Assembly: GCA_905178155.1 (NCBI GenBank)
Contig: CAJINV010000018.1
Location: 724,609-788,608, forward strand
From: Amoebophrya sp. A120
Lineage: Eukaryota > Protista > Dinoflagellata
Direction: 5' to 3'
Length of the DNA: 64,000 nt
Part shown: in pieces, positions 1 through 64,000 of the stretch
How positions within the stretch are numbered: position 1 is the first letter of the stretch
Layout of the letters: each line of letters starts with the position of its first letter
The notes under the pieces: generated by a model
Databases searched by the model: none
Seen by the model: the letters and a program-made list of their open reading frames with translations, nothing else
Told to the model about the DNA's origin: nothing
Position numbers and translations under genes: made by a program

Positions 1-1800
1 GATACAGTTCTTGGTTTTGGACTTGATTTTTTCTTCCACGAAGGATAATTCCGGTTCCACCGCTGCGTCCAGGAGTACGCTGAACTGAAACGCCAAGCTT
101 GGGATTCTTCACCAGGAAAGCGGACCAAGAAGAGCAACTACGCTTTCTTTTACAGGAGGCTATGGAGGTGGCGCTGCTCGCTTTTCTACTAGTTCGTCCG
201 TTTAATACTCCCGTAGTGCAACTTCTTGATGATGAGCAGCAGCTCCGGGTTGAAGTTGATTTCCACCAGGCCGCGCAGATGAGCCAGGCTTCCGTGGCCT
301 CGTCCGCCTGTCGATCGCGGTATTCTGCTGCGCAAGAAGCTTGAGCACGAAAATTCCACCAGATGTTGTGCTCTTCTGTCGTCCGCTCGTGAACGACGAC
401 CAGCAACGGAAGGTCTATGGAAGTGCCAGAATGGAAATCCTCGACGTGGAAATAATTTGTGATGCATGACATGCGACGCAAAAAAGACTGCATTGCAGAG
501 GACGCAATGGAGGCCGACTATTGTCCTTCCACGGGTTAAGAATTGGAGTGCTGATTAGCACGAGAGAAGGGCGTCCCTTTGCGTTAACCAGCATGACAGA
601 CATGCTTTGAGTGCCCGGGAGATTTGTCATGCGCCGCCCAGAAGTGGCGCTTCAACTGGAGTGCTTTTCTGCATTACAAACCATTTCCACTTTGAGGACT
701 TCCAACCTGAGGCTTTCATAAGGTCGCTTCAGGTTGTATACACGACCTTGTTGGCCACGTACTACTGCAACTACACGTAGAAGTAGTCCAAGCCTGGTCT
801 TGCCACTGACGTGCTGTACGGAAGCGCGCAGGAGCAAGTATCCTGTGCAAAAGTATCGCAATGATCGTCCTAATCGCAATCATGCAACACAAATGTCACT
901 CATCTTTAGCTAAATCGCCCATGACAAATGTGACAAATTCCATTTGTCATCAACATGCTGAGCTAAAGATTTGCATTCTGTATATTTTTACCTACATACT
1001 AATCCGATACTTTTCCAATTCATACGAAGTCTTGCAAACCAAAACTTCACGCTCGTGCCTGTTTGCCGACAGCTCCGTTCGTCCCTCTCGTCGTGCTGAT
1101 AGAAAAGACTTCCACCTCCGCGACAAGTTGCTTGTTCCTCCGACCACACTGCGAGAAGTTCGTTGCAGAAGGTCCTCGCTTTTTTCCGTGATGTGTTGAA
1201 GTCGTCCACGACCGCCAGGGCGATGCGTTCTCCTCGCTAGATAGGTACTAGACTGGCCCTGATTTTTTCGCGAGCAAGTCGAACAAGTTGTGGATGATGG
1301 TCGTGACGAACTAGGACGACACCAGCAACCACCGCTCGTTGGATGAATCAAACACGGTGTGCCACGCCGCGTCTGCTTGTGCGTGACCAAGGAGATCTTC
1401 CCACCTGCTCGTTGTGCAAGAGGTAGAGTAGAACCTCGTCCGCGCTCTTCTCGCTTGTCCTATTTGTTGCAGACCTGCACGACCAGCTTTTTCTAGTACT
1501 ACAGCTTCTTCCCCGACCAGCGGCACGACACGACAGGTTGTTTCCTTCGTGGTGACAGCTGTTCAGCAGCTCAAGAAGAATACAGCACTTGAGCTTCTTT
1601 GCAAGAGCTCGTCCTCTTGTTGACCAAAAAAAAAATATTCTACAGAATTTTTTCAGATGAATGTGGTCTTCTTTGTCTTCATCCTCGGGGCGAGGGGAGG
1701 ACAAAACTCCAGCAGAAGCTACGATGCCAACATTCAGAGGGGAAGAACTTGTTGTAGTTGTTCTATGTGCCGTACGACGCTGTAGCTCGTGCTCATCATC
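1..1800. other. Probable fragment of another intron-rich gene, strand and product unresolved
   Basis: Exon-like composition interrupted by introners 416-720 and 839-1024; no recognisable protein could be assembled. Confidence 0.3.
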
Positions 1801-3706
1801 TACACAGAGAAAGAACATGTTGACCCCAGCTGTTCTCTTTCATTTAAAGATTTTTTGGATTCAACTATCTGCCTTCGCGTGTGTTTCTTTTGGATCGTAA
1901 TGCAGCGTTCGCTCTCGTACTCGTTCTTGGGGCCAGTGATGCAAAAGCATACATAACTTTTATGACGCCTACTACGTAGCTCAGGAGACGAAACGCAGTT
2001 GTCCTCGGGGCAGTTACTTCGTGAGAATACTGCTTGCCAGTATGCGGCTCGGAAAAAGTGGCCCTGATATTATACTCATACAATAAATTGAATTTGAAGA
2101 AACAACAAGTCCAGAGCCAAACGTGCATTTGACTTTGAGGTCACATAGAAGGCAGCAAATTAGCTTGAACTTCTCTTTACACGCTGCAGAAATAACGTTT
2201 ACGTCCCAACAAAAAAAAGCTGATTCTCTGACGAGTTCGTGGCACACTGCGCTGGAGCTGCACGAGCAATCGTGCTGACGGATTTCTTTATCTTTTTTAT
2301 TTCCCCAAGAAACTACAACAGTAAGCGCGACTGGCTCTATTTTTTGTACTCCTTATTACACGCCCATCTACGTATTTCTCTTATCGCTGAAGAAAGTGTC
2401 AAATAATACCGGCGGAACACAGAGAGACAAGCAGTCGGGACCAGGCCGCAGAGGCTTCAGCCGAGGCACTTCATCTCCGGCGCACGATCACAAAAGGCGA
2501 GTACTAGCACAAACTACAGTGCGTGCGTGCGCGTGACCTACTCAGAGATTCTTACCGCTGCGCTGCAGGATAAGTGAGTAGCGCGCGCGGAAACGGAGCA
2601 GAAGCAGCTGGGCGCGCGAGGGCATGCGCGTAGCCCTGACCATCGGCGCTGCAATTATTTGACGAGGCTAGCCTTCTCCTTGCATTGATTATCTTGTACG
2701 AGCAATCAAAAATAGCCTGCTCGAGTTTCTTATTGATTCTTTTATGACAAGGACCAGCGTGCTTCATCAATTGTGAAAATTTATACTGGTTACCAGTATC
2801 TTTAATGCTTGGGAGCCGAAGCAAGTCGTGAGAACGTTACAAACCGGGCACCACTTCTACGTACCATTTTCGTTTTGCGCGTACGACGTGATCGTAGGTT
2901 TCGCGCGACATGGGCGGGGTTGTGTTTGATGTGTTACCAGATTAGGATATACGAAAATCAGTCGTGAGTGAGTAACTGTTTCTTTGACGTAAAGTCAAAA
3001 TCAATTCTATGCTTAAAGCTCTTTGGCTTTCTCTTTGGCTTTGGGGCTGGGACCACCATGTATGATATTTTTAGTTTCGATTTCATCTTGATTCTTTTTA
3101 CGTAAATTGTGCGTATGCAACTTTTTCACTTTTCGACGCATGCTCGTCACTGCAAAAAAAAAAAGAATACAGAAGCTCGGTCTAGTGTTCCTGTTCGGTC
3201 GCAAAAGGTACAGGTAGGAAAAAACTGAGTATGCTCTGCAAAAGTAGTATCGCACTCGAATATATTGCAGCCTTGCATGACAAAAATCTCTACCTGGTAG
3301 ATCAGCATTCGAAATTCCAGTTTTCTTCTTACCAATGTTGTGCTTATTTGTGATGCTACGAATTTACACGTGCTGGTACGATACTTTTGCAGTGCATACT
3401 AAGGAAAGCCCTGGTCTAGCTTACTGGCAGGCGGCGAGATGAAGATCGCCATAGTTTATCCGGAGGGACCTCCTAGATGAAGTTGAAATCATGACAAATC
3501 AGGGTGGCCGCAGCCTGTTTTAGTTTTGGCGGCTAGAGGTCATGTTGACCTCGAAAACGAGATGAAAAAATTGTCCTGATGATGAAAATGACAAATTCAA
3601 ATGAGTTATAACACACTTTTTGTTTTCTCAATGCTTTGAAAAAAATTCCCATTCCCTTCCTCTGCGTCGTGCAAAAATTCTGCGGCATGTTCATCTTCAA
3701 CGTCCT

Positions 3707-6700
3707 TTATGCGCAGTGATTGAGAAACAGGACCTTGCAGGCGTCCATCTCTTCCCGGCTCCCCGAAAGCTGGATTTCCGTGGAGTCCTTAAGCGACACG
3801 ATCAACTTCGTGCGTTCGTTGTCGGTTTTGTCCGTGATCGCCACATCGTAGTCGTCTTTTGCGGCAAAATACCACTTGTAGTGCTGGCGCGTGGTGGACG
3901 AGGAGGACGAGAGCGCATTGCTACCGCCGAGCATTTCCGTGTTGGTATCGAACGCCGAGGACTGCACCGCCATGCCGTATTGGTTTTGGCTTTGCACCAC
4001 TATGCGGCAAATAATGTACGCCTCCGTCAGAATCACCTCGGATTGGGAAACCTTGTTAAACCGGTGCGCCAGTAGCGCGTCCTCGCAGTTGAACGCCTCG
4101 GCCAGGAAAAGCCTCACCTTCGCGTGACCCAGAAAGTACGGACGCAAAACGCGATCCTCACCGTAGAGCGACCGGGGAAGACGGATTATGGCGCTCTCAA
4201 CTGTTACACTCTCAACTGTTACATGAATTTGTGACGTTAGAATGGCAAAACTGAGAGGGGGAAGATTGCGCCTTTTGCATGACAGATTTGGCGCAGATTC
4301 TCAGCCTGTTTGGCCCTTCGGGAATCTGTCATGCGAAGCAGCTGAATCGTGTCGATTCTGATTGGGATTTTGCATGACAAACCATGTAACAGCTGAGACT
4401 GTAACGTTTGAGAACGCCATACGGATCCGGGGAATGTTGCGAGCCTGAGGATGAGAAGGCGGTACGGTAGTTTGTAGATCGTTTGTTTTATGTTTTTCAG
4501 TGAGAGATCTGATAGAGATAGAGCACACGACCAGAAAGTCGACATCTTCGTGACCGGTTGCGGTTACGAAGAGAAATTTCCCTTACCTACGATAATAAAT
4601 CTCACCGCCATCATCTCTACAAAAAGATGAAATCTAGCTGCACGGTTGCTTTAGCTTTTCTTGTTTTTCTTTTTATGATTTTTTCGTACTTCTTCCTTCT
4701 TGGTCGCTCGTGTACTCCACCCCTGTGAAAGCATCACTATAAGTAAAAACCATGACTGGTATTAGAAAACGCCCTCACATACTGCTATCAGTGCCACCTT
4801 GTACGGGTGTCATAATTTTTCTACGAATGACTCGTAGTGGTCTTAGTTGTACCTTCTGTCGCAAGATAGTGTCGTCTACCCCGATGGCCTGGTCACGTAT
4901 GCCCTCCATGACGGCTTTCAGCCCTTCGCCCACCCCGATAATGGGTTTCGCGAACAGTCCCGCCACCTATCCGAGTGCACAACTGCCCCTCGACGTCCCA
5001 CTGCATTGTAGTAGTGCAATAGCAACAAAAATGGAAAAAGCGTTGGCAAGTCAAGACTGCTACTGCAGGAGCTTTTGCATGACAAATTCACACGGGCTGA
5101 CTCAGTGCTGTCTGGGAAGCTGCCGGCTTCTGTGATGTTCATGCCACAAATGGAGGCAAAAGAAAGCTGTATATTGTTTGCATGTTGACTAATGAGGAGG
5201 GAGTAGAAGGGTTGTGCATTTTCATACCACCCCGCGAGCGGTTCCCGTAGCTACGCGCTCCAAGGACCGGTCCTCCGCCGTTATGAATAAGAAAAAAGTG
5301 CTAGTACAGTTACGCACTGTGTTCTTGCAGAACAACCTTTGTCATGCTAGAAATAGACGTTTCTTGTTGCAGCCCTCGTTTGATACAAGTTGAGATTTTT
5401 CTTTTTTGATACGATCGCTGCACAACAATTATGGATGGAAAACTGCGAAATGTTTCATACCTATATATAAAGTACTAGCTAGCACGGCCCGGCACTGTTT
5501 TGAGCAAGATGGCGACCATTCTTTGCATTTTCTGGCGTCCCCACTAGCACGCTCGGACCGTGCTAGTGGGGACGCCAAAAAAAGCAACCCAGCTGGTTGC
5601 CGCGTGCTTTTGGAACCTACTTATGCTGGCCAGTTTCGAAATATGCGGCTCATTTTTTGGATATATATTCACTTTCTCGCCCGCATAGGTTCCAAAAGCA
5701 TGCGGCAACCAGCTGGGTTGCTTTTTTTGGCGTCCCCACTAGCACGGTCCGAGCGTGCTAGTGGGGACGCCACAAAATTCCAAGAATGGTCGCCATCTTG
5801 CTCAAAACAGGGTCCGACCGTGCTAGCTAGTACTTTATAGGTATGAAACTTCTCTACATTTTCCATCCCTAACAACAATTGCCAGGTTTCCCTGTCATGT
5901 AAAGCAAGTTTGTGTTGCTGAAGGTACAGCTGCAGCCAACGCGTAACTGGACTGACTTTCTTCTTCTTGGGATAGCCGTTGCAGCCTGGTACGGTTGACT
6001 GAATACGCCCGTGATACCGTCGGCGACGCCTGAGATAAACGGGTTCGAAGAGGGTGACCTTTTGCTTCAGCATAATTTGCTGGACATAATATGTCCTTGT
6101 GTGGAAAAAGGAGGACTAGAAGCAAGGGCTTTCAGCTTGGTTTTGCATCGGAGCAGGAGCCCTACCAAGCAGCCCTGCTGAAAAACATCAACGAAATCTT
6201 TATCTTCATGACACGACGACTAGCGACGTAGTTCCTTGGTACTACTATACTACTCGCACCCGTGGAGACGCAGAGGACCCACGAGAAAATGTAAATGTAA
6301 CAAGTGCTATATGCATATAGCTTCAGTTCATCAGATTCATCGCGAGCCTAAAACTTGATCGATCTTTGTTAGTCCTCGTGTAGTACCTTTGACTAGACTC
6401 TCGCCACCCCGGAGGAACCCATCGAAAATGGCCATGCTGTTGTTGCTATGAATTGCAAAAGTATCGCACTGGTATAAATTGCATCGCAAATTTTTTCAAG
6501 AAGAAAAATGAAATTTGTAATGCTATTTTAACCTGAAGAGGGATATTTGTCATGCACGATAGCAATTACTACAAAAAGTACGATACTTTTGCAGTGGATA
6601 GTCGCTCTGTGCTTCGGTATGGTGCCGCTCCCGCAGCTCGCTCAAGGTCGAAGGACCCTGTGCACCGCTATCCCGGCGGCGGTCCTCTTCCTCTGCGTAT

Positions 6701-9700
6701 CGGCTGGTCAAAGAGGTGACGTTCTGCGCCCTAGATTGGTTCCGGTTCTTTTTTCCCGCCGCGGAATACTGGGAATCCAGGGAAACGTATGGAAGCGGAA
6801 ACGAACTGCTTACTGCACCTCGCCTCGTCCTAGTACTCCTGCTCTGTTTCTGAGAGGCTAGGCCATGTTAACATGCAGGACAGACACGATCCCCAGACAT
6901 AGGCTTGCGACCTTCAAGAATTACAACCATTATACAAGCTTGTGAAGATATCTTAAGTAAAAAATTGAAGAGCCGCCATATGCAGAGCAAAGCAGAGAGG
7001 AGAATTCTTTTCGGTCACACCCTCCTGAAGATTATCTTTATACAAATCTCAAGGAGACCAGGAGGAGGCGCACGGGACGCGGTTCTTGCTTTGCTGCTTC
7101 TCATAGAATGGTTGACAGTCCCTGGTTGAAGTTTGCAATCAGTTTGGCGCCCGTGTCCGCGAGCCCGGTGGTCACATTCCGCATGAGCGAGCTCGTGCCC
7201 TTCCCGATGCCCGCCATGCCCTCCAGGCCCCCGCGCTGAAACCCCTCGTAGGGCTCCTTGAGAAACGCGTAGGCCCCGTCCCCCACGTAATTCAGGAAGT
7301 TCTGCGGGTTGCCAAAAAAGTTCGAGGACATAAGCAAGCGGTTCAGCTTATCAACTGCAAATGTGTCTGGGTCCGGAAAAATGGAACTTGTGATGCGTGT
7401 CTTGCCGTTCTAGAAAATTTGTGTTGCGTGAGCAGCAGGAGAGCCGCTTCCTTTGTTCTCATGCGCAAACGTAAATTGTAATGCGTGCTAGACATCAGAA
7501 AGCGTTTCAAAAGCTTGTCATGCGTGGCTGCCATGGCAAGCGTTGCAATCAGCAGCAAATCAGCATCACAGGTTTCCAGACCCAGACATATTTGCAATTC
7601 ATACAGCTGCATCACGCACTGCGACTTGTAGAATTCGGACATAGCTTTCAAGATCGACTGCATGCCACTGCCCTGGCCCAAGGTTTCCTTCAGCGTCATT
7701 TGGTCAAAGTATGAGAGTGGGCCGCAACTCCTCACGATATAATTGCCCCTATTTGATGTCATGCACTCTACCAAGTCGACTCTTCGCTTGCGCTTCCTTA
7801 TCCTTGCCTGTGGGACTGCTTGCGTGACAAGTTGACCCTGAAACGCAAACCACACGGCCGTCGGTATACGGTCGTGCGTGCATTCGTATTAGTATTGCGG
7901 AAGCGAGCACATTTATTTTTCCGAAGATACTGCTGATGCAAGTGCGTTTACAAATAAGGGGAGGAGGGGGTGGAGTAGTTGTGCTCAAATCTCATACGAA
8001 GTCCAACGGGCAGGACTCAACTCCCGACATGAAGGTCAGCACCTTCGTGAGCAGCGCGTTCCTATCCACTGCAAATATGTCTGGGTCTGGAAGCGCGAAA
8101 GTTTGTCATGCTCGGCTAGCATGACTCTCAGGTCTCTCATGCACGCTACCCAAACGTAGCACCAATTTTCTGTCATGCAAAAACGCAGTTTGTTATGCTA
8201 AATAAACAACACGTAGCAAGTCAGAAACTTGTCATGCTGAGCCGTCACTTGTGGCAGCCTCATGATACGCCACTCAACATCACAAGTTTCCAGAGCCAGA
8301 CATTTTTGCAATCCATAGTTCCGGAGGCCAAATTGCGGCTCCTCGCCCGGGTCGAAACTCGCAGTGAGCTTCATGTATCCTGTGTAAAAACGTCCCCACC
8401 CCAGAGTTGTCATGCAAATGCGCAATGGCAGGAACATCTGTAATGCGCATCTCCATGCGAGGCATTTCCAATCGTGTTTTGACGTTTGTAATGCTGGAAA
8501 CAGGATGAGGAAGTGGCTTTCTCATGCGGCTTTCCTTGTTAGCCAGCACCACGCTGCAGATGGAAACTTGTCATGCAGAACTCCCAAAACTTAGGAATTT
8601 GTGTTGCAGACTTCCCATCTTGACTATGGTGTGGGAAAGTTTTTACATAGGATATCATGTGGTCAAACTTCAGGTCTTGGAAAAAGACCTTGACCAGCTT
8701 CTGCACCTTCGACTGCAGGTTCGGTTCCTTCCAGTTTAGGTGACCAAAAAAATCAGCGAAAGTCTTGTACTGCGTCTGCTGTTGCAACGATCCGGAGTGC
8801 GAGCTTCTGCCGTGCAGCCCGTGCCCAAAAGTCCGGTCTTTCATTATTAAAGTGAAAAGTGCCTCCCAACCCTGAAATTGCAAAAATTTGTGATGCGAAG
8901 TTTCCAAATGAAAACTTTTTGTCATGCATGAAAGGAGTAATATGAATCTTTCTGATGCAGAGTCTAGGCGTGTATCGCATCGCTTGCATGCCGCTCTTGC
9001 TGGGGCCTTTTGCAATACAAATTTTTGCTATTCACGATCGGAAACCTGTGATGCTGCTAGATGCAAGAGGGCGAGTGTTTCATTTGGAAAGGTTTGCAAT
9101 ACAAATGTTCCCAAGTTCGGGGGGGGGCATTTTTCATTGTAATATTCATCTGTGAACGTACGACGTCGTGGTGCAAGGCTCGCCGGACGGCGTTTTTCGC
9201 CTTGTCCATTTTCGAATTTGCCGCGCCTGCTATTGTGAGGAAAAATCCCCCCATCCCATGTCAAAACGAAGTCTGTGATGCTGGATTTGCGTACACAAAT
9301 CAGCTTTCTCTTGCAGAAAGTGCTTGGCGGCATTTCCTAAGCCTGTTAGGGTATGCAGGAGGCTAGCAATAACGCATGGCAGACAGGTTTGCCGTAGCCG
9401 AAAGCGCATGACAGATTGGCTTTGGAATGCGCCACATGGCTCCTCTTGCCCTATAGGCAAGACAAAGATGATTTGTGGCCACAAATCAGCATCACAAATT
9501 TTTATTTTGATATGGGGAGGGGGGATTTTTCGTGCTGATACCTCCAGCCGAGGAAGACGAGCCAGGATGTTGCGAGGACGACCCACCTATGGAAAGTAAA
9601 AGTGTCTGGGTCTGGAAACTTGTAATGCTGCGTTGGGAATACAATAGTGAATGCTCTGTAATGCACAGGCAAGCATATCTGCGCTTCTTTGTGCTGCGTT

Positions 9701-12700
9701 GTTCGCATGACAAACTGTGCTTTTGCATGACAGGCAAAAGGGTCTCTTCTTGGACACGCAGATCACAACCTTTTTGGTCATGCCAGACAAGCATGACAAA
9801 TCTCGCAATCTTCCAGACCCACACATTTTTGCATTTGATACCACCTCCGGGCATCGTTCTTGCGCCTGCTTTATTACCCACCATACCCCCAGGTGGTCCA
9901 CCGCCAGCTGATAGCAAGCCGCCCGCCGTGCCACCGCCACCGGCGGGCGAGAAAGAGGTAGAGGCCCCACTTCCACCGCCTCCGCCAATCATGGCGTCTT
10001 CAATGGCAGCTTGGAACTTGTAGACCAGGGACAACATAATCTGCACCAGTTTCAAGTCGAACATGAGCAGCACCGGTTTGATTTTCAGCCGGACCTTGTC
10101 CAGATACAGGATGTCGTATTTCCCGTACCGTTCCCGAGTGTTGAACGCGCTGCTGGTCAGCGACTGGGCTGTTATCTTCGTTCGCTCCCGCACGTGGAAG
10201 TGCAAAATTGCCTCTGATTTGGTCTTCTCCTCTCGCCGTCTGCAGTATGGGAAAGGACAGAAAAGCGATGAAAAGTCAGGGAAGCGAGTTGTAGTTGAAC
10301 TTGAAATTGGGCTTTCACTTTCTACTTTTGCTGTCCGCTGTGCAGCAAATCCAAATGCAGAACAGATGACAGCACTAGTTTAGTAATCTTCGTAAACCTA
10401 ATCGCTTTCGCTTCCGCGCACACAAAAAATAAAAGATGCGAATGCAATGACAATGTCTGCTAGAAATACAACTGTATCTCTTGGTGTTGCCTCGTCAATA
10501 CTGAGGCAAGGTGCAGTATCAGCCTTGAAAACTACCCGTGTGGCGAAGAGGAAGACCAAATGCAGCCACCAGGGGTAGCGCATATATAGCAACAGACTTT
10601 ATTAAAACTGCACATAATTTCTAGTCATCCATGCTTTCTGACCAGCACATCACGACGCTTTGTCCCACAGGATATCTGGTTTTCGTTTGCGATTTGCCGC
10701 GCGCGCTCGTTGTCGACGAGCGAGGTTTCGGAGCTGTCTTGGAAGTTATGAGCTCCCCCGCGAGGACCCCCTCCCAGCATGGAAGATGAGCCGTCCACAG
10801 CCTCTTCCTGAATCGTTTCCAAGTGCAAATGTTGGGCCTGCACCAGCTGCTGGTGTCCACTTCTGCCACTACCAGGTCCAGCAGACGAACCACCCGAGGT
10901 GGAGCTGCTGCTGCCCCCGCCGCTCGCCCCTCCACCCGAGGACACCAGAATGCTCGGGTCCCGGGCCACGCACACGGGGAAGTGGGTGTCGCGCGCCTGC
11001 GTATCGAATGCAAAAATGTCTGGGTCCGGAAGATTCTGAGACTTGTCACGCACGGTTTGCATGAGCCATGATGTCTGTGATGCATGCCCTAGCATTACAG
11101 GTTTTTTGAGGGATTCTTGATGCCTACTCCGCATGACAAATGCCCTCTCCGCGTAGCAAAAATTAGAATCCTTTTGCTGCTCATGCAACACAAATTTTTT
11201 ACACATCCAAATGCGGCATCACAAGTTGAATTCTTCCAGACCCAGGCACTTTTGCTTTTGATACTGCGTGTCCAACTGCAAATCGCGGATGCTCAGGTCG
11301 TATGCATTGCAAATATGTAGTCTGTGTCTGGAGGAGGACAAGTTTGTCATGCACATTTTCCATGATCCATGATGTCTGTGATGTATGCCATAGCATCACA
11401 GATTTTTTAAAAATCTTCCTGATGCGCCTTCCGCATGAGAAATGCCCTGTCCGCGTAGCACAAATTGAACCCCTCTTGCTGGTCATGCAATACAATTTTT
11501 TTTGGAGTCCAAAAACAGCATGACAAGTTGCGACCTTCCAGACGACCCAGACATAGTTGCATTTGATAGATCGTACTCGTTGTGCGTTGGGTACACGTTG
11601 ACGCAGGTGTAGATCTCCTCCAAATACGCAAAGAGAATTTCCGCGTTCGCGTAGCTATCCACCAAATTCACATCACTTTGCCCGCTGTTGCGCGAAGAGG
11701 AGGACGAAGCGCCAGCGTTGTTTCGCGTTTGCAACAGCGCCTGTTTCGTCGTGTAGCTGTCGAGGGCGTCGCGGATCCGTTCAAAGGTAGTGGTCATCGT
11801 GACGCACGCGCCCTCTTTTCTGTACGAGGAAAGGGTGTTTTTCATGGCTTGAAAGAATTCGTCCGCCCAACTTTTGCTCGGCTTTCTCGTCTTGCCGACA
11901 AGGGAAATACCGATGCCCTTGCAGGCTATGCAACAGGAGAAATTTTCTACCGGTAAGCTATCCATAAGCATGTCTACATTCTTCACGCACTAATATTTTT
12001 ACAAGAAAATGCCTGCTTGCATCAAATGAAATAACTTGCGCAGCGAGCTCATTCAGGCGTCAAGTGACGAAGGCTCAGGTTTGGATTTGATGCCGTGGCG
12101 GTCAGGATAGGCATATGTTGAGATGATGCTGCGAAGTCCTTTTTCTTTCATGCAAGATCATGACCACCGGATGATGTTGATGATCATATACATATTCGCG
12201 ATGGCGTCTTCAACGTACGTACGTGCGCGGTAATATATTTCCCCGTCCTCCTGTGGATACAGTTGATTTTGAACACGCGGGCCATCGATCGGTGCGCCAA
12301 CGGGGCGAGCGCTGCGTAAGCAACTTGGTTCGACGTGGAGGGGATGTTCGGCGTGGCCGTTTGCCTCAGCGCTGGTCCAGAGGGAGCATGCTTCGCTCCA
12401 GAAGACGAAGAGATCTTGAGCCTGTTGCTCGCCTTCATCTTGTCCACATTTGAGGTCACGCTCGTATGGCGTTCTCAAATGTTACACTCTCAACTGTTAC
12501 ACGAATCTGTGATGCTAAAACAGCAACAGGAAAAGGGGCAAGCTTGCACGTCTCGCATCACAAATTTGGCACACATTTAGATGCTGCCTAGCCCTTCGAA
12601 AATTTGTGATGCGAAGCAGCTTGATCGCCTGGCGGCTCAGGGTCATTTTGCATGACAAATCATGTAACAGTTGAGAATGTAACGGTTGAGAACCCCATAG

Positions 12701-15700
12701 CTCGGTCGCCAGAAAATGAGGTACTCCACCGGGCCAATCTTTTTTAGCTCCCACCGAACCGTGTAGCGCTTCAGCTCCCTCTATGGAAGCGTCAGGTTTG
12801 AAATCGTCAAAGTTGAAATAATTTGTAATGCATAAATATAAAATGCATGACCCGAGGTACGTGTGTTGCAGAGCAGGCAAGTGGGGCCGATTGTAAGCCT
12901 GTTTGGGGCTACAGGTCGAGCTGCTAAAGTAGCATGAGAAAATCACTCTTCTTTGCCTAACCAGCATGGCAAACTGGATTTAGGGACCACCGAAATTTGT
13001 CATGCGCCACTTACAAACTGGCTTCCAACTGGCATCCATTTTATGCATGGCAAATTATTTCAACTTTGTCGATTTCAACTCTGACACATCCATACCCTCC
13101 TCAGGGTCGCGCCCGCGCCCAACACCACCTCCTCCTGCACGGGGATCTGCCCGTGGTTCCGTTGGTTCTTCATGTCGATCGTGACGGACTCGCGGCTGCT
13201 GCCAACCCGCACGTCCTATGGATTGTAAACATGTCTGGGTCTGGAAGTCATGCGTATTTTGTATGATGATTGATGCCTCTAATGCATGATCTAGCAACAC
13301 AGATTTTTAGAGGGCCTCCTAATGCCTATTCCGCATGAGAAATGCCCTCTCCACGTAACACAAACTGGAGTCCTGTTGCTGGTCATGCAATACAGATTTT
13401 TATTGTTGGAATCCAAAGGCAGCATTACAAATTACAATCTTCCAGACCCAGACATTTTTGCAATCCATACGTCCAAGCGGCCGGCGAGCGTCGGCTCGTA
13501 CCACCCAAACCAGAGCGGCTCGGACTCTTTCGCAGGCACCTGGATCCAAGGCAGCTGAAACAAGTTCTTGGGGTCGATCTTAAAGGCCTCGGTGATGAGG
13601 TTCTTCTCTCGTTTGTACGTCTGAGACTCCTTGTTCAGCTGCTTGATAAACTTCTCGTGCCATTCCATGCCCCTGTATCCTGAGACAAAACTACATACCC
13701 ACCCTGCTTAACAAGATACCAAATGATCATTTGCAACAGTACAAACGCCGAGCCTGCTTCGCGAGTTACGCATGCAGCGTAGTGTGTGTGTTCAAATAAC
13801 TGTAGAATAGTAGGCAAGAAAATAATTAGGAACACGCGCATACACAAATACACAGACATACACACTGGGTGACCAGCTAGCGCTCTGCTCGGAGTCGGAC
13901 TACAGAATTACTTGGTACTAGCCGCGAGCTTCGAGAGCGTCATCAAGTACTAGATTCCCAATCAGCATTTGCATTGCCGTCTCCGTGTTGGCGCTTCCAT
14001 TGCGGAATGCAAATCCAAATCATAAAATTATCTGCATGACAGCTGCAGCTCTTGGAGTGTCATCCTCGTGGGCACGTTTTTCACGCTGGATAGCCTTTGC
14101 AGCTTGTTCTGCGCCGCGTTGTTGCCCAGGTTCTGTCGGATGATGATTCGCGTGTTCTCGCAGCAGTTGACCAACTGAAACCCAGTGCCAATGTTTCTGG
14201 TCTTCTGCTGCGTCAGCGCCAGGGGTTTCGGCGGGGTTGGTAGATTGTGTGGCGCGGCAGGTGAAGGCCCCTTGTGCTGTGGGGTCGTGGCTGCCGCAGT
14301 GCTCCTCGTCCCCGACGACCCAAATCCACCTGCGGCGGTTGATGCGGAACCGACTTCAGCAGCAGCAGATGACGCACCACCAGCGCTGGCGCTGCTGCTT
14401 GTCTGCTCGTTGTCTCGAACGTTGTAGTGCGCGTGCATGGTCATGTACGTCGTCCCCTGCGTCACGTTCTCGGTGACCTCGATGCAGCAAGTCACGTAGT
14501 TGCACGGGTTCTGGTGCAGGATGCCGTCCGGAGACTCGTGCCACACGTTGTCGAACAGCACCAGGTGGTACTCCCCCGGAATCTATGCATCGCAAAAGCA
14601 GTTCTAGTTGTGTGGTCAAGTAAAATTGCCGTACAAATAATTCTTTTCCCAAGAGAAAAAATGCGGTTTGTTCTGCTGATCTCGTCACTCTATTGGGCAT
14701 CCATCTGTCATGCACGACCGCAATTTCTCGGACGAGCGGAGTACAAGTAGAACTTTTGCGTTGTATAGAATCCAACAGGGCACGGAGCCGGAGTACGCGT
14801 ACTCTTTATACCGCACCTCAATTCCGAACTTCCCAAACATGCTCCAACGCAGCAGGGGCAGCATGCCGCCTTTCCCCGGGACCACCATTTCCGGCAGTCC
14901 CTCGCGCATCGCGTCCTGGACATCCCGATAGTGCAGGTCCTTCTCGTATCCAGGAAAAGAAACCCGTCGACATCCATTTCGCTTCGTTCCTATCGTCCTA
15001 TCGATCTGAACCAACCACCCGACACGCCCAATGGCGTGATCGGAGGAGAGAGGGCAAGGGCGTCTCGGTCCCTCACCGTAGAGACAGCCTACAGGGATGC
15101 CTCAAGGCCCCTCCCCACACGCCGCAGCGCAGGCGGCCCGAAGAACCCAGGGAAGAGAACTGACATGATGAATTCGGGCGAACGAAAGAGGGGCCGGAGG
15201 ACCGACCTTCGAGCCCTCGACCACCGCCAATCGCCGCGCAGAGGCGGAAAACCCCCTGCAAAACAACACAAGTGGAGCGCGCCCCGTGGTCATAGCCGCC
15301 AAGCTTTACGAACGGGAAAAGGCCATCTGGCCAACACGAGAAAACACAGAGATAAAACACACGACGGGCCGAAAAACCGTAGCCCCAATAGTTGATACCT
15401 ACGAGACAAAGCACACCGCACTGCCCTGGACATGGGACACTGTTCCGCGCCTGTGTGGCGAGAGGGGCCACAGCCTATAACCCCAAGACCCTACATCCCT
15501 CCACAGGAGGGTGGCGAAATGTCTTCCGGCGAAACGCAAACAAACGTCCCGTGTAGCCCGAACAAAACCAAAAAGAGAAGTACCCTCCAAAGCACCGTGG
15601 CCACATCATGGGGAATCCCGACACCGCGACAACAATAAAACAGCCTCCAAGCTGAGACCCTGCCCGCTCAGCCACTCGAGCTCGATTACCTTGGGCGTCA

Positions 15701-18700
15701 GCGAGTGTAAGAAGAGCCTGCCCAGTAACAACCTGGCCGCGTCAATTGAAGTTCGTGCAAGCCATGAAAACCAGAAGCGGGTCTCCAGCAAGACCAGGAG
15801 CAAACCTACAACAAGTTCACTATCCCCTTAAGGCGGAGGCGCCCCTACGAAAACCGTGCCCCCGGATGCGCCCGACATCGGGCACGCCTGGTTCAACCAC
15901 CAAAGAGAAGCCCTAAAAGAAAGTCCTGCGCTCTTCAAGGGTGCAGCAAAACTTACCGGGCTGGAAGAATGTACCCTACAACCGCCAGTCCTTCGTATGA
16001 ATTTCAACACGATCCCGCCACCAAGTAAGGAAACCGAACCTGCGCCACGCGCATAAGGCTAACTCGGACACCGAAGAGCCAGAGAAATAAACAACGAAAG
16101 CCGACCAGGAGAGATAGTCCCCTGACAAAACCTCCAAGAAGTTGTTGCGCCCGCCGCCCTGGCTGGCAAGAAGGTGGCCGGTAGGAAACCAGGGCGAAGC
16201 CAGACCGTCCGTGACCGAAGGTAAGCGCGACAGAAGAGCACAAAGCCTCTACCAAATGTAAACGGGAAAAACCGACCTATGTCCTCGTGGCTTGTTCAGA
16301 ACCCCGACAGCGAAAAACATGAGGCGCAATGCACTCATCCATCCTCAGAGAACAACAGCACAAGAAGTGCCTCAGCCTGCACACTACAACACCGCACCGA
16401 ACATTGCCACGAAAAGACTCAGCAGGAACCGGTAGGGACGATCATAGCCCCCAACTGAAAAGCCGCCCAAAAGCAACTAGATGGCTCGCACAAGCCTTCT
16501 CCTGCTGGTGGGAGAGAGAAAACCGAGAGAGGGGGAAGGAGAATCAGCTTCAACAGCCGCCGCCCCGCTGCCCTAAAAGCCGGTAGACCCGGATGCTCCG
16601 TTCCTAAGTAGGGAACTGAGCCAAGATACCATCGCCCAAACAAATACTCATCGACACCCCAGCGGCAACCCCTAGCCGGAGGAACCCTGTCCCTGAGTTC
16701 CAAAACAACCAGCGGAGCGAATGTTGGGAAAAAACCATCTTCATCCGCGCAGCCACATCGCCAGAGCAAGCGGTAGGTGTAGCGACGCCCGCAAGCCCTT
16801 CTAGATTCAGCCCGCTTGTCTCAAATCCAAAGCGCTGACAAAGTGAGCTCACCTGTCCCCCGAACACAGAGCCCACTGCGACCCGACCCGTAATCGGAAA
16901 GGAAACCCGGGCCCGGGCGGTAGAGCTACGGATGCCAGCATGCCAAAACCCTACGACGGCACTTATGCTGTAAAAGACCGACCGCTGGGAAAGCCATCCC
17001 AAGCAACGGGCGCGCCTAGCATGCCCGGTGAGAAATTCTGGCAAGAGTTGGCGAAAAAGACTCCCTCCAAGGCCACCACCCAAAAATGTATAAAGAAAAC
17101 CGAGGCAGATGCCCGCCAAGCCGAGAAACTCGGAAGCCATTTAGTAGCGACCGCAATGCGCCATCCCACACAAAGGAACAACTCGCGCAACCCCACAAAA
17201 CCTAGTGGCGCGCCCAATTGATTGCCCAAGCGCCCTGGGCTTACTGTCAAAGCCGCAATCGATTGCCCTAAGCACATTTCTAGTGCCGCCGAAAACAGGC
17301 ACTGACCCCGTGCCGCCCTTGAGCCGCTAGACCCCCAAGCGCGCCGCCATCTCATGGCAAGGCCTTCCGAAAACTGAGTAACCCCGCCAGCAATGACCAA
17401 AAGCCAGCCCTGCTGTGATATGCGTAGCGCTACCTCGCGCCTGGAGCAAGTAGTCGGAGCAACCCGGTGCCAACCAGTTGTCCCAAAGGTGCCAACATCT
17501 CGAAATGAGCAGCCACCGTCGCAGCAGCCGCCCGCACGGGGTACAGCGGCACCCGGTAAAACGATTCAAAGGCAGAAAACCCTAACTCGCTGAACGAGAA
17601 AATCCCCCCGAGCCTACAGCGAAAAGGGGCCAGAGACGAATCCTAACGACGGACGAGCCCTAGAAAGGAGGGCGAGATGCACCCGGTATATCACGGGAAA
17701 CAAACCGACCCCAGCCATTTCGACGCCACTCATGCCAACATAAAGCTCAGCCTTGGCCCTAAGATCCTGCACTGCCCATGTTGGGCCCGAACGATGCCCC
17801 AATTTAATGGCCACCTATTCCTGCGTCCCCCAGAATGGGGCGCGTCCCTCCGCTTCGAACATAAGAGCCTCTTGCTCCACCCGGCCAAACTAGAGCGCCC
17901 TGACCCGCGCCCGTTCATACCTTCCCAAGACGAAAACTACCTTGGACAAAGCCAGATAACCGGCGGGCATGTGGGTCCCGCTACCAAAGTAGCTCTGCCA
18001 AATAGAGAGATAGAGAGAGAAAGAGAAATAGAGAGAGAGGGGGAGACCGCCCCCGTGAAATCCGCCCAGCAGCTGTCTTCGCCTGAACTGGCGTCGACAT
18101 CGCCTGTACCTGCCTCGCCCGCGGCGCCCCAACGCGGCTAATGTGTACATGCCCCCGCGGAGCCATCTCCACGAGGTAAGCTGCTTGAGGGTCCGTACCC
18201 GTAGCCATCAACCGAAGTTGGCCCGTGCCAAAATCAACCAACTGCACCAACCTGGGCGACCCGGAAAGGTAGGGCCCCAAATATTAGATTGATATCCCGC
18301 AGGCCCAGAAAAAGGAGCACGAGCTCAATAGTCCGAAAACACTAGCCCAAGCTGCTAGCGTCTACCAAAACCAATTCCCACGAAGCAGGCTGCTCGTGCG
18401 TCCAAGCCTATTCTTGAAAAGATTACTCCCAGCCCAACAATGAGGCGCTGCCACATGTCCGATAGGAAAGGGAAAGAAAGCCGAAGTAGAGAAAAGGGGC
18501 CTCGCCGCGGCCAAGGACAGCAATGAGTTCAGGCCAACGAAAGATGGCCGCCTGGCCAAGAGTAGCGCGCCCTGCGGTTCCTTTGAAAAATTGCCGCACC
18601 TGGTCCTCCGGCAGTGCATCCCACAGACAAGCATCCTAAGGCCTGCTGGCTCCCTCGAATGCGCCCCGCCCGCGCAGCGCGACAGACCCGTGGCAACGAA

Positions 18701-21700
18701 GCCAGCCCCAAACCGTCCACCAGGAGGCATCCCCGGAAGACCCACTCTCGAGTGGTCTAGAAGTGACGTGGCCGCCTCCGGCCCTAAACCGCGCCAAAAC
18801 CTGAGGTCCAAGATGAAGAGGCTCCAACTTCCGCCCGTCGTGGTTGGGCACAGTAGTAAAGCCAGCCTCCAAGGAGGGCAAAGGCCAGCCTAGACGTGAG
18901 CTTGCACAGTTTCACCGCAACTGCGGCCACCTGTTCCAACCCAATCCCGCCCGCGGGAAGCAGACCAAACAATGACTCCGTCCCCTGCCAGAAATTAGCC
19001 GGGGAATGAATACCACAAGCGCCAAACCAGAAAGCCAAGGCGTAGAGCCCGACCGCCGCCACCAGTGCACTCAAGATCGTCTACCCTAGTCCGTTGCATA
19101 CCGAGGTGCAAGAGCCCTACCACATATAAAGGACGCACTGAATAAGCGCCGGCACATTGGAAAACCTGAAAGACCAGCAGGAGAGCAGATCTGCCCTAAC
19201 GTAACTCTTCGCGAACCAAGGCGGCTAACACCTAGGCCTGCGAGGTGTGCGCCCGCTGCCACCACCAGCGTACTTAAAAAGAGTCAATCCAACACCGACA
19301 TATGCCCAGCTACAACTGCGACCACCCCTGCTTGTCCATTGTCGCGAAAGTACGCGAGCGGGGGACTCAGACAGACCCCACCACCTAGTGTCCCACGCCC
19401 ATAAGTAGTACCTTCCAGGCTACAGGAGGGCACGACCTTACACCCAGTGCAGAGCACCCGCTTGGCCCCCGGCGAAGCCAACGAAAACCAAAAACCCCCC
19501 GCGGTCATAGGATAACGGATTCAAACCGACATTGCCCAGAGCCAAGCGAAGAGTGTAAGGTCGTTGTGCCCACCTGCCAGCAACCTTTTTCTGTAACTGT
19601 AGCCATCTTTCCATTTCCATCTCGAAGCGCAGAGCGCGAGGCCCAAAAGGAGAGAGCCGCACACCGCGTAGGAGTAGTGTTCGTTGAGCTTCAAATACAA
19701 TTCCGAGCCCGGGCGTGAACGCGGAAATTTCCCTTCCCACCCTGATCCAGTGGGCCCGAAGCCTACAACCCGGCCCGCCGGCAGATCTTAAAGCCGCGAC
19801 TGGTCCTACCACCTGTCTACGTGAGAAAGTTGAAGAAAACCCCCGAGTTGGCGCCACTCCTTAAACTTTCACTGGGCCCAAGTGTGCAATTCTGAAGAGA
19901 ACCTAAAACCAGTGAAGCGACACCCATACTACACGGCCCGGAAGAGAGCGAGCCAGCACCGAGTTGGCAGCACCAGAAGACAGAGCGCCCCTCTACCGTC
20001 CACGCAACACAATTACCGAGGAGAAGGGGAGGTCGGAAACCATCCCTAGATCCCATCCCCAGCCCAACCCCAGCCGATTGCATGAGGCACTCTAACTCTG
20101 AATCCAATAAACCAAAGTCCCATCGTGTGAAACCGGACGCCAAGCTATGCGCTGGCGCCTGCGCAAAGTGCTCCAGCTTCCCCTGCCTCGAACTAGGCAC
20201 GTACGTTATTCCCTGCAAGGCCTGTTCCGGGCGATATCCTGAGAAAAGGAGAGAAGACTGCCGCTGCACCAAGCCGGCCGAAACGAGAAAGCCTTGCCCG
20301 AAAACCAAAACCTGGGCCCCCTCCGTGGAATCCCGTGTGTGCTGAGTTTCTCCACTGCCAGCAGCGGCGCAAGCATTTCCATCAGCGCCAGCCCCACAAA
20401 AGCTCTGGACCTCCGGCCCAAATAGACCCCGGACTTACACTCCTAAAACCTCCCGGTCCGGCCGCAGTCTTACTGATCTCAAAGAGCCAAATCCTAGTTC
20501 CAAGCCATACAATACTGGCTGCAAAGTGCCTTTCCTCAGCCATAAAGTGCCCCAAATCAACCGTAAAGCCCTAGCGCCCTGACACAGAGGGCGACTCCCC
20601 CGGTCATCCGGTCGATGCCTCGAGCATGTCCACGAACTAAAATGCCGCGCCTGTGCCATAAAGTGCCTGTGCTAAACACTACCCCTGCCACAGCAACATG
20701 CCTGCTTCCTACATACATTGCTTTGCGAGCCCGATCCTATGCCGATGCCAATCCGTGTGGCCCCACACCACGCCAAAGACCAAACTCTCACCAGCCAAGC
20801 CTTCAGAGCCAATCGTGTCAGAAATAGGCACGAAAACACGTATGCCGCTGAGTGTGGGCCAAGGCCACTCCTAGCTTTCCTGCGAACTCCTCGTCTTACC
20901 CATCTGTAGATCCGCAGCCACGGGATGAGAGCTACAGTATCCTCCTAACCAGCACCCACAGTGCTTCCGACTCCGACCTAGTGAGGGCGAGCGGGTAATA
21001 AACCTTGTTCCTTGATGATGCCTCGTAGCCATACTGCGCGCTACGCGCGCGGGCACTACCATACCCCCCTGCTCCTGGATCTATGTCCATCCTGCTAGCT
21101 GTGCCCTAGTAGATAACAATGCCGGCGTCACTGTGCGCACAAGCCACGCCCGAGGCCCTGGGCCCTCCTGATGCCCTGCTCCACGAAACGGAGCCGCCTA
21201 GCCTTTTCAGAGGAGAATTTGAGCGATCCCGACCCCCAGTCACCTCACCAGGACCAGGTCCAGTCGTCGCGCCGTCAACTATGGCCATTGCCGTGCCAAT
21301 CCTACATCGGCCCCCAGTCAACCTAGACTGAGTCCAGCCAATCAAAAGAAAAACCATGGCACGACCCCCGCCTCGATTGCGGGTCCAGTCGTGCCGCCTT
21401 GCATTAGCTTTCCAGGGATCTGCTAGCCCTTTATATAGTAGTCTCGTCCTTTCCGTCACTTACTCGAAAATGATGCACCGAGGTGCATCCGTATTTATTT
21501 TTTGCATTGCAAATAGTGGATTTTATGCATGTTTTGCATGACAAATTGGATGGGGATGGGTGTTTTTCCTTGGATATCTCGCTCCACGAAATGTGGGACA
21601 CGACGGACCCCTGTCGCACATACACCGGCTCCGCCATGTTATGCATTGAAACTCAGTATGTCGGGCTGGCCTGGCAAGGTTGCATAAAAAGCAGCAGAAA

Positions 21701-24700
21701 TAGCGCCGGCGCCACGATTTCGTTTATGAAGTATCGGAGTTTGTGATGCGCGCAGCTAAGCATGAGAGAGCATTTCTTCGAAAGATTTTTCATACAACTA
21801 CCTACGTCGATGCGCTTGAACGGGTACTTCTCAAAACAAGTCCTGCTCATTCAACATTACACGTCCCTAGAAGAACTACCAGACATACTTGCCATGCGTA
21901 AATGTCGTTGACAAACAAAACTCTCGGCACGATGTTGATACACCGGAGCGGAGGCAGGCCCCGGTCCAGGTTGTGCGTTTGCGTGATCTTGTATCCGAAC
22001 ATGACCTTCTCTATGCACTGCAAAAGCATCGCAGTAGTATGAATTGCATTACAAATTTTCCCAAGAGCAAAAATGCAATCTGTCATGCTATTTCAGGAAA
22101 AAAGTTGGATTTGTCATGCATATCCGCAATTAGTACGAGTACGATACTTTTGCACAGGATATTCTCCGTGATCCGGTCCAGCTCCTCCGTCTGATCTTCG
22201 GCGGAAGAGTATTGAGAGGAAAAATCCCCCCTCCCCATATCAAAACGGAATTTGTGATGCTGGATTTGTGTACACAAATCAGCTATGCATTGCAGGAAGG
22301 CAATGCAGCCAGTTCCCCAGGCTAGCTAGGGGCGCACGAGCTTAGTAGTTCAGCATGGCAACCGGCTCCCCTTTAGGCCCAACAGCGTGACAAATCGGCT
22401 CCACAATAGGGCGGGAGCTTCTGCCTTTGTCTTCTTGCAAGACAAATGTGATTTGTGACCTCAAATCAGCAACATAAATTTTCGGAGTCATACCGTTTCG
22501 ATATGGGGAGGGGGGATTTTTCCTTTCGATAAAGAGCCGCTGCTTCCCGCCCCGTTCGTGCCCGTCGTGGCGGTCACTTTCGCGTACTGGTTATGGCTTG
22601 CATAATTCTGCTGGTAGCTCATCGCGTTCTGCTGGTACGCCATGTTTTGCGATTGCGCACCACCAGCACCACCTCGGCTATAAGCGAAGCTCCCGGTGCT
22701 AGAGCTTCCTCCACCACCACCAGCCAGGCCTCGCGTTTTGTCGTACTTTCGCCACAGCACCGAGTCTTTGCGCAGCACATCAATCTCGACGTTGCCGCGG
22801 TTTCCGATGTTTTCCAAGTGCTCCACCCGTTGCTCTTCGTCGGAAAGGTATTTGTTGCAGTACACGGCCATCAGGGACTGTGTCTCGCAGTCCAGCGGAA
22901 GATATACCGGATTTGTCTCCACCAACTGCGCACACACCCGCTCCTGCGGTAGCACCATCAGCCTGAGGTCCTCCGCTATCCAAGAAAAACCTGTGCAGGT
23001 TGGTGTAATTCTTTAACTTGAGGAGCAGCGTCACATAGATAGGTTTTGGTTGGGTTGTTCGCGTGTTGACAGAGAAAACTTGTCATGCGACAATAAGAAT
23101 AATACGCGAACGAGTCACACATCAGAAATTCAAGAGCAGGCTCGGACAATGCGCATGGATATTCATACTCATCTGCTTCTGCTCATTCGGCTGTGTGACA
23201 AGTATTAACGTTGCATTTTCTGCATCATAGACTCAGCAACTCTCTCAGTTTTTTCTTGCATATCCGCAGCACGCGACGACGTTGTAGTAGCGCCAGTGCG
23301 ACCGGTGCCCGGGCTGCCGGTGTTCCTCGCCAGCTCCTGGGTATCCTGTGCAAAAGTATCGCGCGGGTCGCACTAATAGCCAGAGTCATGCGTCTAGTGA
23401 CAGATCTACTTTTCTTTCTGTTCGTTGCTGTTCTACTAGCATGGCAAGCTGCGAGACGCAAAACGCGTCTCTTTCCCTGTCGCGAGACGCAAAACGCAAA
23501 ACGCGTTTGTACTAGTACTACAAGTAAAACTTAAAGTAGTACGAAGATACTTTTGCAATGCATACTGGGAGAGGAAATACAGTTGGGGATTAATTGGCGC
23601 GGTGGTATTCGTCGTTGCGTTGTTGCTCCGTTTCAGATATCCTGTGCAAAAGTATCGTACTCGTAGTAATTGCATTCATGCATCACAAATCGCGTCCTCA
23701 AGCTAAATCCGCATTACAAATTTCATTTCTCATACCGAGGAATTTGTAATGCATTTATACGAGTACGATACTTTTGCAGTTCATATCAGAACCTCGGCCA
23801 GCGAAGAGGTGAGACAGACGAAATCAGTCGTGGAGGAGCCGCTGGAGGTCGTGCTCGTCCCTGTGATAGAACTCGCAGGAGCTCCCGACGATGAACCCAC
23901 TTTCATACTCGTATTCCCTTTCCCACCCGTCGCAGAGGAAATAAGTCCTGTTCTACCCCCGCCGGGGCCGGTGGTGCCTCCAGTTGTCCCTGCAGCTGCT
24001 GCGCTAGATGGCGCTCCTACACTTTCCAAGTAGAGGGGTTTCAGGTTGTTCAAGTAGCTGCCTCTTTCCTCTTTGGTACAGCGCACATTCGTGCGGTCAA
24101 GCGCGATTTCCATCGCGCCCGGCTTGGGATAGGGCAGGTTCAACGAGTTTTCCTGCGATATGGCGTTCTCAACTGTCACATTCTCAGCTGTTGCATGAAT
24201 TTGTCATGCAAAACTACCTTGAGCCGGTAGATGATCAAGCTGCTTCGCATGACAAATCTTCAAAGGGCTAAACAGCATCTAAGTCCGTGCCAAATCTGTG
24301 ATGCAAAAGCAGCAAGCTTGTGCCTTTGACTGTTGCGGCTCTTGCGTCACAAATTCATGTAACAGTTCAGAATGTAACGTTTGAGAGCCCCATATGCGAG
24401 TAGATGACCTTCGGGCCCGATATCCTGTTGTTCGGACGATTTCGGAACACGGTGGATATGTAGTATGGCTTGAGGTATGCATTGCAAAAGTATCGCAGTA
24501 GTATAAATCGCAATACAAATTTTTCCAGAAGGAAAAATGGAATTTGTAATGCTGATTTTGCTAAGAAACAAGATTTGTCATGCATGATTGCAATTAGTAC
24601 GAGTACGATACTTTTGCACAGGATATCAGGAGCTGCTGAAACGCCTCGTCCGCAAGGTTATACAGCGGTTCATCGTATCAAATGTAAAAATGTCTGGGTC

Positions 24701-27700
24701 TGGAAGGTTGGAAGACTTGTCATGCAGGTTTTCCATGACGCGTGAGGTCTGTAATACATGACCCAGCATGACAGATTCTTCTCGACCTCGATCATGCCTC
24801 GTCTGCATGAGAAAGTCCCTCTCAGCTTGGTCAAAAGAGGAGAGCTTTAGGTAATCATGCAACACAGATTTTTGCACTATCGAGAATTAGCATGACAAGT
24901 TGCATTCTTCCAGACCCAGACATTTTTACAATCCATACATCGGTGGGCGGTGCCTGCGCGTCTACTCGGCGGTCGACATCTTCCAAAAATGGCCTGGTCA
25001 TATTGCCGCTTCCAAGATTTTGATTAGCTTCGCCCCCCACGGTGGAGCTACTGCTACCAGGGTGGTGCATCGCACTTCCGAAATTTGCCCCTTGATTCAG
25101 TCCCGCCAGGGTGGTGCGCGCGTTTTTATTTTCCTCCTCCAACAGGTCCTCGATGCTGGTGTACCGTTTGCGGCCTCGACCGGAAGACGTCCCTATGTGG
25201 TCGAGGGCTCCACCCAGAATCACCCCCGCTGCGCCGGCAGTTCCATGATGTCCTCCGGCGCCAGCACTGCTGGTCCCGTGGTGGCTGCCGCCACTCAGGT
25301 CCACCAGCAGTGCCTGGGTGCTGGTGTTCCCGAATTGCGAGCTCATGTAGCCCGCAACGTAGTTGCTGGAGTGCGGTGCATTGGTGTCGTCGGAGAAAAA
25401 GTCGGTAAATACCGAGTTGGAGGACTTCAGGTCGTTGTGGTTGCCCCGGTCGTAATAGACGAACTTGAGGTCTTTTTCGATGCTGGCCGGGAGATAATTG
25501 CACAACATGGTCTCCGTGAAAATGATAATGTCCAGCACCCCATTGCGGTGGTTTTGAAACTCGACCCACACATTCGTCTCGCGAGATGCTCTATCCTGCG
25601 CAAAAGTTGTCTAGTATCGCGCTTCGTACAAAGATCATGATGAACGAGCGCAGGAATATTCATGGGCAACTGAAGAAACTACTTGCACAGACCGTAGCTA
25701 ATATTCGCATTCGTCTATACAAGTACATTAATGCGCTAGCTAGAATGCCGGTTCTGGATGTAGTATGAATGATCTAGATGCTGACGCAGCATGACAAAGA
25801 CAAATGTAGAAGCTTTGACACTACAATTGCAGCACCAGTGAATGCATCGCGCTTTTTGTTTTGCTTCTTGGTGTACTAGACTGACACAAAAATTTTTCAA
25901 TCCGTATTCCATGTCATACACCGGAAACTTGATCCGGTCGTACACAATCTCGTCCTCGTTGTTCTGCCCGGATCCGCCTAGAGCAGCCTTGTTCCCCGCA
26001 CTGCCATCCATGTCGTTCAGCTGCTCCCTGGCCTGCGCCGCCCGGCGCTTTTTCCGCGAGGATTTTTTTGAACCGCCTCCACTGCCGGCGCTGCCCGCGA
26101 TCCCAGAGTTCCGCTGCGTGAAGTTCGTTGCGCCCGGAATCTGCAATGCATTGTAGAAAGAAGGCGAGTTGCGACTCGAGGCCTCCGAGGCCATAGTTCG
26201 GGAGCCCATGCTGGGCCCGCGAATCGAATTTCCCGGCGGGGCCGCCCCCTTGGTCGAGGAACTTGATATCATGTACTGAGGCTGGAGCAAGGACAAGGCC
26301 CCACCTGACCCCCGCCCCGACCCTCCCCGTTATCAAGTGCAAATATGCCTGGATATCTGGAAGCTTGTAAATGTGAGTGAGTGCTTTGTAAATGTAATGT
26401 ACAGGAGCCAAACCTAACTCAAAGCACAAAGCATCAGAAATATTTGCGCGGGTTCGTGTTTTCTGCATGACAAGCACAAGCTGCGTTTTTGCATGACAAG
26501 AAAAAGGGTTCTTTCTTGTTCTTCATCAACACGCATCACGAACTCTTCACCCTTGCATCCTACTTCCACCCGGACCCAGACATATTTGCAATGCATACCT
26601 GCCCGCCGGCACCAAAAGCGGCGTTGAAGGCCGGCTTGTAGAACGGGATGCCCTCCGGGGTGAATGCACTTCCGTAGAGGCAAAGTTTGAAGGAGAGTGT
26701 ACCCTCTTCCAGGTTTACGGCGTGCACGTCTTCCTTCTGGTTCAACTTTATCGTTCCCGAAGTCTCCTCGGCGTTGAGCCCGCGCGAAACGTTGTTCATG
26801 CCACCAGTACCAGCACGGCGGCTGCTGGCGCCCCGACCTGCGCCCATGTGTGTGCCTCCTGCTGCGAAGGCGGAAGCGCTCGGACCGCCGAACAGCGAGC
26901 TGGCGCCCAGCCCGAGCGACTGCTCCAATGGTTGGCCGGCGAGCACCATGTAGTGAATCGGAAACGGCAAGTTGGACCGCAGCTGGATCGTCGGCTGCAG
27001 AAACAGGGTCGACTGCACGACAGAGCCACTACGGTCCTGCAAGGGCAGCTGTTCGCAGTCGAGCGTGGCGTACATGTGGAACCACTCCGGTTCTTCCTGC
27101 TGTTTCATGTTTCGCCGGGCGCCGGGAACTATGCAAGAAAAAAACTATGTGAGTGTAAGTCTGTGATGCAGGAAGTGCAAAACTGCTTCACTTGTCATGC
27201 TGCACCCGCGTCATAGGCTACTTTCATACGTGTTTCCATGTACTAGCGTGCGCAAGACAGGTTTTCTCTGTAATGCAAAGCGAACTTGTGATGCTGCTCT
27301 TCCTACAAAGTAGTGAAAGTTACACCTACACAGTTTTTTTCCTGGATAGGAACGCTGTCCTCGTCACTGTCGTCGCTGCTGGTCGATATCCAAGAAAAAA
27401 AAAGCTATGGTCTCCTGTGTGAAATGCAGAGGACGCAAGACACTTTTGCAATTGCGCGTGTGATGCTGAGTACCAGAACCAATCGGAGTCTCTTAGAATT
27501 AGCATTAGGAACACGGGCGGTCCTGCTCGTCGTTACATTTCAAATGCAAGGGAAGGACGACAAGGCTCTTGATTTTTATGCAATAAGAATAAAGTTACTC
27601 ACACTATTAACACAGCTCGGTCATTTTGGTTTTCGTTTTCCTGGATAATCGAGGACGAAGAAACATTTTCCGATCCCCTTTCCCGCTGTTGAATGATGTG

Positions 27701-30700
27701 CCTGGCCCGTTTGCGCTGCGCTCGGATCTCTTTTTTCGTTGGCAAAACGCAGCTGATCAGCTCCTTCGGGAACTCGGGAGTGGTCTTCTGCCAGTGGTGG
27801 TTCGCGAACTCCTGGTATCAGAATGAAAAATCCCCCCTCCCCATATCAAAACGAAACTTCTGCTGCTGGATTTGTGTACACAAATCAGATTTGTCTTGCT
27901 GGCGAGGACTGCTTGCAGGCCCATATCAAGCCTGAGTAGCCTGGTTTTGGCCTAGCCCTAGGCACTTTGCATGATAGACGTCTACGCTGTAGGTGCAACA
28001 GCATGACAAACCGCCTGTAGAATGCGGCGGAGCATGTGGAGTCGCCTTCATGCAACACAGAGACGATTTTTGGTCAAAAATTTCCTTTTGATACCTGGGG
28101 AGGGGGATTTTCCTTTTGATACCTGGATGCGCGACACGAGGAGTCTGGGTGACCAGCTGAAGACCTTGTTGACCTCGTCGAGGAGTCTAGGATCCAGCTG
28201 GAAAAGCGCGTCCTGCACTAGTCTCTCAGAGTGAGAGGAGGATGATAAATTCGTGCGCTGATAGTGATATCGATAGTTGTACTCATCATCTTCTTGTTCT
28301 TCACCGGCAGAGTTCGTCGAGGAGCCGGACACCCGTCTCCGTGCGCTAGGGGAACCAGAAGAACCTCCTTGACCCTCTTCGCCCCCCGCAACTGCGGACT
28401 CCTTCGAGTCCCGCAAAAAATCGTCCATCGAGCTAGGCGGCTTCACGATATTTGCCTCCAAACTTCGCGTGATCAAATCGCCCAGCCGTTCGACCAGCCC
28501 CGACTTTTCCAGTAACGGCGCGAACCGCACGGTGCCTTCTCTGCACGCGTCCAGGGGTAAGGATATTTCCTCCTCTGGCTGAATCACCACGTAGTCCCGG
28601 GGGATTTGCGGACTCCTCGGGTTCTGGAAAATTTGGTGGATGGAGTTGTTGTTCGTGATCTCGCATAACAGTGGGACGGTTGCAAATCCGTTGCGGACCA
28701 AAACCGAGGATTGCAACACGCACAGCTTCCGGACCTCGGCCGACACGCCTCGACACACGAGCTCGTAGTAATCGTTCGGGTTGTATTCTGTGAAAATTTA
28801 CCATCTACTCCATCCATTTAATATTTTTTGCATGACAAAAAGGAACTCCCTACATGTTGCGCATGACAAATCGGATGGGGATAGGTCTTTTTTTGTGGAT
28901 AGGTTGCTCAATTGCAGCTGCTCGTCATAGTCGAAGAAATCATGATGCGTCTGATGCATTTGCTGGTTCATATCACCTCCCTGCTGCTGCTGGATCCCCA
29001 TCCGCTGTTCCCTGAGCGCCACCACGGATCGCTTCGCCGAGTTCGCGACGTTCCTGGGTGCGTAGACCCGGTAGCAGTGCGCGCCGGTGCGGGAAATGTT
29101 GAGCGACCGGATGATCCGGTTGCCGAACAGGTGCATGTGCACCTGCGGGGTGTGGGGCAGCGCGTCCTTGGAGCTGATCATGGCGGCGGAGGATTTGGGC
29201 TGGACTGTCAGCTCCCGCAGCCGGCGATCCTCTCCAGAAGCGATCACCACTTTGTCATACCGAGTGGAGTTCGGCGCGGGCAGAAACTCGATCTCCACCG
29301 ACCGGTTACCCTTCATGTTTTCCAGACTGTAGGGCGCGATCGGGATGCGGTCCACCGTCTTCACGACCCTCGGCTCCCAAAAAGGCGTGTCGAAGTCGTC
29401 CGGTGGGGGAAGGACAGGGATGTGCCTGCTCACGTTCTTTTTCGAGGTAACCACGGGGAAAGCAAGCGCGAGTCTGGAGTGTTTTGGCACAACGGGGTGG
29501 TAGACGAGAGATCTTGTGGTCGCTTGCTGGACGTCTTTTTGTTCCTTAGCGTTGTTTCCTCCGCCGAGCAGATTATCCACTTCCTTCTCGATTTCGTCCT
29601 GTTCACTGCTTTCCGGTGGCGTGAAGAAGGGCTGGTCCGGCGAAGGGGTGGCTGCATTATTTGCAGTGGCGCCTCCCGCAGGTGGCGCAGGCGGCTGCAA
29701 TTGCGAACCTTGTGAAGCTGTCTGCGGTGCGACTAGTTGAACAGGAGCTGCGCCGGGAGCAGCTACTCCCCCCTGTTCCGGTTTCTCGCTCAAGACCGGC
29801 GCAGGCAAAGGAGTCCTTGAAGAAGCCGCGGCCACGGTCCCTCGCTTCTGAAAGTGTAGATCCACCAAGTGCCTTCTCAAAACGAAGTTCCGCAAGTACA
29901 GTTCCATGTTCTTGGATACAAACGACCGACTCAGATCCGCGCTCTGGTAGTCAACAATCCACTCGCGGGCGTTGCTTAAGAGTACGTCCGCGAGCGTTTC
30001 CGTGATGTTCAACCCAATTTGGTCCCGCACATCCACAATGAGCTGCTCGTAGTCCGACTTGGGTTCTTCGTTCATCAGCTGATTGTAATTTTTCCCGCGG
30101 TGCATGACGTGCTGCTGTTCCACGAAGTTTTCGTCGGGTACGGGCTCGGTGTCAGACAGCATTTCCTCCTGCTCCGAGCTACTAGAGGATGAAGAACTAC
30201 TCGTGTACAGATTCGTCATGAGAAATTCCCGGGCGTCGTTTTTTCGCAAGTCCCCAAAATCCTGACTGACCGTCACGCGGACGGTCGGAATATTGAACAG
30301 CGCTGCGCTGTCGGTTCCCGACTTGCTGAAATTTCCGATAGTGTATCAAATGTAAAAGTGTCTGGGTCTGGAAGATTGCCAGGTTTGTCATGCACATTTT
30401 GGATGACTCCTGATGTCTGTGATGCATGCCCTAGCATCACAGATTTTGTGAGGGCTTCCTGATGCCTATACCGCATGACAAATGCTCTTTCCGTGTAGCA
30501 AAACTTGAACTCTCTTTGCTGCTCATGCAATAGACACAGATTTTTTTAGAATCCAGAATCAGCATGACAAGTTGGATTCTTCCAGACCCAGACATTATTT
30601 TTACAGTTGATATAGTGCTCGAGCTGTTGATCGCGGACCGTTTCCAAAACCGGTTCACGCGCTTCTATGGGTGTGTCAGGATTGAAATCGACAAAGTTGA

Positions 30701-33700
30701 AATGATTTGAATTTGTCGTGCACAAAATGCAAGGCATGAAGTGCCTCTCTTGGTGGGATGGCAAGTGAGGCAGATTGTGAGCCTATCTAGGGTTTGGGAT
30801 AGAGATGCTAAAGGAGCATGACAAAAGCAGTCCTCTTTGCCGAAACAGCATGACAAATTGGATTCGCGTACTCCGAAGTTTTGTCATGCGCCGCTTGATA
30901 AGTGGGCTTCCAACTGGTATCGGTTTTATGCATGACAAACTATTTCAACTCTGACGATTTCGATCCTGACACTCCAATAGCTTCCGGAACGTCCGGATCC
31001 CGTCCGTCGCCGAGGATCGCTTGGACATGGTGGAGCCCACAGACCGCTGCGAGGCAGAGCTTGCGGTGGACACCGTCGAAGATATGCTCGCCGTTTCCCA
31101 GTCAACGTCTGGGTTGATGTTCCCGGTAGCATCAGACGAGCTGTAATTGCTCGCATTTGCAGCAGTATTCCTACTTCTACTGGAGGAAGATGCAAAGGGA
31201 TTGAATCTACTGCTCCTTTGCTGGTACCTGGCCGCCCGTTTTTGCAGCCGTTCCTCATCCCCCGGGCCATCGGCGATGTCCGCTAACGTTTGCACCTCCT
31301 CGTAGGCTTCGGCGTTTTGGGCTGATGTGTTCGACGAAAACTTTTCCGCCGCCTTCTGCTTCTCGCCAAACAGGTTATGCAGGAAAAAATGACGCCCGCC
31401 CCCATCCATTTTTTGCATGACCAACATTGGAATTCGAATCAATTTATGCATGTTTCGCATGACAAATTGGATGGGGATGCGTTTCTTTTTGTGGATACAG
31501 GTCCAGGCCTTCACACAGCGGCTCGTAGCACACCGCCACGGGGTTGAAATATTCCGCGTAGAAGTCTACGTACAAACCTCGAGAGGTTTTGTGCACCGTC
31601 CTGGTCTTGAAAATACTCCGGTCGAAAAAGCTCATGGACTCGGACAGCGTGCGCACCCGGGTCAGATCCAAGCGGAAGAAGGGGTAGGCGACTTCCTGCC
31701 CGCAGTCGTTTAAAAGCTCCAAAGAAGCACTCTTGATCTGCAGGTCGTGGGAGCGGTAGCGGTCGATAGGTACCAACGTGGTCGGTTGCTGCTGCTGCGA
31801 TGCTGGCTGGGATTGGCTGCCTTGCTGGTTTTGCTGCTGATCCAGGTGGAGCACCTCCCCGGGACGAGAAGTTGCCGAACCAATCTGCCCACCCAACCAC
31901 TCTTCCAACTGCCACAGGCGCGACAGAGACTGCATTTGCCACTGAATGCAATGAATGATACACCGTAAATCTTCATAGCTGATCTTCAGATGCAGGTTGG
32001 TCAATTTCATGTACGTGTGTTTATGCCGAAAAAACAGATACGACTGGTGGTCCGCCCCTTCGGGAGATTGCAAGAAATCATCCACGGATGCCAAGACCGC
32101 GCGGGTCTCCAACTCCCCAGGCGGGGTGTGGAAGGACTGCGGCGCGCACTGCCGGTACATATCCACAATGTAGCCACGCTTGGTCTGCTCCTGGTTTCCA
32201 AACCAAAGGTTGAAATCTTGCAGCAACACGTTGTCGATGTTGTCTTCGCTTTTCGACGTTTCCTGCCTCCTCGCTGAGGTCGTAGTAGAAGCTCCACCTC
32301 TCATGGAGGTTTTGGAGCCGGTGCGACGAGATTGGCCACTTCCTGATGTAGTTGTGCTCGCCGTGTTTCCAGTTGTATTCTGGTTCAGCGTCCTTTGCAG
32401 TTTGATGCCCGCCCGCTCGACTGTTAACGTCATGGTCCTTTTGCGCGTCAGCTGGCCCCACAGCGCCAGATCGGACTTATCAAATGCAAAAATGTCTGGG
32501 TCTGGAAGATTGCCAGGCTTGTCATGCATATTTTGCATGGACCCTGATGGCTGTAATGCATGGCCTAGCATCACATATTTCTAGAGGGCTTCCTGATGCC
32601 TATTCTGCATGAGAAATGCCCTCTCCGTGTGGACCAAACTGGACTCCTCTTGCTGGTCATGCAATACAGATTTTTTTCGAATCCGAAGACAGCATGACAA
32701 GTTACAACCTTCCAGACCCAGACACTTTTGCACTGAATAGGACTCCAAGTGGTGCCAGAACTTCAGGAAGTTGCTGAAGTTATGAACTGCAAAAGCAACG
32801 CACTAGTTCTAGTATAAATTGCATTACAAATTTGCTCAGCATGAGAAAACGAATTTCACATGCTGATTTGCCTTGGGAACAAGATTTGTAATGCAAGACT
32901 TGCTCTTGCATCTATACGAGTACGATACTTTTGCACAGGATAGAAGTGATAGTCCACTTTCGGCAAATTTTCGTCCTGTGGGGGGATAAAACTCCGGGTG
33001 CCGAGGAGCTTGTCGAAGTACTTTAGAAACAGCTGCTGCTTCTGCGCAGCGGAAAAAGAAGCTGTGGGCGGGCCCGTGGTGTTTGACGAGCCGCTGGCTG
33101 CATAATTCTCAAACAGCTCGGTGACTGTCTTCCGGTCCGCAGTGCTCATGGTGGACACGATTTCGCTTTCTCGCGCGACCATCATAAGAACGCACTTCTG
33201 TACCAATTCGCGCATCCGCTGCACCAGAGACGCCGTCGTTTCCAGTTTATGGCGTTCTCAAACGTTACATTCTCAACTGTTACACGGATTTGTGATGCAA
33301 GAATGGCAAAAGTGAAAGGGGTCACCTTGCGGGTCTCGCATGACAGATCTGGCAAAGATTCCGAGCCTGTTTGGCTCTTCGAGAATTTGTCATGCGAAGC
33401 AGCTTGATCGTGTCGATTCTGATTGTGATTTTGCATTACAAATCATGCAACAGTTGAGAATGTAACAGTTGAGAGCGCCATACAGTTGGTCGTCGGGCTG
33501 GGTCTGGAAGTCAATCTGAATCCGGTCCGCGTGCACCACGAGAAAGTTCGCCTGCTCTGCAGCAAACACCGTCGGAAACACCACCGAGGGGTCGCGCAGT
33601 TTGACGGACACCTTCACCTTGCCACCACGCACGGTCTTCCGGATTCGCCGCTCCACGTTCCCTATCAAATGTAAAAATGTCTGGGTCTGGAAGAATGCGC

Positions 33701-36700
33701 GATTTGTCATGCACCTTTTCCATGACCCATGAGGTCTGGATCGCAGGACCTAGCATGACAGATTCTGTGCGATCTTTCTCATGCCTATCCTGCATGAGAA
33801 ACTGCCCCCGACTTGGTCAAAACTGGACGACTTTTGCTAATCATGCAACACAGATTTCTGCATGCTTCAGATTTAGCATGACAAGTTGCATTCTTCCAGA
33901 CCCAGACATTTTTGCACTTGATATTCCCGTCTTTCGAAAAGGAACCTCCGCTGGTGGGGGCAGCTGCCTGTGGCACGGCTGATATTGTTGGCCCGGACGA
34001 CCCACGGTTCGCGCCAGCCTTTAGATAATGACTTCGGCTCCTCTGTTCTTGCAACTTTTTCGCCACTAGATCCTGCTCGTCTTCTTCGTCCTCTGATTGC
34101 GTTTATGAGAATGCACAACTTCTACAACTCCCCCTCCGCGTCCGCCCCGGCGTCAATTATACTACTAGAGCACGAACAGAAACTGCAACCGCCGGCACCT
34201 GTGGAGACAGCGCATGACAAGTTCAAGTTCTTGTGGCGCCGAATGTAGTACTGTTTCATCGGCTCCCGGAATTTCTCATGCAAGTTCTGCCATAGGGCAC
34301 CATGATTCGGATATTCATATTTGGGATCTTCATCTTGCATGACAAACGACAAAAAGGGGGTGCGGGAGTTGAACAAGTGGTGCACTTTCATAGCGTTCCC
34401 GAGGACGGACGGTCAAATTCGTCATCTGGGTCATCCTGCTGTTGACCAAGTGCGGTTATTCCGCCAGCTGCGTTATTTCTAGCACTATTTGTTGAATGTG
34501 AATTATCTGGTGCCATAAACAGGTCGTAGTCCCTTTTGAGAAAGTCCCGCGTCTCCTCTATCCAGGAAAAAACACCCACTCCCATCCAATTTGTCATGCA
34601 AAACATGCATAAATTCCTTTTTTTGTCATGCAAAAAATAGATGGGGATGGGTGTTTTTTCCTGGATATCCTCCTCGATGGGGCGGTGCACCCAGCTGTTC
34701 ACGTTGGTCCCCCCACCGTAGATGTCTTCGCCGTTCCTTTCCAAAATCCGCCGGCTGTAGTGCCACGAGCGCTCGTGGAACTTTTTCTGGAAGTCGTTCC
34801 CATCAAAGTCCCAATCGTACTCCGCGTCCTGGTCCTCAAACTCCCAGTCTTTGCGGGCTTTGAACTTGTAGGGCGAGTACTTTATCCGCCTCGCGTTCGT
34901 CGTGTACTGCAACTGCAGGTTGCGCCGTTTCTCCTGCGGACTGGAGGCCCCAGAGTCTACTTCAAACGGCGTCGCAGAACTGCTGGATGCACTCGTTTCC
35001 CGAGAGGACGCGACCGAGGAAGCTTTAGAAGCGGTTGTCGAAGAGGACTGCTCTCCCTTATTTGTCGTCGTGCCACCTGAAACTACCGACGCCGTCTCCA
35101 GTATAGAAGTACTAGTTCCTGCCTCTAGCATATCGTACGAAAAAAGTGTCTCACTGTAAGGATTTCATTTTGCAAGTTTTGCAATTGCATCACAGGTTTG
35201 CTCTACATCACAAAGAAAATTTGCCATGCGAGATTCCTAAGGGAAAACACAGCTAAAAATCTAGTGTCTTGCATGTGAAGCAAGACAAACACTTCTCAGA
35301 TACAGTTTCTGCATTACAAGCTTACAGTGAAATAACAGTTTTTTCTCACGATACAGCAGATCCACCGGCGGTGGCAAATCCTCCTCGTCTTCATCGGTGA
35401 AGCCTGGCTTCGAAAGCGACACGTCGGTCACAGTCTGGTGTGATGTCTTCTCACTGTCAGAACCATCGTCGTCTTCCCCTAGTGGGGCTGCCGACAGATC
35501 GCCGAAGGATCCGAGGTTCGTCGGCGACAAGCCACGAGGCTTCTTTGTCTTCTTTTTAGAAGCGGATTTACTCGCACCTCCTCCTTGTTGCGCGGTGGTG
35601 GTTGCACCTCCAGCCGTGGTACCACCACCGGCGCCTGCTGTTGCAGCCCCAGCGCTAGTACAACCTGCGGCACTATTTATCCCACCAGCGGCTATCCCTC
35701 CGTCCCCACCGCTATTGACCCCCAAATAGGCGACATTCTCGTCCGGCCAGAAGAATTTGTACAGCAAGTACAGCGGCACCGCGTTCGGGATCACCCGCGG
35801 CTCGCCGATCAGCACATCCATCTCGATTGTGGAGTCGCGGAGGTGCGAAATCGGCAAATGCTCTTCCAGAAATTCTTCCGATAACAGCTCGGCCCGGGGA
35901 AGGCCGACCGGAAACCGATAGAACTGGTCATCGTCTCCTGTGTCTGCTAAATTCGCAGTGGAGATCGCCGGCGGTGGAGTTTTATTTCCCGCAGTTCCCG
36001 CTCTGGGCGGCGGAGAAAAGACCAGTTGCTGCGGCTGCAGTACAGGGCCCGTTGTTCTACTTGGGTCGCGTTGCTCGTAGGAGCTTGAAGAAGATGCAGC
36101 CGGCGGGGCACAACTGGCCGTGCCTGTGCCTATCACAGCAGATGATCCAGGCTGCCTCTTGATGTCGTTGTCATCTCCGAATACATCGCCATTGGTCGAC
36201 GTGGCAGTTACATCCGGACTGAACATGAGCGACCCGGGGGAATACCCTTGGGGGTAGTTCCGGCGTCTTTTGATCTGGTGGGTGGCGTATTCCAAATCGT
36301 TCAGTGCAAGCAACCTCGTGTAGAAGAAACCGAAGCGAATTGGGTCGTCTTGGATGGTTTCTGTGCTGTCGGGTTGTGGTGCTTCTGCTTCTGCTGCGTC
36401 GTTGGCATTTATTCGCCCCTCTTCCACCTCATCGGTCGCGCCTGTCTGATTGCGGTTGATCATTCCCGCACCTGAGCTGTCTTGTTTCATATTGATCGCC
36501 CCACTCCCAGTTCCTGCATTGTCATGTTGACTATGATCTTGAAACAACAGCAGCCCCCCGAACGGCGCTCCGAGAACTGGCAGGTGCTGCATTTTCGGCT
36601 CCCAGAAATAGATTTGGAATTTGCACAGCGACCCGTTGTACTTCACCAGAGACATCTGCAACTTTCTCATGGTCAAGCAAACTTCTGTCGGCGTCGTTAG

Positions 36701-39700
36701 CAGTGCATTTTTGTCATGATCATCCTCGCGGGGATGGTCTTTCTTGTTCGCGGCACCTCCACCTGAAGACGCTCCTCGTCGTGCTGTCCCTTGCGCTTGC
36801 TGTGCAGCAGCAGAACCAGCTGTCCTCATCTGCGGCAGATTCTGCTGAATCCATTCGTCAAACACGGTCGCGCGCCCGCAATCTGCGTCTTGCGGATTCT
36901 GCTCGAAGTCTTCCACCGTGCTACCGTCCAGTCGCACGCGCAGATTCACGGAGTTCAAGTTCAACAGCAACTCGGTGTGCCTCCTGTACGCAACTCGCTC
37001 AAACACATCCTGAACGTCGCGCAAATACCGGTTTTCCTTGACCGCGACGTCGTCGTCCTGACCTGCTAAATTGTCGAAAAAAACCCGCTTCAAAAAGTTC
37101 CACTCGCGAAAATTCAGCAAGATCGTGACGGCGGATAAATTCACGCGAATTTTGTACGACCAGGGGAAGTACTTCCACTTCAGCGTTTTCGACTGGTGTT
37201 GCCGCTCCAGTGGGCTCAGCATCCAACTCGGCGAGGAGTCCATCGCGGTTGTTCCGCTAGACGTGAAATAATCATGGAGAAACTGGAGTCGCTCGTAACT
37301 CTCAATACCCCGAACGAACTCGACGCTGAGCTCGATATGCAATACAAATTTCCTGCACGACTACACGTACAAAATGCATCACAAATGTCACCATCAACTT
37401 GAAGCATGCCACTTGTGATGCTGGATAGAATTGAAGCAAAATCTTGTCATGCAGAAACCGTATTTGTACTTGTACATCATCATGTACAGGAAATTTCCTG
37501 TGGATACTCGACCGGGGAATCGAACAGCGGATGGCTGTCTGAATTCAGATTTGACTCAGGAGTATTTCCTATGGAAGCGTCAGGTTTGAAATCGTCAAAG
37601 TTGAAATAATTTGTAATGCATAAAATGCATGACCCGAGGCACGTGTGTTGCAGAGCAGGCAAGTGAGGCCGATTGTAAGCCTGTTTGGGCTTCCAGCTCG
37701 AGCTGCTAAAGTAGCATGAGAAAATCGCTCTTCTTTGCCTAAACAGCATGACAAAGTGGATTTAGGGACCACCGAAATTTGTCTTGCGCCACTTGGAAAC
37801 TGGGTTCAGAATTGGCATCCATTTTATGCATGGCAAATTATTTCAACATTGTCGATTTCAACTCTGACACATCCATATTTCCGCTGAGTGAAGTAGAGCT
37901 GCTTGACGTGACGCCAGCCTTGTTAAAATTTCGATTTCCGTTCGTCACCAATCTCCGGAGCTGGATCCCCTTCCCCTCAATCAGAATTCTGTCGTGCCAT
38001 ATAACCTGCTCAGCTGTTAATCTCAAGCGTTACAATAGAATCTGGAATTTGTGTTGCAAGAAGTGCATTATCTAGCCAACTCAAATAGGATTGCGCATGA
38101 CAAGTTCTGGAGTCCCAATCCGCACTGCAATCTGGCGAAATTTGTATTGCACAAAGTGGAATGCTGTCCGAGGCTGTCATGCTCATCATGCAATACAAAA
38201 CCCAGATTCTGTTGTAAAGTTTGAGATTGTAACGTTTGAGCAGGTCATATGCCACCCGTAGTGATTCAGTCTCTTTCTCCGTTGCACCGTCGCAACCGAT
38301 TGCGCGGTGGCGTTCTGCGGATTCATGAAAATTTCGTGGCGCGATATCCAGGAAAAAACACCCATCCACATCGAGTCTCAATTTTTCATACAAAACACGT
38401 ATAAGAAGTCCTGTGTTTGTCGTGCAAAAAATGGATCATGGGGATGGGTTTTTTTTCTGTGGATACGCGAGGCAAGTTTTCCGTAGTTGCTGTCCAGATG
38501 AGGCCTGTCTGGATCATCGCTCGCCGTATAGGTGGTTGAGGGTCCACCGGCTTCGAACGTGTTCTCCTCAAACCCCGCACGATACACATGGTCGGGGTTG
38601 TAGGTGACGATCATCAAAGGGGAAGAACAATTATCCAGTGGATCTGCATTTTTAGTTCCCGTGGTCGCGGCGCTGGCTGCACTTCTGCCGACCTGCACCT
38701 GTTCCACATGATCGCCTAACAAATCCTCCTCCTCGTCTTCGCTGTCATTCGCTTGGCCTTTCGCGATCTCCCAATCCCACTTGTGGTTTGCGGAAGTACT
38801 GGAGGTGGCGAAACTTGCTGACGTTCCTCCGCCTGCGATGTTAGTACCAGAGGCAGTTGTGGCACTCGAGGACGTCGACGCCACGGCCCAGGGCTTTTCC
38901 GTGAACGTGTTCCGTACCGCATCATACTCAAATGTGTTGTTTGCCTTGCACAGCTATCAACAGTAAATTTACCGCACACGTACAAATGCGGCCTCTGCAT
39001 GACAAAACTTGGCTTCGATCCTAGTTTAGCATGACAATTTTTACACCCAGATTGGCCGTGAAATTTCTATTGCATCTTGTACATGTTGTACGGGAAATTT
39101 GTATTGCATAACAGCCTGCTCGCGTCCTCGATGTAGCAAGCCTTGTTCGTGACCTTCAGCGACTCTTCGGTGAAAAGCTCGACCAGGTCCCCCTGACAGG
39201 TCGTGGTCGCTGGGAAATAGATCGACGGTTTCTCGATCGTGATGTCAAGCTCGTAGCTCCGGGGAAAATGCTCCTGCATCGCTTTTTCGACGTGCGGCGG
39301 TTGCTTGTGTCGCGGCGAAGTGCCCATTGGCCCACCGAGAATCCGCCGGGGGGACAACTCCTGCAGGTTGTCGTTGAAAAGATTTTTATTCCCGTTGTGA
39401 ACGAGTAAAGCTTCCGGGAGGATCTGCTGGCGCTGCTGTCCTTGCGCACCTGCTGCAGCTTGCCCCCCCGAAACTACGGATGAATTCTCGTCGAAAGCAG
39501 CAACAACACTTTGCACGCTTTGCCGAAAGCCCCCACTGCTGCCACTGCTGGCCTGCGAAGAACGTCTCCGTTCCTCGCGCTCCATCGCATCTAGGAAATC
39601 GTCGTCCTCATCGTCTACTTGGTAGCTTTGTCTTGACAGATGTTCTTGTGGAGCTGTTTTGTTTTTCCAAATACTAGCGCTGGTTCCATCGTCGTCGTCT

Positions 39701-42700
39701 TCCGGCGTCGAAACGACCCTGCTTGCCGATCTCACAGCGCCACCATCAACCGCCCCTGCTTGCCCTCCTGCTCCAACTGATGATGCCTTTGACAGCGACG
39801 TTCCTGCTTTCGGACTGCTCGTCCCTCCAAGAACCCCGGGACCATGCTTTGGCGTGGCAACGCGGCTCACGCCGATGGGAGCTACTACCCGTGGCTCCGG
39901 CCCAGCGGTTATCGCGGGGATAAATGCGTTGAGAATCCACCGCCAGCACCGCATGAACTTCTCTTTCATAAAGTACAGCTCGGGGGAGTCGAAGTGCAGT
40001 TTCAAGTAATACGCCAGATCCAACGGAAAGTCGTCAAATTGCATCTGGTCCTTGACGTTCAGCGTTTTGACGTAAACCGAGAAAAATTTGGTCTTATCTC
40101 GTTCTTCACCGGATTTGTTTTCATTTTCATCGCCGCTATCTTTATTTTTCTGCTTGTTCTTTATCCCGAGTATAATCGGTTTGAACTGGTCGTTGCTCAG
40201 GTCTTGAATGCAGAAATTCCCAAACTTTGCGTCGAAGACCGTCCGCTCCTCGTACAAATTCAGGTCGAACGAGGAATTTTCGCAACTCGCGTCTATCAAA
40301 GTCAAAAAAGCCCCCACCCCACATCGGAAATGGAAGATGCGCGAGCTTGTGACTCTGTATTTGAGTACACAAGTCGACTCGTATTGCTAGAAGGCCAAGA
40401 GACGAAGCTGCGGCCTAAATTGCAGGTAATCTGTCATGCTGTTTCCCACTTCCAGCTGCCTTCTGTAATCCTGGAGCTGCAAGGCTTTCCCACGCTAGAC
40501 AGCACTACAGTCCGCATCTTTTGCCTTCTAGCATGACAAAGCTGATTTGTGACCACAAATCTGCATCACAGATTTCCGTGTTGATATTGGAAGGGGGCAT
40601 TTTTCATTGTAATAGCGTCCGCAAAGTAGTGGCAGATGTTCACCCCGGACGGGGAGGAGGAGGATTTGATCGTCTCCAGCCACCTCAATTGCAACGCTTT
40701 ACAGCGAAACTGGATCTTGTACTTGAAGGGCCACGCGGCGTTGCCCACGGTGGCGGTAGAGTTTACCGTGCTGGCTTTGGATAGCATCGCGGTCTTATTG
40801 AACAATGTCGAGGCGGATGTCGCGTGGACATTCTGCGGACTCTGCAGTGGAACGGAGGTTGTTCTACAATTCTTGTGTGCCCCGCCGGACGCAGCGACTC
40901 CTACACCGGGATAAATTGGGCTGGGCGTGTTAAAACTTTGCATTTTCAGCGGCTGCGGAACCTGCAGGGTCGTGCTAGCTGTCCCCGGCGCAGCTCGTCC
41001 CCCGGACGAGAAAACATTATTTCCTGGGCCAGTACAACTACCTGGCATAGATTTGATATTCGTATTCTGCTGGCGCGCCGCCGACCCGGAATGCGCGCTT
41101 CCCCAATCGCTCGATTGATGCCGCCCTGCATTTGGCTCCGGGGTTGTCAGCATCGCGGCTCCGGTGGTTCCGACGATATTTTTGCCCGGATTTGGGCTCG
41201 GCACGGCCGTCGAAGTGGCAGAACCGGGTGGTCCTGCACCACAGTATGGAAGAGTCAGGTTTGAAATCGACACAGTTGAAATAATTCGTGATGCACAAAA
41301 TGGATGCCAGTTGTAACCCAGCTTCCAAGTGGCGCATGACAAATTTGGGTAGAGTGAACCGATGAAATCCAATTTGTCATGCTAGTTGGGTAAGGAAGAC
41401 GCCTTTTGTGTTTGTCATGCTACTGCAGCAGCTCAGTCGCTACCCCTCGACAGGCTTACAATCTGCCTCACTTGCCTACTCTGCAAGACAGGCACTCTGT
41501 GAGCTGCATTTTATGCATGACAAATCACTTCAACTTTGTCGATTTCAATCCTGACACTGCCATACACCTGCGTTCTGCAGTATCGTCTCCTGCTCCTCCT
41601 CTTTCTGCCGGAGGATATGGCGTTCTCAAATGTTACATTCTCAACTGTTACATGATTTGTCATGCAAAAACACTATCGCTCTGCACACGATCAAGCCTTC
41701 TCCGCATGACAACTTCTCGACGCGCTAGATACCATTATAATCTGCTCCAAACGTGTAATGCAAAAGGGCCAATCTTTTCCCTTTCACTTTTGCCATTCTT
41801 GCATGACAAATTTCATGTAACAGTTGAGAATGTAACGTTTGAGAACGCCATAGAGGAGCTCCAATCTCTCGAAAATCGGTTCCACCGGCGGGATGTCTTT
41901 TAAAAAGCACAGAAAATAAGTCACGATCAGCGGTTCGAAATTTAGTTTCAGAGATTTCAAATCGATATCCACCTTCCACATGGCTCCGTGGCAAAATTCG
42001 TACATTTGCTCCAGTTTCGGCGCCCGTATGGGACTCTCAACTGTTACATTCTCAACTGTTACATGAATTTGTAATGCAAGAACAGCGAAAGTGAAAGGCA
42101 GGATCTTCCAAATTTTGCATTACAGATTTGACACAGACTCAGATGCTGTTTAGCCCTTCGAGAATTTGTCATGCTCAGCCGCTTGACCGTGTGGCTGTTT
42201 ATGGTATTTTTGCATGACAAATTCATGTAACAGTTGAAAATGTAACGTTTGAGAACGCCATAGCCCGCTCGTGCACCGTGTTGATGCCAATACGGAGGAA
42301 GTTCTGCTCCTCATCTTCCGGCTCAACACGCAGGAGATCCACTTTCTTGTTTGTAGTTCCAAGATTATCTGTGACCACAATCTCTCGATCTTGGATATGG
42401 CGTTCTCAAACGTTACATTCTCAATTGTTACATGGGTTTGTCATGCAAAATCAACATCAACATCCACAGTTTGAAGCGACTTCGCATGACAAATTCCCGG
42501 AGGGCTAAACAGCATTTAAATCTGTGCGTAATTTGTAATGCTAGAGCCGCAATTGTCCCCCTTTGAATTTTGCTATTCTTGCATTACAAATTCATGTAAC
42601 AGTTGAGAATGTAACAATTGAGAGTCCCATATTGGACCTCTAGCGCGTTTGGCCGTGTAATCGCCGCCTTTTCTAGCCCAACGTCGTATCAACTGTAATA

Positions 42701-45700
42701 AAAATGTCTGGGTCTGGAAACTTGTGATGCTGGGTGGCGTATCATGATGAGGCCACAGCTGCTGGCTCAGCGTGACAAGTTTCTGAGCTCCTAGGTCTTG
42801 CCTATTCTGCATGACAAGCTGCGCTTCTGCATCACAGAAAAGCGGAGCTCTTGGGTAACGTGCATGACAGATTTAAGAGTCTTCATGCCAGACAAGCATG
42901 ACAAACATGAATTCTTCCAGACCCAGACATTTTTACAGTTGATACGTCGATGGAAGTGACCACCGGGCGAGATTTGATCTTCAGCTGGGTCCGCCGCGTC
43001 GTCAGCTCCAGGTAGTCTTCTACAGTCGGCGGCACAATCGTCCCACCTTCGAAGCCGGGGGCCATCGAGCCTGCAATTGCGCTGGACGAAGGACCCGCCC
43101 CGGAGCTATTTTCCATCGAGTTGCTGGCCACAGTAGAAGATGAAAAACCAGCTCTATCTTCGTGCCGCTCCACAACGGGACTGAGAATGTCTCTTCCCGG
43201 CGTCAGCGCGTCGAATAACTGCAAGCACAACTCCCGGACAGCAACATCGAGGAGGAATGATTCTCGTGTGAACAGATTGTCCAGGACGTATTTGTCGTCT
43301 TGCGTCATGGAAATGGGCACAATCGCCCCGTGCGCCGCCCCGGTTTTCTGGTACGCGCCAAAGGTCGTGAACGCCAAGCGTAGTGATTCGATGACCGTGT
43401 CATAGCACTGCCGATCCAGCATCAGCTCCAGTTTCGGCAAATCGCCAGAAATGTGGGTTAGCGTCTGCCTATTCACCTCATTTGGCGGGACGATGTCGAG
43501 CAGGCAGAGGTCGAGGTTCAACCCTAGGGAAAAATCGCGGATCACCTGTTTGATAGTGGAATTCTTTTTCTTGATATTACCCTGCTCTGACATGGAGGTT
43601 ACATTATGTCGCATCCGGAGGAATTCCGGGATCTGCGAGCCTGATTGCAGGCAAGCCGCGCGGACGTTTTGAAGCGTCAGCGCATATCTCTCTGCGGAGA
43701 GGAGCACGTCATTGAAGTCTTTCAGCATCGCAATCGACCGGCGCTCGGCCTTGGAGAAAGAGGAAGACGCTGCATTTATTTTTCCACTTCTCGGCGAGGG
43801 GGCAGCTGCGCCTTCTCCTCCTGCGCTCGGCGATGAAGCAGCTGAGGCGGTGGGATGATCGGGCTTATTTTTCGCATCATGATCTTGTTCTGCTTTATTT
43901 GCCATATGTCCTGCAAGAACTTCGGTTTCAGCTTTCTCCAGCACTTCCGACGCATCCTGCACCAATTTTGTGATGCTCCCAACAGACCGCACTTGCAGGT
44001 AGCCCAAGTGTAAAGCCAGCGCGGGGGCGTCCGCGCGGTAGAAGAACCGGGTGGGTAAGACCAACGTCGGGGCATCGATTTGCACCACGAGTTCCACCGC
44101 GGATTCCGCAACCCGCCGAATCCGCGAGCGCCACCCGGGTCGTGGCTCTTGTTGGGCGGGGGAACCTGTCGTGGTTCCAGTTGCGGCATTTTGCGCTTGT
44201 GTTGGTCCTCCTTCTTGCCGATGTTGGTCTCCAGGCGCGCTTGCACTTCCTCCAACATTAGGACCACTTTGAAGACCACCTCCATTTGTAGTAGAAGTCC
44301 CTTGCTGGTGGGCCACTACCTCACCGCCCGCGTAGTCGAAGGGGTCATCCACGTCTTCAGCTTCTACTCCAGATGGCTCTTCGTCGTTCGCAGAAGCCGA
44401 CGCTCCACCCGTGGTTCCAGCCACACTGCTCGCTGGCGCTCGGAAAAAATCGCCGATCTGCATCAAGTATCAAATGTAAAAATGTCTGGGTCTGGAAGAA
44501 TGCAACTTGTCGTGCTGATCTTGGATTCTAAAAAAATTTGTATTGCATGAGCAGCAAAGAGAGAGTCCAAGTTTTGCTACACGAAAAGAGCATTTGTCAT
44601 GCGGTATAGGCATCAGAGAGCCCTCACAAAATCTGTGATGCTAGGGCATGCATCACAGACATCAGGAGTCATGCAGAATGTGCAGGACAAACCTGGCAAT
44701 CTTCCAGATCCAGACATTTTTACATTTGATATCAAGATCCGGCGCTGGTAATCGATCACCAAGTTCTCACCCTCGATTTCTACCCGGGGAAGCGCCCCCT
44801 CTTGGGACGACGAGGACCCTAAAGCTCGTCCATGTTGAAAAGTACTTTCCGAGCTTCTATCCTGTGCAAAAGTATCGTACTCGTACTAATCGCAGATATG
44901 CATGACATCTACCTGAAATTGAAATAGCATGACAAATTGAATTTTTTTTCTTGGGAAAACTTGTAATGCATTCTATACTAGTACGATACTTTTACTTTTG
45001 CAATGCATAGCTTCCAGCGTACGACAACCCGTTGGAAAGAAATTCGATTTTCAGGAGCGCGTTTATGGCGTTCTCAACTGTTACATCCTCAACTGTTACA
45101 TGGATTTGTCATGCAAGAACGGCAACAGTAAAAGAGGGGACCTAAAGCGTCTTGCATGACAGATTTGGCACGGATTCTCAGCCTGTTGGGCTCTTCGGGA
45201 ATTTGTCATGCGAAGCAGCTTCATCATCTCGACTCTGATTGCCATTTTGCATGAGAAATCATGTAACAGTTGAGAATGTAACATTTGAGAACGTCATAGC
45301 GTTTTCCAGCTGTTTCTTCAGCAACACCGGGCGCTCTTCTTCCGGGATGAAATTCACGCGCTGACTTATCCTGTGCAAAAGTATCGCACTCGTATTCTAA
45401 TCATGCATTACAAATCTTTTTCTTAAGGTAAATCCGCACTACAAATTTTAGCTCTTATTCTCATGCTGAGGAAATTTGTCATGCATTTATACGAGTACGA
45501 TACTTTTGCAACTCATATGACTGTTGTGATTCTGAAACAAGTCATCCTCATCCGCGGCAACCGACTCAGCTTCCTGAAAAGATTCCATATCCTCAGACTC
45601 GGTACCGTGGACCGATGACTGATCCTGGGTGGCGGATGATGCAGCTGCCTGACCGCCCGGAGGTGGGGGCGGTGGGGGAGGTGGTGGTGGCGGGCTTCCA

Positions 45701-48700
45701 CTACTTCCAGCCTTGCTAATTGTAGTACCAGCGCCCGCGGTCGCTGTAGCTGTAGTTCCACCATCGCCTCCTCTGCTGGAATTGCCGACAGAAGTCGTCT
45801 CCAGCGACGCGGCATAATTGTGGTCCGCCGACGTTGTAGAGGACAAGTGATCGGAAGTTGTACCGCTACCATGTCCTCCTCCTCCCTTGTGAGATGAAAC
45901 TACAAGATCGGTCGGTTTTCTCTGCCGCAAGCCCGAAAACGACGGCAAGATGGAGTCCCGTCGGGACCTAAAATTATAGTCCTCGTCATCGATTACGTTG
46001 AAGCTGTTTATAGAGTCGTAGTTCAACCTAATCGAGTCCGCCCTCTCCCCGTAGTCGCCACGGTAAATCAGATCCAGGGCCGGCGTCGGATTCAATGCGT
46101 CTTTCGACTCCCCGGCGACGTGAATCGTGCCCAGGTATCCAAGAAAAAAAGACTGTAGCCGTTCTTGGAGGATTAGCATGACAAATATCTCTCGCGTGAC
46201 AGCAAAAACCTGTCATGCGCAGATGGCACGTGAAAACGCCCTTGAATGGACTTTACAATGCAGGCACAGCATGACAGGCGCAATCACTTTGCATGTTGCT
46301 GCGCATCACAACTTTACACTAACAACGCTTCTTTCTTGGATACCAGCTCCACGATCACGACTGTGCCCAACTGGATGCCGCTCTCCTGCAAAATTTTCCG
46401 TGCGTTGATCCCCGCGCCCTTGGCCTTCCACTCGGCAATGCTGGTCTCGACTTTCGCGGCCTGTTCCGGGGTCAGCTGGGATTGCTGGAGGAGGTACTCA
46501 GTTTCATCCGCTTCGAAGACCGTGTTCGCGAAGGAAGGTTTTGACGATTTCATTTTCATCGACGGTAGTGGGCCTTGAATCTGCAGCAGGTGCTGTTTCA
46601 GTTTCGGGCTGGAGGTTGGGGAGAGGGCGGCCGCGCCGGCACTAGTAGTGAGAGATAAAGTTCCTGAACTATGATCTTTATCAGATTGTGCAAAAGAAAA
46701 AGTCTTCTTCATTTTCGCCTCCAGAAACCGTCTTGCTGCGCCCTCACTGGTACCGTTATTGCAGTACTGCACGCGCAAGTCTTCGACCTTCCCCGCGAAC
46801 CGATATGGCAAGGAAAAATCCCCCTTCCCCACATCGAGACGAAATCTCTGATGCTGGACTTGCGTACACAGATCAGCACTGTCTTGCAGTAGAGGACTGC
46901 GGGCCCATATCGCGCCAATGTAGAGAGGTTTTGGCCTAGGCACGTAGCACGAGGAACGCCTATGCTGTTGGACCAACAGCATTACAAACCGCCTGCATAA
47001 TGGGGCGGAGCCTATGCCATTGCTTTCTTGCAAGACAGACACGATTTGTGGTCACAAATCAGCATCACAAATTCTCTGCGGCGTGCCTTTTAGATATGGG
47101 GAGGGGAGAGTTTTCCTTACGATAACCGACTGCCGTTTTTCTGCAACAGATCCAGCTCCACGCCGAGTAACTCGATGTCTACTTCCACCTGATTGCGCCT
47201 TTGCAGCTCCGCCTCGGTCGGAGGCTGTGTGAGATTTTCTGTCAGTTCCTGTACGTTTTCGGTCAGCTGCTCCAACTCCAGCTCTGCTTGGTCCTTATTT
47301 TCAGCAGGGATGGTCGCCGCGCTGGAAGGAGGAGCTCCTGCAGCTCTAGTCGTGGAGGAGGCCTGAGTTCCTACACCTTCCTTGTCGCTCTGCTTTGGCG
47401 TACTACTACTATCACCTTCGTTTGGATTTGCGGTTGAAATAGAAGTTGGACCACCGTCTTCTCGTTTTGTTGCATTTGACGTTCCATCAGCATCTTTCTG
47501 CTCGTCTTCCGTCCCACCACCGCCCCCAAATCGGCCGAAAAACCGCGACTTCAGCCAGTTCTTCACGCCCTGGGTGCGGGAAACCGGTTGCGGCGTCGTT
47601 TTCGCCTTTTGTAAGAGGTACTCTTCCATCCATTGCTTCAGGGATTGAAAGTTCCAAACCTCAACTTCTAGCTGCTGCATCTGCTCCAGATCCGCCCCTT
47701 CCAGCTCCGGTTTATTGTCTCCGCCGCCGGCTTGGTTCAGCAAAACGTCGCGCTTCGCCTGTAGCGCGAAAAACAACGCTTTCTGCCCCTCTTCTACCTT
47801 TTGCATTTGCTGCGCGAACTTCATGGCGAAAGTGTAGTTTCTCTTTGGAACCGCCGAAGTCCTCCCAGCACCGCGCGACAGGCCTCGGATGTGCAAGGCA
47901 CAAAGCATCGCCCACTGCCACCGTGCCTTCGCCAGCTTCGACTTGTTCACGCGGGCCAGGGAAGCTGAAGCAGCTGCAGCGGCATTTGTACTTGATGTTT
48001 GTGTTTCGTCTGCATTTAATATTTTTTCCCCTCCAACATCATTATCGCTCAGCACTTTTTTCTCGAACGGCCTGACCATTACTTCGCGCAATGGTAGGAA
48101 CACCTGGACCTTCCGCAAGTACTCGGCTTCAAAGAGAAAATGCCGGCTGATCACGGAGGCGACTTCGCGGTAGTCTTTCAAGACCTGCTCATCCAGTTTC
48201 GCCGCGATGTGCTTCAGCCGCCCTTTCACGTAGTAGCTCGCGTCCGAAGTGTTGATCGAGTGTTCGAGCAGTAGAATAAACGAGATCGGCGTGAGCACGT
48301 GCTGCAACTTCTGTTGGTTGTTCGCAATTTCGCTATCCAGCTGCTCCATCTTCACGGACCGATTCTGAAACTTCTGCATCAGCAGTTCTCTAGGGGACAG
48401 TTTAGGAACTGAATTGGTTTGCTGACTCGCCCCCTCAGCTCCACGGCGGGGGCCAACATCCGATGTACTACTAGCTCCTGCGTCCACCTTGGCCTTGTCA
48501 GCTGCGGCCGCCGCGAGTGCTTTTTCCTGGGCCGCCTTCTGTTCTTTGTGCACTAGAACGAGTTCCTGTTGCAGCTTCAGCTTTTCCTCTTTCAACTTTT
48601 TCAACTTCGCAAACGCATCCGTTTCCTTCTTTGACCGCAGGCACAGCAGTTGAAACCCGTTCAACTCAGCCTTCTTGTGCACGTGCATCGCCTCGCCCTG

Positions 48701-50650
48701 GAGATTGCGCTGGATCCGGGTGGGTTGCAAAGTCCTAGGGTCCACGTTTTGCACCGCGATCGAGGAAAGCTGCAGGACGTAGGCAAATTGCTGCTGCTGT
48801 AGTTCATTTCCATTTGTGGGAGCACCACGTAGTGATGTGACCACAGCCGGAGCGGGTGTCGCTCCTGCAACAACAGTTGTACCAGTAGATCCAGTGGTTA
48901 TCGTACCGGCATGGGTTCCCCGTGGCGTAGTTGCGAGGCTGTTTGCGAGAGTTTGCCCCCGGTAGGTAAGCTCCACGTCCTCGAGTTTAAAGCGCAGATT
49001 ATCCTTTATCCGGTAGAACACCGAGGTGCTCCAAGAAGCTCCACCTTGCGACGCCGGGTTGGACTTCTGCTGCTGCTGTCCTCCGGTCGTCGTGCCACCG
49101 CGGGGAGAGTCTTTGGGCTGCTGCTGGTCTGCAGAAGTTGCTGCACTAGCAGTGCTGCCTGCTCCAGTTGCAGATTTAGTACTCTCTGCTCCTTCCCCCT
49201 TCGACGTCTCGGTAGAAGTACCACCACCTCCGTTCTGTTGCAAAATCGCTTCGTTCAGCCCTGACCGCATTTCCACGCCCTGGAGCCGTTTGTGCCGCAG
49301 CTCTTGCAGTCTTTCCCGGGCGAGCTTGCCGCTGGCCTTTATGGATGTGTCAGGATCGAAATCGACAAAATCGAAAAACTTGCGATGCATAAAATGTAGA
49401 GCACTGAACGCCTGTATTGGTAAGCAGGCAATGGCAAATGAGACCGATTGTAAGCCTGTTCAGGGGTATGCGGTGCGCTGCCAGCGTAGCATGACAGGAG
49501 GAGTCTTCTTTGTCCAAACAGCGCGACAGACTGGGTTTGGGTGCTCCCGAAGTTTGTCATGCGCCACTCGGAAACTGAGGCTCCAACTGGTATCGATTTT
49601 ATGCATCAATTTTTCGATTTTGTCAATTTCGATTCTGACACTTTCATAGCCTTCTTGTTTCCGATAGACTCGTCATCCTTCTCGATGTTAATCACTACGG
49701 CCTTCAGGGTGATCTCGATATGACAGTGCACAACTCCCCCTACCCCTAATTTGTCATGCATAATCCCAAATGACGTCTTTTCTCTGTAGCACTTCTTGCA
49801 TAACAGGATTTTCGAGCCGAAACAGCACTAGAATCGGTCCTCGCGAATTTGTCATGCAAAAAGAGCACTCATGCCAGTACTTGTGTTGCTGCTTATGCAC
49901 TTCAAACGAGTGGGAGGGGGAGTTGTGCACTGTCGTACTCGATGTCTTGCGCCGTCAAGCCCAGGGCCCACGTCACCGTCACCTCGCCCACGGATCCGGA
50001 GAACTTGAAGGGAATCCCAAGCAGCCGCCGCATGGAGAGTGTGGAAGAGAAAAAATGACTTAGTGATCCTGTAACTTTGTATTGCGCCGAAAGAACTACA
50101 TGCGTATGCGAGACGAAGGCCGCCATCAACATCATGCTCCTGTGCTCGACGTGGACTATACAACTTGCCGACAGGAGCACAAGAAATTTGCAACTACGTA
50201 TATCACGGTGCTGGAGCGAATTTCAGGGCCAGCACCAGTGTTGACTGTGCACGACAATGAGATTGACATGCAAGCGCACGTAGCTAGAAATCCTTCTTCT
50301 CTATTCTCTCATGCAATATGCCGACGGTCCTGCGCGACATAGATAACTGGAATTTCGAAAATGAATACCTCTACAACCTGCAAACTGAAACACAAACGTG
50401 TACGTGTTTCATCGTAAGTACGTCAACGCTTCATCAGTTTTTCATCCTCTTGGATAGCATCAGGCTTGAGCTTCACGTTCTTCAACGTTCCGGAGCCCTC
50501 CACCCCTTGTCCCCGCAGCATAGACCCGAGGCCGCCGCCGGAGAGGAGGCCCTGCGTTACCTGAAAATCCTCGCGCTGGAAATCGAGGTAGGTCCCCACG
50601 TTGTTCTGGACCGCCGGCCAGATCCACTTCTCTAGCATACCAGCGGCCAT
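3707..50650 (-). CDS. VPS13: Giant VPS13 (chorein)-family bridge-like lipid transfer protein, about 69 introns, roughly 7,400 aa after manual splicing
   Basis: The assembled N-terminus MAAGMLEKWIWPAVQNNVGTYLDFQ...GSGTLKNVKLKPDA|MRRLLGIPFKFSGSVGEVTVTW resembles Chorein_N. The C-terminal exons read FFGNPQNFLNYVGDGAYAFLKEPYEG...GIGKGTSSLMRN, DGFLRGGESLVKG|VADGITGVFSQPYQAA, TGTARGVAGLFAKPIIGVGEG and RIRLPRSLYGEDRVLRPY, then a PH-like tail to the stop at 3707; these match VPS13_C/ATG2_C-type motifs. Long exons match the large minus ORFs (47117-49390, 42883-44466, 39067-40317, 35261-37342, 28798-30276). Not every junction was translated and the length is an estimate. Confidence 0.9.
4187..4421. mobile_element. 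Introner family C (about 235 bp; TIR TATGGCGYTCTCAAMYGTTACAYTCTCAACTGTTACA), representative copy
   Basis: Direct repeat CGGAT; the TIR contains an internal tandem TCTCAACTGTTACA unit. Other copies: 12465-12699 (GCTCG), 24159-24394 (TGCGA), 33248-33482 (CAGTT), 41616-41852 (GAGGA), 42027-42262 (GCCCG), 42396-42631 (TTGGA), 45064-45298 (GCGTT). Related variants: 38000-38249 (TGCCA), 55843-56109. Confidence 0.93.
4445..4852 (-). other. Canonical GT-AG intron of VPS13
   Basis: Minus strand CAG AAG|gtacaac...cctcag|GCT CGC joins TILRQK to ARNIPRIRLPR in frame. Confidence 0.75.
5452..5849. mobile_element. Foldback/MITE with about 165-bp inverted arms, nested inside introner 5282-5974
   Basis: About 5452-5618 is the near-perfect reverse complement of about 5686-5849; each arm contains the hairpin GGCGTCCCCACTAGCACG-N7-CGTGCTAGTGGGGACGCC. 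Confidence 0.88.
6030..6386 (-). other. Canonical GT-AG intron of VPS13
   Basis: Minus strand GTC AAA G|gtactac...tttatctcag|GC GTC gives SLVKGVADGITG in frame. Confidence 0.8.
6731..7116 (-). other. Canonical GT-AG intron of VPS13
   Basis: Minus strand GGA CT|gtcaacc...tctag|G GCG CAG gives FNQGLAQNVTSL in frame. Confidence 0.7.
8376..8654. mobile_element. Introner family G (about 279 bp; TIR TATCCTGWGTAAAAACRTCCCCAC), representative copy
   Basis: Direct repeat TCATG; an inverted-orientation copy lies at 53734-54012 (CGGGG) and a degenerate copy at 13676-14092. Confidence 0.88.
14980..21492 (-). mobile_element. 6.5-kb foreign insertion inside a family E introner; probably a decayed Ty3/Gypsy-like pol remnant
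   Basis: The segment is C/A-skewed on the + strand, contains no introners and has no long ORF; it is bounded by ATTT on both sides. Broken minus-strand fragments resemble RT (RLSPFGPRALRFEMEMERWL, about 19600-19670) followed by integrase (SI*YLGPY...LVQLVDFGTG about 18230-18295; GRYER about 17920; RDAPHSG about 17840). I found no LTRs. The insertion itself is well supported; its identity is tentative. Confidence 0.5.
18003..18040. repeat. Imperfect (AG)n microsatellite
   Basis: tagagagatagagagagaaagagaaatagagagagagg. Confidence 0.8.
22210..22531. mobile_element. Introner family F/H (about 300-322 bp; TIR TAT-N5-GAAAAATCCCCC), representative copy
   Basis: Direct repeat AAGAG. Other copies: 9231-9540, 27816-28121 (CCTGG), 46804-47124 (ACCGA). 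Related: 8845-9144 (TTCAT), 40294-40614 (GCGTC). Confidence 0.9.
23638..23785. mobile_element. Introner family B (mostly about 150 bp; TIR TATNNNNTGCAAAAGTATCG), representative copy
   Basis: Direct repeat TCAGA. Other copies: 839-1024, 3230-3398, 6447-6600, 14584-14767 (GAATC), 22012-22161 (TTCTC), 23342-23564 (CTGGG), 24476-24625, 25592-25906 (degenerate), 32781-32942 (GAAGT), 44858-45009 (GCTTC), 45367-45517 (TGACT), 55263-55431, 61498-61646, 62375-62523 (GTAGT), 63897 to the window end. Confidence 0.92.
24676..24937. mobile_element. Introner family A (about 253-285 bp; TIR TATCAAATGYAAAAATGTCTGGGTCTGGAA), representative copy
   Basis: About 30-bp TIR with TAT...ATA ends and a 5-bp direct repeat CATCG. 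Other copies (flank): 7349-7603 (CAGCT), 8063-8317 (GTTCC), 9588-9840 (CCACC), 11002-11263 (CTGCG), 11301-11568, 13217-13469 (CGTCC), 21640-21900 (degenerate), 26331-26597, 30344-30612 (TAGTG), 32478-32739 (GGACT), 33663-33923 (TTCCC), 42687-42944 (CGTCG), 44468-44731 (TCAAG), 53413-53678, 55472-55730 (GATTC), 58700-58961 (GTCCC), 62056-62339. Confidence 0.93.
34104..34392. mobile_element. Introner family K (TIR TATGANAGTGCACAAC), representative copy
   Basis: Direct repeat GCGTT. Other copies: 4968-5226 (CCACC), 7710-7996, 49719-49937 (CTCGA, right end GTA). Confidence 0.82.
34559..34667. mobile_element. Introner family E (short forms about 110-120 bp plus longer relatives; TIR TATCCARGAAAAA), representative copy
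   Basis: Direct repeat TCCTC. Short copies: 28784-28901 (GGTTG), 31376-31497 (CAGGT), 38345-38465 (CGCGA). Longer or looser relatives: 5282-5974 (GCCGT), 14947-21576 (TCTCG), 22977-23262 (TCCGC), 27130-27348 (GGAAC), 27387-27647, 35131-35353, 46136-46342, 50040-50456, 58156-58452 (TTGCA). Confidence 0.88.
37570..37877. mobile_element. Introner family D (about 295-320 bp; TIR TATGGAWGYGTCAG..TTGAAATCG), representative copy
   Basis: Direct repeat TTTCC; nearly identical to 12782-13094 (CCCTC) and, inverted, to 61699-61992 (TTTGT). Other copies: 416-720 (AGGTC), 30666-30979 (GCTTC), 41245-41564, 49340-49648 (GCCTT). Confidence 0.93.
38955..39110. mobile_element. Introner family J (about 155-170 bp; one end TATGCAATACAAATTTCC), representative copy
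   Basis: Direct repeat ACAGC; relatives are 37336-37506 (CTCGA) and 58989-59320, which shares AAAACTTGGCTTCGATCCTAGTTTAGCATGACAA. Confidence 0.82.
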
Positions 50651-53088
50651 CTTGAAGATATTAGAGCAGGTGGAACGAAAGGGCCGGCTGGTAGGTATTC
50701 ATGCGGGGGCGGCGGGACGAGCAGAAAGACAAAGAGCTACGAGTTCGCGGTCGCGGTCGTGCGTGATCGTGAATACAGACGTGATTCTTTCCGTTACTTC
50801 GTGGAGCTGCTTCTAAAAACGGAAGGTCATGTTGACAACTTCTTGGTGGAAATGAAATTGCGGCACAGGGATGTTGTTGCTAAGATGAACGGCGACGTGC
50901 TGTGATGTATTCTACGAAGAGCCGCAGCTTCTTTACACCGCGCCACCGCGACGTTGCGCTTGTTGCGACGGTGGTGCACTCCTGCGGTCCAATTTTTTAC
51001 GCTACCACGAGCGGATCGTACGAGATCAGTCCGCGCCTGCGCTTCGTCAGAAAATACGGATCTGTTCCTGCGACGAACCCAGCTACAGCTGCCTGGCAGT
51101 CTAGATCGACGTCCTTGCTCGCTGCGGCAACTGCCAGCACGACGGTTGCTGGGGCGATTGTCTGTATTGCCACCCCCACAGGACGAGCTGCTGCAAGGCC
51201 GCGTTGTGAATAAGTAGGGGGCCAGCACTTCTACCGCCCGCAAGTAACAGTCCATCTTTTCATCTACTCATTTATTACACTACAACGACATCTCCAGCAG
51301 GGCTTGTTTACACCGTTTTTCTGAAATTTCTTAATGCTAGGTTCGAAGTTTCACACTTGAGGTGATCTTTTTTTTCTGGCTCGTTCTTGTTCGCCTAGGC
51401 TTGTCGTGTAAATCTAGCCTCTGTCCAAAGTGGCCGTCTACAAAAGTTTTCCGAAGAGACAGGACACATGATCAAAGTAACATCAAAGTGAAATTGAAAT
51501 AGAAACTAGGCCTACGTGGACGGCTCTGAAGCGACTTGTGCTTTCGTCTTGCTTCACAGTGCTTTACAACACATTCACAGCAGAATAATCTACACAGATG
51601 AACAAAATTTCCAGTCGGCCTGAGGTCAAGCGATAAAAAAGCAGCTCAATGCTTGAAAACATCAAAGTGATGAATCGCGCGTCCTGCATGTGCATTCAAG
51701 CAGCGAGCCGGTTGCTCCGTAGATGGGCAAGAAATGGGGAGCCCCCGCGTCATATATAAGCTATAGACTTATTGTGGATGATCCGTCGATTCATGATGAT
51801 GTCGAAACAGGTGCATGAATGCAGTGTTGCGTTGCTCGTCTGCTCACCTTGTTTGCTAGGGTTGATGGATCACGGTCTTGGGAGTGTTCTACTTCAGCAC
51901 TTCATGTTGAACCCAAAGGAAACGGACCTCCGAGTACTTAGAAGTCATCAGTGCAGCAAAACCAAAACAGCTGAACGGTCATCATCTTCGTCCTTTTCTC
52001 GAAGTGCGGATTGATTCTGCATTGGACGAGAAAGATCAGGAACTACGCAGCCACCTCCTTCTGAATTATCTTCGCACTAGAGTTCAGAGTCATGGTCTTC
52101 AAATGGACGTGGAGGAGGAGGCTCAACACCCCACCGCAATTATGTTGAACATGAACACCGGTAAAAATTTATAGAGCCTGTACAGAAGCTTATCAGCTTT
52201 TGCTCGTCGCTTCGTCTTTCATCGGCGCCAATTGCTTTTTTCATTTGGTATCAAGTAGTACTTCTGTTCCCGCTTCCTCCCCTACTGTAGTTGGGGTTGC
52301 ACAACTAGCTGTAGCGACCACTGCAATAAGTATTCGAATTCTTCTCCTCAAACAAGAAGAACATCAATCATCCAAAGATGATACGTATAGCATCATCAAA
52401 CCGCTCGCTGTGAACTATACTGCTAGTTAGTACTACGTGTCATCTACCGAAGAAACGTGTCTACTGGGTGGCGTCGATCTTCCCACCAGACGAGACATTT
52501 GGTGCATCAAAGGAATCAGAATTACAGAAGTTCGTTGCTATAATTATTCTTGTTGTGTTGACTGTTGAGCGATGTCGACGGTGGCTCAGAAGTTGTTGTA
52601 AAGAACGCGAGAGAAAAAAAGCGCTCTCCTTCATGTTCCGAATGAGAGAAGACGCGGATAGAATGATGAAAAGGGTACTTCTACGAGAGAGTCGCCACAA
52701 CAAGGATCATTGTTGAGTTCCACCATAAAAATGTCTTGTCAGGTCCTGCACCTAGAAGTTCGTAAAAAATCGTTGTGGAGTTGAGTTCGCCTTCGTTTCT
52801 TCGATACGTATTAGAAAAATAAACACTTCTCCTGTGGTCGTCGTCGTGTAAGATTCATCTACAAAAGTTGTGCCGTAATTCGTTGCTCATTCTACTTTAT
52901 TCGCAAAAATAGGTTCTGATCGATTCGGTTCGTTGTTCCGCCTGCTGTAGGTCAAGCAGCTAGTGAAATCCATGATATCCAAGAAGTATTACACCCTATT
53001 TGTATCTGTTCTTTTTAGTTTTACAAACCATTTCTATAATCCTCGATAGAATTACACGTTTTCATCTACTTCACGACCTTGCGAAGAT

Positions 53089-56000
53089 TCACATGACCCT
53101 TCGTCGCTTTTCGTCACCCCCACGCCCCCCTAGGCGATTGTTGTCACCACCTCGCATGCCGCCCGGCGGCCCGATGCGCTGCGTGTGGCCTCCGAAAGAG
53201 CCGACGCCGCCCCGCGGTCCTCCCATGTTTCCGTCCCGGCCCCGGTTGGCGCCGCCGCGGTTCCCCCGGCTGGCCCCGCCGCCGCCACCGCCCGTGCCCG
53301 GCGGGAACAGGTGCGGCATCTGATCCTTATACTTGTTAAAGGTCTTGGCCGCCCCGTCCACCACCTCCTGCACCACACGGTTGTCCACGACCAGTTGCAC
53401 GGTCCCGTTGCTTATGCCTTGCAAATATGTCTGGGTCTGGAAGAATGCAACTTGTGATGCAAATTTCAGACAACACGAAGATCTGTCATGCAGGAACAGC
53501 AAATGCGGCCCAAAAATTGGCACCAAAATGGGGGATTTGTCATGCTGATTAGGCATTGGAACACCTTCTCAAGACGTGTGATGCTACGGTTTGCATGACA
53601 GACCTCCTTGGTCATGATGCAAGAGCAGCATGACAAACATCTGCACTCATCCAGACCCAGACATATTTGCATTTGATATTGTTCAGGCTCATGAGCGGCT
53701 TCACGGTGCGGTAGTTAAAGAACTCCTGCGGGGTATCCTGAGTAAAAACATCCCCACACCAGAGTCAAGATGGGGATTTTGCAACACAAGCCTAGAACTT
53801 TTGGGGGTCACGCATCACAAGTTGCAGTCCGTAGTGTAGTGCAGGTTCGCAAGGCCAGCTGCATCAGAAATCCATCTGCTCATCCTGTTTACAGCATTAC
53901 AAGATCCAAAACACGACTAAAAATGCCTCTCTTGGCGATGCGCATTACAAATGTTCCTGTCATTGCAAATCTGCATGACAACTCTGGTGTGGGGACGTTT
54001 TTACTCAGGATACGGGGACCGGCACACCCCCGCGCTCAGGTGCTTGAACCCGGTGACCTTCTGCAAAATTTCCTCGAGCGGCAGCTGGCGGTCCGGAGAG
54101 CGGCGGAGCAGCACCGCGACCTCGCGCACGATCAAGATCCGCCGCTCCTCGACCTCCTCCGGGTCCGAGGCGTCCAGTCGGATCGGCTTCACGGGCTCCC
54201 GGTCCCCGCCCCGGGAGTTCTCACCCCTGTTCATCATGTTGTCGTTGTTGAAGCTCGCGTAAGTGCCACCGCGGGGAGCGTTGCGGTCGTCCATACGGAT
54301 CGTTCGTTGGGAAACTGGGTTCGTACCTGCAATAAACAAAATTCGCAAACATCTTCGCAAAACCAAAACATCAAATTCATATGGAGAAACACGTCGACGT
54401 CCACTACATCGTCTACAAGAACTTCCACGTGAAAATAAAAACCAGTCGGAAAATTATCGCATCTATACTTTGTGCCCGTCTGTCGCGACCATCTCTCCTG
54501 TCCCCACCCCGGTCGGGTCGGTCCCGGTCGTTGTTGCGGCCACGGTCCCTTCCGCTCGCGCCCGTGTTGTAAAACTTGTTCCAATGGGGGGTGTCGTCAA
54601 TGTCTGTAGATATTTAGTGTCGTTGGGTGATGTTTGTGATGTAGATGTTTTTGTTCAATATTCGTGGTTGTTCATACCAACATGTGATCAGTGTGTACCA
54701 TCATGATCGACACAAACATGGAATGTCGGACTAACAACCGGGGATTAAAATTCGTCAACTGAGTGTCGATAAAAAATAAAAACCAAAAGTCGTGGAGTAC
54801 GAATCAAAACTTACTCAGCAATTCATTCCTGGCTTTTCGGATCTGCTCAATGGTTTTGATGAAGACCAGACTATCCTCCTTGAGCGCCACATCCATGAGC
54901 TTGTCCGAAATCAAGGAAAACAGGTCCTGGTTCTGTTCCTGTGGTCAGTGGAGGTGCATTTAGAATTATTGTTTCTTCGATGCATTATACTGGGCATGCA
55001 GGACAGGAGAAACAAAAGCCCGATAAAGATAGATAGCCCCGTCAACATGAAGAAGAATGAATCTGAATCAGTTCCAAAAAACGCGGGAAATAATAGAAAC
55101 GGAGGGCTCAGCACCAGCTCTTGATGATGGTCTTAACTTTTCGAAATGCAAATGTAAATCATACCGGTGACGAGTTCATCTGTGGGCTCTCCGGCTTCAT
55201 GGCTTCCTGCTCCACGTTTCGCTCCTCCACATACTGTCCCGGGATGTTCGCGGACTCCCAAATATGCATTGCAAAAGTATCGCGCTAGTAGATGAACTTA
55301 ATTGCATATACAAGTAGTTCGCTCAGCATGACGAATTGAATTCGTCATGCTGATTTACCTGAGGATCGGGAAGGATTTGTAATACGTGACTGCGATTACT
55401 AGCTACGAGTACGATAGTTTTGCAATGCATACCCTCCGAAGTTAAAGTCGTCGTCGTTTGCGAAGGGATTCTATCAAATGTAAAAATGTCCGGGTCTGGA
55501 AAGTTGGAACTTGTAATGCTGGTCTTGCATTCCTGTGAAATCTGTATTGCATGACCAAGCACTGTGGTGGCCTCTTCTGTCATACAAAAACGCAGTTTCT
55601 CTTGCGGAGTTCGTATGAGAAAGCGTGCTGCAGCCTTGCCCTTGTCATGCTTTCCTGCATAAGCAAGTGACCTCCTCTTGCACATTTTAGCATCACAAAT
55701 TTCCAGACCCAGACATTTTTACAGTTGATAGATTCGCGGACGGCAAGTTGTCGCCCCCATGGAGCTCCTGCGCGAAGCCATCGTCCACCGGCGCGCCAGC
55801 GTTGGTTCCAGCGGGCGAGTTAGACCCACCGTCGGTGTTTGCTATGACCTAGTACTCAGGTGTTTCAATCTCATTCGTTACAATAGAGTCCGAGTTTTGT
55901 CTTGCATAGCCAGAATCAGGAGAGACCCAGACCCACAGAGCGTTCTTGTTCCGCTTTTTGCAATACAAATCTCACCAGATTCTTATGAGGTCGTCTGGGG

Positions 56001-56842
56001 AGTTGTATCATGCCAGATGATCGCGCACTTTTTGCATCTTCATCTTCACAAATCTTCGCTTTTCTTGTAACACAGCTGAGAATGTGAAACAACATCTAAA
56101 CAAGCCATATTCGCAGCTGGTCGCTTCTTGCTCTTGGCGTTTTTGTTCTTGCCCAGCGCATTTTTGTTGAGAATGTTCCCGTCGCCGTCCACAAATCCGT
56201 TCGAAATCCCCAGAGCCGTGGCGACGCACGCGTCCTTGCAGAGCATGAAGTACGAATTATACTCCTTCAGGATTGTGGTCAACTTCTTCTCAAAACCCGC
56301 GGGGATCTTCGCGAGCCACTGCTTGATCTGTTGTAGTTGTTGAGTATTTTTCCCAGTAGAAGTCGTGTACTATTGGAGCAGGTTCCTTTACTGTCTTTCG
56401 CTTGCGTCTTGTCCAGACAATTTTACTTTCATTTTTGCCTTTCTTCAAGAACGTGGACGTGGTCCCCCTGCAAGATAATTTGCCCTTCCAGCAGCTCTTC
56501 TAGCTACGTGGTGGTGTGCAGCAACGACCAACGTGGACTTCCTATTAGTCGCGCATGCAAGACGAGAAATTTATCCTCTAAAATTTCTACAAGTCGATCC
56601 ATGACCATGACCAATCAATACCAATTACAATTACTCATCTGTGCAAATACTTACTAATTTTCGTTTATCCTGTTCTAATTCTACTACTTCTTCCAACTGT
56701 CATCTATTACCGTTGCATCCTCGCAAACAACTCCCAACGAGCAAAACCCGCCTTTGCCATCAACCACTCCGGAAATGGCTTGGGTCAGCTCCTCCTTGAC
56801 CTCGTTATAAATCTGCGCCTCGGGGGACAGAATCGCGGCCAT
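53089..56842 (-). CDS. Multi-exon hypothetical protein with Gly/Arg-rich (RGG) C-terminus, possibly RNA-binding
   Basis: Probable start MAAILSPEAQIYNEVKEEL at 56842. Exons include KQWLAKIPAGFEKKLTTILKEYNSYFMLCKDAC and EEVEERRILIVREVAVLLRRSPDRQLPLEEILQKV; the last exon ends ...SRGNRGGANRGRDG...PRGGVG...MRGGDNNRLGGRGGDEKRRRVM*. It is interrupted by introners 53413-53678, 53734-54012, 55263-55431, 55472-55730, 55843-56109 and probably canonical introns; the exon structure is not fully resolved. Confidence 0.65.
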
Positions 56843-57661
56843 TTTCAAACTTACACGTCGAATAAGATTATAGAATTGTAAAGATGGAACAAAGACAAAT
56901 GGGAAGGGCGCTGCTTAGAAATAGATTGGCTGATGGGAAATAGGGAAATAGAAACACAATGCTGACATGAAATCAAAAAAGAACTCTGCTCCTGTTTCCA
57001 CGCGTCGGTCCTGCTGAACGATTTCTTTCACTTTCTATTTGCTTCTACGTACGGTGTGACAACTTCGCTACATGTACAAATCCAACGAATCGTACGTTCC
57101 TGGAATGTAAGGTGGAGAAAAAGATGAACATTCAACCGTATAATTACATAGGGAACTCAATATGGACGTGAATAAAGAAAATTCTCCTCGGAAGATGAAG
57201 ATATTGGAGGCAATCTACTGTGGACTGTCTCCGATGTCTGCAATACAGCTGAGCCTGAGATTTCTTCGGACTCAAGGATCTTCACGCAAGGTGGAAAATG
57301 AAGCGCAGAAAACGGCGCAGTTGGAACGAAATTGCAGCATTTTTTGCCAAAAGTCAGTAGCTGTGATCCCGGCGATGTCGAAAGATTTTGTTCCATCGCA
57401 AAAAACTACAATTTCCGACAAGATGGATCCTGGTCGTGCTTGCTTCAGGAGCTTCTTCTATCATCACATATTATTTCCGGCGCAAAACTACAAAGTCGTT
57501 AAAAGTCAGCAAATAAGTCATGTAGTGATCTCGACTTCCAGCAGTTTGAGCAGGACGCAACCTGATTGAAGATTCTACTGCCAATCTGGCCCTACGCCTC
57601 TATACATTCCGTTGAAGATCCAGACTCGGTCAGAATTCGAATTGTCCGCGGAAAAATTCTG

Positions 57662-60600
57662 CTAGAAAGAGCAGTAGAAGTCGTGCAACAATTTTTCCTT
57701 ATTTCCATCTGGTTCTATTCTTTTGCTTTTTCCAAAAATCCTGACATCACCAGCTGCATTCTCGTCTGTTTTCATGTTTTCTCGGAATTTTCTGTGGAAC
57801 TCTTTTTCAAATTTGATCAAATTTGGAACTCCTAGCTCGATCAGCTGCTGAGTAATGAAAAGCTTCGTGTCGATACTAATTTTTGGATTGTCTCCAAGCC
57901 ACACACGACAGGAGCCTCCAGCAGATCTACTAGTAGTGCTGCCGTCATGTCGTCCCGGCCGCTCTCTTCCCGCCACTGCTCCTGCTCCAGTTGATGAAGA
58001 TCGCTCCTTCTGCACAATGTTGTTCTCCGTGCCGCTGCCACCCTTAGATAGAGCAAGAAATGCAGCCCGCTTCCGTGCATTTTCCAGTACTGCCGTGAGT
58101 AGCTTCACTGCTCCCGCGTCCGAAATTTCGTTTTTCGTCAAAAACAAATCTTGCATATCCACGAGAAGGGAGCATTTGACCGCACAGACACAAGACGTAC
58201 TACAGGTACAGGTGATGTTGACGTAGCATGACAAATCAAAAGCTCGTGTTTTCATATGTCATTCGTAATCACGAGCAGCGTGAGCAGTCTGACCATGGTA
58301 GGAATTTAGGTTGCCTAGTATGTGTGTGAAGACCTTTTTCTTGTGTTATTGAGTTGTTTCCACGTGCACTTCTTTCATCATTTTCTGAGTGTTGTGCAAA
58401 CTTGTCGTTGTCGTGCAGCGGTACTACATCAAAAACCAGTTTCTATTTCGTATTGCAGTCCCGAGTTTTCCCTGAGACACTCATCCGCTAAAAAGGCCAC
58501 CGCCTCGTCGTCGATCCTATTTTTCCGTAGCTCCAAAGTTTGTAGCGAAAAATTCCGCTTTAAACTACCCGCCAGGCGCTGGACCGCTTTCGGGTCCGAG
58601 ATATGATTGTTCGAAAGAAACAGGGACTTCAGTCCTACTCCACCAGGATTTATTTTACCAGGTCGTGGTCCAACGTCACCAGGAGCAGGTCCACGTCCCT
58701 ATCAACTGTAAAAATGTCTGGGTCTGGAAGATTCTGACATATGTCATGCACGTTTTGCATGAGCCATGATGTCTGTGATGCAAACCCTAGCAATACAGGT
58801 TTTCTGAGGGCTTCCTGATGCCTATTCCGCATGGCAAATGCCTTCTCAGCGGAGCAAAAATTGCATTCCCTTTGGTACTTATGCAATACAGATTTTTTTG
58901 GAATCCAACTGCAGCATCACAAGTTGCATTCTTCCAGACCCAGACATTTTTACATTTGATAGTCCCTGCTGTGGTACCAAGACATGGCAATCCATAGTAA
59001 ATTGTTCCTGTACACGACGTACAATAAATGCGGTTTCTGCATCATCATCATCATCATCATCATGTAGTGGACACCCGCTCCCAGCGCCACAGGTCAAGGA
59101 TCCCCTCCCCGGGGGGGTGGGCGAGGAAGCACTTTCGGCGACCTCATCATACAAAAGCCGAGCGCTACCACGGCAAGTCGCCCCAATAAAAGTACCAACC
59201 AGTCGGGAGCTGCATGGCAAAACTTGGCTTCGATCCTAGTTTAGCATGACAAGTTCCGCACTCCCAATTGGGGAAATTTGTGATGCATCTTGTACATCTA
59301 CGGGAAATTTGTATTGCATAATGGTCGACGAGAAACTCCAGTCCGCGGTCACCGCCTGCATTGTCGTTCAGGTTCAACGTCGTTATGTAGGACCCGTTTG
59401 GGGCGAAGCGGAGGAGCTTTGCAACGATCAAGAAGTCCAGGTCGGACAAGTTTCGTTTGTCCAGATTGATCGCATTAGACGATGGAGAATTAGAAACATC
59501 GAAAACATATCACGTGCAAAGGTGTGGCACTCGGTCGTAGTAAGTTGCAATACTGCCTGACAGATCTATCCGTCGTGTAGTACGCTTACGCCAATCAACA
59601 TATTATAGAAACGCCACTTTTCATGCCAAGCAAGGTGAAGCTTGTATAAATGCAATTTTTGCTCGTACTTCGATAAGTACAACTTCTGCAACGGATAAAA
59701 AACGGCGCAAGACGCAGGGAGGCGATGATCGCGATGCTTGCTCAGGATCTTCATGCGGGGGCGTAGTCGCGGTGCTGGGCGATGTAGAACTCTCCGCCGG
59801 GTGCATCGTGATCGGGATGCTTGCACCGTCGACCATTTTGTAGTTTTTCCCCCTTTGCCTTTCGTCCGGCGTCGTATTTATTCCAGGAGCGCCTTGAGCG
59901 ACATCGTGAGGACGATCCTTGAACACCTGTTCCTGGTCGTCATCCTGTAGCTCTCGATCCGCAAAAGTCCCCCTTTGCCTTGCGTCCGGTGTCGTGTTTA
60001 TTATTCCAGGAGCGTCTTGCACGACATCATTAGGACCTAGAGCTTTAACACCCGGTAGCATGAGAAGTTGCGCATTTGTAGTGAATTTTGCATGACAAAT
60101 TGCAGGCGGGTCCGCCGGTACTTTGTCCCTCTTGCCCTTCTGGGAAGTGCGTTCTGCACACCGCAGAACTCAAGGCTTATGCGGCGGGCAGCTTCTAGAC
60201 ATGGCCTGGGTGCCGTTCTTTGGCCATGTCTATTCGTCTCCCTGTGCTCGCATACGAGCACTGCAGCAGCCGCGGCAGAGACGCCAAAAAGAAAGTGCTG
60301 CGAAGCAAATGCAATTAGGCAAGAAGGCGCGAAGGCAAGGGCGAAAGGACCAGGCCGAAAGCTTTGACGCGTCTATCGGGCAGGTGCGTGAACTCTCCCG
60401 GCCTTTCCGGCAGAATATAGACGGGCTGAGGCCAGCCTCCATTGCAACATGTCTCCAGACATTCAAGCCGAGCCAGCCGCAACCCGTGAGAGCTACCCAT
60501 TTAGATGTTGACCCAGTGCCCCTCTCCTGTTGAGGCTTCGGCCCCCTCCCTCTCGACCCACTATGGACCCCGCAGAGGCAGTGTTGTATTGTGAGACCGC

Positions 60601-63148
60601 CACGGGCCGCCTTTGCTTCTTGGCAACGCACCCTGCAGCAAAGACGTGCGTCTCTACTTTAGGCTTTGACAGAGAGCGTCCCCATCCAAATGGCACCGCG
60701 CAAGTGCTAGCCTTTCAACTACCCGGAACACTGACTGCCTGGTGTCCTCCTCGTGTTCTTCATACGCCCCTTAATTCATGCATCTGCATCACGCCACGCA
60801 ATACAGATTCACTGCAAATTCACCCTTCTCTATGCTAACGACCGTTGAAGACATAAATTAGGACGATCCTCCAGCACCTGTTCGTTGTCGTCATCGTGTA
60901 GCTCTCGATCCGCAAAAGCCCCTCTGGCATTGGACGATGAAGAATTGGAAACATCGAAAACATATCATGTGCAAAAGTATATATAGCACTCGTAGTAAAT
61001 TGCAATACTGCCTGACAGATGATCTATCCGTGTAGTCTAGTTGCGCTTATGCCAATCAACATAGAAACTCCACTTTTCATGCCAAGCAAGCTTGTATAAA
61101 TACAATTTTATTTGCTCGTACGTCGATAAGTACTTCTGCAACGGATAAAAAACGGCGCAAGACGCGGGGAGGCGATCGCGTTGCTTGTTCAGGATCTTCA
61201 TGCGGGGGCGTAGTCGTGCTGGGCGATGTAGTCTCCGCCGGTTGCATGATCGGGATGCTTGCACCGTGGACCATGCTGTAGTCGTGTTTCCCTCTTTGCC
61301 TTTCGTCGTCGTCCGTCGTCGTCTTTATTCCAGGAGCGCTTTGAGCGACATGATCATGTTCATGCTGGTCGTCCATTTCTTTGTCACCTACTTCGTGTGC
61401 TTCCCTCGACCCAACAACTGAAGGTGAATTTTCTCGCGAGCTCTCAGCACCACGCGGACGATCCTTGAACACCTGTTCCTGGTCGTCATCCTGTAGTTAT
61501 CCTGTGCAAAAGTATCGCACTCGTACAAATGCAAGTCTTGCATTACAAATCTTGTTCCCAAGGCAAATCTGCATTACAAATTTTATTTCTCATGCGGAGG
61601 AAATTTGTAATGCATTTATACGAGTACGATACTTTTGCAATTCATAGTAGCTCTCGATCCGCAAAAGCCCCTCTGCTGGGCGAAACGCTGCACTTTGTTA
61701 TGGATGTGTCAGAGTTGAAATCGACAAAGTTGAAATAATTTGTCATGCATAAAATGGATGCCAGTTGGAACCCAGTTTCTAAGTGGCGCATGACAAATCT
61801 TGGTGGCCCCTAAATCCAGTTTGTCATGCTGTTTAGGCAAAGAAGAGCGATTTTCTCACGCTACTCTAGCAGCTCGAGCTGTAGCCCCAAACAGGCTTAC
61901 AATCGGCTCTGCAACACACGTGCCGCGGGTCATGCATTTTATGCGTCGCAAATTATTTCAACTCTGACGATTTCAAACCTGACGCTTCCATATTTGTGAC
62001 GAAGCTCGTATACGTTCGCCGGACCGCACCGTCCGCATCGCACTGCAGAGCCGGTTATCAAATGCAAATATGTTTGTCTGGGCCTGGAAGTAGATTTGGG
62101 GAGTTGTTTGTCATGCAAATTGTACATGGCCTCCGATGCCTGTGATGCATTTTCTAGCGTCACAGCTTTCATCACAGAGTAGGTTTGCTCATGCCTCTTC
62201 TGCATGATAAAAAATGCCCTCTGTGAGCGGCAACAATCTGAGCGCCTTTGGCCTCTCATGCAATACAGATTTTTTTGTGATCGACACCTAGCATCACAAA
62301 TCCAATTCTTTCCAGACCCAGACATATTTGCAATGCATACCTCTAGCACCTGTTCCTGGTCGTCATCGTGTAGTTATCCTGTGCAAAAGTATCGCACTCG
62401 TACAAATGCAAGTCTTGCATTACAAATCTTGTTCCCAAGGCAAATCTGCATTACAAATTTTATTTCTCATGCGGAGGAAATTTGTAATGCATTTATACGA
62501 GTACGATACTTTTGCAATTCATAGTAGTTCTCGATCCGCAAAAGCCCCTCTGCTGGGCGAAACGCTGCACTTTGTGACGAAGCTCGTATACGTTCGGCGG
62601 ACCGCACCGTCGGCATCGTACTGCAGAGCCGGTGGCTCGCCCGGTAGCTCCTCACAGAAATGCTCCAAGGCTTCAATCACCTGGCTCACGGTTTCGTTGG
62701 GTGCCTTCAGCTTGGCAAATTCGGACGGGATGACGAATTCGACGCCGGCGGGCGGTTTTGACGATGAGGATGTTGACGCTTGCATTTGCGAGGACCCAGT
62801 GTGAGATGTTTGCTGGACTTCTTCTTGTCCATCGTTCTTGTCGTCCCCTCCGGATTCGGATGTATTGCCTCCTGTAGGAGTAGGCGGAGCCCCCGGGGAC
62901 GAATTTTTCTCGTCTGAGCCGCTAAGCCAGCGCCGGGCGGAGCCGGAGGTCGGTGGTGCGTTTGCGTTTCGCATCGGTCTCGAGGAGCGTCGTGCACCAG
63001 AGGAAAATAAATTACCGGCATGGGAAGCAGGAGCGACCCGCGAACCGGTGCTCCTACAGCTGGTGGTCGTGCACCCGACCAGAGATACAGAAACTCTCGT
63101 TGCATTTTTCAAATGAACTAGTCTGGAAGATGACACCAAAAGCGGCAT
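57662..63148 (-). CDS. RNI-like leucine-rich repeat protein with low-complexity, partly duplicated N-terminal region
   Basis: LRR units ITTLNLNDNAGGDRGLEFL (about 59350), LKSLFLSNNHISD and LQTLELRKNRIDDEAVAFLA (58480-58640), and LQDLFLTKNEISDAGAVKLL (about 58130); stop at 57662. The 5' extent and the use of duplicated exons (59500-62620) are uncertain. Confidence 0.7.
59041..59210 (-). mobile_element. Short (TCA)n-tailed insertion, SINE or 5'-truncated LINE-like, nested in family J introner 58989-59320
   Basis: Relative to the copy at 38955-39110 there is an extra about 170 bp starting with (ATC)7-8 and flanked by CTGCAT on both sides. Confidence 0.6.
59478..62628. repeat. Local tandem segmental duplications in the LRR gene 5' region
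   Basis: About 59478-59910 resembles about 60934-61350. The block CACCTGTTCCTGGTCGTCATCNTGTAGCTCTCGATCCGCAAAAG occurs at about 59924, 60875, 61470 and 62346. About 61470-62055 matches about 62346-62633 except for one introner. Confidence 0.85.
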
Positions 63149-64000
63149 CGGGCAGGAGACGCCAAAATTCTGATCACCCTCTTGATGCAGCAACTGCTAC
63201 TAAACTTGCATGCCTCCACAGACAAAAAAAGTCATCTTTATTATGGAAAACTCGCCATGAATCGAAAACTTTTCTGCACGCGAGAGGGAGGCAGTAGAGA
63301 AACAAACTACGTACTGCTTCCGAGTTACAGGACGAAGAAGACAGAACAAGAACAGCCCAACATAGTATGTAACTACTCGCGAGTTAGTTTCTCGGCGATC
63401 GTCCTCATTTATTTTTCCATCACGTCGTCGAGCAGAAACATTCATTCGCATCGATCATGCTTTAAACGATTATGATCATTTCATCCTACAAGTAGCAGAA
63501 ACATCAAGCAGCGAAAGGAAAGCGACAGGAAGAGTCGTCTGGTGGCATTAGCTGCTGCATTCTTGCTATTGTACGGGTCCGCTTCCTGTTCTAGCAACCT
63601 GTCATTCAGAAGCAGATCGACGAAATTAAAAGATGTAAAACTCCTGCACAGCGAAATTTGTTGGCGGGTGTCTACTTAGCACTATTGCGATACTTGCAGC
63701 AAAATTTCCACCAACGTATGATTTCTGTGGTTTTATTTTTTATACATTAGTTGTACTAGCACTTAACATCTTCAGTCGTCGTCTTTTGACACCCGCCCTC
63801 CCGCACCGACGAAATCTTTCCAGAATCGCAGGTCGTGCTTACCGAGAACCAAGCATTCGAAGCACATTCTGCAGTCTCCCAACAGGGAGAAAACCGTATG
63901 CATTGCAAAAGCAAAGAAAGCACTGCACCGCACTAGCAGAAATTGCATGACAGATTTTGCCAAGAAAAAAATTGGAATTTCTCATGCTGATTCACATAGA

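What the first reader, a model, noticed from the sequence alone, without database searches (positions are those of the whole stretch)
416..64000. A 9-mer, TTGT(C/A/G)ATGC / GCAT(G/T/C)ACAA, tiled through all introner families
Seen: families with unrelated TIRs and interiors carry many copies of this motif in both orientations, often about 15-20 bp apart (e.g. across 30385-30570, 22065-22120, 41657-41810). It appears rare in long exons and in the 6.5-kb insert. Inference: a shared binding site for one trans-acting factor (transposase, splicing adaptor or chromatin protein), or a set of complementary modules that zip the intron into a long rod. This could be the cis-code of the system.
Basis: partly seen in the sequence, partly recalled or inferred. 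Interest (0 to 1): 0.8.

Follow-up and report, generated by a model that had tools for sequence, protein, structure and literature searches.

The report
Shared spaced motif inside transposon-born introns
The small transposons that form most introns here share a 9-letter motif, repeated at a fixed three-helix-turn spacing and absent from old introns that are still spliced, so it is likely the docking site for the still unknown enzyme that copies them rather than a splicing signal.

Summary
The motif is real: 146 exact copies against 2.25 expected. Of these, 142 lie in 78 curated TAT…ATA elements with 5-bp target duplications (Amoebophrya A120-type introners), 1 in 24 kb of exon and 0 in the 6.5-kb insert. 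It occurs in 21 of 26 families. The claimed 15-20 bp spacing is wrong. The rule is same-orientation copies 31-32 bp apart, which held in 127 held-out elements from a second assembly, and the outermost copy sits 36-38 or 44-48 bp from the end. Motif sites change at 0.22 of the spacer rate on internal branches and 0.42 on tips, so ancestry alone fails. Paired copies show no compensation (5 seen, 10 expected), one family has only same-orientation copies, and three old element-derived introns with no exact copy are still spliced. That argues against an RNA zipper or splice code. Best reading (about 0.65): a double-stranded-DNA binding site for the shared mobilising protein, like subterminal repeats of hAT transposons and MITEs. 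No transposase was found and binding is untested. I found no mention of the motif in the papers searched.

The parts
416..62523 (.). 78 curated introner elements (109-327 bp, plus one 6630-bp nested copy): TAT(C/G)…(C/G)ATA ends, 5-bp target-site duplication; 26 families
14031..50222 (-). Host gene segment: a 6298-aa open frame appears when 46 elements plus 5 nt each are removed; gene unnamed (no Pfam family at cut-off)
34559..34667 (.). Shortest family (109-122 bp): two same-orientation motifs 32 bp apart (34591, 34623), so no motif-motif pairing is possible
14947..21576 (.). Short-family element with a ~6.5-kb motif-free insert that separates its left TIR from the motif copies; spliced out to the exact expected length
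10246..10674 (-). Old element-derived intron: TAT(C/G) ends kept, duplication decayed, no motif copy even with 1 mismatch, spliced
11927..12259 (-). Old element-derived intron, no motif copy even with 1 mismatch, spliced
13676..14092 (-). Old element-derived intron, 0 exact and 1 one-mismatch copy, spliced; its junction helps place the 5' splice site just before TAT
53413..58961 (-). Seven elements whose removal (element + 5 nt) is seen as RNA-contig joints, and four GT-AG introns with 0 exact motifs
61699..61992 (.). Element present in one copy of a local duplication and absent from the other (empty site near 62570, one copy of the 5-bp target)

Best explanation
The 9-mer (Y-T/C-TGT-V-ATGC, never T at V) is a conserved, regularly spaced internal repeat of non-autonomous TIR transposons that are spliced as introns, and it is likely a double-stranded-DNA binding site for one mobilising protein (the transposase or an obligate partner) shared by all these families. 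Shown: elements insert with a 5-bp duplication in either orientation; motif copies are constrained while spacers drift; copies sit 31-32 bp apart and at two preferred distances from the ends; splicing continues in introns that lack the motif. Inferred: several DNA-binding domains load on one face of the helix (31-32 bp is three B-DNA turns) and help bring the TAT ends into an integrase-like transpososome. Only copies with an intact array found new lineages, and after insertion the motif decays about neutrally while the TAT(C/G) ends are kept as the splice cue.
For: Enrichment: 141 exact copies in elements against 1.5 in shuffles. Constraint: the motif/spacer substitution ratio is 0.22 on internal and 0.42 on terminal branches, lower on internal branches in 9 of 9 families (217 copies; Fisher p=1e-7). 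This is not a CpG-sink effect, since spacer TG/CA columns change at 0.050 against 0.0105 for the motif. Decay after insertion: motif tip rate is 0.038 per site per copy, against 0.050-0.059 mismatch between the two target-duplication copies. Rare elements have duplication mismatch 0.14 and 3.5 exact copies/kb, against 0.056 and 9.3/kb in large families. Three old introns have 0 exact copies and are spliced. Spacing: same-orientation 31-32 bp pairs score 8.9 against a null of 1.1 (max 6) in the window, and 5.2 against 0.9 (max 4) in 127 held-out elements of 15 clusters. The outermost inward copy is at 36-38 or 44-48 nt, and none is nearer than 30. No strand bias on the pre-mRNA (63:58). Precedent: Lemi1 binds Emigrant subterminal motifs (PMC1636448, abstract); Hermes BED domains bind subterminal repeats (PMC10368747, passages). 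[quoted passage not shown]
Against: No transposase was found. The long elements in the second assembly hold nested inserts, 44 long ORFs from its loci gave no integrase or transposase Pfam hit, and Farhat et al. report none in A120 (PMC7789003, section 16). There is no general 10.5-bp periodicity: 20-22 and 41-43 bp spacings are not enriched, and phasing to the ends is only modest (p=0.017). In window-only data, motif decay did not track duplication mismatch (p=0.42); it did in the second assembly (p=0.018). The tip ratio (0.42) is still below 1, and parsimony at saturated sites can bias the tip/internal split. 100 of 243 motif copies are predicted to pair with another copy, and interiors fold more stably than shuffles (only 8 shuffles each). 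The second assembly was selected by a motif-pair pattern and may be the same strain.
Confidence: 0.65

Rival explanations
1. A host DNA- or RNA-binding factor reads the motif to mark young elements for splicing, as a crutch in a spliceosome reported to lack U1, and becomes dispensable as introns age.
For: The motif is in nearly all young elements and in both orientations, as expected if elements must splice in either orientation. Tip-branch constraint has not fully gone (0.42). U1 snRNA was not detected in A25/A120 (PMC7789003, passage).
Against: Old TAT-ended introns with 0 exact copies are spliced. Elements at 14584, 23342, 55263 and 55843 have no exact copy and are removed in RNA contigs. 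The 6630-bp intron splices with one end 6.5 kb from any motif. GT-AG introns lack it. The tip rate is close to the target-duplication clock.
Confidence: 0.17
2. The copies are complementary modules that zip the intron RNA into a long rod.
For: 41% of copies (100 of 243) pair with another copy in predicted folds, and many interiors have z of -3 to -9. TIR arms co-vary (144 compensated against 80 expected, not corrected for phylogeny).
Against: Motif-motif pairs show 5 compensated changes of 201 against 10 expected, and other interior pairs 135 against 119. The variable base co-varies in 1 of 65 site pairs at p<0.05. It excludes T, which pairing alone would not require. The 109-122-bp family has only same-orientation copies. 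The dominant spacing is between same-orientation copies, which cannot pair.
Confidence: 0.07
3. Elements move through an RNA or cDNA intermediate, and the motif is read on that intermediate by a retroelement integrase complex.
For: A 5-bp duplication without base preference fits LTR-type integrases (own knowledge). Family 38 has Copia/Gypsy-like ORFs (PMC12130899, passage). Other mobile sequences are nested in elements.
Against: Elements have symmetric TIRs, insert in both orientations relative to the gene, and also lie outside the mapped coding frames. No LTR, primer site or tail was noticed at element ends (not searched systematically).
Confidence: 0.06
4. Common ancestry plus mutational homogenisation (template switching between inverted copies, CpG decay), with no function.
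For: The ends are related across families. One element (55263) has a perfected internal palindrome, as template switching would give. The motif is rich in TG/CA.
Against: Internal-branch rate is 0.0105 against 0.046-0.050 for spacers, including TG/CA columns. Families with different layouts share the 31-32 bp rule. T is excluded at one position.
Confidence: 0.05

Closest known systems
Amoebophrya A120 introner elements (Farhat et al. 2021, PMC7789003; Gozashti et al. 2025, PMC12130899)
   Same: TAT-starting inverted repeats with an A-run, short direct repeats, non-canonical splice sites, many families, tens per gene. Family 38 is noted with a 5-bp TSD and TA/TA termini.
   Different: In the passages, section 16 and supplement text I searched, these papers describe only the termini. 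They mention no internal motif shared across families and no spacing rule. Farhat et al. argue against transposase-mediated mobilisation in A120.
Subterminal transposase-binding repeats: Emigrant MITE/Lemi1 (PMC1636448) and Hermes hAT STRs (PMC10368747)
   Same: Short repeated motifs inside the TIRs of a transposon (both orientations in Hermes), bound by the transposase.
   Different: Here the motif is 9-10 bp, tiles the whole element, is shared by families with different inner TIRs and unalignable interiors, follows a 31-32 bp rule, and sits in elements that are also introns. Binding has not been shown and the protein is unknown.
Ginger2/Tdd integrase-like DNA transposons (PMC2836005)
   Same: TIR elements; TDD-4/5 make a 5-bp TSD.
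   Different: Ginger termini are TGTNR, whereas these are TAT(C/G). Most Gingers make 4-bp TSDs with target preference, whereas these show none. No integrase ORF was found here.

Membership tests
Amoebophrya A120-type introner elements | Inverted repeats starting TAT with a run of A further in | tested here: met
   Family-weighted logo T1.0 A1.0 T0.96 (C/G)0.94, A-rich at 11-14; detection required TA[TC] ends
Amoebophrya A120-type introner elements | Short direct repeat at the boundaries | tested here: met
   5-bp duplication; element+5 gives the longest ORF (5964 aa against at most 3819 for other offsets); empty site
Amoebophrya A120-type introner elements | Removed from mRNA | tested here: met
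   7 joints of element+5 nt; record-length arithmetic 381, 142 and 121 nt; runs X5-X7 are one sample, labelled RNA by guess
Subterminal transposase-binding repeats | Multiple short copies inside the TIRs, conserved over spacers | tested here: met
Subterminal transposase-binding repeats | Bound by the cognate transposase | not testable with these tools
   No transposase sequence obtained
Subterminal transposase-binding repeats | Needed for transposition | tested here: inconclusive
   Indirect only: stronger constraint on internal than on terminal branches
Ginger transposons | TGTNR termini | tested here: not met
   Termini TATG/TATC against PMC2836005
Ginger transposons | Gypsy-integrase-like DDE transposase | tested here: inconclusive
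   None in the window or in 250 kb of related loci; no whole genome held
Intronic splicing element (branch point or enhancer) | Strand-specific on the pre-mRNA | tested here: not met
   63 against 58 on the sense strand
Intronic splicing element (branch point or enhancer) | Retained in spliced introns | tested here: not met
   0 exact copies in 3 old element-derived and 4 GT-AG introns
Conserved RNA rod | Compensatory changes between paired copies | tested here: not met
   5 of 201 against 10 expected; 1 of 65 site pairs

The most novel reading that the evidence does not exclude
One undescribed DNA-binding protein, possibly host-encoded and separate from the catalytic integrase, recognises a helically spaced 9-mer array and licenses the many TIR families to move. 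This would be a multi-component, enhancer-like transpososome of a kind known from bacterial Mu/Tn7 (recalled), driving mass intron gain in a genome with no recognised transposase. The same end structure supplies TAT(C/G) as the body of a non-canonical 5' splice site.
Probability: 0.2. Interest if true: 0.85.

Novelty: new variant of a known kind. Interest (0 to 1): 0.58.

Why it matters
How Amoebophrya's tens of thousands of non-canonical introns spread is open, because the describing paper found no transposase in A120. A short motif shared across families, with a defined spacing, gives a ready bait for DNA pull-down and a signature for finding autonomous elements. The tests also separate two codes in one element: an internal one that appears to be needed for spreading, and a terminal TAT(C/G) one that is kept in spliced introns. 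That narrows where to look for the unusual splicing mechanism.

Tried and rejected
No whole genome is held, so all statistics rest on 77 window elements plus 198 automatically called elements from 80 loci (250 kb) of assembly JACKZZ01. Of those 198, six over 400 bp were left out of the family tests, and one identical tandem duplicate (62375) was dropped. Unconstrained EM drifted to a diffuse palindrome and was not used. A general 10.5-bp periodicity was rejected. The viral scan for the motif pair gave 29 loci, none of which looked like these elements; the two with a 31-bp pair lie next to a terminase-like phage gene. Motif-rich metagenome hits outside JACKZZ01 that I inspected (7) were tandem or low-complexity repeats. 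TIR patterns gave 0 hits in viral contigs and in prokaryote genomes. Runs X8-X10 (raw RNA reads) laid only on element copies from other loci, so they gave no strain polymorphism. No RNA holder is on record; X5-X7 are labelled RNA by guess. The six-frame read-through of the 6.5-kb insert gave no Pfam family and no terminal repeats. The host gene got no Pfam family at cut-off. The motif's resemblance to TIR positions 2-10 is the best register but still scores below zero, so it is kept only as a hint. Look-alikes recalled from memory and not tested: Sox-Oct composite site, ApiAP2 TGCATGCA, RBFOX UGCAUG, VATB 6mA context. Four look-ups of earlier findings returned nothing. Paper searches for the motif with Amoebophrya and for introner + subterminal + motif + transposase returned 0. 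Figures and two supplement files of PMC12130899 were not searched, and Roy et al. 2023 was not read.

Full report
SETTING. The window is dense with short elements bounded by TAT(C/G)…(C/G)ATA and a 5-bp direct repeat. I curated 78. Removing 46 of them with 5 nt each opens a 6298-aa frame on the minus strand (50222-14031). Over 21900-50000 an offset of 5 gives 5964 aa, and no other offset from 0 to 8 gives more than 3819. One element is missing from a local duplicate, which keeps a single 5-bp target. Contigs of run X5 skip exactly element+5 nt at seven places, and also skip four GT-AG introns. This anatomy matches the introner elements described for Amoebophrya A120 (PMC7789003; abstract, passages, section 16 and a supplement text search seen). 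The window's own source was not established, and no whole genome is held.

OBSERVATION. There are 146 exact copies against 2.25 expected: 142 in elements, 2 in fragments, 1 in 24 kb of exon, 1 in 14 kb of other DNA and 0 in the 6.5-kb insert. BLAST clustering of 77 elements gave 26 families. Cross-family hits are only 19-58 bp long, and 21 families carry an exact copy. The fuller motif is W-Y-Y-TGT-V-W-TGC with A-rich flanks. The variable base is C 282, A 174, G 109, T 2.

A SECOND DATA SET. A metagenome scan for a motif pair returned 132 stretches, giving 80 loci (250 kb) from one assembly, JACKZZ01. They hold the same families, mostly at 65-90% identity. Automatic calling gave 198 more elements with TATG/TATC ends and no base preference in the duplication. 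This set was selected by the pattern and may be the same strain, so elements matching the query were removed for the spacing test.

SPACING. Same-orientation copies lie 31-32 bp apart. In the window the family-weighted count is 8.9 against a null of 1.1 (max 6 in 300 simulations). In 127 held-out elements of 15 clusters it is 5.2 against 0.9 (max 4). Convergent pairs at 46-49 bp are also enriched (5.5 against 0.8; held-out 4.5 against 0.9). Spacings of 20-22 and 41-43 bp are not enriched, so this is a specific three-turn rule and not general helical periodicity. The outermost inward-facing copy is at 36-38 or 44-48 nt from the terminus, and none is closer than 30. Phasing to the ends is modest (p=0.017). 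31.5 bp is three turns of B-DNA, while A-form RNA would give 33 (established knowledge).

CONSTRAINT. Motif identity among copies is 0.69-0.91 against 0.52-0.70 for spacers. On trees of nine families (217 copies) motif sites change at 0.22 of the spacer rate on internal branches and 0.42 on tips, in the same direction in all nine (p=1e-7). Spacer TG/CA columns change at 0.050 on internal branches against 0.0105 for the motif, which excludes a CpG-sink artefact. The variable base changes like spacer. Ancestry alone therefore fails.

NOT A SPLICE SIGNAL. The tip rate of the motif (0.038 per site per copy) is close to the mismatch between the two duplication copies (0.050-0.059), which is a clock for time since insertion. 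Rare elements have more duplication mismatch (0.14) and fewer exact copies (3.5 against 9.3/kb). The per-element link between the two was significant in the second assembly (p=0.018) but not in the window families (p=0.42). Three introns inferred from RNA-contig gaps (10246-10674, 11927-12259, 13676-14092) keep TAT(C/G) ends, have decayed duplications, and have no exact motif. RNA contigs in X5 and X7 bridge 14578 to 22532 with 381 nt. That is exactly the length expected if five elements are removed, including the 6630-bp one whose left end is cut off from its motifs by a 6.5-kb insert (inferred from record lengths, as the letters were not shown). Four GT-AG introns have no exact copy. Both orientations are equally common on the pre-mRNA (63:58).

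NOT A ROD. In favour of a rod, 100 of 243 copies in 61 elements are predicted to pair with another copy, and many interiors fold better than shuffles (8 shuffles each). Against it, compensated changes in motif-motif pairs are 5 of 201 against 10 expected, and in other interior pairs 135 against 119, whereas TIR arms do co-vary (144 against 80, uncorrected for kinship). The variable base co-varies in 1 of 65 site pairs. The 109-122-bp family has only two same-orientation copies.

MECHANISM. Steps shown: TIR elements, 5-bp duplication, splicing, motif constraint, spacing, and absence from old introns. Steps inferred: the motif is read on dsDNA by several copies of one DNA-binding domain on one helix face, this promotes synapsis of the TAT ends by an integrase-like enzyme, and selection acts on copies that found new lineages. 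Precedents are Lemi1 binding Emigrant subterminal motifs cooperatively (PMC1636448, abstract) and Hermes BED domains on subterminal repeats (PMC10368747, passages). [quoted passage not shown] Ginger's TGTNR termini are not met here (PMC2836005, passages). I found no transposase: long elements contain nested inserts, and 44 long ORFs from the second assembly gave no such Pfam hit. Farhat et al. also found none in A120.

SPLICE CUE (side result). At imperfect duplications, RNA junctions restrict the 5' splice site to the last one or two bases before TAT (55257/55432; 13671/14094). The base before TAT is G 23, A 18, C 17, T 5. Two of the four GT-AG introns start GTATG or GTATAG, so TAT(C/G) may supply positions +2 to +5 of the donor. 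This rests on few junctions.

NOVELTY. The elements are known, and subterminal repeats are a known device. The motif and its spacing rule were not found in the passages and supplement text searched of PMC7789003, PMC12130899, PMC9860276, PMC11282704, PMC11453091 and PMC12005148, nor by searches. Figures, two supplement files and subscription papers were not seen. Verdict: real, apparently undescribed, most likely a mobilisation code. New variant of a known kind; interest 0.58.

Noticed in passing
window 55257/55432, 13671/14094 and other imperfect duplications: RNA junctions place the 5' splice site at N|TAT(C/G) or one base earlier, so the transposon end may mimic the host GTATG-type donor; the matching 3' dinucleotide would be nearly free.
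   Followed up: partly
window ~14970-21480: A 6.5-kb C/A-rich degenerate insert inside an introner. It has no Pfam hit and no terminal repeats; a 'DAS' stretch recalls a DIRS-type RNase H (recalled, untested). Its ends are multi-copy in the DNA run.
   Followed up: partly
window 5466-5832: A 367-bp near-perfect palindromic element nested in element 5282-5974, with different ends and no motif copy; a second kind of MITE.
   Followed up: no
window 55263-55431: A decayed 150-bp-family copy with a perfected 14-bp internal palindrome, as template switching would give; it is spliced in a high-depth RNA contig.
   Followed up: partly
window 59040-59205 and L089:5583-6397: The same CAT-microsatellite-tailed mobile sequence occurs in the window (truncating an element at 59210-59320) and nested in an element of the second assembly.
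   Followed up: no
window 59500-62620: A region of local tandem duplications with identical element copies (61498 and 62375) and an empty site; element 62056-62339 has non-matching flanks.
   Followed up: partly
window 50039-50456: A probable old element-derived intron that keeps TATC at its 5' (sense) end but has lost the TAT at the other end; 0 exact and 3 one-mismatch motif copies; splicing not covered by RNA.
   Followed up: partly
window ~7100-50650, minus strand: One very large gene (over 6300 aa) with more than 60 introns. Its N- and C-terminal stretches recall VPS13 (recalled); Pfam did not confirm this.
   Followed up: partly
window 25592-25918: The right boundary of this element is uncertain; an RNA contig suggests 25906. 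Both boundaries keep the frame.
   Followed up: partly
positions 2-10 of element ends: The TIR start is the best register for a weak motif-like half-site (centre at 6), 31 bp before the 36-38 class of outermost motifs; the score remains negative.
   Followed up: partly

What the first reader, a model, noticed from the sequence alone, without database searches (positions are those of the whole stretch)
3707..50650. About 66 non-GT-AG TAT...ATA transposon-like introns obeying one 'element + 5 nt' excision rule in a single gene
Seen: at least nine families with different TIRs share TAT...ATA ends, usually an A-run about 7 nt inside, and 5-bp flanking direct repeats with no GT/AG consensus. Removing the element plus one repeat restores the frame at every junction I translated (e.g. 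SWSE|KDLH at 14947-21576, PIEE|TRDF at 34559-34667). Known: non-canonical introns with inverted and direct repeats (introner elements) are described in Amoebophrya genomes, and to my knowledge their splicing machinery is unresolved. Inference: precise removal of so many elements from a conserved gene implies a dedicated structure-guided excision system working alongside the spliceosome.
Basis: partly seen in the sequence, partly recalled or inferred. Interest (0 to 1): 0.9.

Follow-up and report, generated by a model that had tools for sequence, protein, structure and literature searches.

The report
Known Amoebophrya introners, splice point located
One huge gene of the marine parasite Amoebophrya A120 is interrupted by 66 small transposon-like introns that lack normal splice signals, a published oddity of this organism, and this gene shows that each tested one is cut at the same fixed spot beside its paired ends, likely by an altered form of the normal splicing machine.

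Summary
Removing 66 TAT…ATA elements plus 5 nt each, two GT-AG introns and one unresolved intron gives a stop-free 7,427-codon VPS13-like frame. A spliced contig and the published A120 gene model (2,121 of 2,121 residues identical) back 32 of the 66 junctions; 34 rest on the frame alone. The window is Amoebophrya A120, whose introners Farhat 2021 described with this signature (TAT, 7 nt, A-run, 3-5 nt repeats) while leaving the border unknown.

Added here: 16 elements have imperfect repeats, and all 10 testable ones fit only one shared cut, exon|N-TAT…ATA-NNNN|exon. That puts U and A at intron positions +2 and +3, as in the gene's GT-AG introns (GTAC). The terminal TA never changes (0 of 264 sites). 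A shared internal motif recurs every 31-32 bp.

Best reading: hairpin-guided splicing by an altered spliceosome (0.55), against a separate nuclease-ligase (0.33). No test of the chemistry was possible. The scan noted similar introns in other protists.

The parts
3707..50650 (-). VPS13-like host gene, 70 exons, 7,427 aa
   Evidence: Open frame; aa 5307-7427 identical to published model P0004; C-terminus matches VPS13 proteins at E 1e-17 to 1e-28; weak N-terminal match
4187..4421 (-). introner, family A (235 nt)
   Evidence: contig joint; P0004
4445..4852 (-). ordinary GT-AG intron (starts GTACAA)
   Evidence: contig joint
4968..5226 (-). introner, singleton
   Evidence: contig joint; P0004
5282..5974 (-). 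introner, singleton, holding a long internal foldback (about 5430-5870)
   Evidence: contig joint
6030..6386 (-). ordinary GT-AG intron (starts GTACTA)
   Evidence: contig joint
6447..6600 (-). introner, family C; imperfect repeat (k<=2)
   Evidence: contig joint; P0004
6788..7105 (-). introner, singleton; imperfect repeat (k 1-3)
   Evidence: contig joint; P0004
7349..7603 (-). introner, singleton by BLAST
   Evidence: contig joint; P0004
7710..7996 (-). introner, singleton; imperfect repeat (k<=1)
   Evidence: contig joint
8063..8317 (-). introner, family G
   Evidence: contig joint; P0004
8376..8654 (-). introner, singleton
   Evidence: contig joint; P0004
8845..9144 (-). introner, singleton
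   Evidence: contig joint; P0004
9231..9540 (-). introner, family F; imperfect repeat (k<=3); GT-AG at k=1
   Evidence: contig joint; P0004
9588..9840 (-). introner, family G
   Evidence: contig length check; P0004
10246..10674 (-). introner, singleton; imperfect repeat (k<=1)
   Evidence: contig piece end; P0004
11002..11263 (-). introner, family B
   Evidence: P0004
11301..11568 (-). introner, family B; imperfect repeat (k<=1)
   Evidence: contig piece start
11927..12259 (-). introner, singleton; imperfect repeat (k<=3)
   Evidence: contig piece end; P0004
12465..12699 (-). introner, family A
   Evidence: P0004
12782..13094 (-). introner, family D
   Evidence: P0004
13217..13469 (-). introner, family B
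   Evidence: P0004
13676..14092 (-). introner, singleton; imperfect repeat (k 1-4)
   Evidence: contig piece start; P0004
14584..14767 (-). introner, singleton
   Evidence: P0004
14947..21576 (-). introner of family E enlarged to 6,630 nt by an insertion of about 6.5 kb (about 14980-21497), still removed as element + 5
21640..21900 (-). introner, singleton, starts TAC; imperfect repeat (k>=1)
   Evidence: P0004
22012..22161 (-). introner, family C
   Evidence: P0004
22210..22531 (-). introner, family F
   Evidence: P0004
22977..23262 (-). introner, singleton
   Evidence: P0004
23342..23564 (-). introner, singleton by BLAST (ends as in family C)
   Evidence: P0004
23638..23785 (-). introner, family C
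   Evidence: P0004
24159..24394 (-). introner, family A
   Evidence: P0004
24476..24625 (-). introner, family C; imperfect repeat, synonymous, register untested
   Evidence: P0004
24676..24937 (-). introner, family B
   Evidence: P0004
25592..25906 (-). introner, singleton, starts TAC; imperfect repeat (k<=1)
   Evidence: P0004
26331..26597 (-). introner, singleton; imperfect repeat, untested
   Evidence: frame only
27130..27348 (-). introner, singleton
   Evidence: frame only
27387..27647 (-). introner, singleton; imperfect repeat, untested
   Evidence: frame only
27816..28121 (-). introner, family F; GT-AG at k=1; a second ATA end lies at 28093
   Evidence: frame only
28784..28901 (-). introner, family E
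   Evidence: frame only
30344..30612 (-). introner, family B
   Evidence: frame only
30666..30979 (-). introner, family D
   Evidence: frame only
31376..31497 (-). introner, family E
   Evidence: frame only
32478..32739 (-). introner, family B
   Evidence: frame only
32781..32942 (-). introner, family C
   Evidence: frame only
33248..33482 (-). introner, family A
   Evidence: frame only
33663..33923 (-). introner, family B
   Evidence: frame only
34104..34392 (-). introner, singleton
   Evidence: frame only
34559..34667 (-). introner, family E (shortest, 109 nt)
   Evidence: frame only
35131..35353 (-). introner, singleton; imperfect repeat, untested
   Evidence: frame only
37336..37506 (-). 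introner, family H
   Evidence: frame only
37570..37877 (-). introner, family D
   Evidence: frame only
38000..38249 (-). introner, singleton
   Evidence: frame only
38345..38465 (-). introner, family E
   Evidence: frame only
38955..39110 (-). introner, family H
   Evidence: frame only
40294..40614 (-). introner, singleton
   Evidence: frame only
41245..41564 (-). introner, family D; imperfect repeat, untested
   Evidence: frame only
41616..41852 (-). introner, family A
   Evidence: frame only
42027..42262 (-). introner, family A
   Evidence: frame only
42396..42631 (-). introner, family A
   Evidence: frame only
42687..42944 (-). introner, family G
   Evidence: frame only
44468..44731 (-). 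introner, family B
   Evidence: frame only
44858..45009 (-). introner, family C
   Evidence: frame only
45064..45298 (-). introner, family A
   Evidence: frame only
45367..45517 (-). introner, family C
   Evidence: frame only
46136..46342 (-). introner, singleton; imperfect repeat, untested
   Evidence: frame only
46804..47124 (-). introner, family F
   Evidence: frame only
49340..49648 (-). introner, family D
   Evidence: frame only
49719..49937 (-). introner, singleton, starts TAC
   Evidence: frame only
50057..50457 (-). first intron, borders unresolved; sense start C-TATCC like an introner, no matching repeat at the other end
   Evidence: 16 in-frame candidates passed the filter; no RNA or protein covers it

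Best explanation
These 66 elements are Amoebophrya A120 introners, likely small non-autonomous DNA transposons that left 5-bp target duplications, and every testable one is missing from the message from 1 nt before the opening TAT to 4 nt after the closing ATA, a cut likely made by an altered spliceosome guided by the pairing of the two ends. Shown: the elements, the repeats, the element + 5 nt removal (32 of 66 by contig or gene model), and the register at 10 of 16 imperfect repeats. Inferred: the ends fold into a stem that brings the exons together. The stem would replace G+1 and the final AG as landmarks, while U+2/A+3 of N-UAU would be read in the register of GUA. The shared GCAT[GCT]ACA motif is likely a DNA-binding site for the mobilising protein rather than a branch point. 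Untested: lariat chemistry, the branch point and the proteins involved.
For: Register: 3 junctions require k>=1 (6788, 13676, 21640), 4 require k<=1 (7710, 10246, 11301, 25592), and 3 looser ones agree; the chance that all ten ranges include k=1 under random cuts is 8e-4. At this cut +2 is T and +3 is A in 66 of 66, and the two GT-AG introns start GTACAA and GTACTA. Farhat Table S4 lists 9 of 9 leading A120 pairs with T at +2 and 9 of 9 A25 pairs as TT-NN, where the A25 repeat starts TTA. The terminal TA/TA shows 0 changes in 264 sites while the repeats differ at 25 of 330 (P 4e-5 at half that rate), so the ends stay under selection after insertion. Folding z is below -2 in 54 of 64, and the A-run/U-run pairs with probability above 0.5 in 49 of 64. 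A 6.5-kb insertion does not shift the cut. Farhat found 83 of 89 spliceosomal proteins and U2, U4, U5 and U6 but no U1 in A120. A review reports spliceosomal removal of TIR-derived non-canonical introns in Fritillaria.
Against: +1 does not differ from exon composition (G 23, C 20, A 18, T 5; p 0.14), and the last two bases are free (AG 6 of 66). No sense-specific signal was found: the first 55 positions from either end do not differ (lowest p 0.068), and the internal motif is symmetric (79 sense, 78 antisense), so no branch-point signal was found. The match of TA to GTA has a prior of about 1 in 6 registers and rests on only two GT-AG introns in this gene. The Table S4 pairs may reflect aligner preference. 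In Euglena, stem-guided introns with a similar stagger are argued to be non-spliceosomal. The contig and the gene model may share source data.
Confidence: 0.55

Rival explanations
1. A separate endonuclease-ligase system, independent of the spliceosome, reads the terminal stem and cuts 1 nt before and 4 nt after it.
For: No G+1 or AG is required, and there is no sense-strand asymmetry. 7 of 8 families occur in both orientations. Euglena introns follow 5'-N3 CDG…CHG N5-6|R with a longer 3' arm as well and are reported to leave as circles without lariats (review). U1 was not detected in A120.
Against: The register places the invariant U and A exactly where GT-AG introns have them, and A25, with a different repeat, also shows T at +2. 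Farhat reports the same repeat structure in 15% of canonical A120 introns, a continuum. No candidate enzyme is named in the passages read.
Confidence: 0.33
2. The register is not one fixed rule: different elements use different cuts inside the repeat, or a mixture, and k=1 is only the commonest.
For: Only 10 of 66 junctions are informative, all in one gene. Contigs and gene models hide minor forms. Farhat calls the sites variable and places the repeats 1-5 nt from the splice sites.
Against: All 10 ranges include k=1, and it is the only value they share. The variability in the paper is what sliding inside perfect repeats would give.
Confidence: 0.15
3. The elements are removed from DNA before transcription, as ciliate IESs are, and not from RNA.
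For: TA-bounded inverted ends recall ciliate IES ends (recalled, not tested). No DNA run was laid, so a joined DNA form was not looked for.
Against: The assembly holds the elements in place. Raw RNA reads of runs X6 and X8 contain introner ends, so such elements are transcribed. One repeat of 5 bp is lost at a staggered point rather than one TA being left. Nuclear dualism is not known for this group (recalled).
Confidence: 0.04

Closest known systems
Introner elements of Amoebophrya sp. A120 (Farhat et al. 2021, PMC7789003; abstract, sections 10, 11, 16, 36 and supplement passages read, figures not seen)
   Same: Same organism and genome. Inverted repeats start TAT, then 7 looser bases, then an A-run; 3-5 nt direct repeats with 5-bp examples; hairpins; many families; about 240 nt.
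   Different: The paper's text leaves the border position unknown or variable. The passages read give no fixed N|TAT…ATA-N4 register, no count of invariant ends and no shared internal motif with 31-32 bp spacing.
Nonconventional introns of Euglena (PMC12501133, passages; review PMC11282704 section 6)
   Same: End-pairing stem, repeats at the borders, no GT-AG, a fixed offset with the longer unpaired arm on the 3' side, and the same use of non-slidable introns to fix the border.
   Different: Euglena: N3-CDG…CHG-N5-6|R; here N1-TAT…ATA-N4. Circular products are reported for Euglena and untested here.
Non-canonical introns of Fritillaria borealis (review PMC11282704 section 6; original paper not read)
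   Same: TIR- and TSD-bearing transposon-derived introns without GT-AG.
   Different: They have preferred dinucleotides (AG-AC, AG-AT) and are reported as spliceosomal; here only +2/+3 and -7 to -5 are fixed.
IS3EU/GingerRoot DNA transposons (PMC10045372 and PMC12730594, passages)
   Same: TA..TA termini; TAYGG..CCRTA in fungal IS3EU, which resembles families A and D here.
   Different: Their duplications are usually 6 bp against 5 bp here (0 of 66 perfect at 6 bp); no transposase was found in the parts of the window searched.

Membership tests
Amoebophrya A120 introner elements | Located in an A120 gene as an RNA-supported non-GT-AG intron | tested here: met
   P0004 is A120 model GSA120T00014761001 and equals the spliced frame over 34 junctions; contig joints
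Amoebophrya A120 introner elements | Inverted repeat starting TAT, 7 looser nt, then at least 3 A | tested here: met
   TAT in 63 of 66, TAC in 3; A at positions 11-14 in 46-55 of 66
Amoebophrya A120 introner elements | Direct repeat of 3-5 nt at the borders | tested here: met
   5 bp, perfect in 50 of 66
Amoebophrya A120 introner elements | Repeated families of similar introns | tested here: met
   8 families, 42 of 66 elements, 66-92% identity
Spliceosomal (U2-type) introns | GT/GC…AG ends | tested here: not met
   2 of 66 at the located cut; 4 of 66 at any slide
Spliceosomal (U2-type) introns | Branch-point signal near the 3' end on the sense strand | tested here: inconclusive
   The motif GCAT[GCT]AC contains U-n-A-y but is equally kept on the antisense side
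Spliceosomal (U2-type) introns | Lariat intermediate and dependence on snRNPs | not testable with these tools
   Needs RNA chemistry or lariat reads
Euglena nonconventional introns | N3-CDG…CHG-N5-6|R signature | tested here: not met
   Ends are N1-TAT…ATA-N4; first exon base A19 C19 G24 T4
IS3EU/GingerRoot | TA..TA termini | tested here: met
   66 of 66
IS3EU/GingerRoot | 6-bp target duplication | tested here: not met
   0 of 66 at 6 bp, 50 of 66 at 5 bp
IS3EU/GingerRoot | Cognate DDE transposase | not testable with these tools
   No whole genome held; the 6.5-kb insertion has no Pfam match
VPS13 family (host gene) | VPS13 N-terminal, VAB and C-terminal domains | tested here: inconclusive
   No VPS13 Pfam hit on 42 single exons or on P0004; C-terminal 300-370 aa match 9 of 9 long proteins tried at E 1e-17 to 1e-28, and 7 of 7 long homologues scanned carry VPS13 domains; N-terminus only 7.5 bits

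The most novel reading that the evidence does not exclude
Amoebophrya A120 removes its tens of thousands of introners with a spliceosome-independent, structure-reading nuclease-ligase that cuts 1 nt before and 4 nt after a terminal RNA stem whatever lies inside, convergent with Euglena, so that one transposon system can insert at almost any exon site and in either orientation without harm.
Probability: 0.3. Interest if true: 0.85.

Novelty: already known. Interest (0 to 1): 0.42.

Why it matters
How Amoebophrya removes more than 60% of its introns without GT-AG is still open in the papers read. The elements are not new, but a fixed cut point turns a vague hairpin idea into exact predictions: the first and last base of the excised RNA, where a lariat must start, and which minigene mutations should block or shift splicing. 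It also gives a simple annotation rule for this genome. The published model covers 2,121 of what appear to be 7,427 residues.

Tried and rejected
No whole genome was held, so nothing was counted genome-wide. Raw RNA runs X6-X8 barely cover this gene (93, 3 and 414 reads laid, nearly all partial matches to repeat ends) and gave no joints. No listed holder is on record as RNA; X5 is only guessed to be RNA, though its contig also lacks both GT-AG introns. Of 35 joints, 15 were shown: 13 match the model, and 2 (7603-8063, 9800-13438) do not and likely come from other copies of the repeats. RNA beyond position 22971 was not seen, so 27387, 35131 and four other imperfect repeats remain untested. Hidden GT-AG sites inside the repeats were rejected (4 of 66). 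Registers k=0, 2, 3, 4 and 5 are each contradicted by at least one junction; k=4 would have fixed an A at -2 and was the symmetric alternative. Pseudogene was rejected: the frame is open and shows 51-57% identity to relatives across junctions. A search with the 479-aa exon at 28903-30339 found no longer homologue (weak evidence). The 6.5-kb insertion gave no Pfam hit above cut-off in 105 open pieces or in six frames read through with X, and an Atlas hit of 0.76 only. Element lengths show no 32-bp period (p 0.45). The T shortage at +1 (5 against 16 at the mirror position, p 0.016) was not counted as evidence, because exon composition and codon phase confound it. Paper searches for a later mechanism or register found none beyond Farhat 2021 and a review; Roy 2023 and Henriet 2019 were not read.

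Full report
Observation. Scans for inverted ends with flanking repeats and a walk along the reading frame give 66 elements between 4187 and 49937, in a minus-strand gene from 50650 to 3707. 63 start TAT, 3 start TAC and all 66 end ATA on the sense strand. The flanking repeat is 5 bp: perfect in 50 of 66, 305 of 330 sites, against 0 of 66 at 3, 4, 6, 7 or 8 bp and a shuffled mean of 0.9. Removing each element plus 5 nt, two GT-AG introns and one first intron of unresolved borders gives 7,427 codons with no internal stop. BLAST groups 42 elements into 8 families of 66-92% identity, 7 of them in both orientations; 24 are singletons.

Splicing evidence. One 5,361-nt contig of run X5 (RNA is the tool's guess) lacks the elements. 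11 element joints and both GT-AG introns appear among the 15 joints shown of 35. The model matches the contig's coordinates at 15 of 15 checkpoints from 3600 to 22971, spanning 25 elements including the 6,630-nt one. Database protein P0004 equals the model at 2,121 of 2,121 residues across 34 junctions, 32 of them elements. The other 34 elements rest on the open frame only. The contig and the gene model may come from the same data and are not counted as independent.

Identity. P0004 is named by its source as Amoebophrya sp. A120 model GSA120T00014761001. The C-terminal 300-370 residues match nine long proteins at E 1e-17 to 1e-28, and the seven long homologues scanned carry VPS13 domains. Pfam finds no VPS13 domain on 42 single exons, and the N-terminal match is weak, so 'VPS13-like' is the fair label. 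Farhat et al. 2021 (PMC7789003) describe A120 introners whose inverted repeats start with TAT, seven looser bases and at least three A, with 3-5 nt direct repeats and 5-bp examples.

What is added. The paper's legend calls the border unknown, because a perfect repeat lets the cut slide. Sixteen elements here have imperfect repeats. Let k be the number of bases of the upstream repeat that go with the intron. The contig gives k 1-3 at 6788, k 1-4 at 13676, k<=1 at 7710, 10246 and 11301, k<=2 at 6447, and k<=3 at 9231 and 11927 (four from joint rows, four from piece ends with the length check). The gene model adds k>=1 at 21640 and k<=1 at 25592, and agrees at the six others where the residue differs. 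Only k=1 fits all ten (8e-4 under random cuts); six imperfect repeats are untested. The intron is thus N-TAT…ATA-NNNN. Its +2 and +3 bases are T and A in 66 of 66, as in the two GT-AG introns (GTACAA, GTACTA), while +1 and the last two bases are free. Table S4 of the paper lists T at +2 in all nine leading A120 pairs and all nine A25 pairs, which agrees but may reflect aligner bias.

The ends are under selection. The two outer bases at both ends show 0 changes in 264 sites, while the repeat copies differ at 7.6%. At most one element with a decayed end could have been missed in this gene. Predicted folding is strong (median z -6.8; 54 of 64 below -2), with the TAT/ATA tip and the A-run/U-run paired around a looser stretch at positions 4-7. 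An insertion of about 6.5 kb into a family E element does not move the cut.

Internal motif. GCAT[GCT]ACA occurs 157 times in 60 of 65 short elements, once in 22.3 kb of exons, never in the two GT-AG introns, and 1.5 times in shuffles. Copies sit mostly 33 or 43 nt from their own end and 31-32 bp apart. With one representative per family, 8 of 40 spacings fall at 30-34 bp against 1.8 expected (P 0.0006). It is symmetric between strands (79 and 78), so it is more likely a binding site on DNA, three helical turns apart, shared by unrelated families, than a branch point. That reading is inference. It would point to one mobilising protein, although Farhat found no transposase candidate in A120.

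Mechanism. Insertion by a transposase making 5-bp staggered cuts is inferred from the repeats; TA..TA ends recall IS3EU/GingerRoot, but those usually make 6 bp. For removal I favour an altered spliceosome that uses the stem to align the exons and still reads U+2/A+3 (0.55). The reasons are the register, the near-complete spliceosome without detectable U1, and the Fritillaria precedent as reported in a review. A separate nuclease-ligase remains plausible (0.33): there is no sense-specific signal in 55 positions from either end, no branch-point signal, and Euglena uses a similar stagger that its authors consider non-spliceosomal. Nothing here tests the chemistry.

Papers seen: PMC7789003 (abstract, sections 10, 11, 16, 36, passages, supplement passages; figures not held, and Figs 3 and S19-S25 may bear on the register claim); PMC12130899, PMC12501133, PMC10045372, PMC12730594, PMC12005148, PMC13326754 and PMC12787238 (passages); PMC11282704 (passages and section 6). 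Searches found no later account of the register or the mechanism; subscription papers were not searched.

Verdict. A real feature, already known; interest 0.42 for the located cut and the tests that it opens.

Noticed in passing
window 14980-21497: About 6.5 kb inserted in a family E introner, C/A-rich on the + strand, flanked by what looks like an ATTT duplication, with no long open frame. A minus-strand stretch near 15650-15750 reminds me (recalled) of the C-terminal motif of DIRS-type tyrosine recombinases, but Pfam and the Atlas gave no support.
   Followed up: partly
window 5430-5870: A long foldback (83% self-match over about 450 nt) nested inside the introner 5282-5974, which is still removed precisely.
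   Followed up: partly
window 416-720, 53734-54012, 55472-55730, 58700-58961, 61699-61992, 62375-62523: More TAT…ATA elements with perfect 5-bp repeats in the neighbouring genes; others with imperfect repeats (3230-3398, 53413-53678, 59508-59697, 60963-61147, 61498-61646) could extend the register test.
   Followed up: no
window 26331-50650: The published model P0004 starts at residue 5307 of the 7,427-residue frame, so the public annotation appears to truncate or split this gene.
   Followed up: partly
window 27816-28121: The 3' + strand end of this element is duplicated (ATA plus repeat at 28093 and at 28121); only the outer end keeps the frame.
   Followed up: partly
window 59400-62700: A locally duplicated, repetitive region with near-identical introner pairs (59508 and 60963; 61498 and 62375), seen by eye.
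   Followed up: no

Follow-up and report, generated by a model that had tools for sequence, protein, structure and literature searches.

TAT…ATA elements in either orientation as introns of a VPS13 gene in Amoebophrya sp. A120

Introduction

Non-canonical introns account for more than 60% of the introns of Amoebophrya, and their mechanism of removal has been a question since 2021; the main reason is that direct repeats mask the intron boundaries. In the accessible text of Farhat et al. (2021, PMC7789003), the introner elements of Amoebophrya A120 are non-GT-AG introns of ∼240 nt that form many families, coexist with canonical introns and carry inverted repeats starting TAT + 7 nt + AAA and 5-bp direct repeats; their splice boundary is called variable or unknown. 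The same text reports 83 of 89 spliceosomal proteins in Amoebophrya, without U1 and snRNP27, and the absence of minor snRNAs. Loss of SNRNP27K is associated with donors carrying U at +4 in the accessible part of a separate study (PMC10581693).

Here we analyze a 64,000-nt window of the Amoebophrya sp. A120 genome. Its inserts share these features of the published introners: TAT followed by 7 nt and an A run, a direct repeat at the boundary, and repeated families that are spliced without GT-AG. The accessible text of the A120 paper does not treat orientation; here we find both orientations and propose a single splice register.

Results

Most of the window is occupied by a VPS13 gene (3707..50650, minus strand), reconstructed from an ORF rebuilt after element removal, the orthologs P0001 and P0002 and a spliced contig, with a putative start codon at 50650 and a putative link near 25.6–25.9 kb. 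The gene hosts ∼65 TAT…ATA introns and at least two GT-AG introns. Its identity comes from the match of ortholog P0001 to VPS13C (E 5.7e-11), and the alignments of both orthologs run across element junctions. The sole named homologue belongs to Amoebophrya sp. A25, with 73% identity over 80 aa, and assigns the host to genus level. Pfam returned no families for 25 single ORFs and for P0001 and P0002, Rfam returned no matches, and no homologue of the exon between 42687 and 44468 turned up in a search. A codon model placed the host strand as minus for 62 of 73 elements and plus for none, with no call for 11; of the 62, 34 fall within the model's own training ORF.

The excised segment is longer than the element. 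Cutting out 34 elements, each with 5 extra nucleotides, yields a single VPS13 ORF of 5,475 aa in the window sequence; before this rebuild 11 of 81 candidates were discarded by eye and three added, and one of those discarded, at 5282, later proved real. Removal of the bare element (offset 0) is ruled out because the ORF never exceeds 777 aa at offsets of 0, 1, 3, 4, 6 and 7, and offsets 2 and 8 preserve the frame yet split the ORF. The preliminary description had the intron itself reading UAU…AUA; these are the ends of the element, and the segment removed is 5 nt longer.

In the window, 52 TAT…ATA pairs are flanked by a perfect 5-bp repeat and complementary at 12 or more of 20 terminal positions, compared with 0–1 in each of ten shuffles. 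Among 243 elements, TAT was found at 238 5′ ends and 241 3′ ends, partly by selection, and A occupies inverted-repeat positions 11–13 in 83–93%. The ends are symmetric, as had been proposed: by position counts, the 5′ end resembles the reverse complement of the 3′ end. A perfect 5-bp direct repeat flanks 360 of 459 elements and a 6-bp repeat none, in a scan that favoured 5 bp. The target sequence has the composition of the flanks at all five positions (p 0.14–0.74, n = 243). Summed contig depth reaches 10^3–10^5 over elements, against ∼50 in exons. Terminal inverted repeats, target duplication of constant length, lack of coding capacity and high copy number are the features of MITEs and of cut-and-paste transposition, and the inserts are likely non-autonomous DNA transposons. 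No autonomous partner with the same ends and no transposase was found in 129 loci and the window, and the longest elements, of 2,940 and 6,630 nt, lack a long ORF.

Closely similar copies occur in opposite orientations within the same gene. The family A elements at 30344..30612 (TAGTG target duplication, 274-nt intron) and 44468..44731 (TCAAG duplication, 269-nt intron) are 92% identical when one is flipped and 68% in the same orientation (91% and 62% for the interiors only). Retention of the former would introduce stops in all three frames; for both, splicing is supported by the reading frame and not by a direct transcript junction. Two further pairs are inverted between minus-strand hosts: family D elements at 37570..37877 in VPS13 and 61699..61992 in another minus-strand ORF (89% inverted, 65% in the same orientation), and family G elements at 8376..8654 in VPS13 and 53734..54012 in another minus-strand ORF (81% and 62%). 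These comparisons bear out the pairings first described, and in all three the element starts with TAT and ends with ATA. Family D is also inverted inside VPS13, where the copy at 41245..41564 opposes those at 12782, 30666, 37570 and 49340. Both orientations are present in nine of the ten multi-copy families of the window. The A-type families are skewed (46:29 and 27:11), and orientation may not be wholly neutral.

Transcript contigs confirm the splicing of both orientations. In the interval 3500–15200, contigs from one sample (runs X1–X3, presumed to be RNA) skip the element plus 5 nt at all 22 non-GT-AG introns, and TAT and ATA lie at the expected offsets in every one; several of these introns were defined by the contig and not by the element scan. 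Of the raw RNA runs, X8 and X9 yielded no more than partial reads on elements, and X10, compared with this interval, yielded none. The family A copy at 7349..7603, oriented as 44468, is spliced with a skip of 260 nt, and two copies oriented as 30344 are also spliced: 11002..11263, where a fragment of the contig stops at 10996 and the 31-nt gap in the record is consistent, and 11301..11568. The same holds for an A-like subfamily copy at 8063..8317 and its inverted counterpart at 9588..9840. The family G element at 8376 is skipped with 284 nt (279 + 5). Splicing extends to a 693-nt element with a nested palindromic insert (5282..5974, skip 698) and to a 6,630-nt element (14947..21576) in which the ends of a 110–120-nt family surround an insert, the contig's loose end at 14946 resuming at 21582–21611. 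One orientation being consistently unspliced, which the preliminary description named as grounds for rejecting its proposal, is not what the contigs show.

The intron includes one copy of the target site, and the position of the cut within the direct repeat can be read where the two copies differ. At 11301..11568 the exon must retain 4 or more nucleotides of the upstream copy, and at 7710..7996 the register is likewise at least 4; older elements give 2–4 (6788..7105), 4–5 (10246..10674) and 1–4 (13676..14092). All eight junctions with differing target copies, from one gene and one sample's contigs and with the upper bound set by two old introns only, share just register 4, N-TAT…ATA-NNNN. Therefore the symmetric ends are probably read with polar spacing. 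The proposal of non-polar recognition is not supported: the junctions fit an asymmetric register, with 1 nt ahead of UAU and 4 nt past AUA. Given the small number of junctions, registers could vary. In related loci, AT drift at differing target copies is 14 vs 8 at positions 1–4, the predicted direction, and 2 vs 4 at position 5, the opposite direction.

The other stated ground for rejection was hidden conventional branch and splice signals in both orientations; GT-AG and U12 signals do not account for these introns. GT/GC…AG is possible in any register in 21 of 336 introns, and GT-AG at register 4 in six. The bases at +1, −1 and −2 occur in 63 of the 64 combinations, and +5 is C in 194 and G in 117 introns. 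A hidden GT-AG created by target-site choice is excluded by the target composition and the termini counts. The branch-point motif YTRAY is not enriched (142 of 336 introns vs 136 in shuffled sequences) and places its A at −7 in only 100 of 336. U12 introns, with the donor RTATCC and the branch site CCTTAAC, were also rejected, these motifs occurring in 44 and 2 of the 336. Two canonical GT-AG introns, GTACAA…CAG (4445..4852, minus strand) and GTACTA…CAG (6030..6386, minus strand), lie in the same transcript as the TAT…ATA introns. Both verified donors start with GTAC. Among GT 4-mers, GTAT comes out first (5.1-fold) in a rough scan of 153 coding ends, a result confounded by undetected introners and by non-coding sequence that is AT-rich.

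The preliminary description took a terminal stem or symmetric motifs as the likely signal. Old copies favour a short motif: four spliced ones retain all six terminal bases, with TAT/ATA intact at 6788..7105, and are complementary at only 3–8 of 17 further positions. Over 20 terminal positions complementarity is 6 at 6788, 9 at 10246, 8 at 11927..12259 (spliced, one end by record-length arithmetic) and 11 at 13676, with a predicted UAU/AUA pairing probability below 0.1 and residual end pairing at shuffle p 0.01–0.10. None of the subterminal motifs scanned was found in these four copies. Matches at repeat positions 4 and 7 occur in only 60% and 42% of copies, the level seen in shuffles, and within-copy covariation at positions 4–9 is absent in 365 elements (|z| ≤ 1.7). 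Positions 10, 14, 17–19 and 24–26 do covary, which may reflect selection on the stem or the structure of subfamilies. In young copies, folding predicts that the two ends pair with each other (tip probability ∼0.8–1.0 in 9 of 11 folded). The long terminal stem is thus the weaker candidate signal.

Discussion

We lean towards a reading in which TAT…ATA inserts, likely non-autonomous DNA transposons, lie in exons in either orientation and leave the transcript together with one target copy. The offsets are probably fixed, as N-UAU…AUA-NNNN, and the machinery is probably a U2-type spliceosome without U1. A cut-and-paste transposase would insert the element without detectable target preference. TAT is the reverse complement of ATA, so the same triplets result whichever way the element lies, and the eight junctions would put UAU at intron +2..+4 and AUA at −7..−5. 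The machinery would ignore the terminal dinucleotides and measure distance from the motifs, reading UAU as donor positions +2..+4 and cutting 4 nt past AUA, whose A is a putative branch nucleotide. Once the element and 5 nt are gone, the exon reads as it did before insertion. The long inverted repeat and the internal repeats would function mainly in transposition; by drawing the ends together they may also help. U at +2 under register 4, the GTAC and GTAT donors, and a reported protein set without U1 and snRNP27 count in favour of a spliceosome; the freedom of +1, −1 and −2 is hard to reconcile with spliceosomal second-step chemistry and counts against it.

Another machine could read the same code: either a second, divergent spliceosome or an activity dedicated to cutting and joining, which would act on paired UAU/AUA with spacers of 1 and 4 nt and would have converged with the Euglena system. 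We consider this unlikely, though several points favour it: the Euglena code 5′-N3CDG…CH′GN5-6 follows the same logic of mirror triplets, fixed unequal spacers, free termini and coexisting GT-AG introns (PMC12501133), Euglena nonconventional introns exit as circles and not lariats (PMC11282704), and the 336 introns here show unconstrained terminal bases and no branch consensus. However, Euglena requires downstream pairing, whereas old Amoebophrya copies are weakly stemmed; the first exon base shows no clear purine preference (187 of 336); no such enzyme has been identified; and U at +2 would be a coincidence.

Improbable, in our judgement, is a long terminal hairpin acting as the signal with a cut that floats within the direct repeats. 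Farhat et al. drew hairpins and, in the accessible text, called splice sites variable relative to them (PMC7789003), and the predicted folding of young copies fits. Yet the eight junctions agree on one asymmetric register, tips of old spliced copies hardly pair, positions 4 and 7 match no better than shuffles, and a 6.6-kb copy is spliced. We give almost no weight to loss of the elements from DNA instead of RNA, or to artefactual joining of contigs. The presumed RNA status of the single sample and the empty run X10 would allow it, but two GT-AG introns are missing from the same contigs, run X4 (even exon depth of ∼45) has contigs running into elements, and orthologs align over the junctions.

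A broader proposal, held with slightly less than even confidence, is a second splice code, N-UAU…AUA-NNNN without terminal dinucleotides, derived from the tips of TA..TA DDE transposons. Every insertion of such a transposon, whatever its target or orientation and for lengths up to 6.6 kb or more, would then be a perfect intron. The reader would be a U1-less, distance-measuring spliceosome or an enzyme not yet described, in convergence with the Euglena code. A fixed register would reduce the apparent chaos of splice dinucleotides to one rule, explain how the transposons are harmless to exons and could have reached tens of thousands of copies, and point to a spliceosome or other enzyme that ignores intron termini.

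The intron class itself is already known; we have found orientation independence and a fixed register nowhere in print for Amoebophrya. Introner-like elements of Polarella glacialis and Aureococcus (bioRxiv 2020.10.14.339549) are likewise derived from DNA transposons, and several classes are spliced either way, with some orientation bias; these elements bring along or recruit GT/GC/GA and AG and depend on particular targets, whereas the Amoebophrya elements require neither. IS3EU/GingerRoot DDE transposons (PMC10045372) share the TA..TA termini and terminal inverted repeats; their target duplication is usually 6 bp, against 5 bp here, and they serve as a lead only. Introns of Fritillaria borealis are also transposon-derived, non-GT-AG and handled by a modified U2 spliceosome, but have a conserved U1 and still favour certain termini, AG-AC and AG-AT (PMC11282704; bioRxiv 2025.08.15.670264). 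The nonconventional introns of Euglena resemble those described here in their mirror trinucleotides, fixed unequal distances from free termini and slidable direct repeats, and differ in CDG/CHG, spacers of 3 and 5–6 nt, an exon-start purine, required pairing and an unrelated lineage (PMC12501133). With N1-TAT…ATA-N4 in place of N3CDG…CHG N5-6, the Amoebophrya introns are analogous to the Euglena class and not members of it.

Results

Three pairs of elements that the preliminary description had reported as inverted copies were confirmed at their positions by pairwise comparison: identity is 92% flipped vs 68% unflipped for family A (30344 and 44468), 89% vs 65% for family D (37570 and 61699) and 81% vs 62% for family G (8376 and 53734). 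The family letters follow the preliminary description. In the window, 52 TAT…ATA pairs combine a good terminal inverted repeat with flanks that carry a perfect 5-bp direct repeat; each of 10 shuffles gave 0-1. The curated set of 73 elements (81 candidates, 11 removed by eye, three added) comprises 10 multi-copy families and 14 singletons, and nine of the 10 families are present in both orientations. The element pairs 61498/62375 and 59508/60963 were duplicated locally together with their flanks, not inserted independently; further TAT-started introns at 50456 and 59320 (minus strand), probably degenerate, were overlooked by the scan. A near-perfect palindrome (5466-5839, 154-nt arms, 95%) nested in a 693-nt intron is a foldback element of another kind. 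The window families draw on a few shared tip variants (TATCAAATG, TATGCATTG, TATGGATTG, TATCCTGTG), and within one copy the tips of the two ends often do not match. A subterminal motif recurs across families, both in the window and in the loci of the larger sample described below: TTGTCATGC lies close to the left end and GCATGACAA close to the right. These are likely transposase-binding sites.

Excision of each element plus 5 nt fuses the exons around 34 elements into one 5,475-aa ORF on the minus strand (25739-50222). Removal of the element only is ruled out, as the longest ORF is then at most 777 aa; with offsets of 2 and 8 the frame survives, but the ORF is broken up. Retention of 30344 or of 44468 would introduce stops in all three frames, and support for the removal of this pair comes from the frame, without a direct junction. 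An 80-aa exon query recovered two homologues among 117 candidates, from Amoebophrya sp. A25 (73%) and the protein P0001 (78%), both aligning across exon junctions; P0001 matches VPS13C and VPS13A, as well as ATG2/VPS13_C clusters. The ORF, homologues and contig place the VPS13 gene at about 50650 to 3707, minus strand. One element (3230-3398) lies 3' of its stop codon, in the 3' UTR or intergenic sequence.

Removal of both orientations was observed in contigs of putative RNA from one sample (runs X1-X3). One contig in each run joins the exons of 3500-15200 mismatch-free, without two GT-AG introns and 22 others, and every measurable skip equals the element plus 5 nt. The 22 skips derive from 12 listed joints, one abutting pair, seven piece ends with record-length arithmetic (31 and 596 nt), one further piece end and one loose end. 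Opposite orientations are both removed, directly so for 8063 vs 9588, and likewise for 7349 vs 11002, 11301 and 13217. Bin depths at 7410-7800 and 11320-11710 equal exon-only coverage, in contigs that lose rare forms; run X4 keeps elements. The loose contig end bridges an element of a 110-120-nt family enlarged to 6,630 nt (14947-21576), which is spliced. Its insert has strand-skewed composition and no long ORF, and a 2,940-nt element within a gene of the larger sample (L064, 7264-10203) has similar ends. Raw RNA reads of run X8 at 33841-33924 join a family A end to different flanks, and hence show that a copy from another locus occurs in RNA, either unspliced or outside coding sequence.

A pattern search matched at least 130 loci, of which 129 were read (80 listed, all from one related assembly). 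The loci read yielded 392 elements, or 380 without duplicates. Both orientations are common among strand-called copies of these loci (46:29, 27:11, 15:18, 13:14, 12:8, 5:3, 5:4, 2:3 and 0:2), where strands were assigned by ORF and codon models rather than by RNA. Each of the 73 window elements was counted as minus-strand, including 11 without a strand call. Two A-type groups are skewed (46:29 and 27:11; p 0.06 and 0.01, uncorrected for nine tests): family A and its subfamily show an approximately 2:1 skew with respect to the transcript, favouring the orientation that also prevails in the window, and other families are balanced. No target-sequence bias was found.

If the two target copies are not identical, the contig reveals which one is retained, and hence how much of the upstream copy stays in the exon (k bases). 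The junctions allow k of 3-5 (6447), 4-5 (7710 and 10674), 2-5 (9231 and 12259), 4 or more (11301), 2-4 (7105) and 1-4 (14092). Since only k=4 is compatible with all eight informative junctions, the intron would read N-TAT…ATA-NNNN; the upper bound is set by two old introns, with largely decayed stems, so we infer this register from a single gene in a single sample. Across 336 introns, k=4 yields 63 of the 64 possible terminal combinations. In this set, GT/GC-AG is possible in any register in 21/336, the YTRAY branch-point motif is not enriched, and U12 motifs fail.

The preliminary description proposed the terminal stem or symmetric motifs as the signal. Young copies are mostly predicted to fold into end-to-end stems, and repeat positions 10, 14, 17-19 and 24-26 covary between copy ends (365 elements); positions 4-9 do not. 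Four old spliced introns retain 6-11/20 complementary positions, with predicted tip-pairing probability below 0.1 and none of the scanned subterminal motifs, TTGTCATGC/GCATGACAA included, and their TAT and ATA are intact. The missing covariation at positions 4-9 and these decayed stems favour a short motif with fixed spacers over the stem. End pairing, residual in old introns (p 0.04-0.10 each), is a possible helper.

Discussion

A modified spliceosome is a candidate reader to which we give slightly better than even chances. Counted in its favour are U at +2 of N-TAT…ATA-NNNN introns, GTAC at both verified canonical donors, the top rank of GTAT in a crude donor scan, the reported lack of U1 and snRNP27 in Amoebophrya (accessible text of PMC7789003) and the association of SNRNP27K loss with +4 U (PMC10581693, in its available part). 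Counted in favour of a separate machine are the free termini of the 336 introns, their lack of a branch consensus and a logic close to that of the Euglena code (PMC12501133); we regard such a machine as rather unlikely.

The Amoebophrya elements are a real feature of an already-known class, published in PMC7789003 (accessible text). PMC12130899 describes a family of A120 introners that has integrase-like homology and whose ends are non-Ginger; this is consistent with an IS3EU/GingerRoot-like mobiliser without proving one. In the openly available literature and the text of PMC7789003, whose figures (among them logos and Figs S19-S25) may bear on the register, neither orientation independence nor a fixed register turned up for Amoebophrya, and N-TAT…ATA-NNNN is plausibly a new rule for this class. 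Introners of Polarella and Aureococcus also occur in either orientation but, according to the accessible portion of bioRxiv 2020.10.14.339549, with canonical sites.
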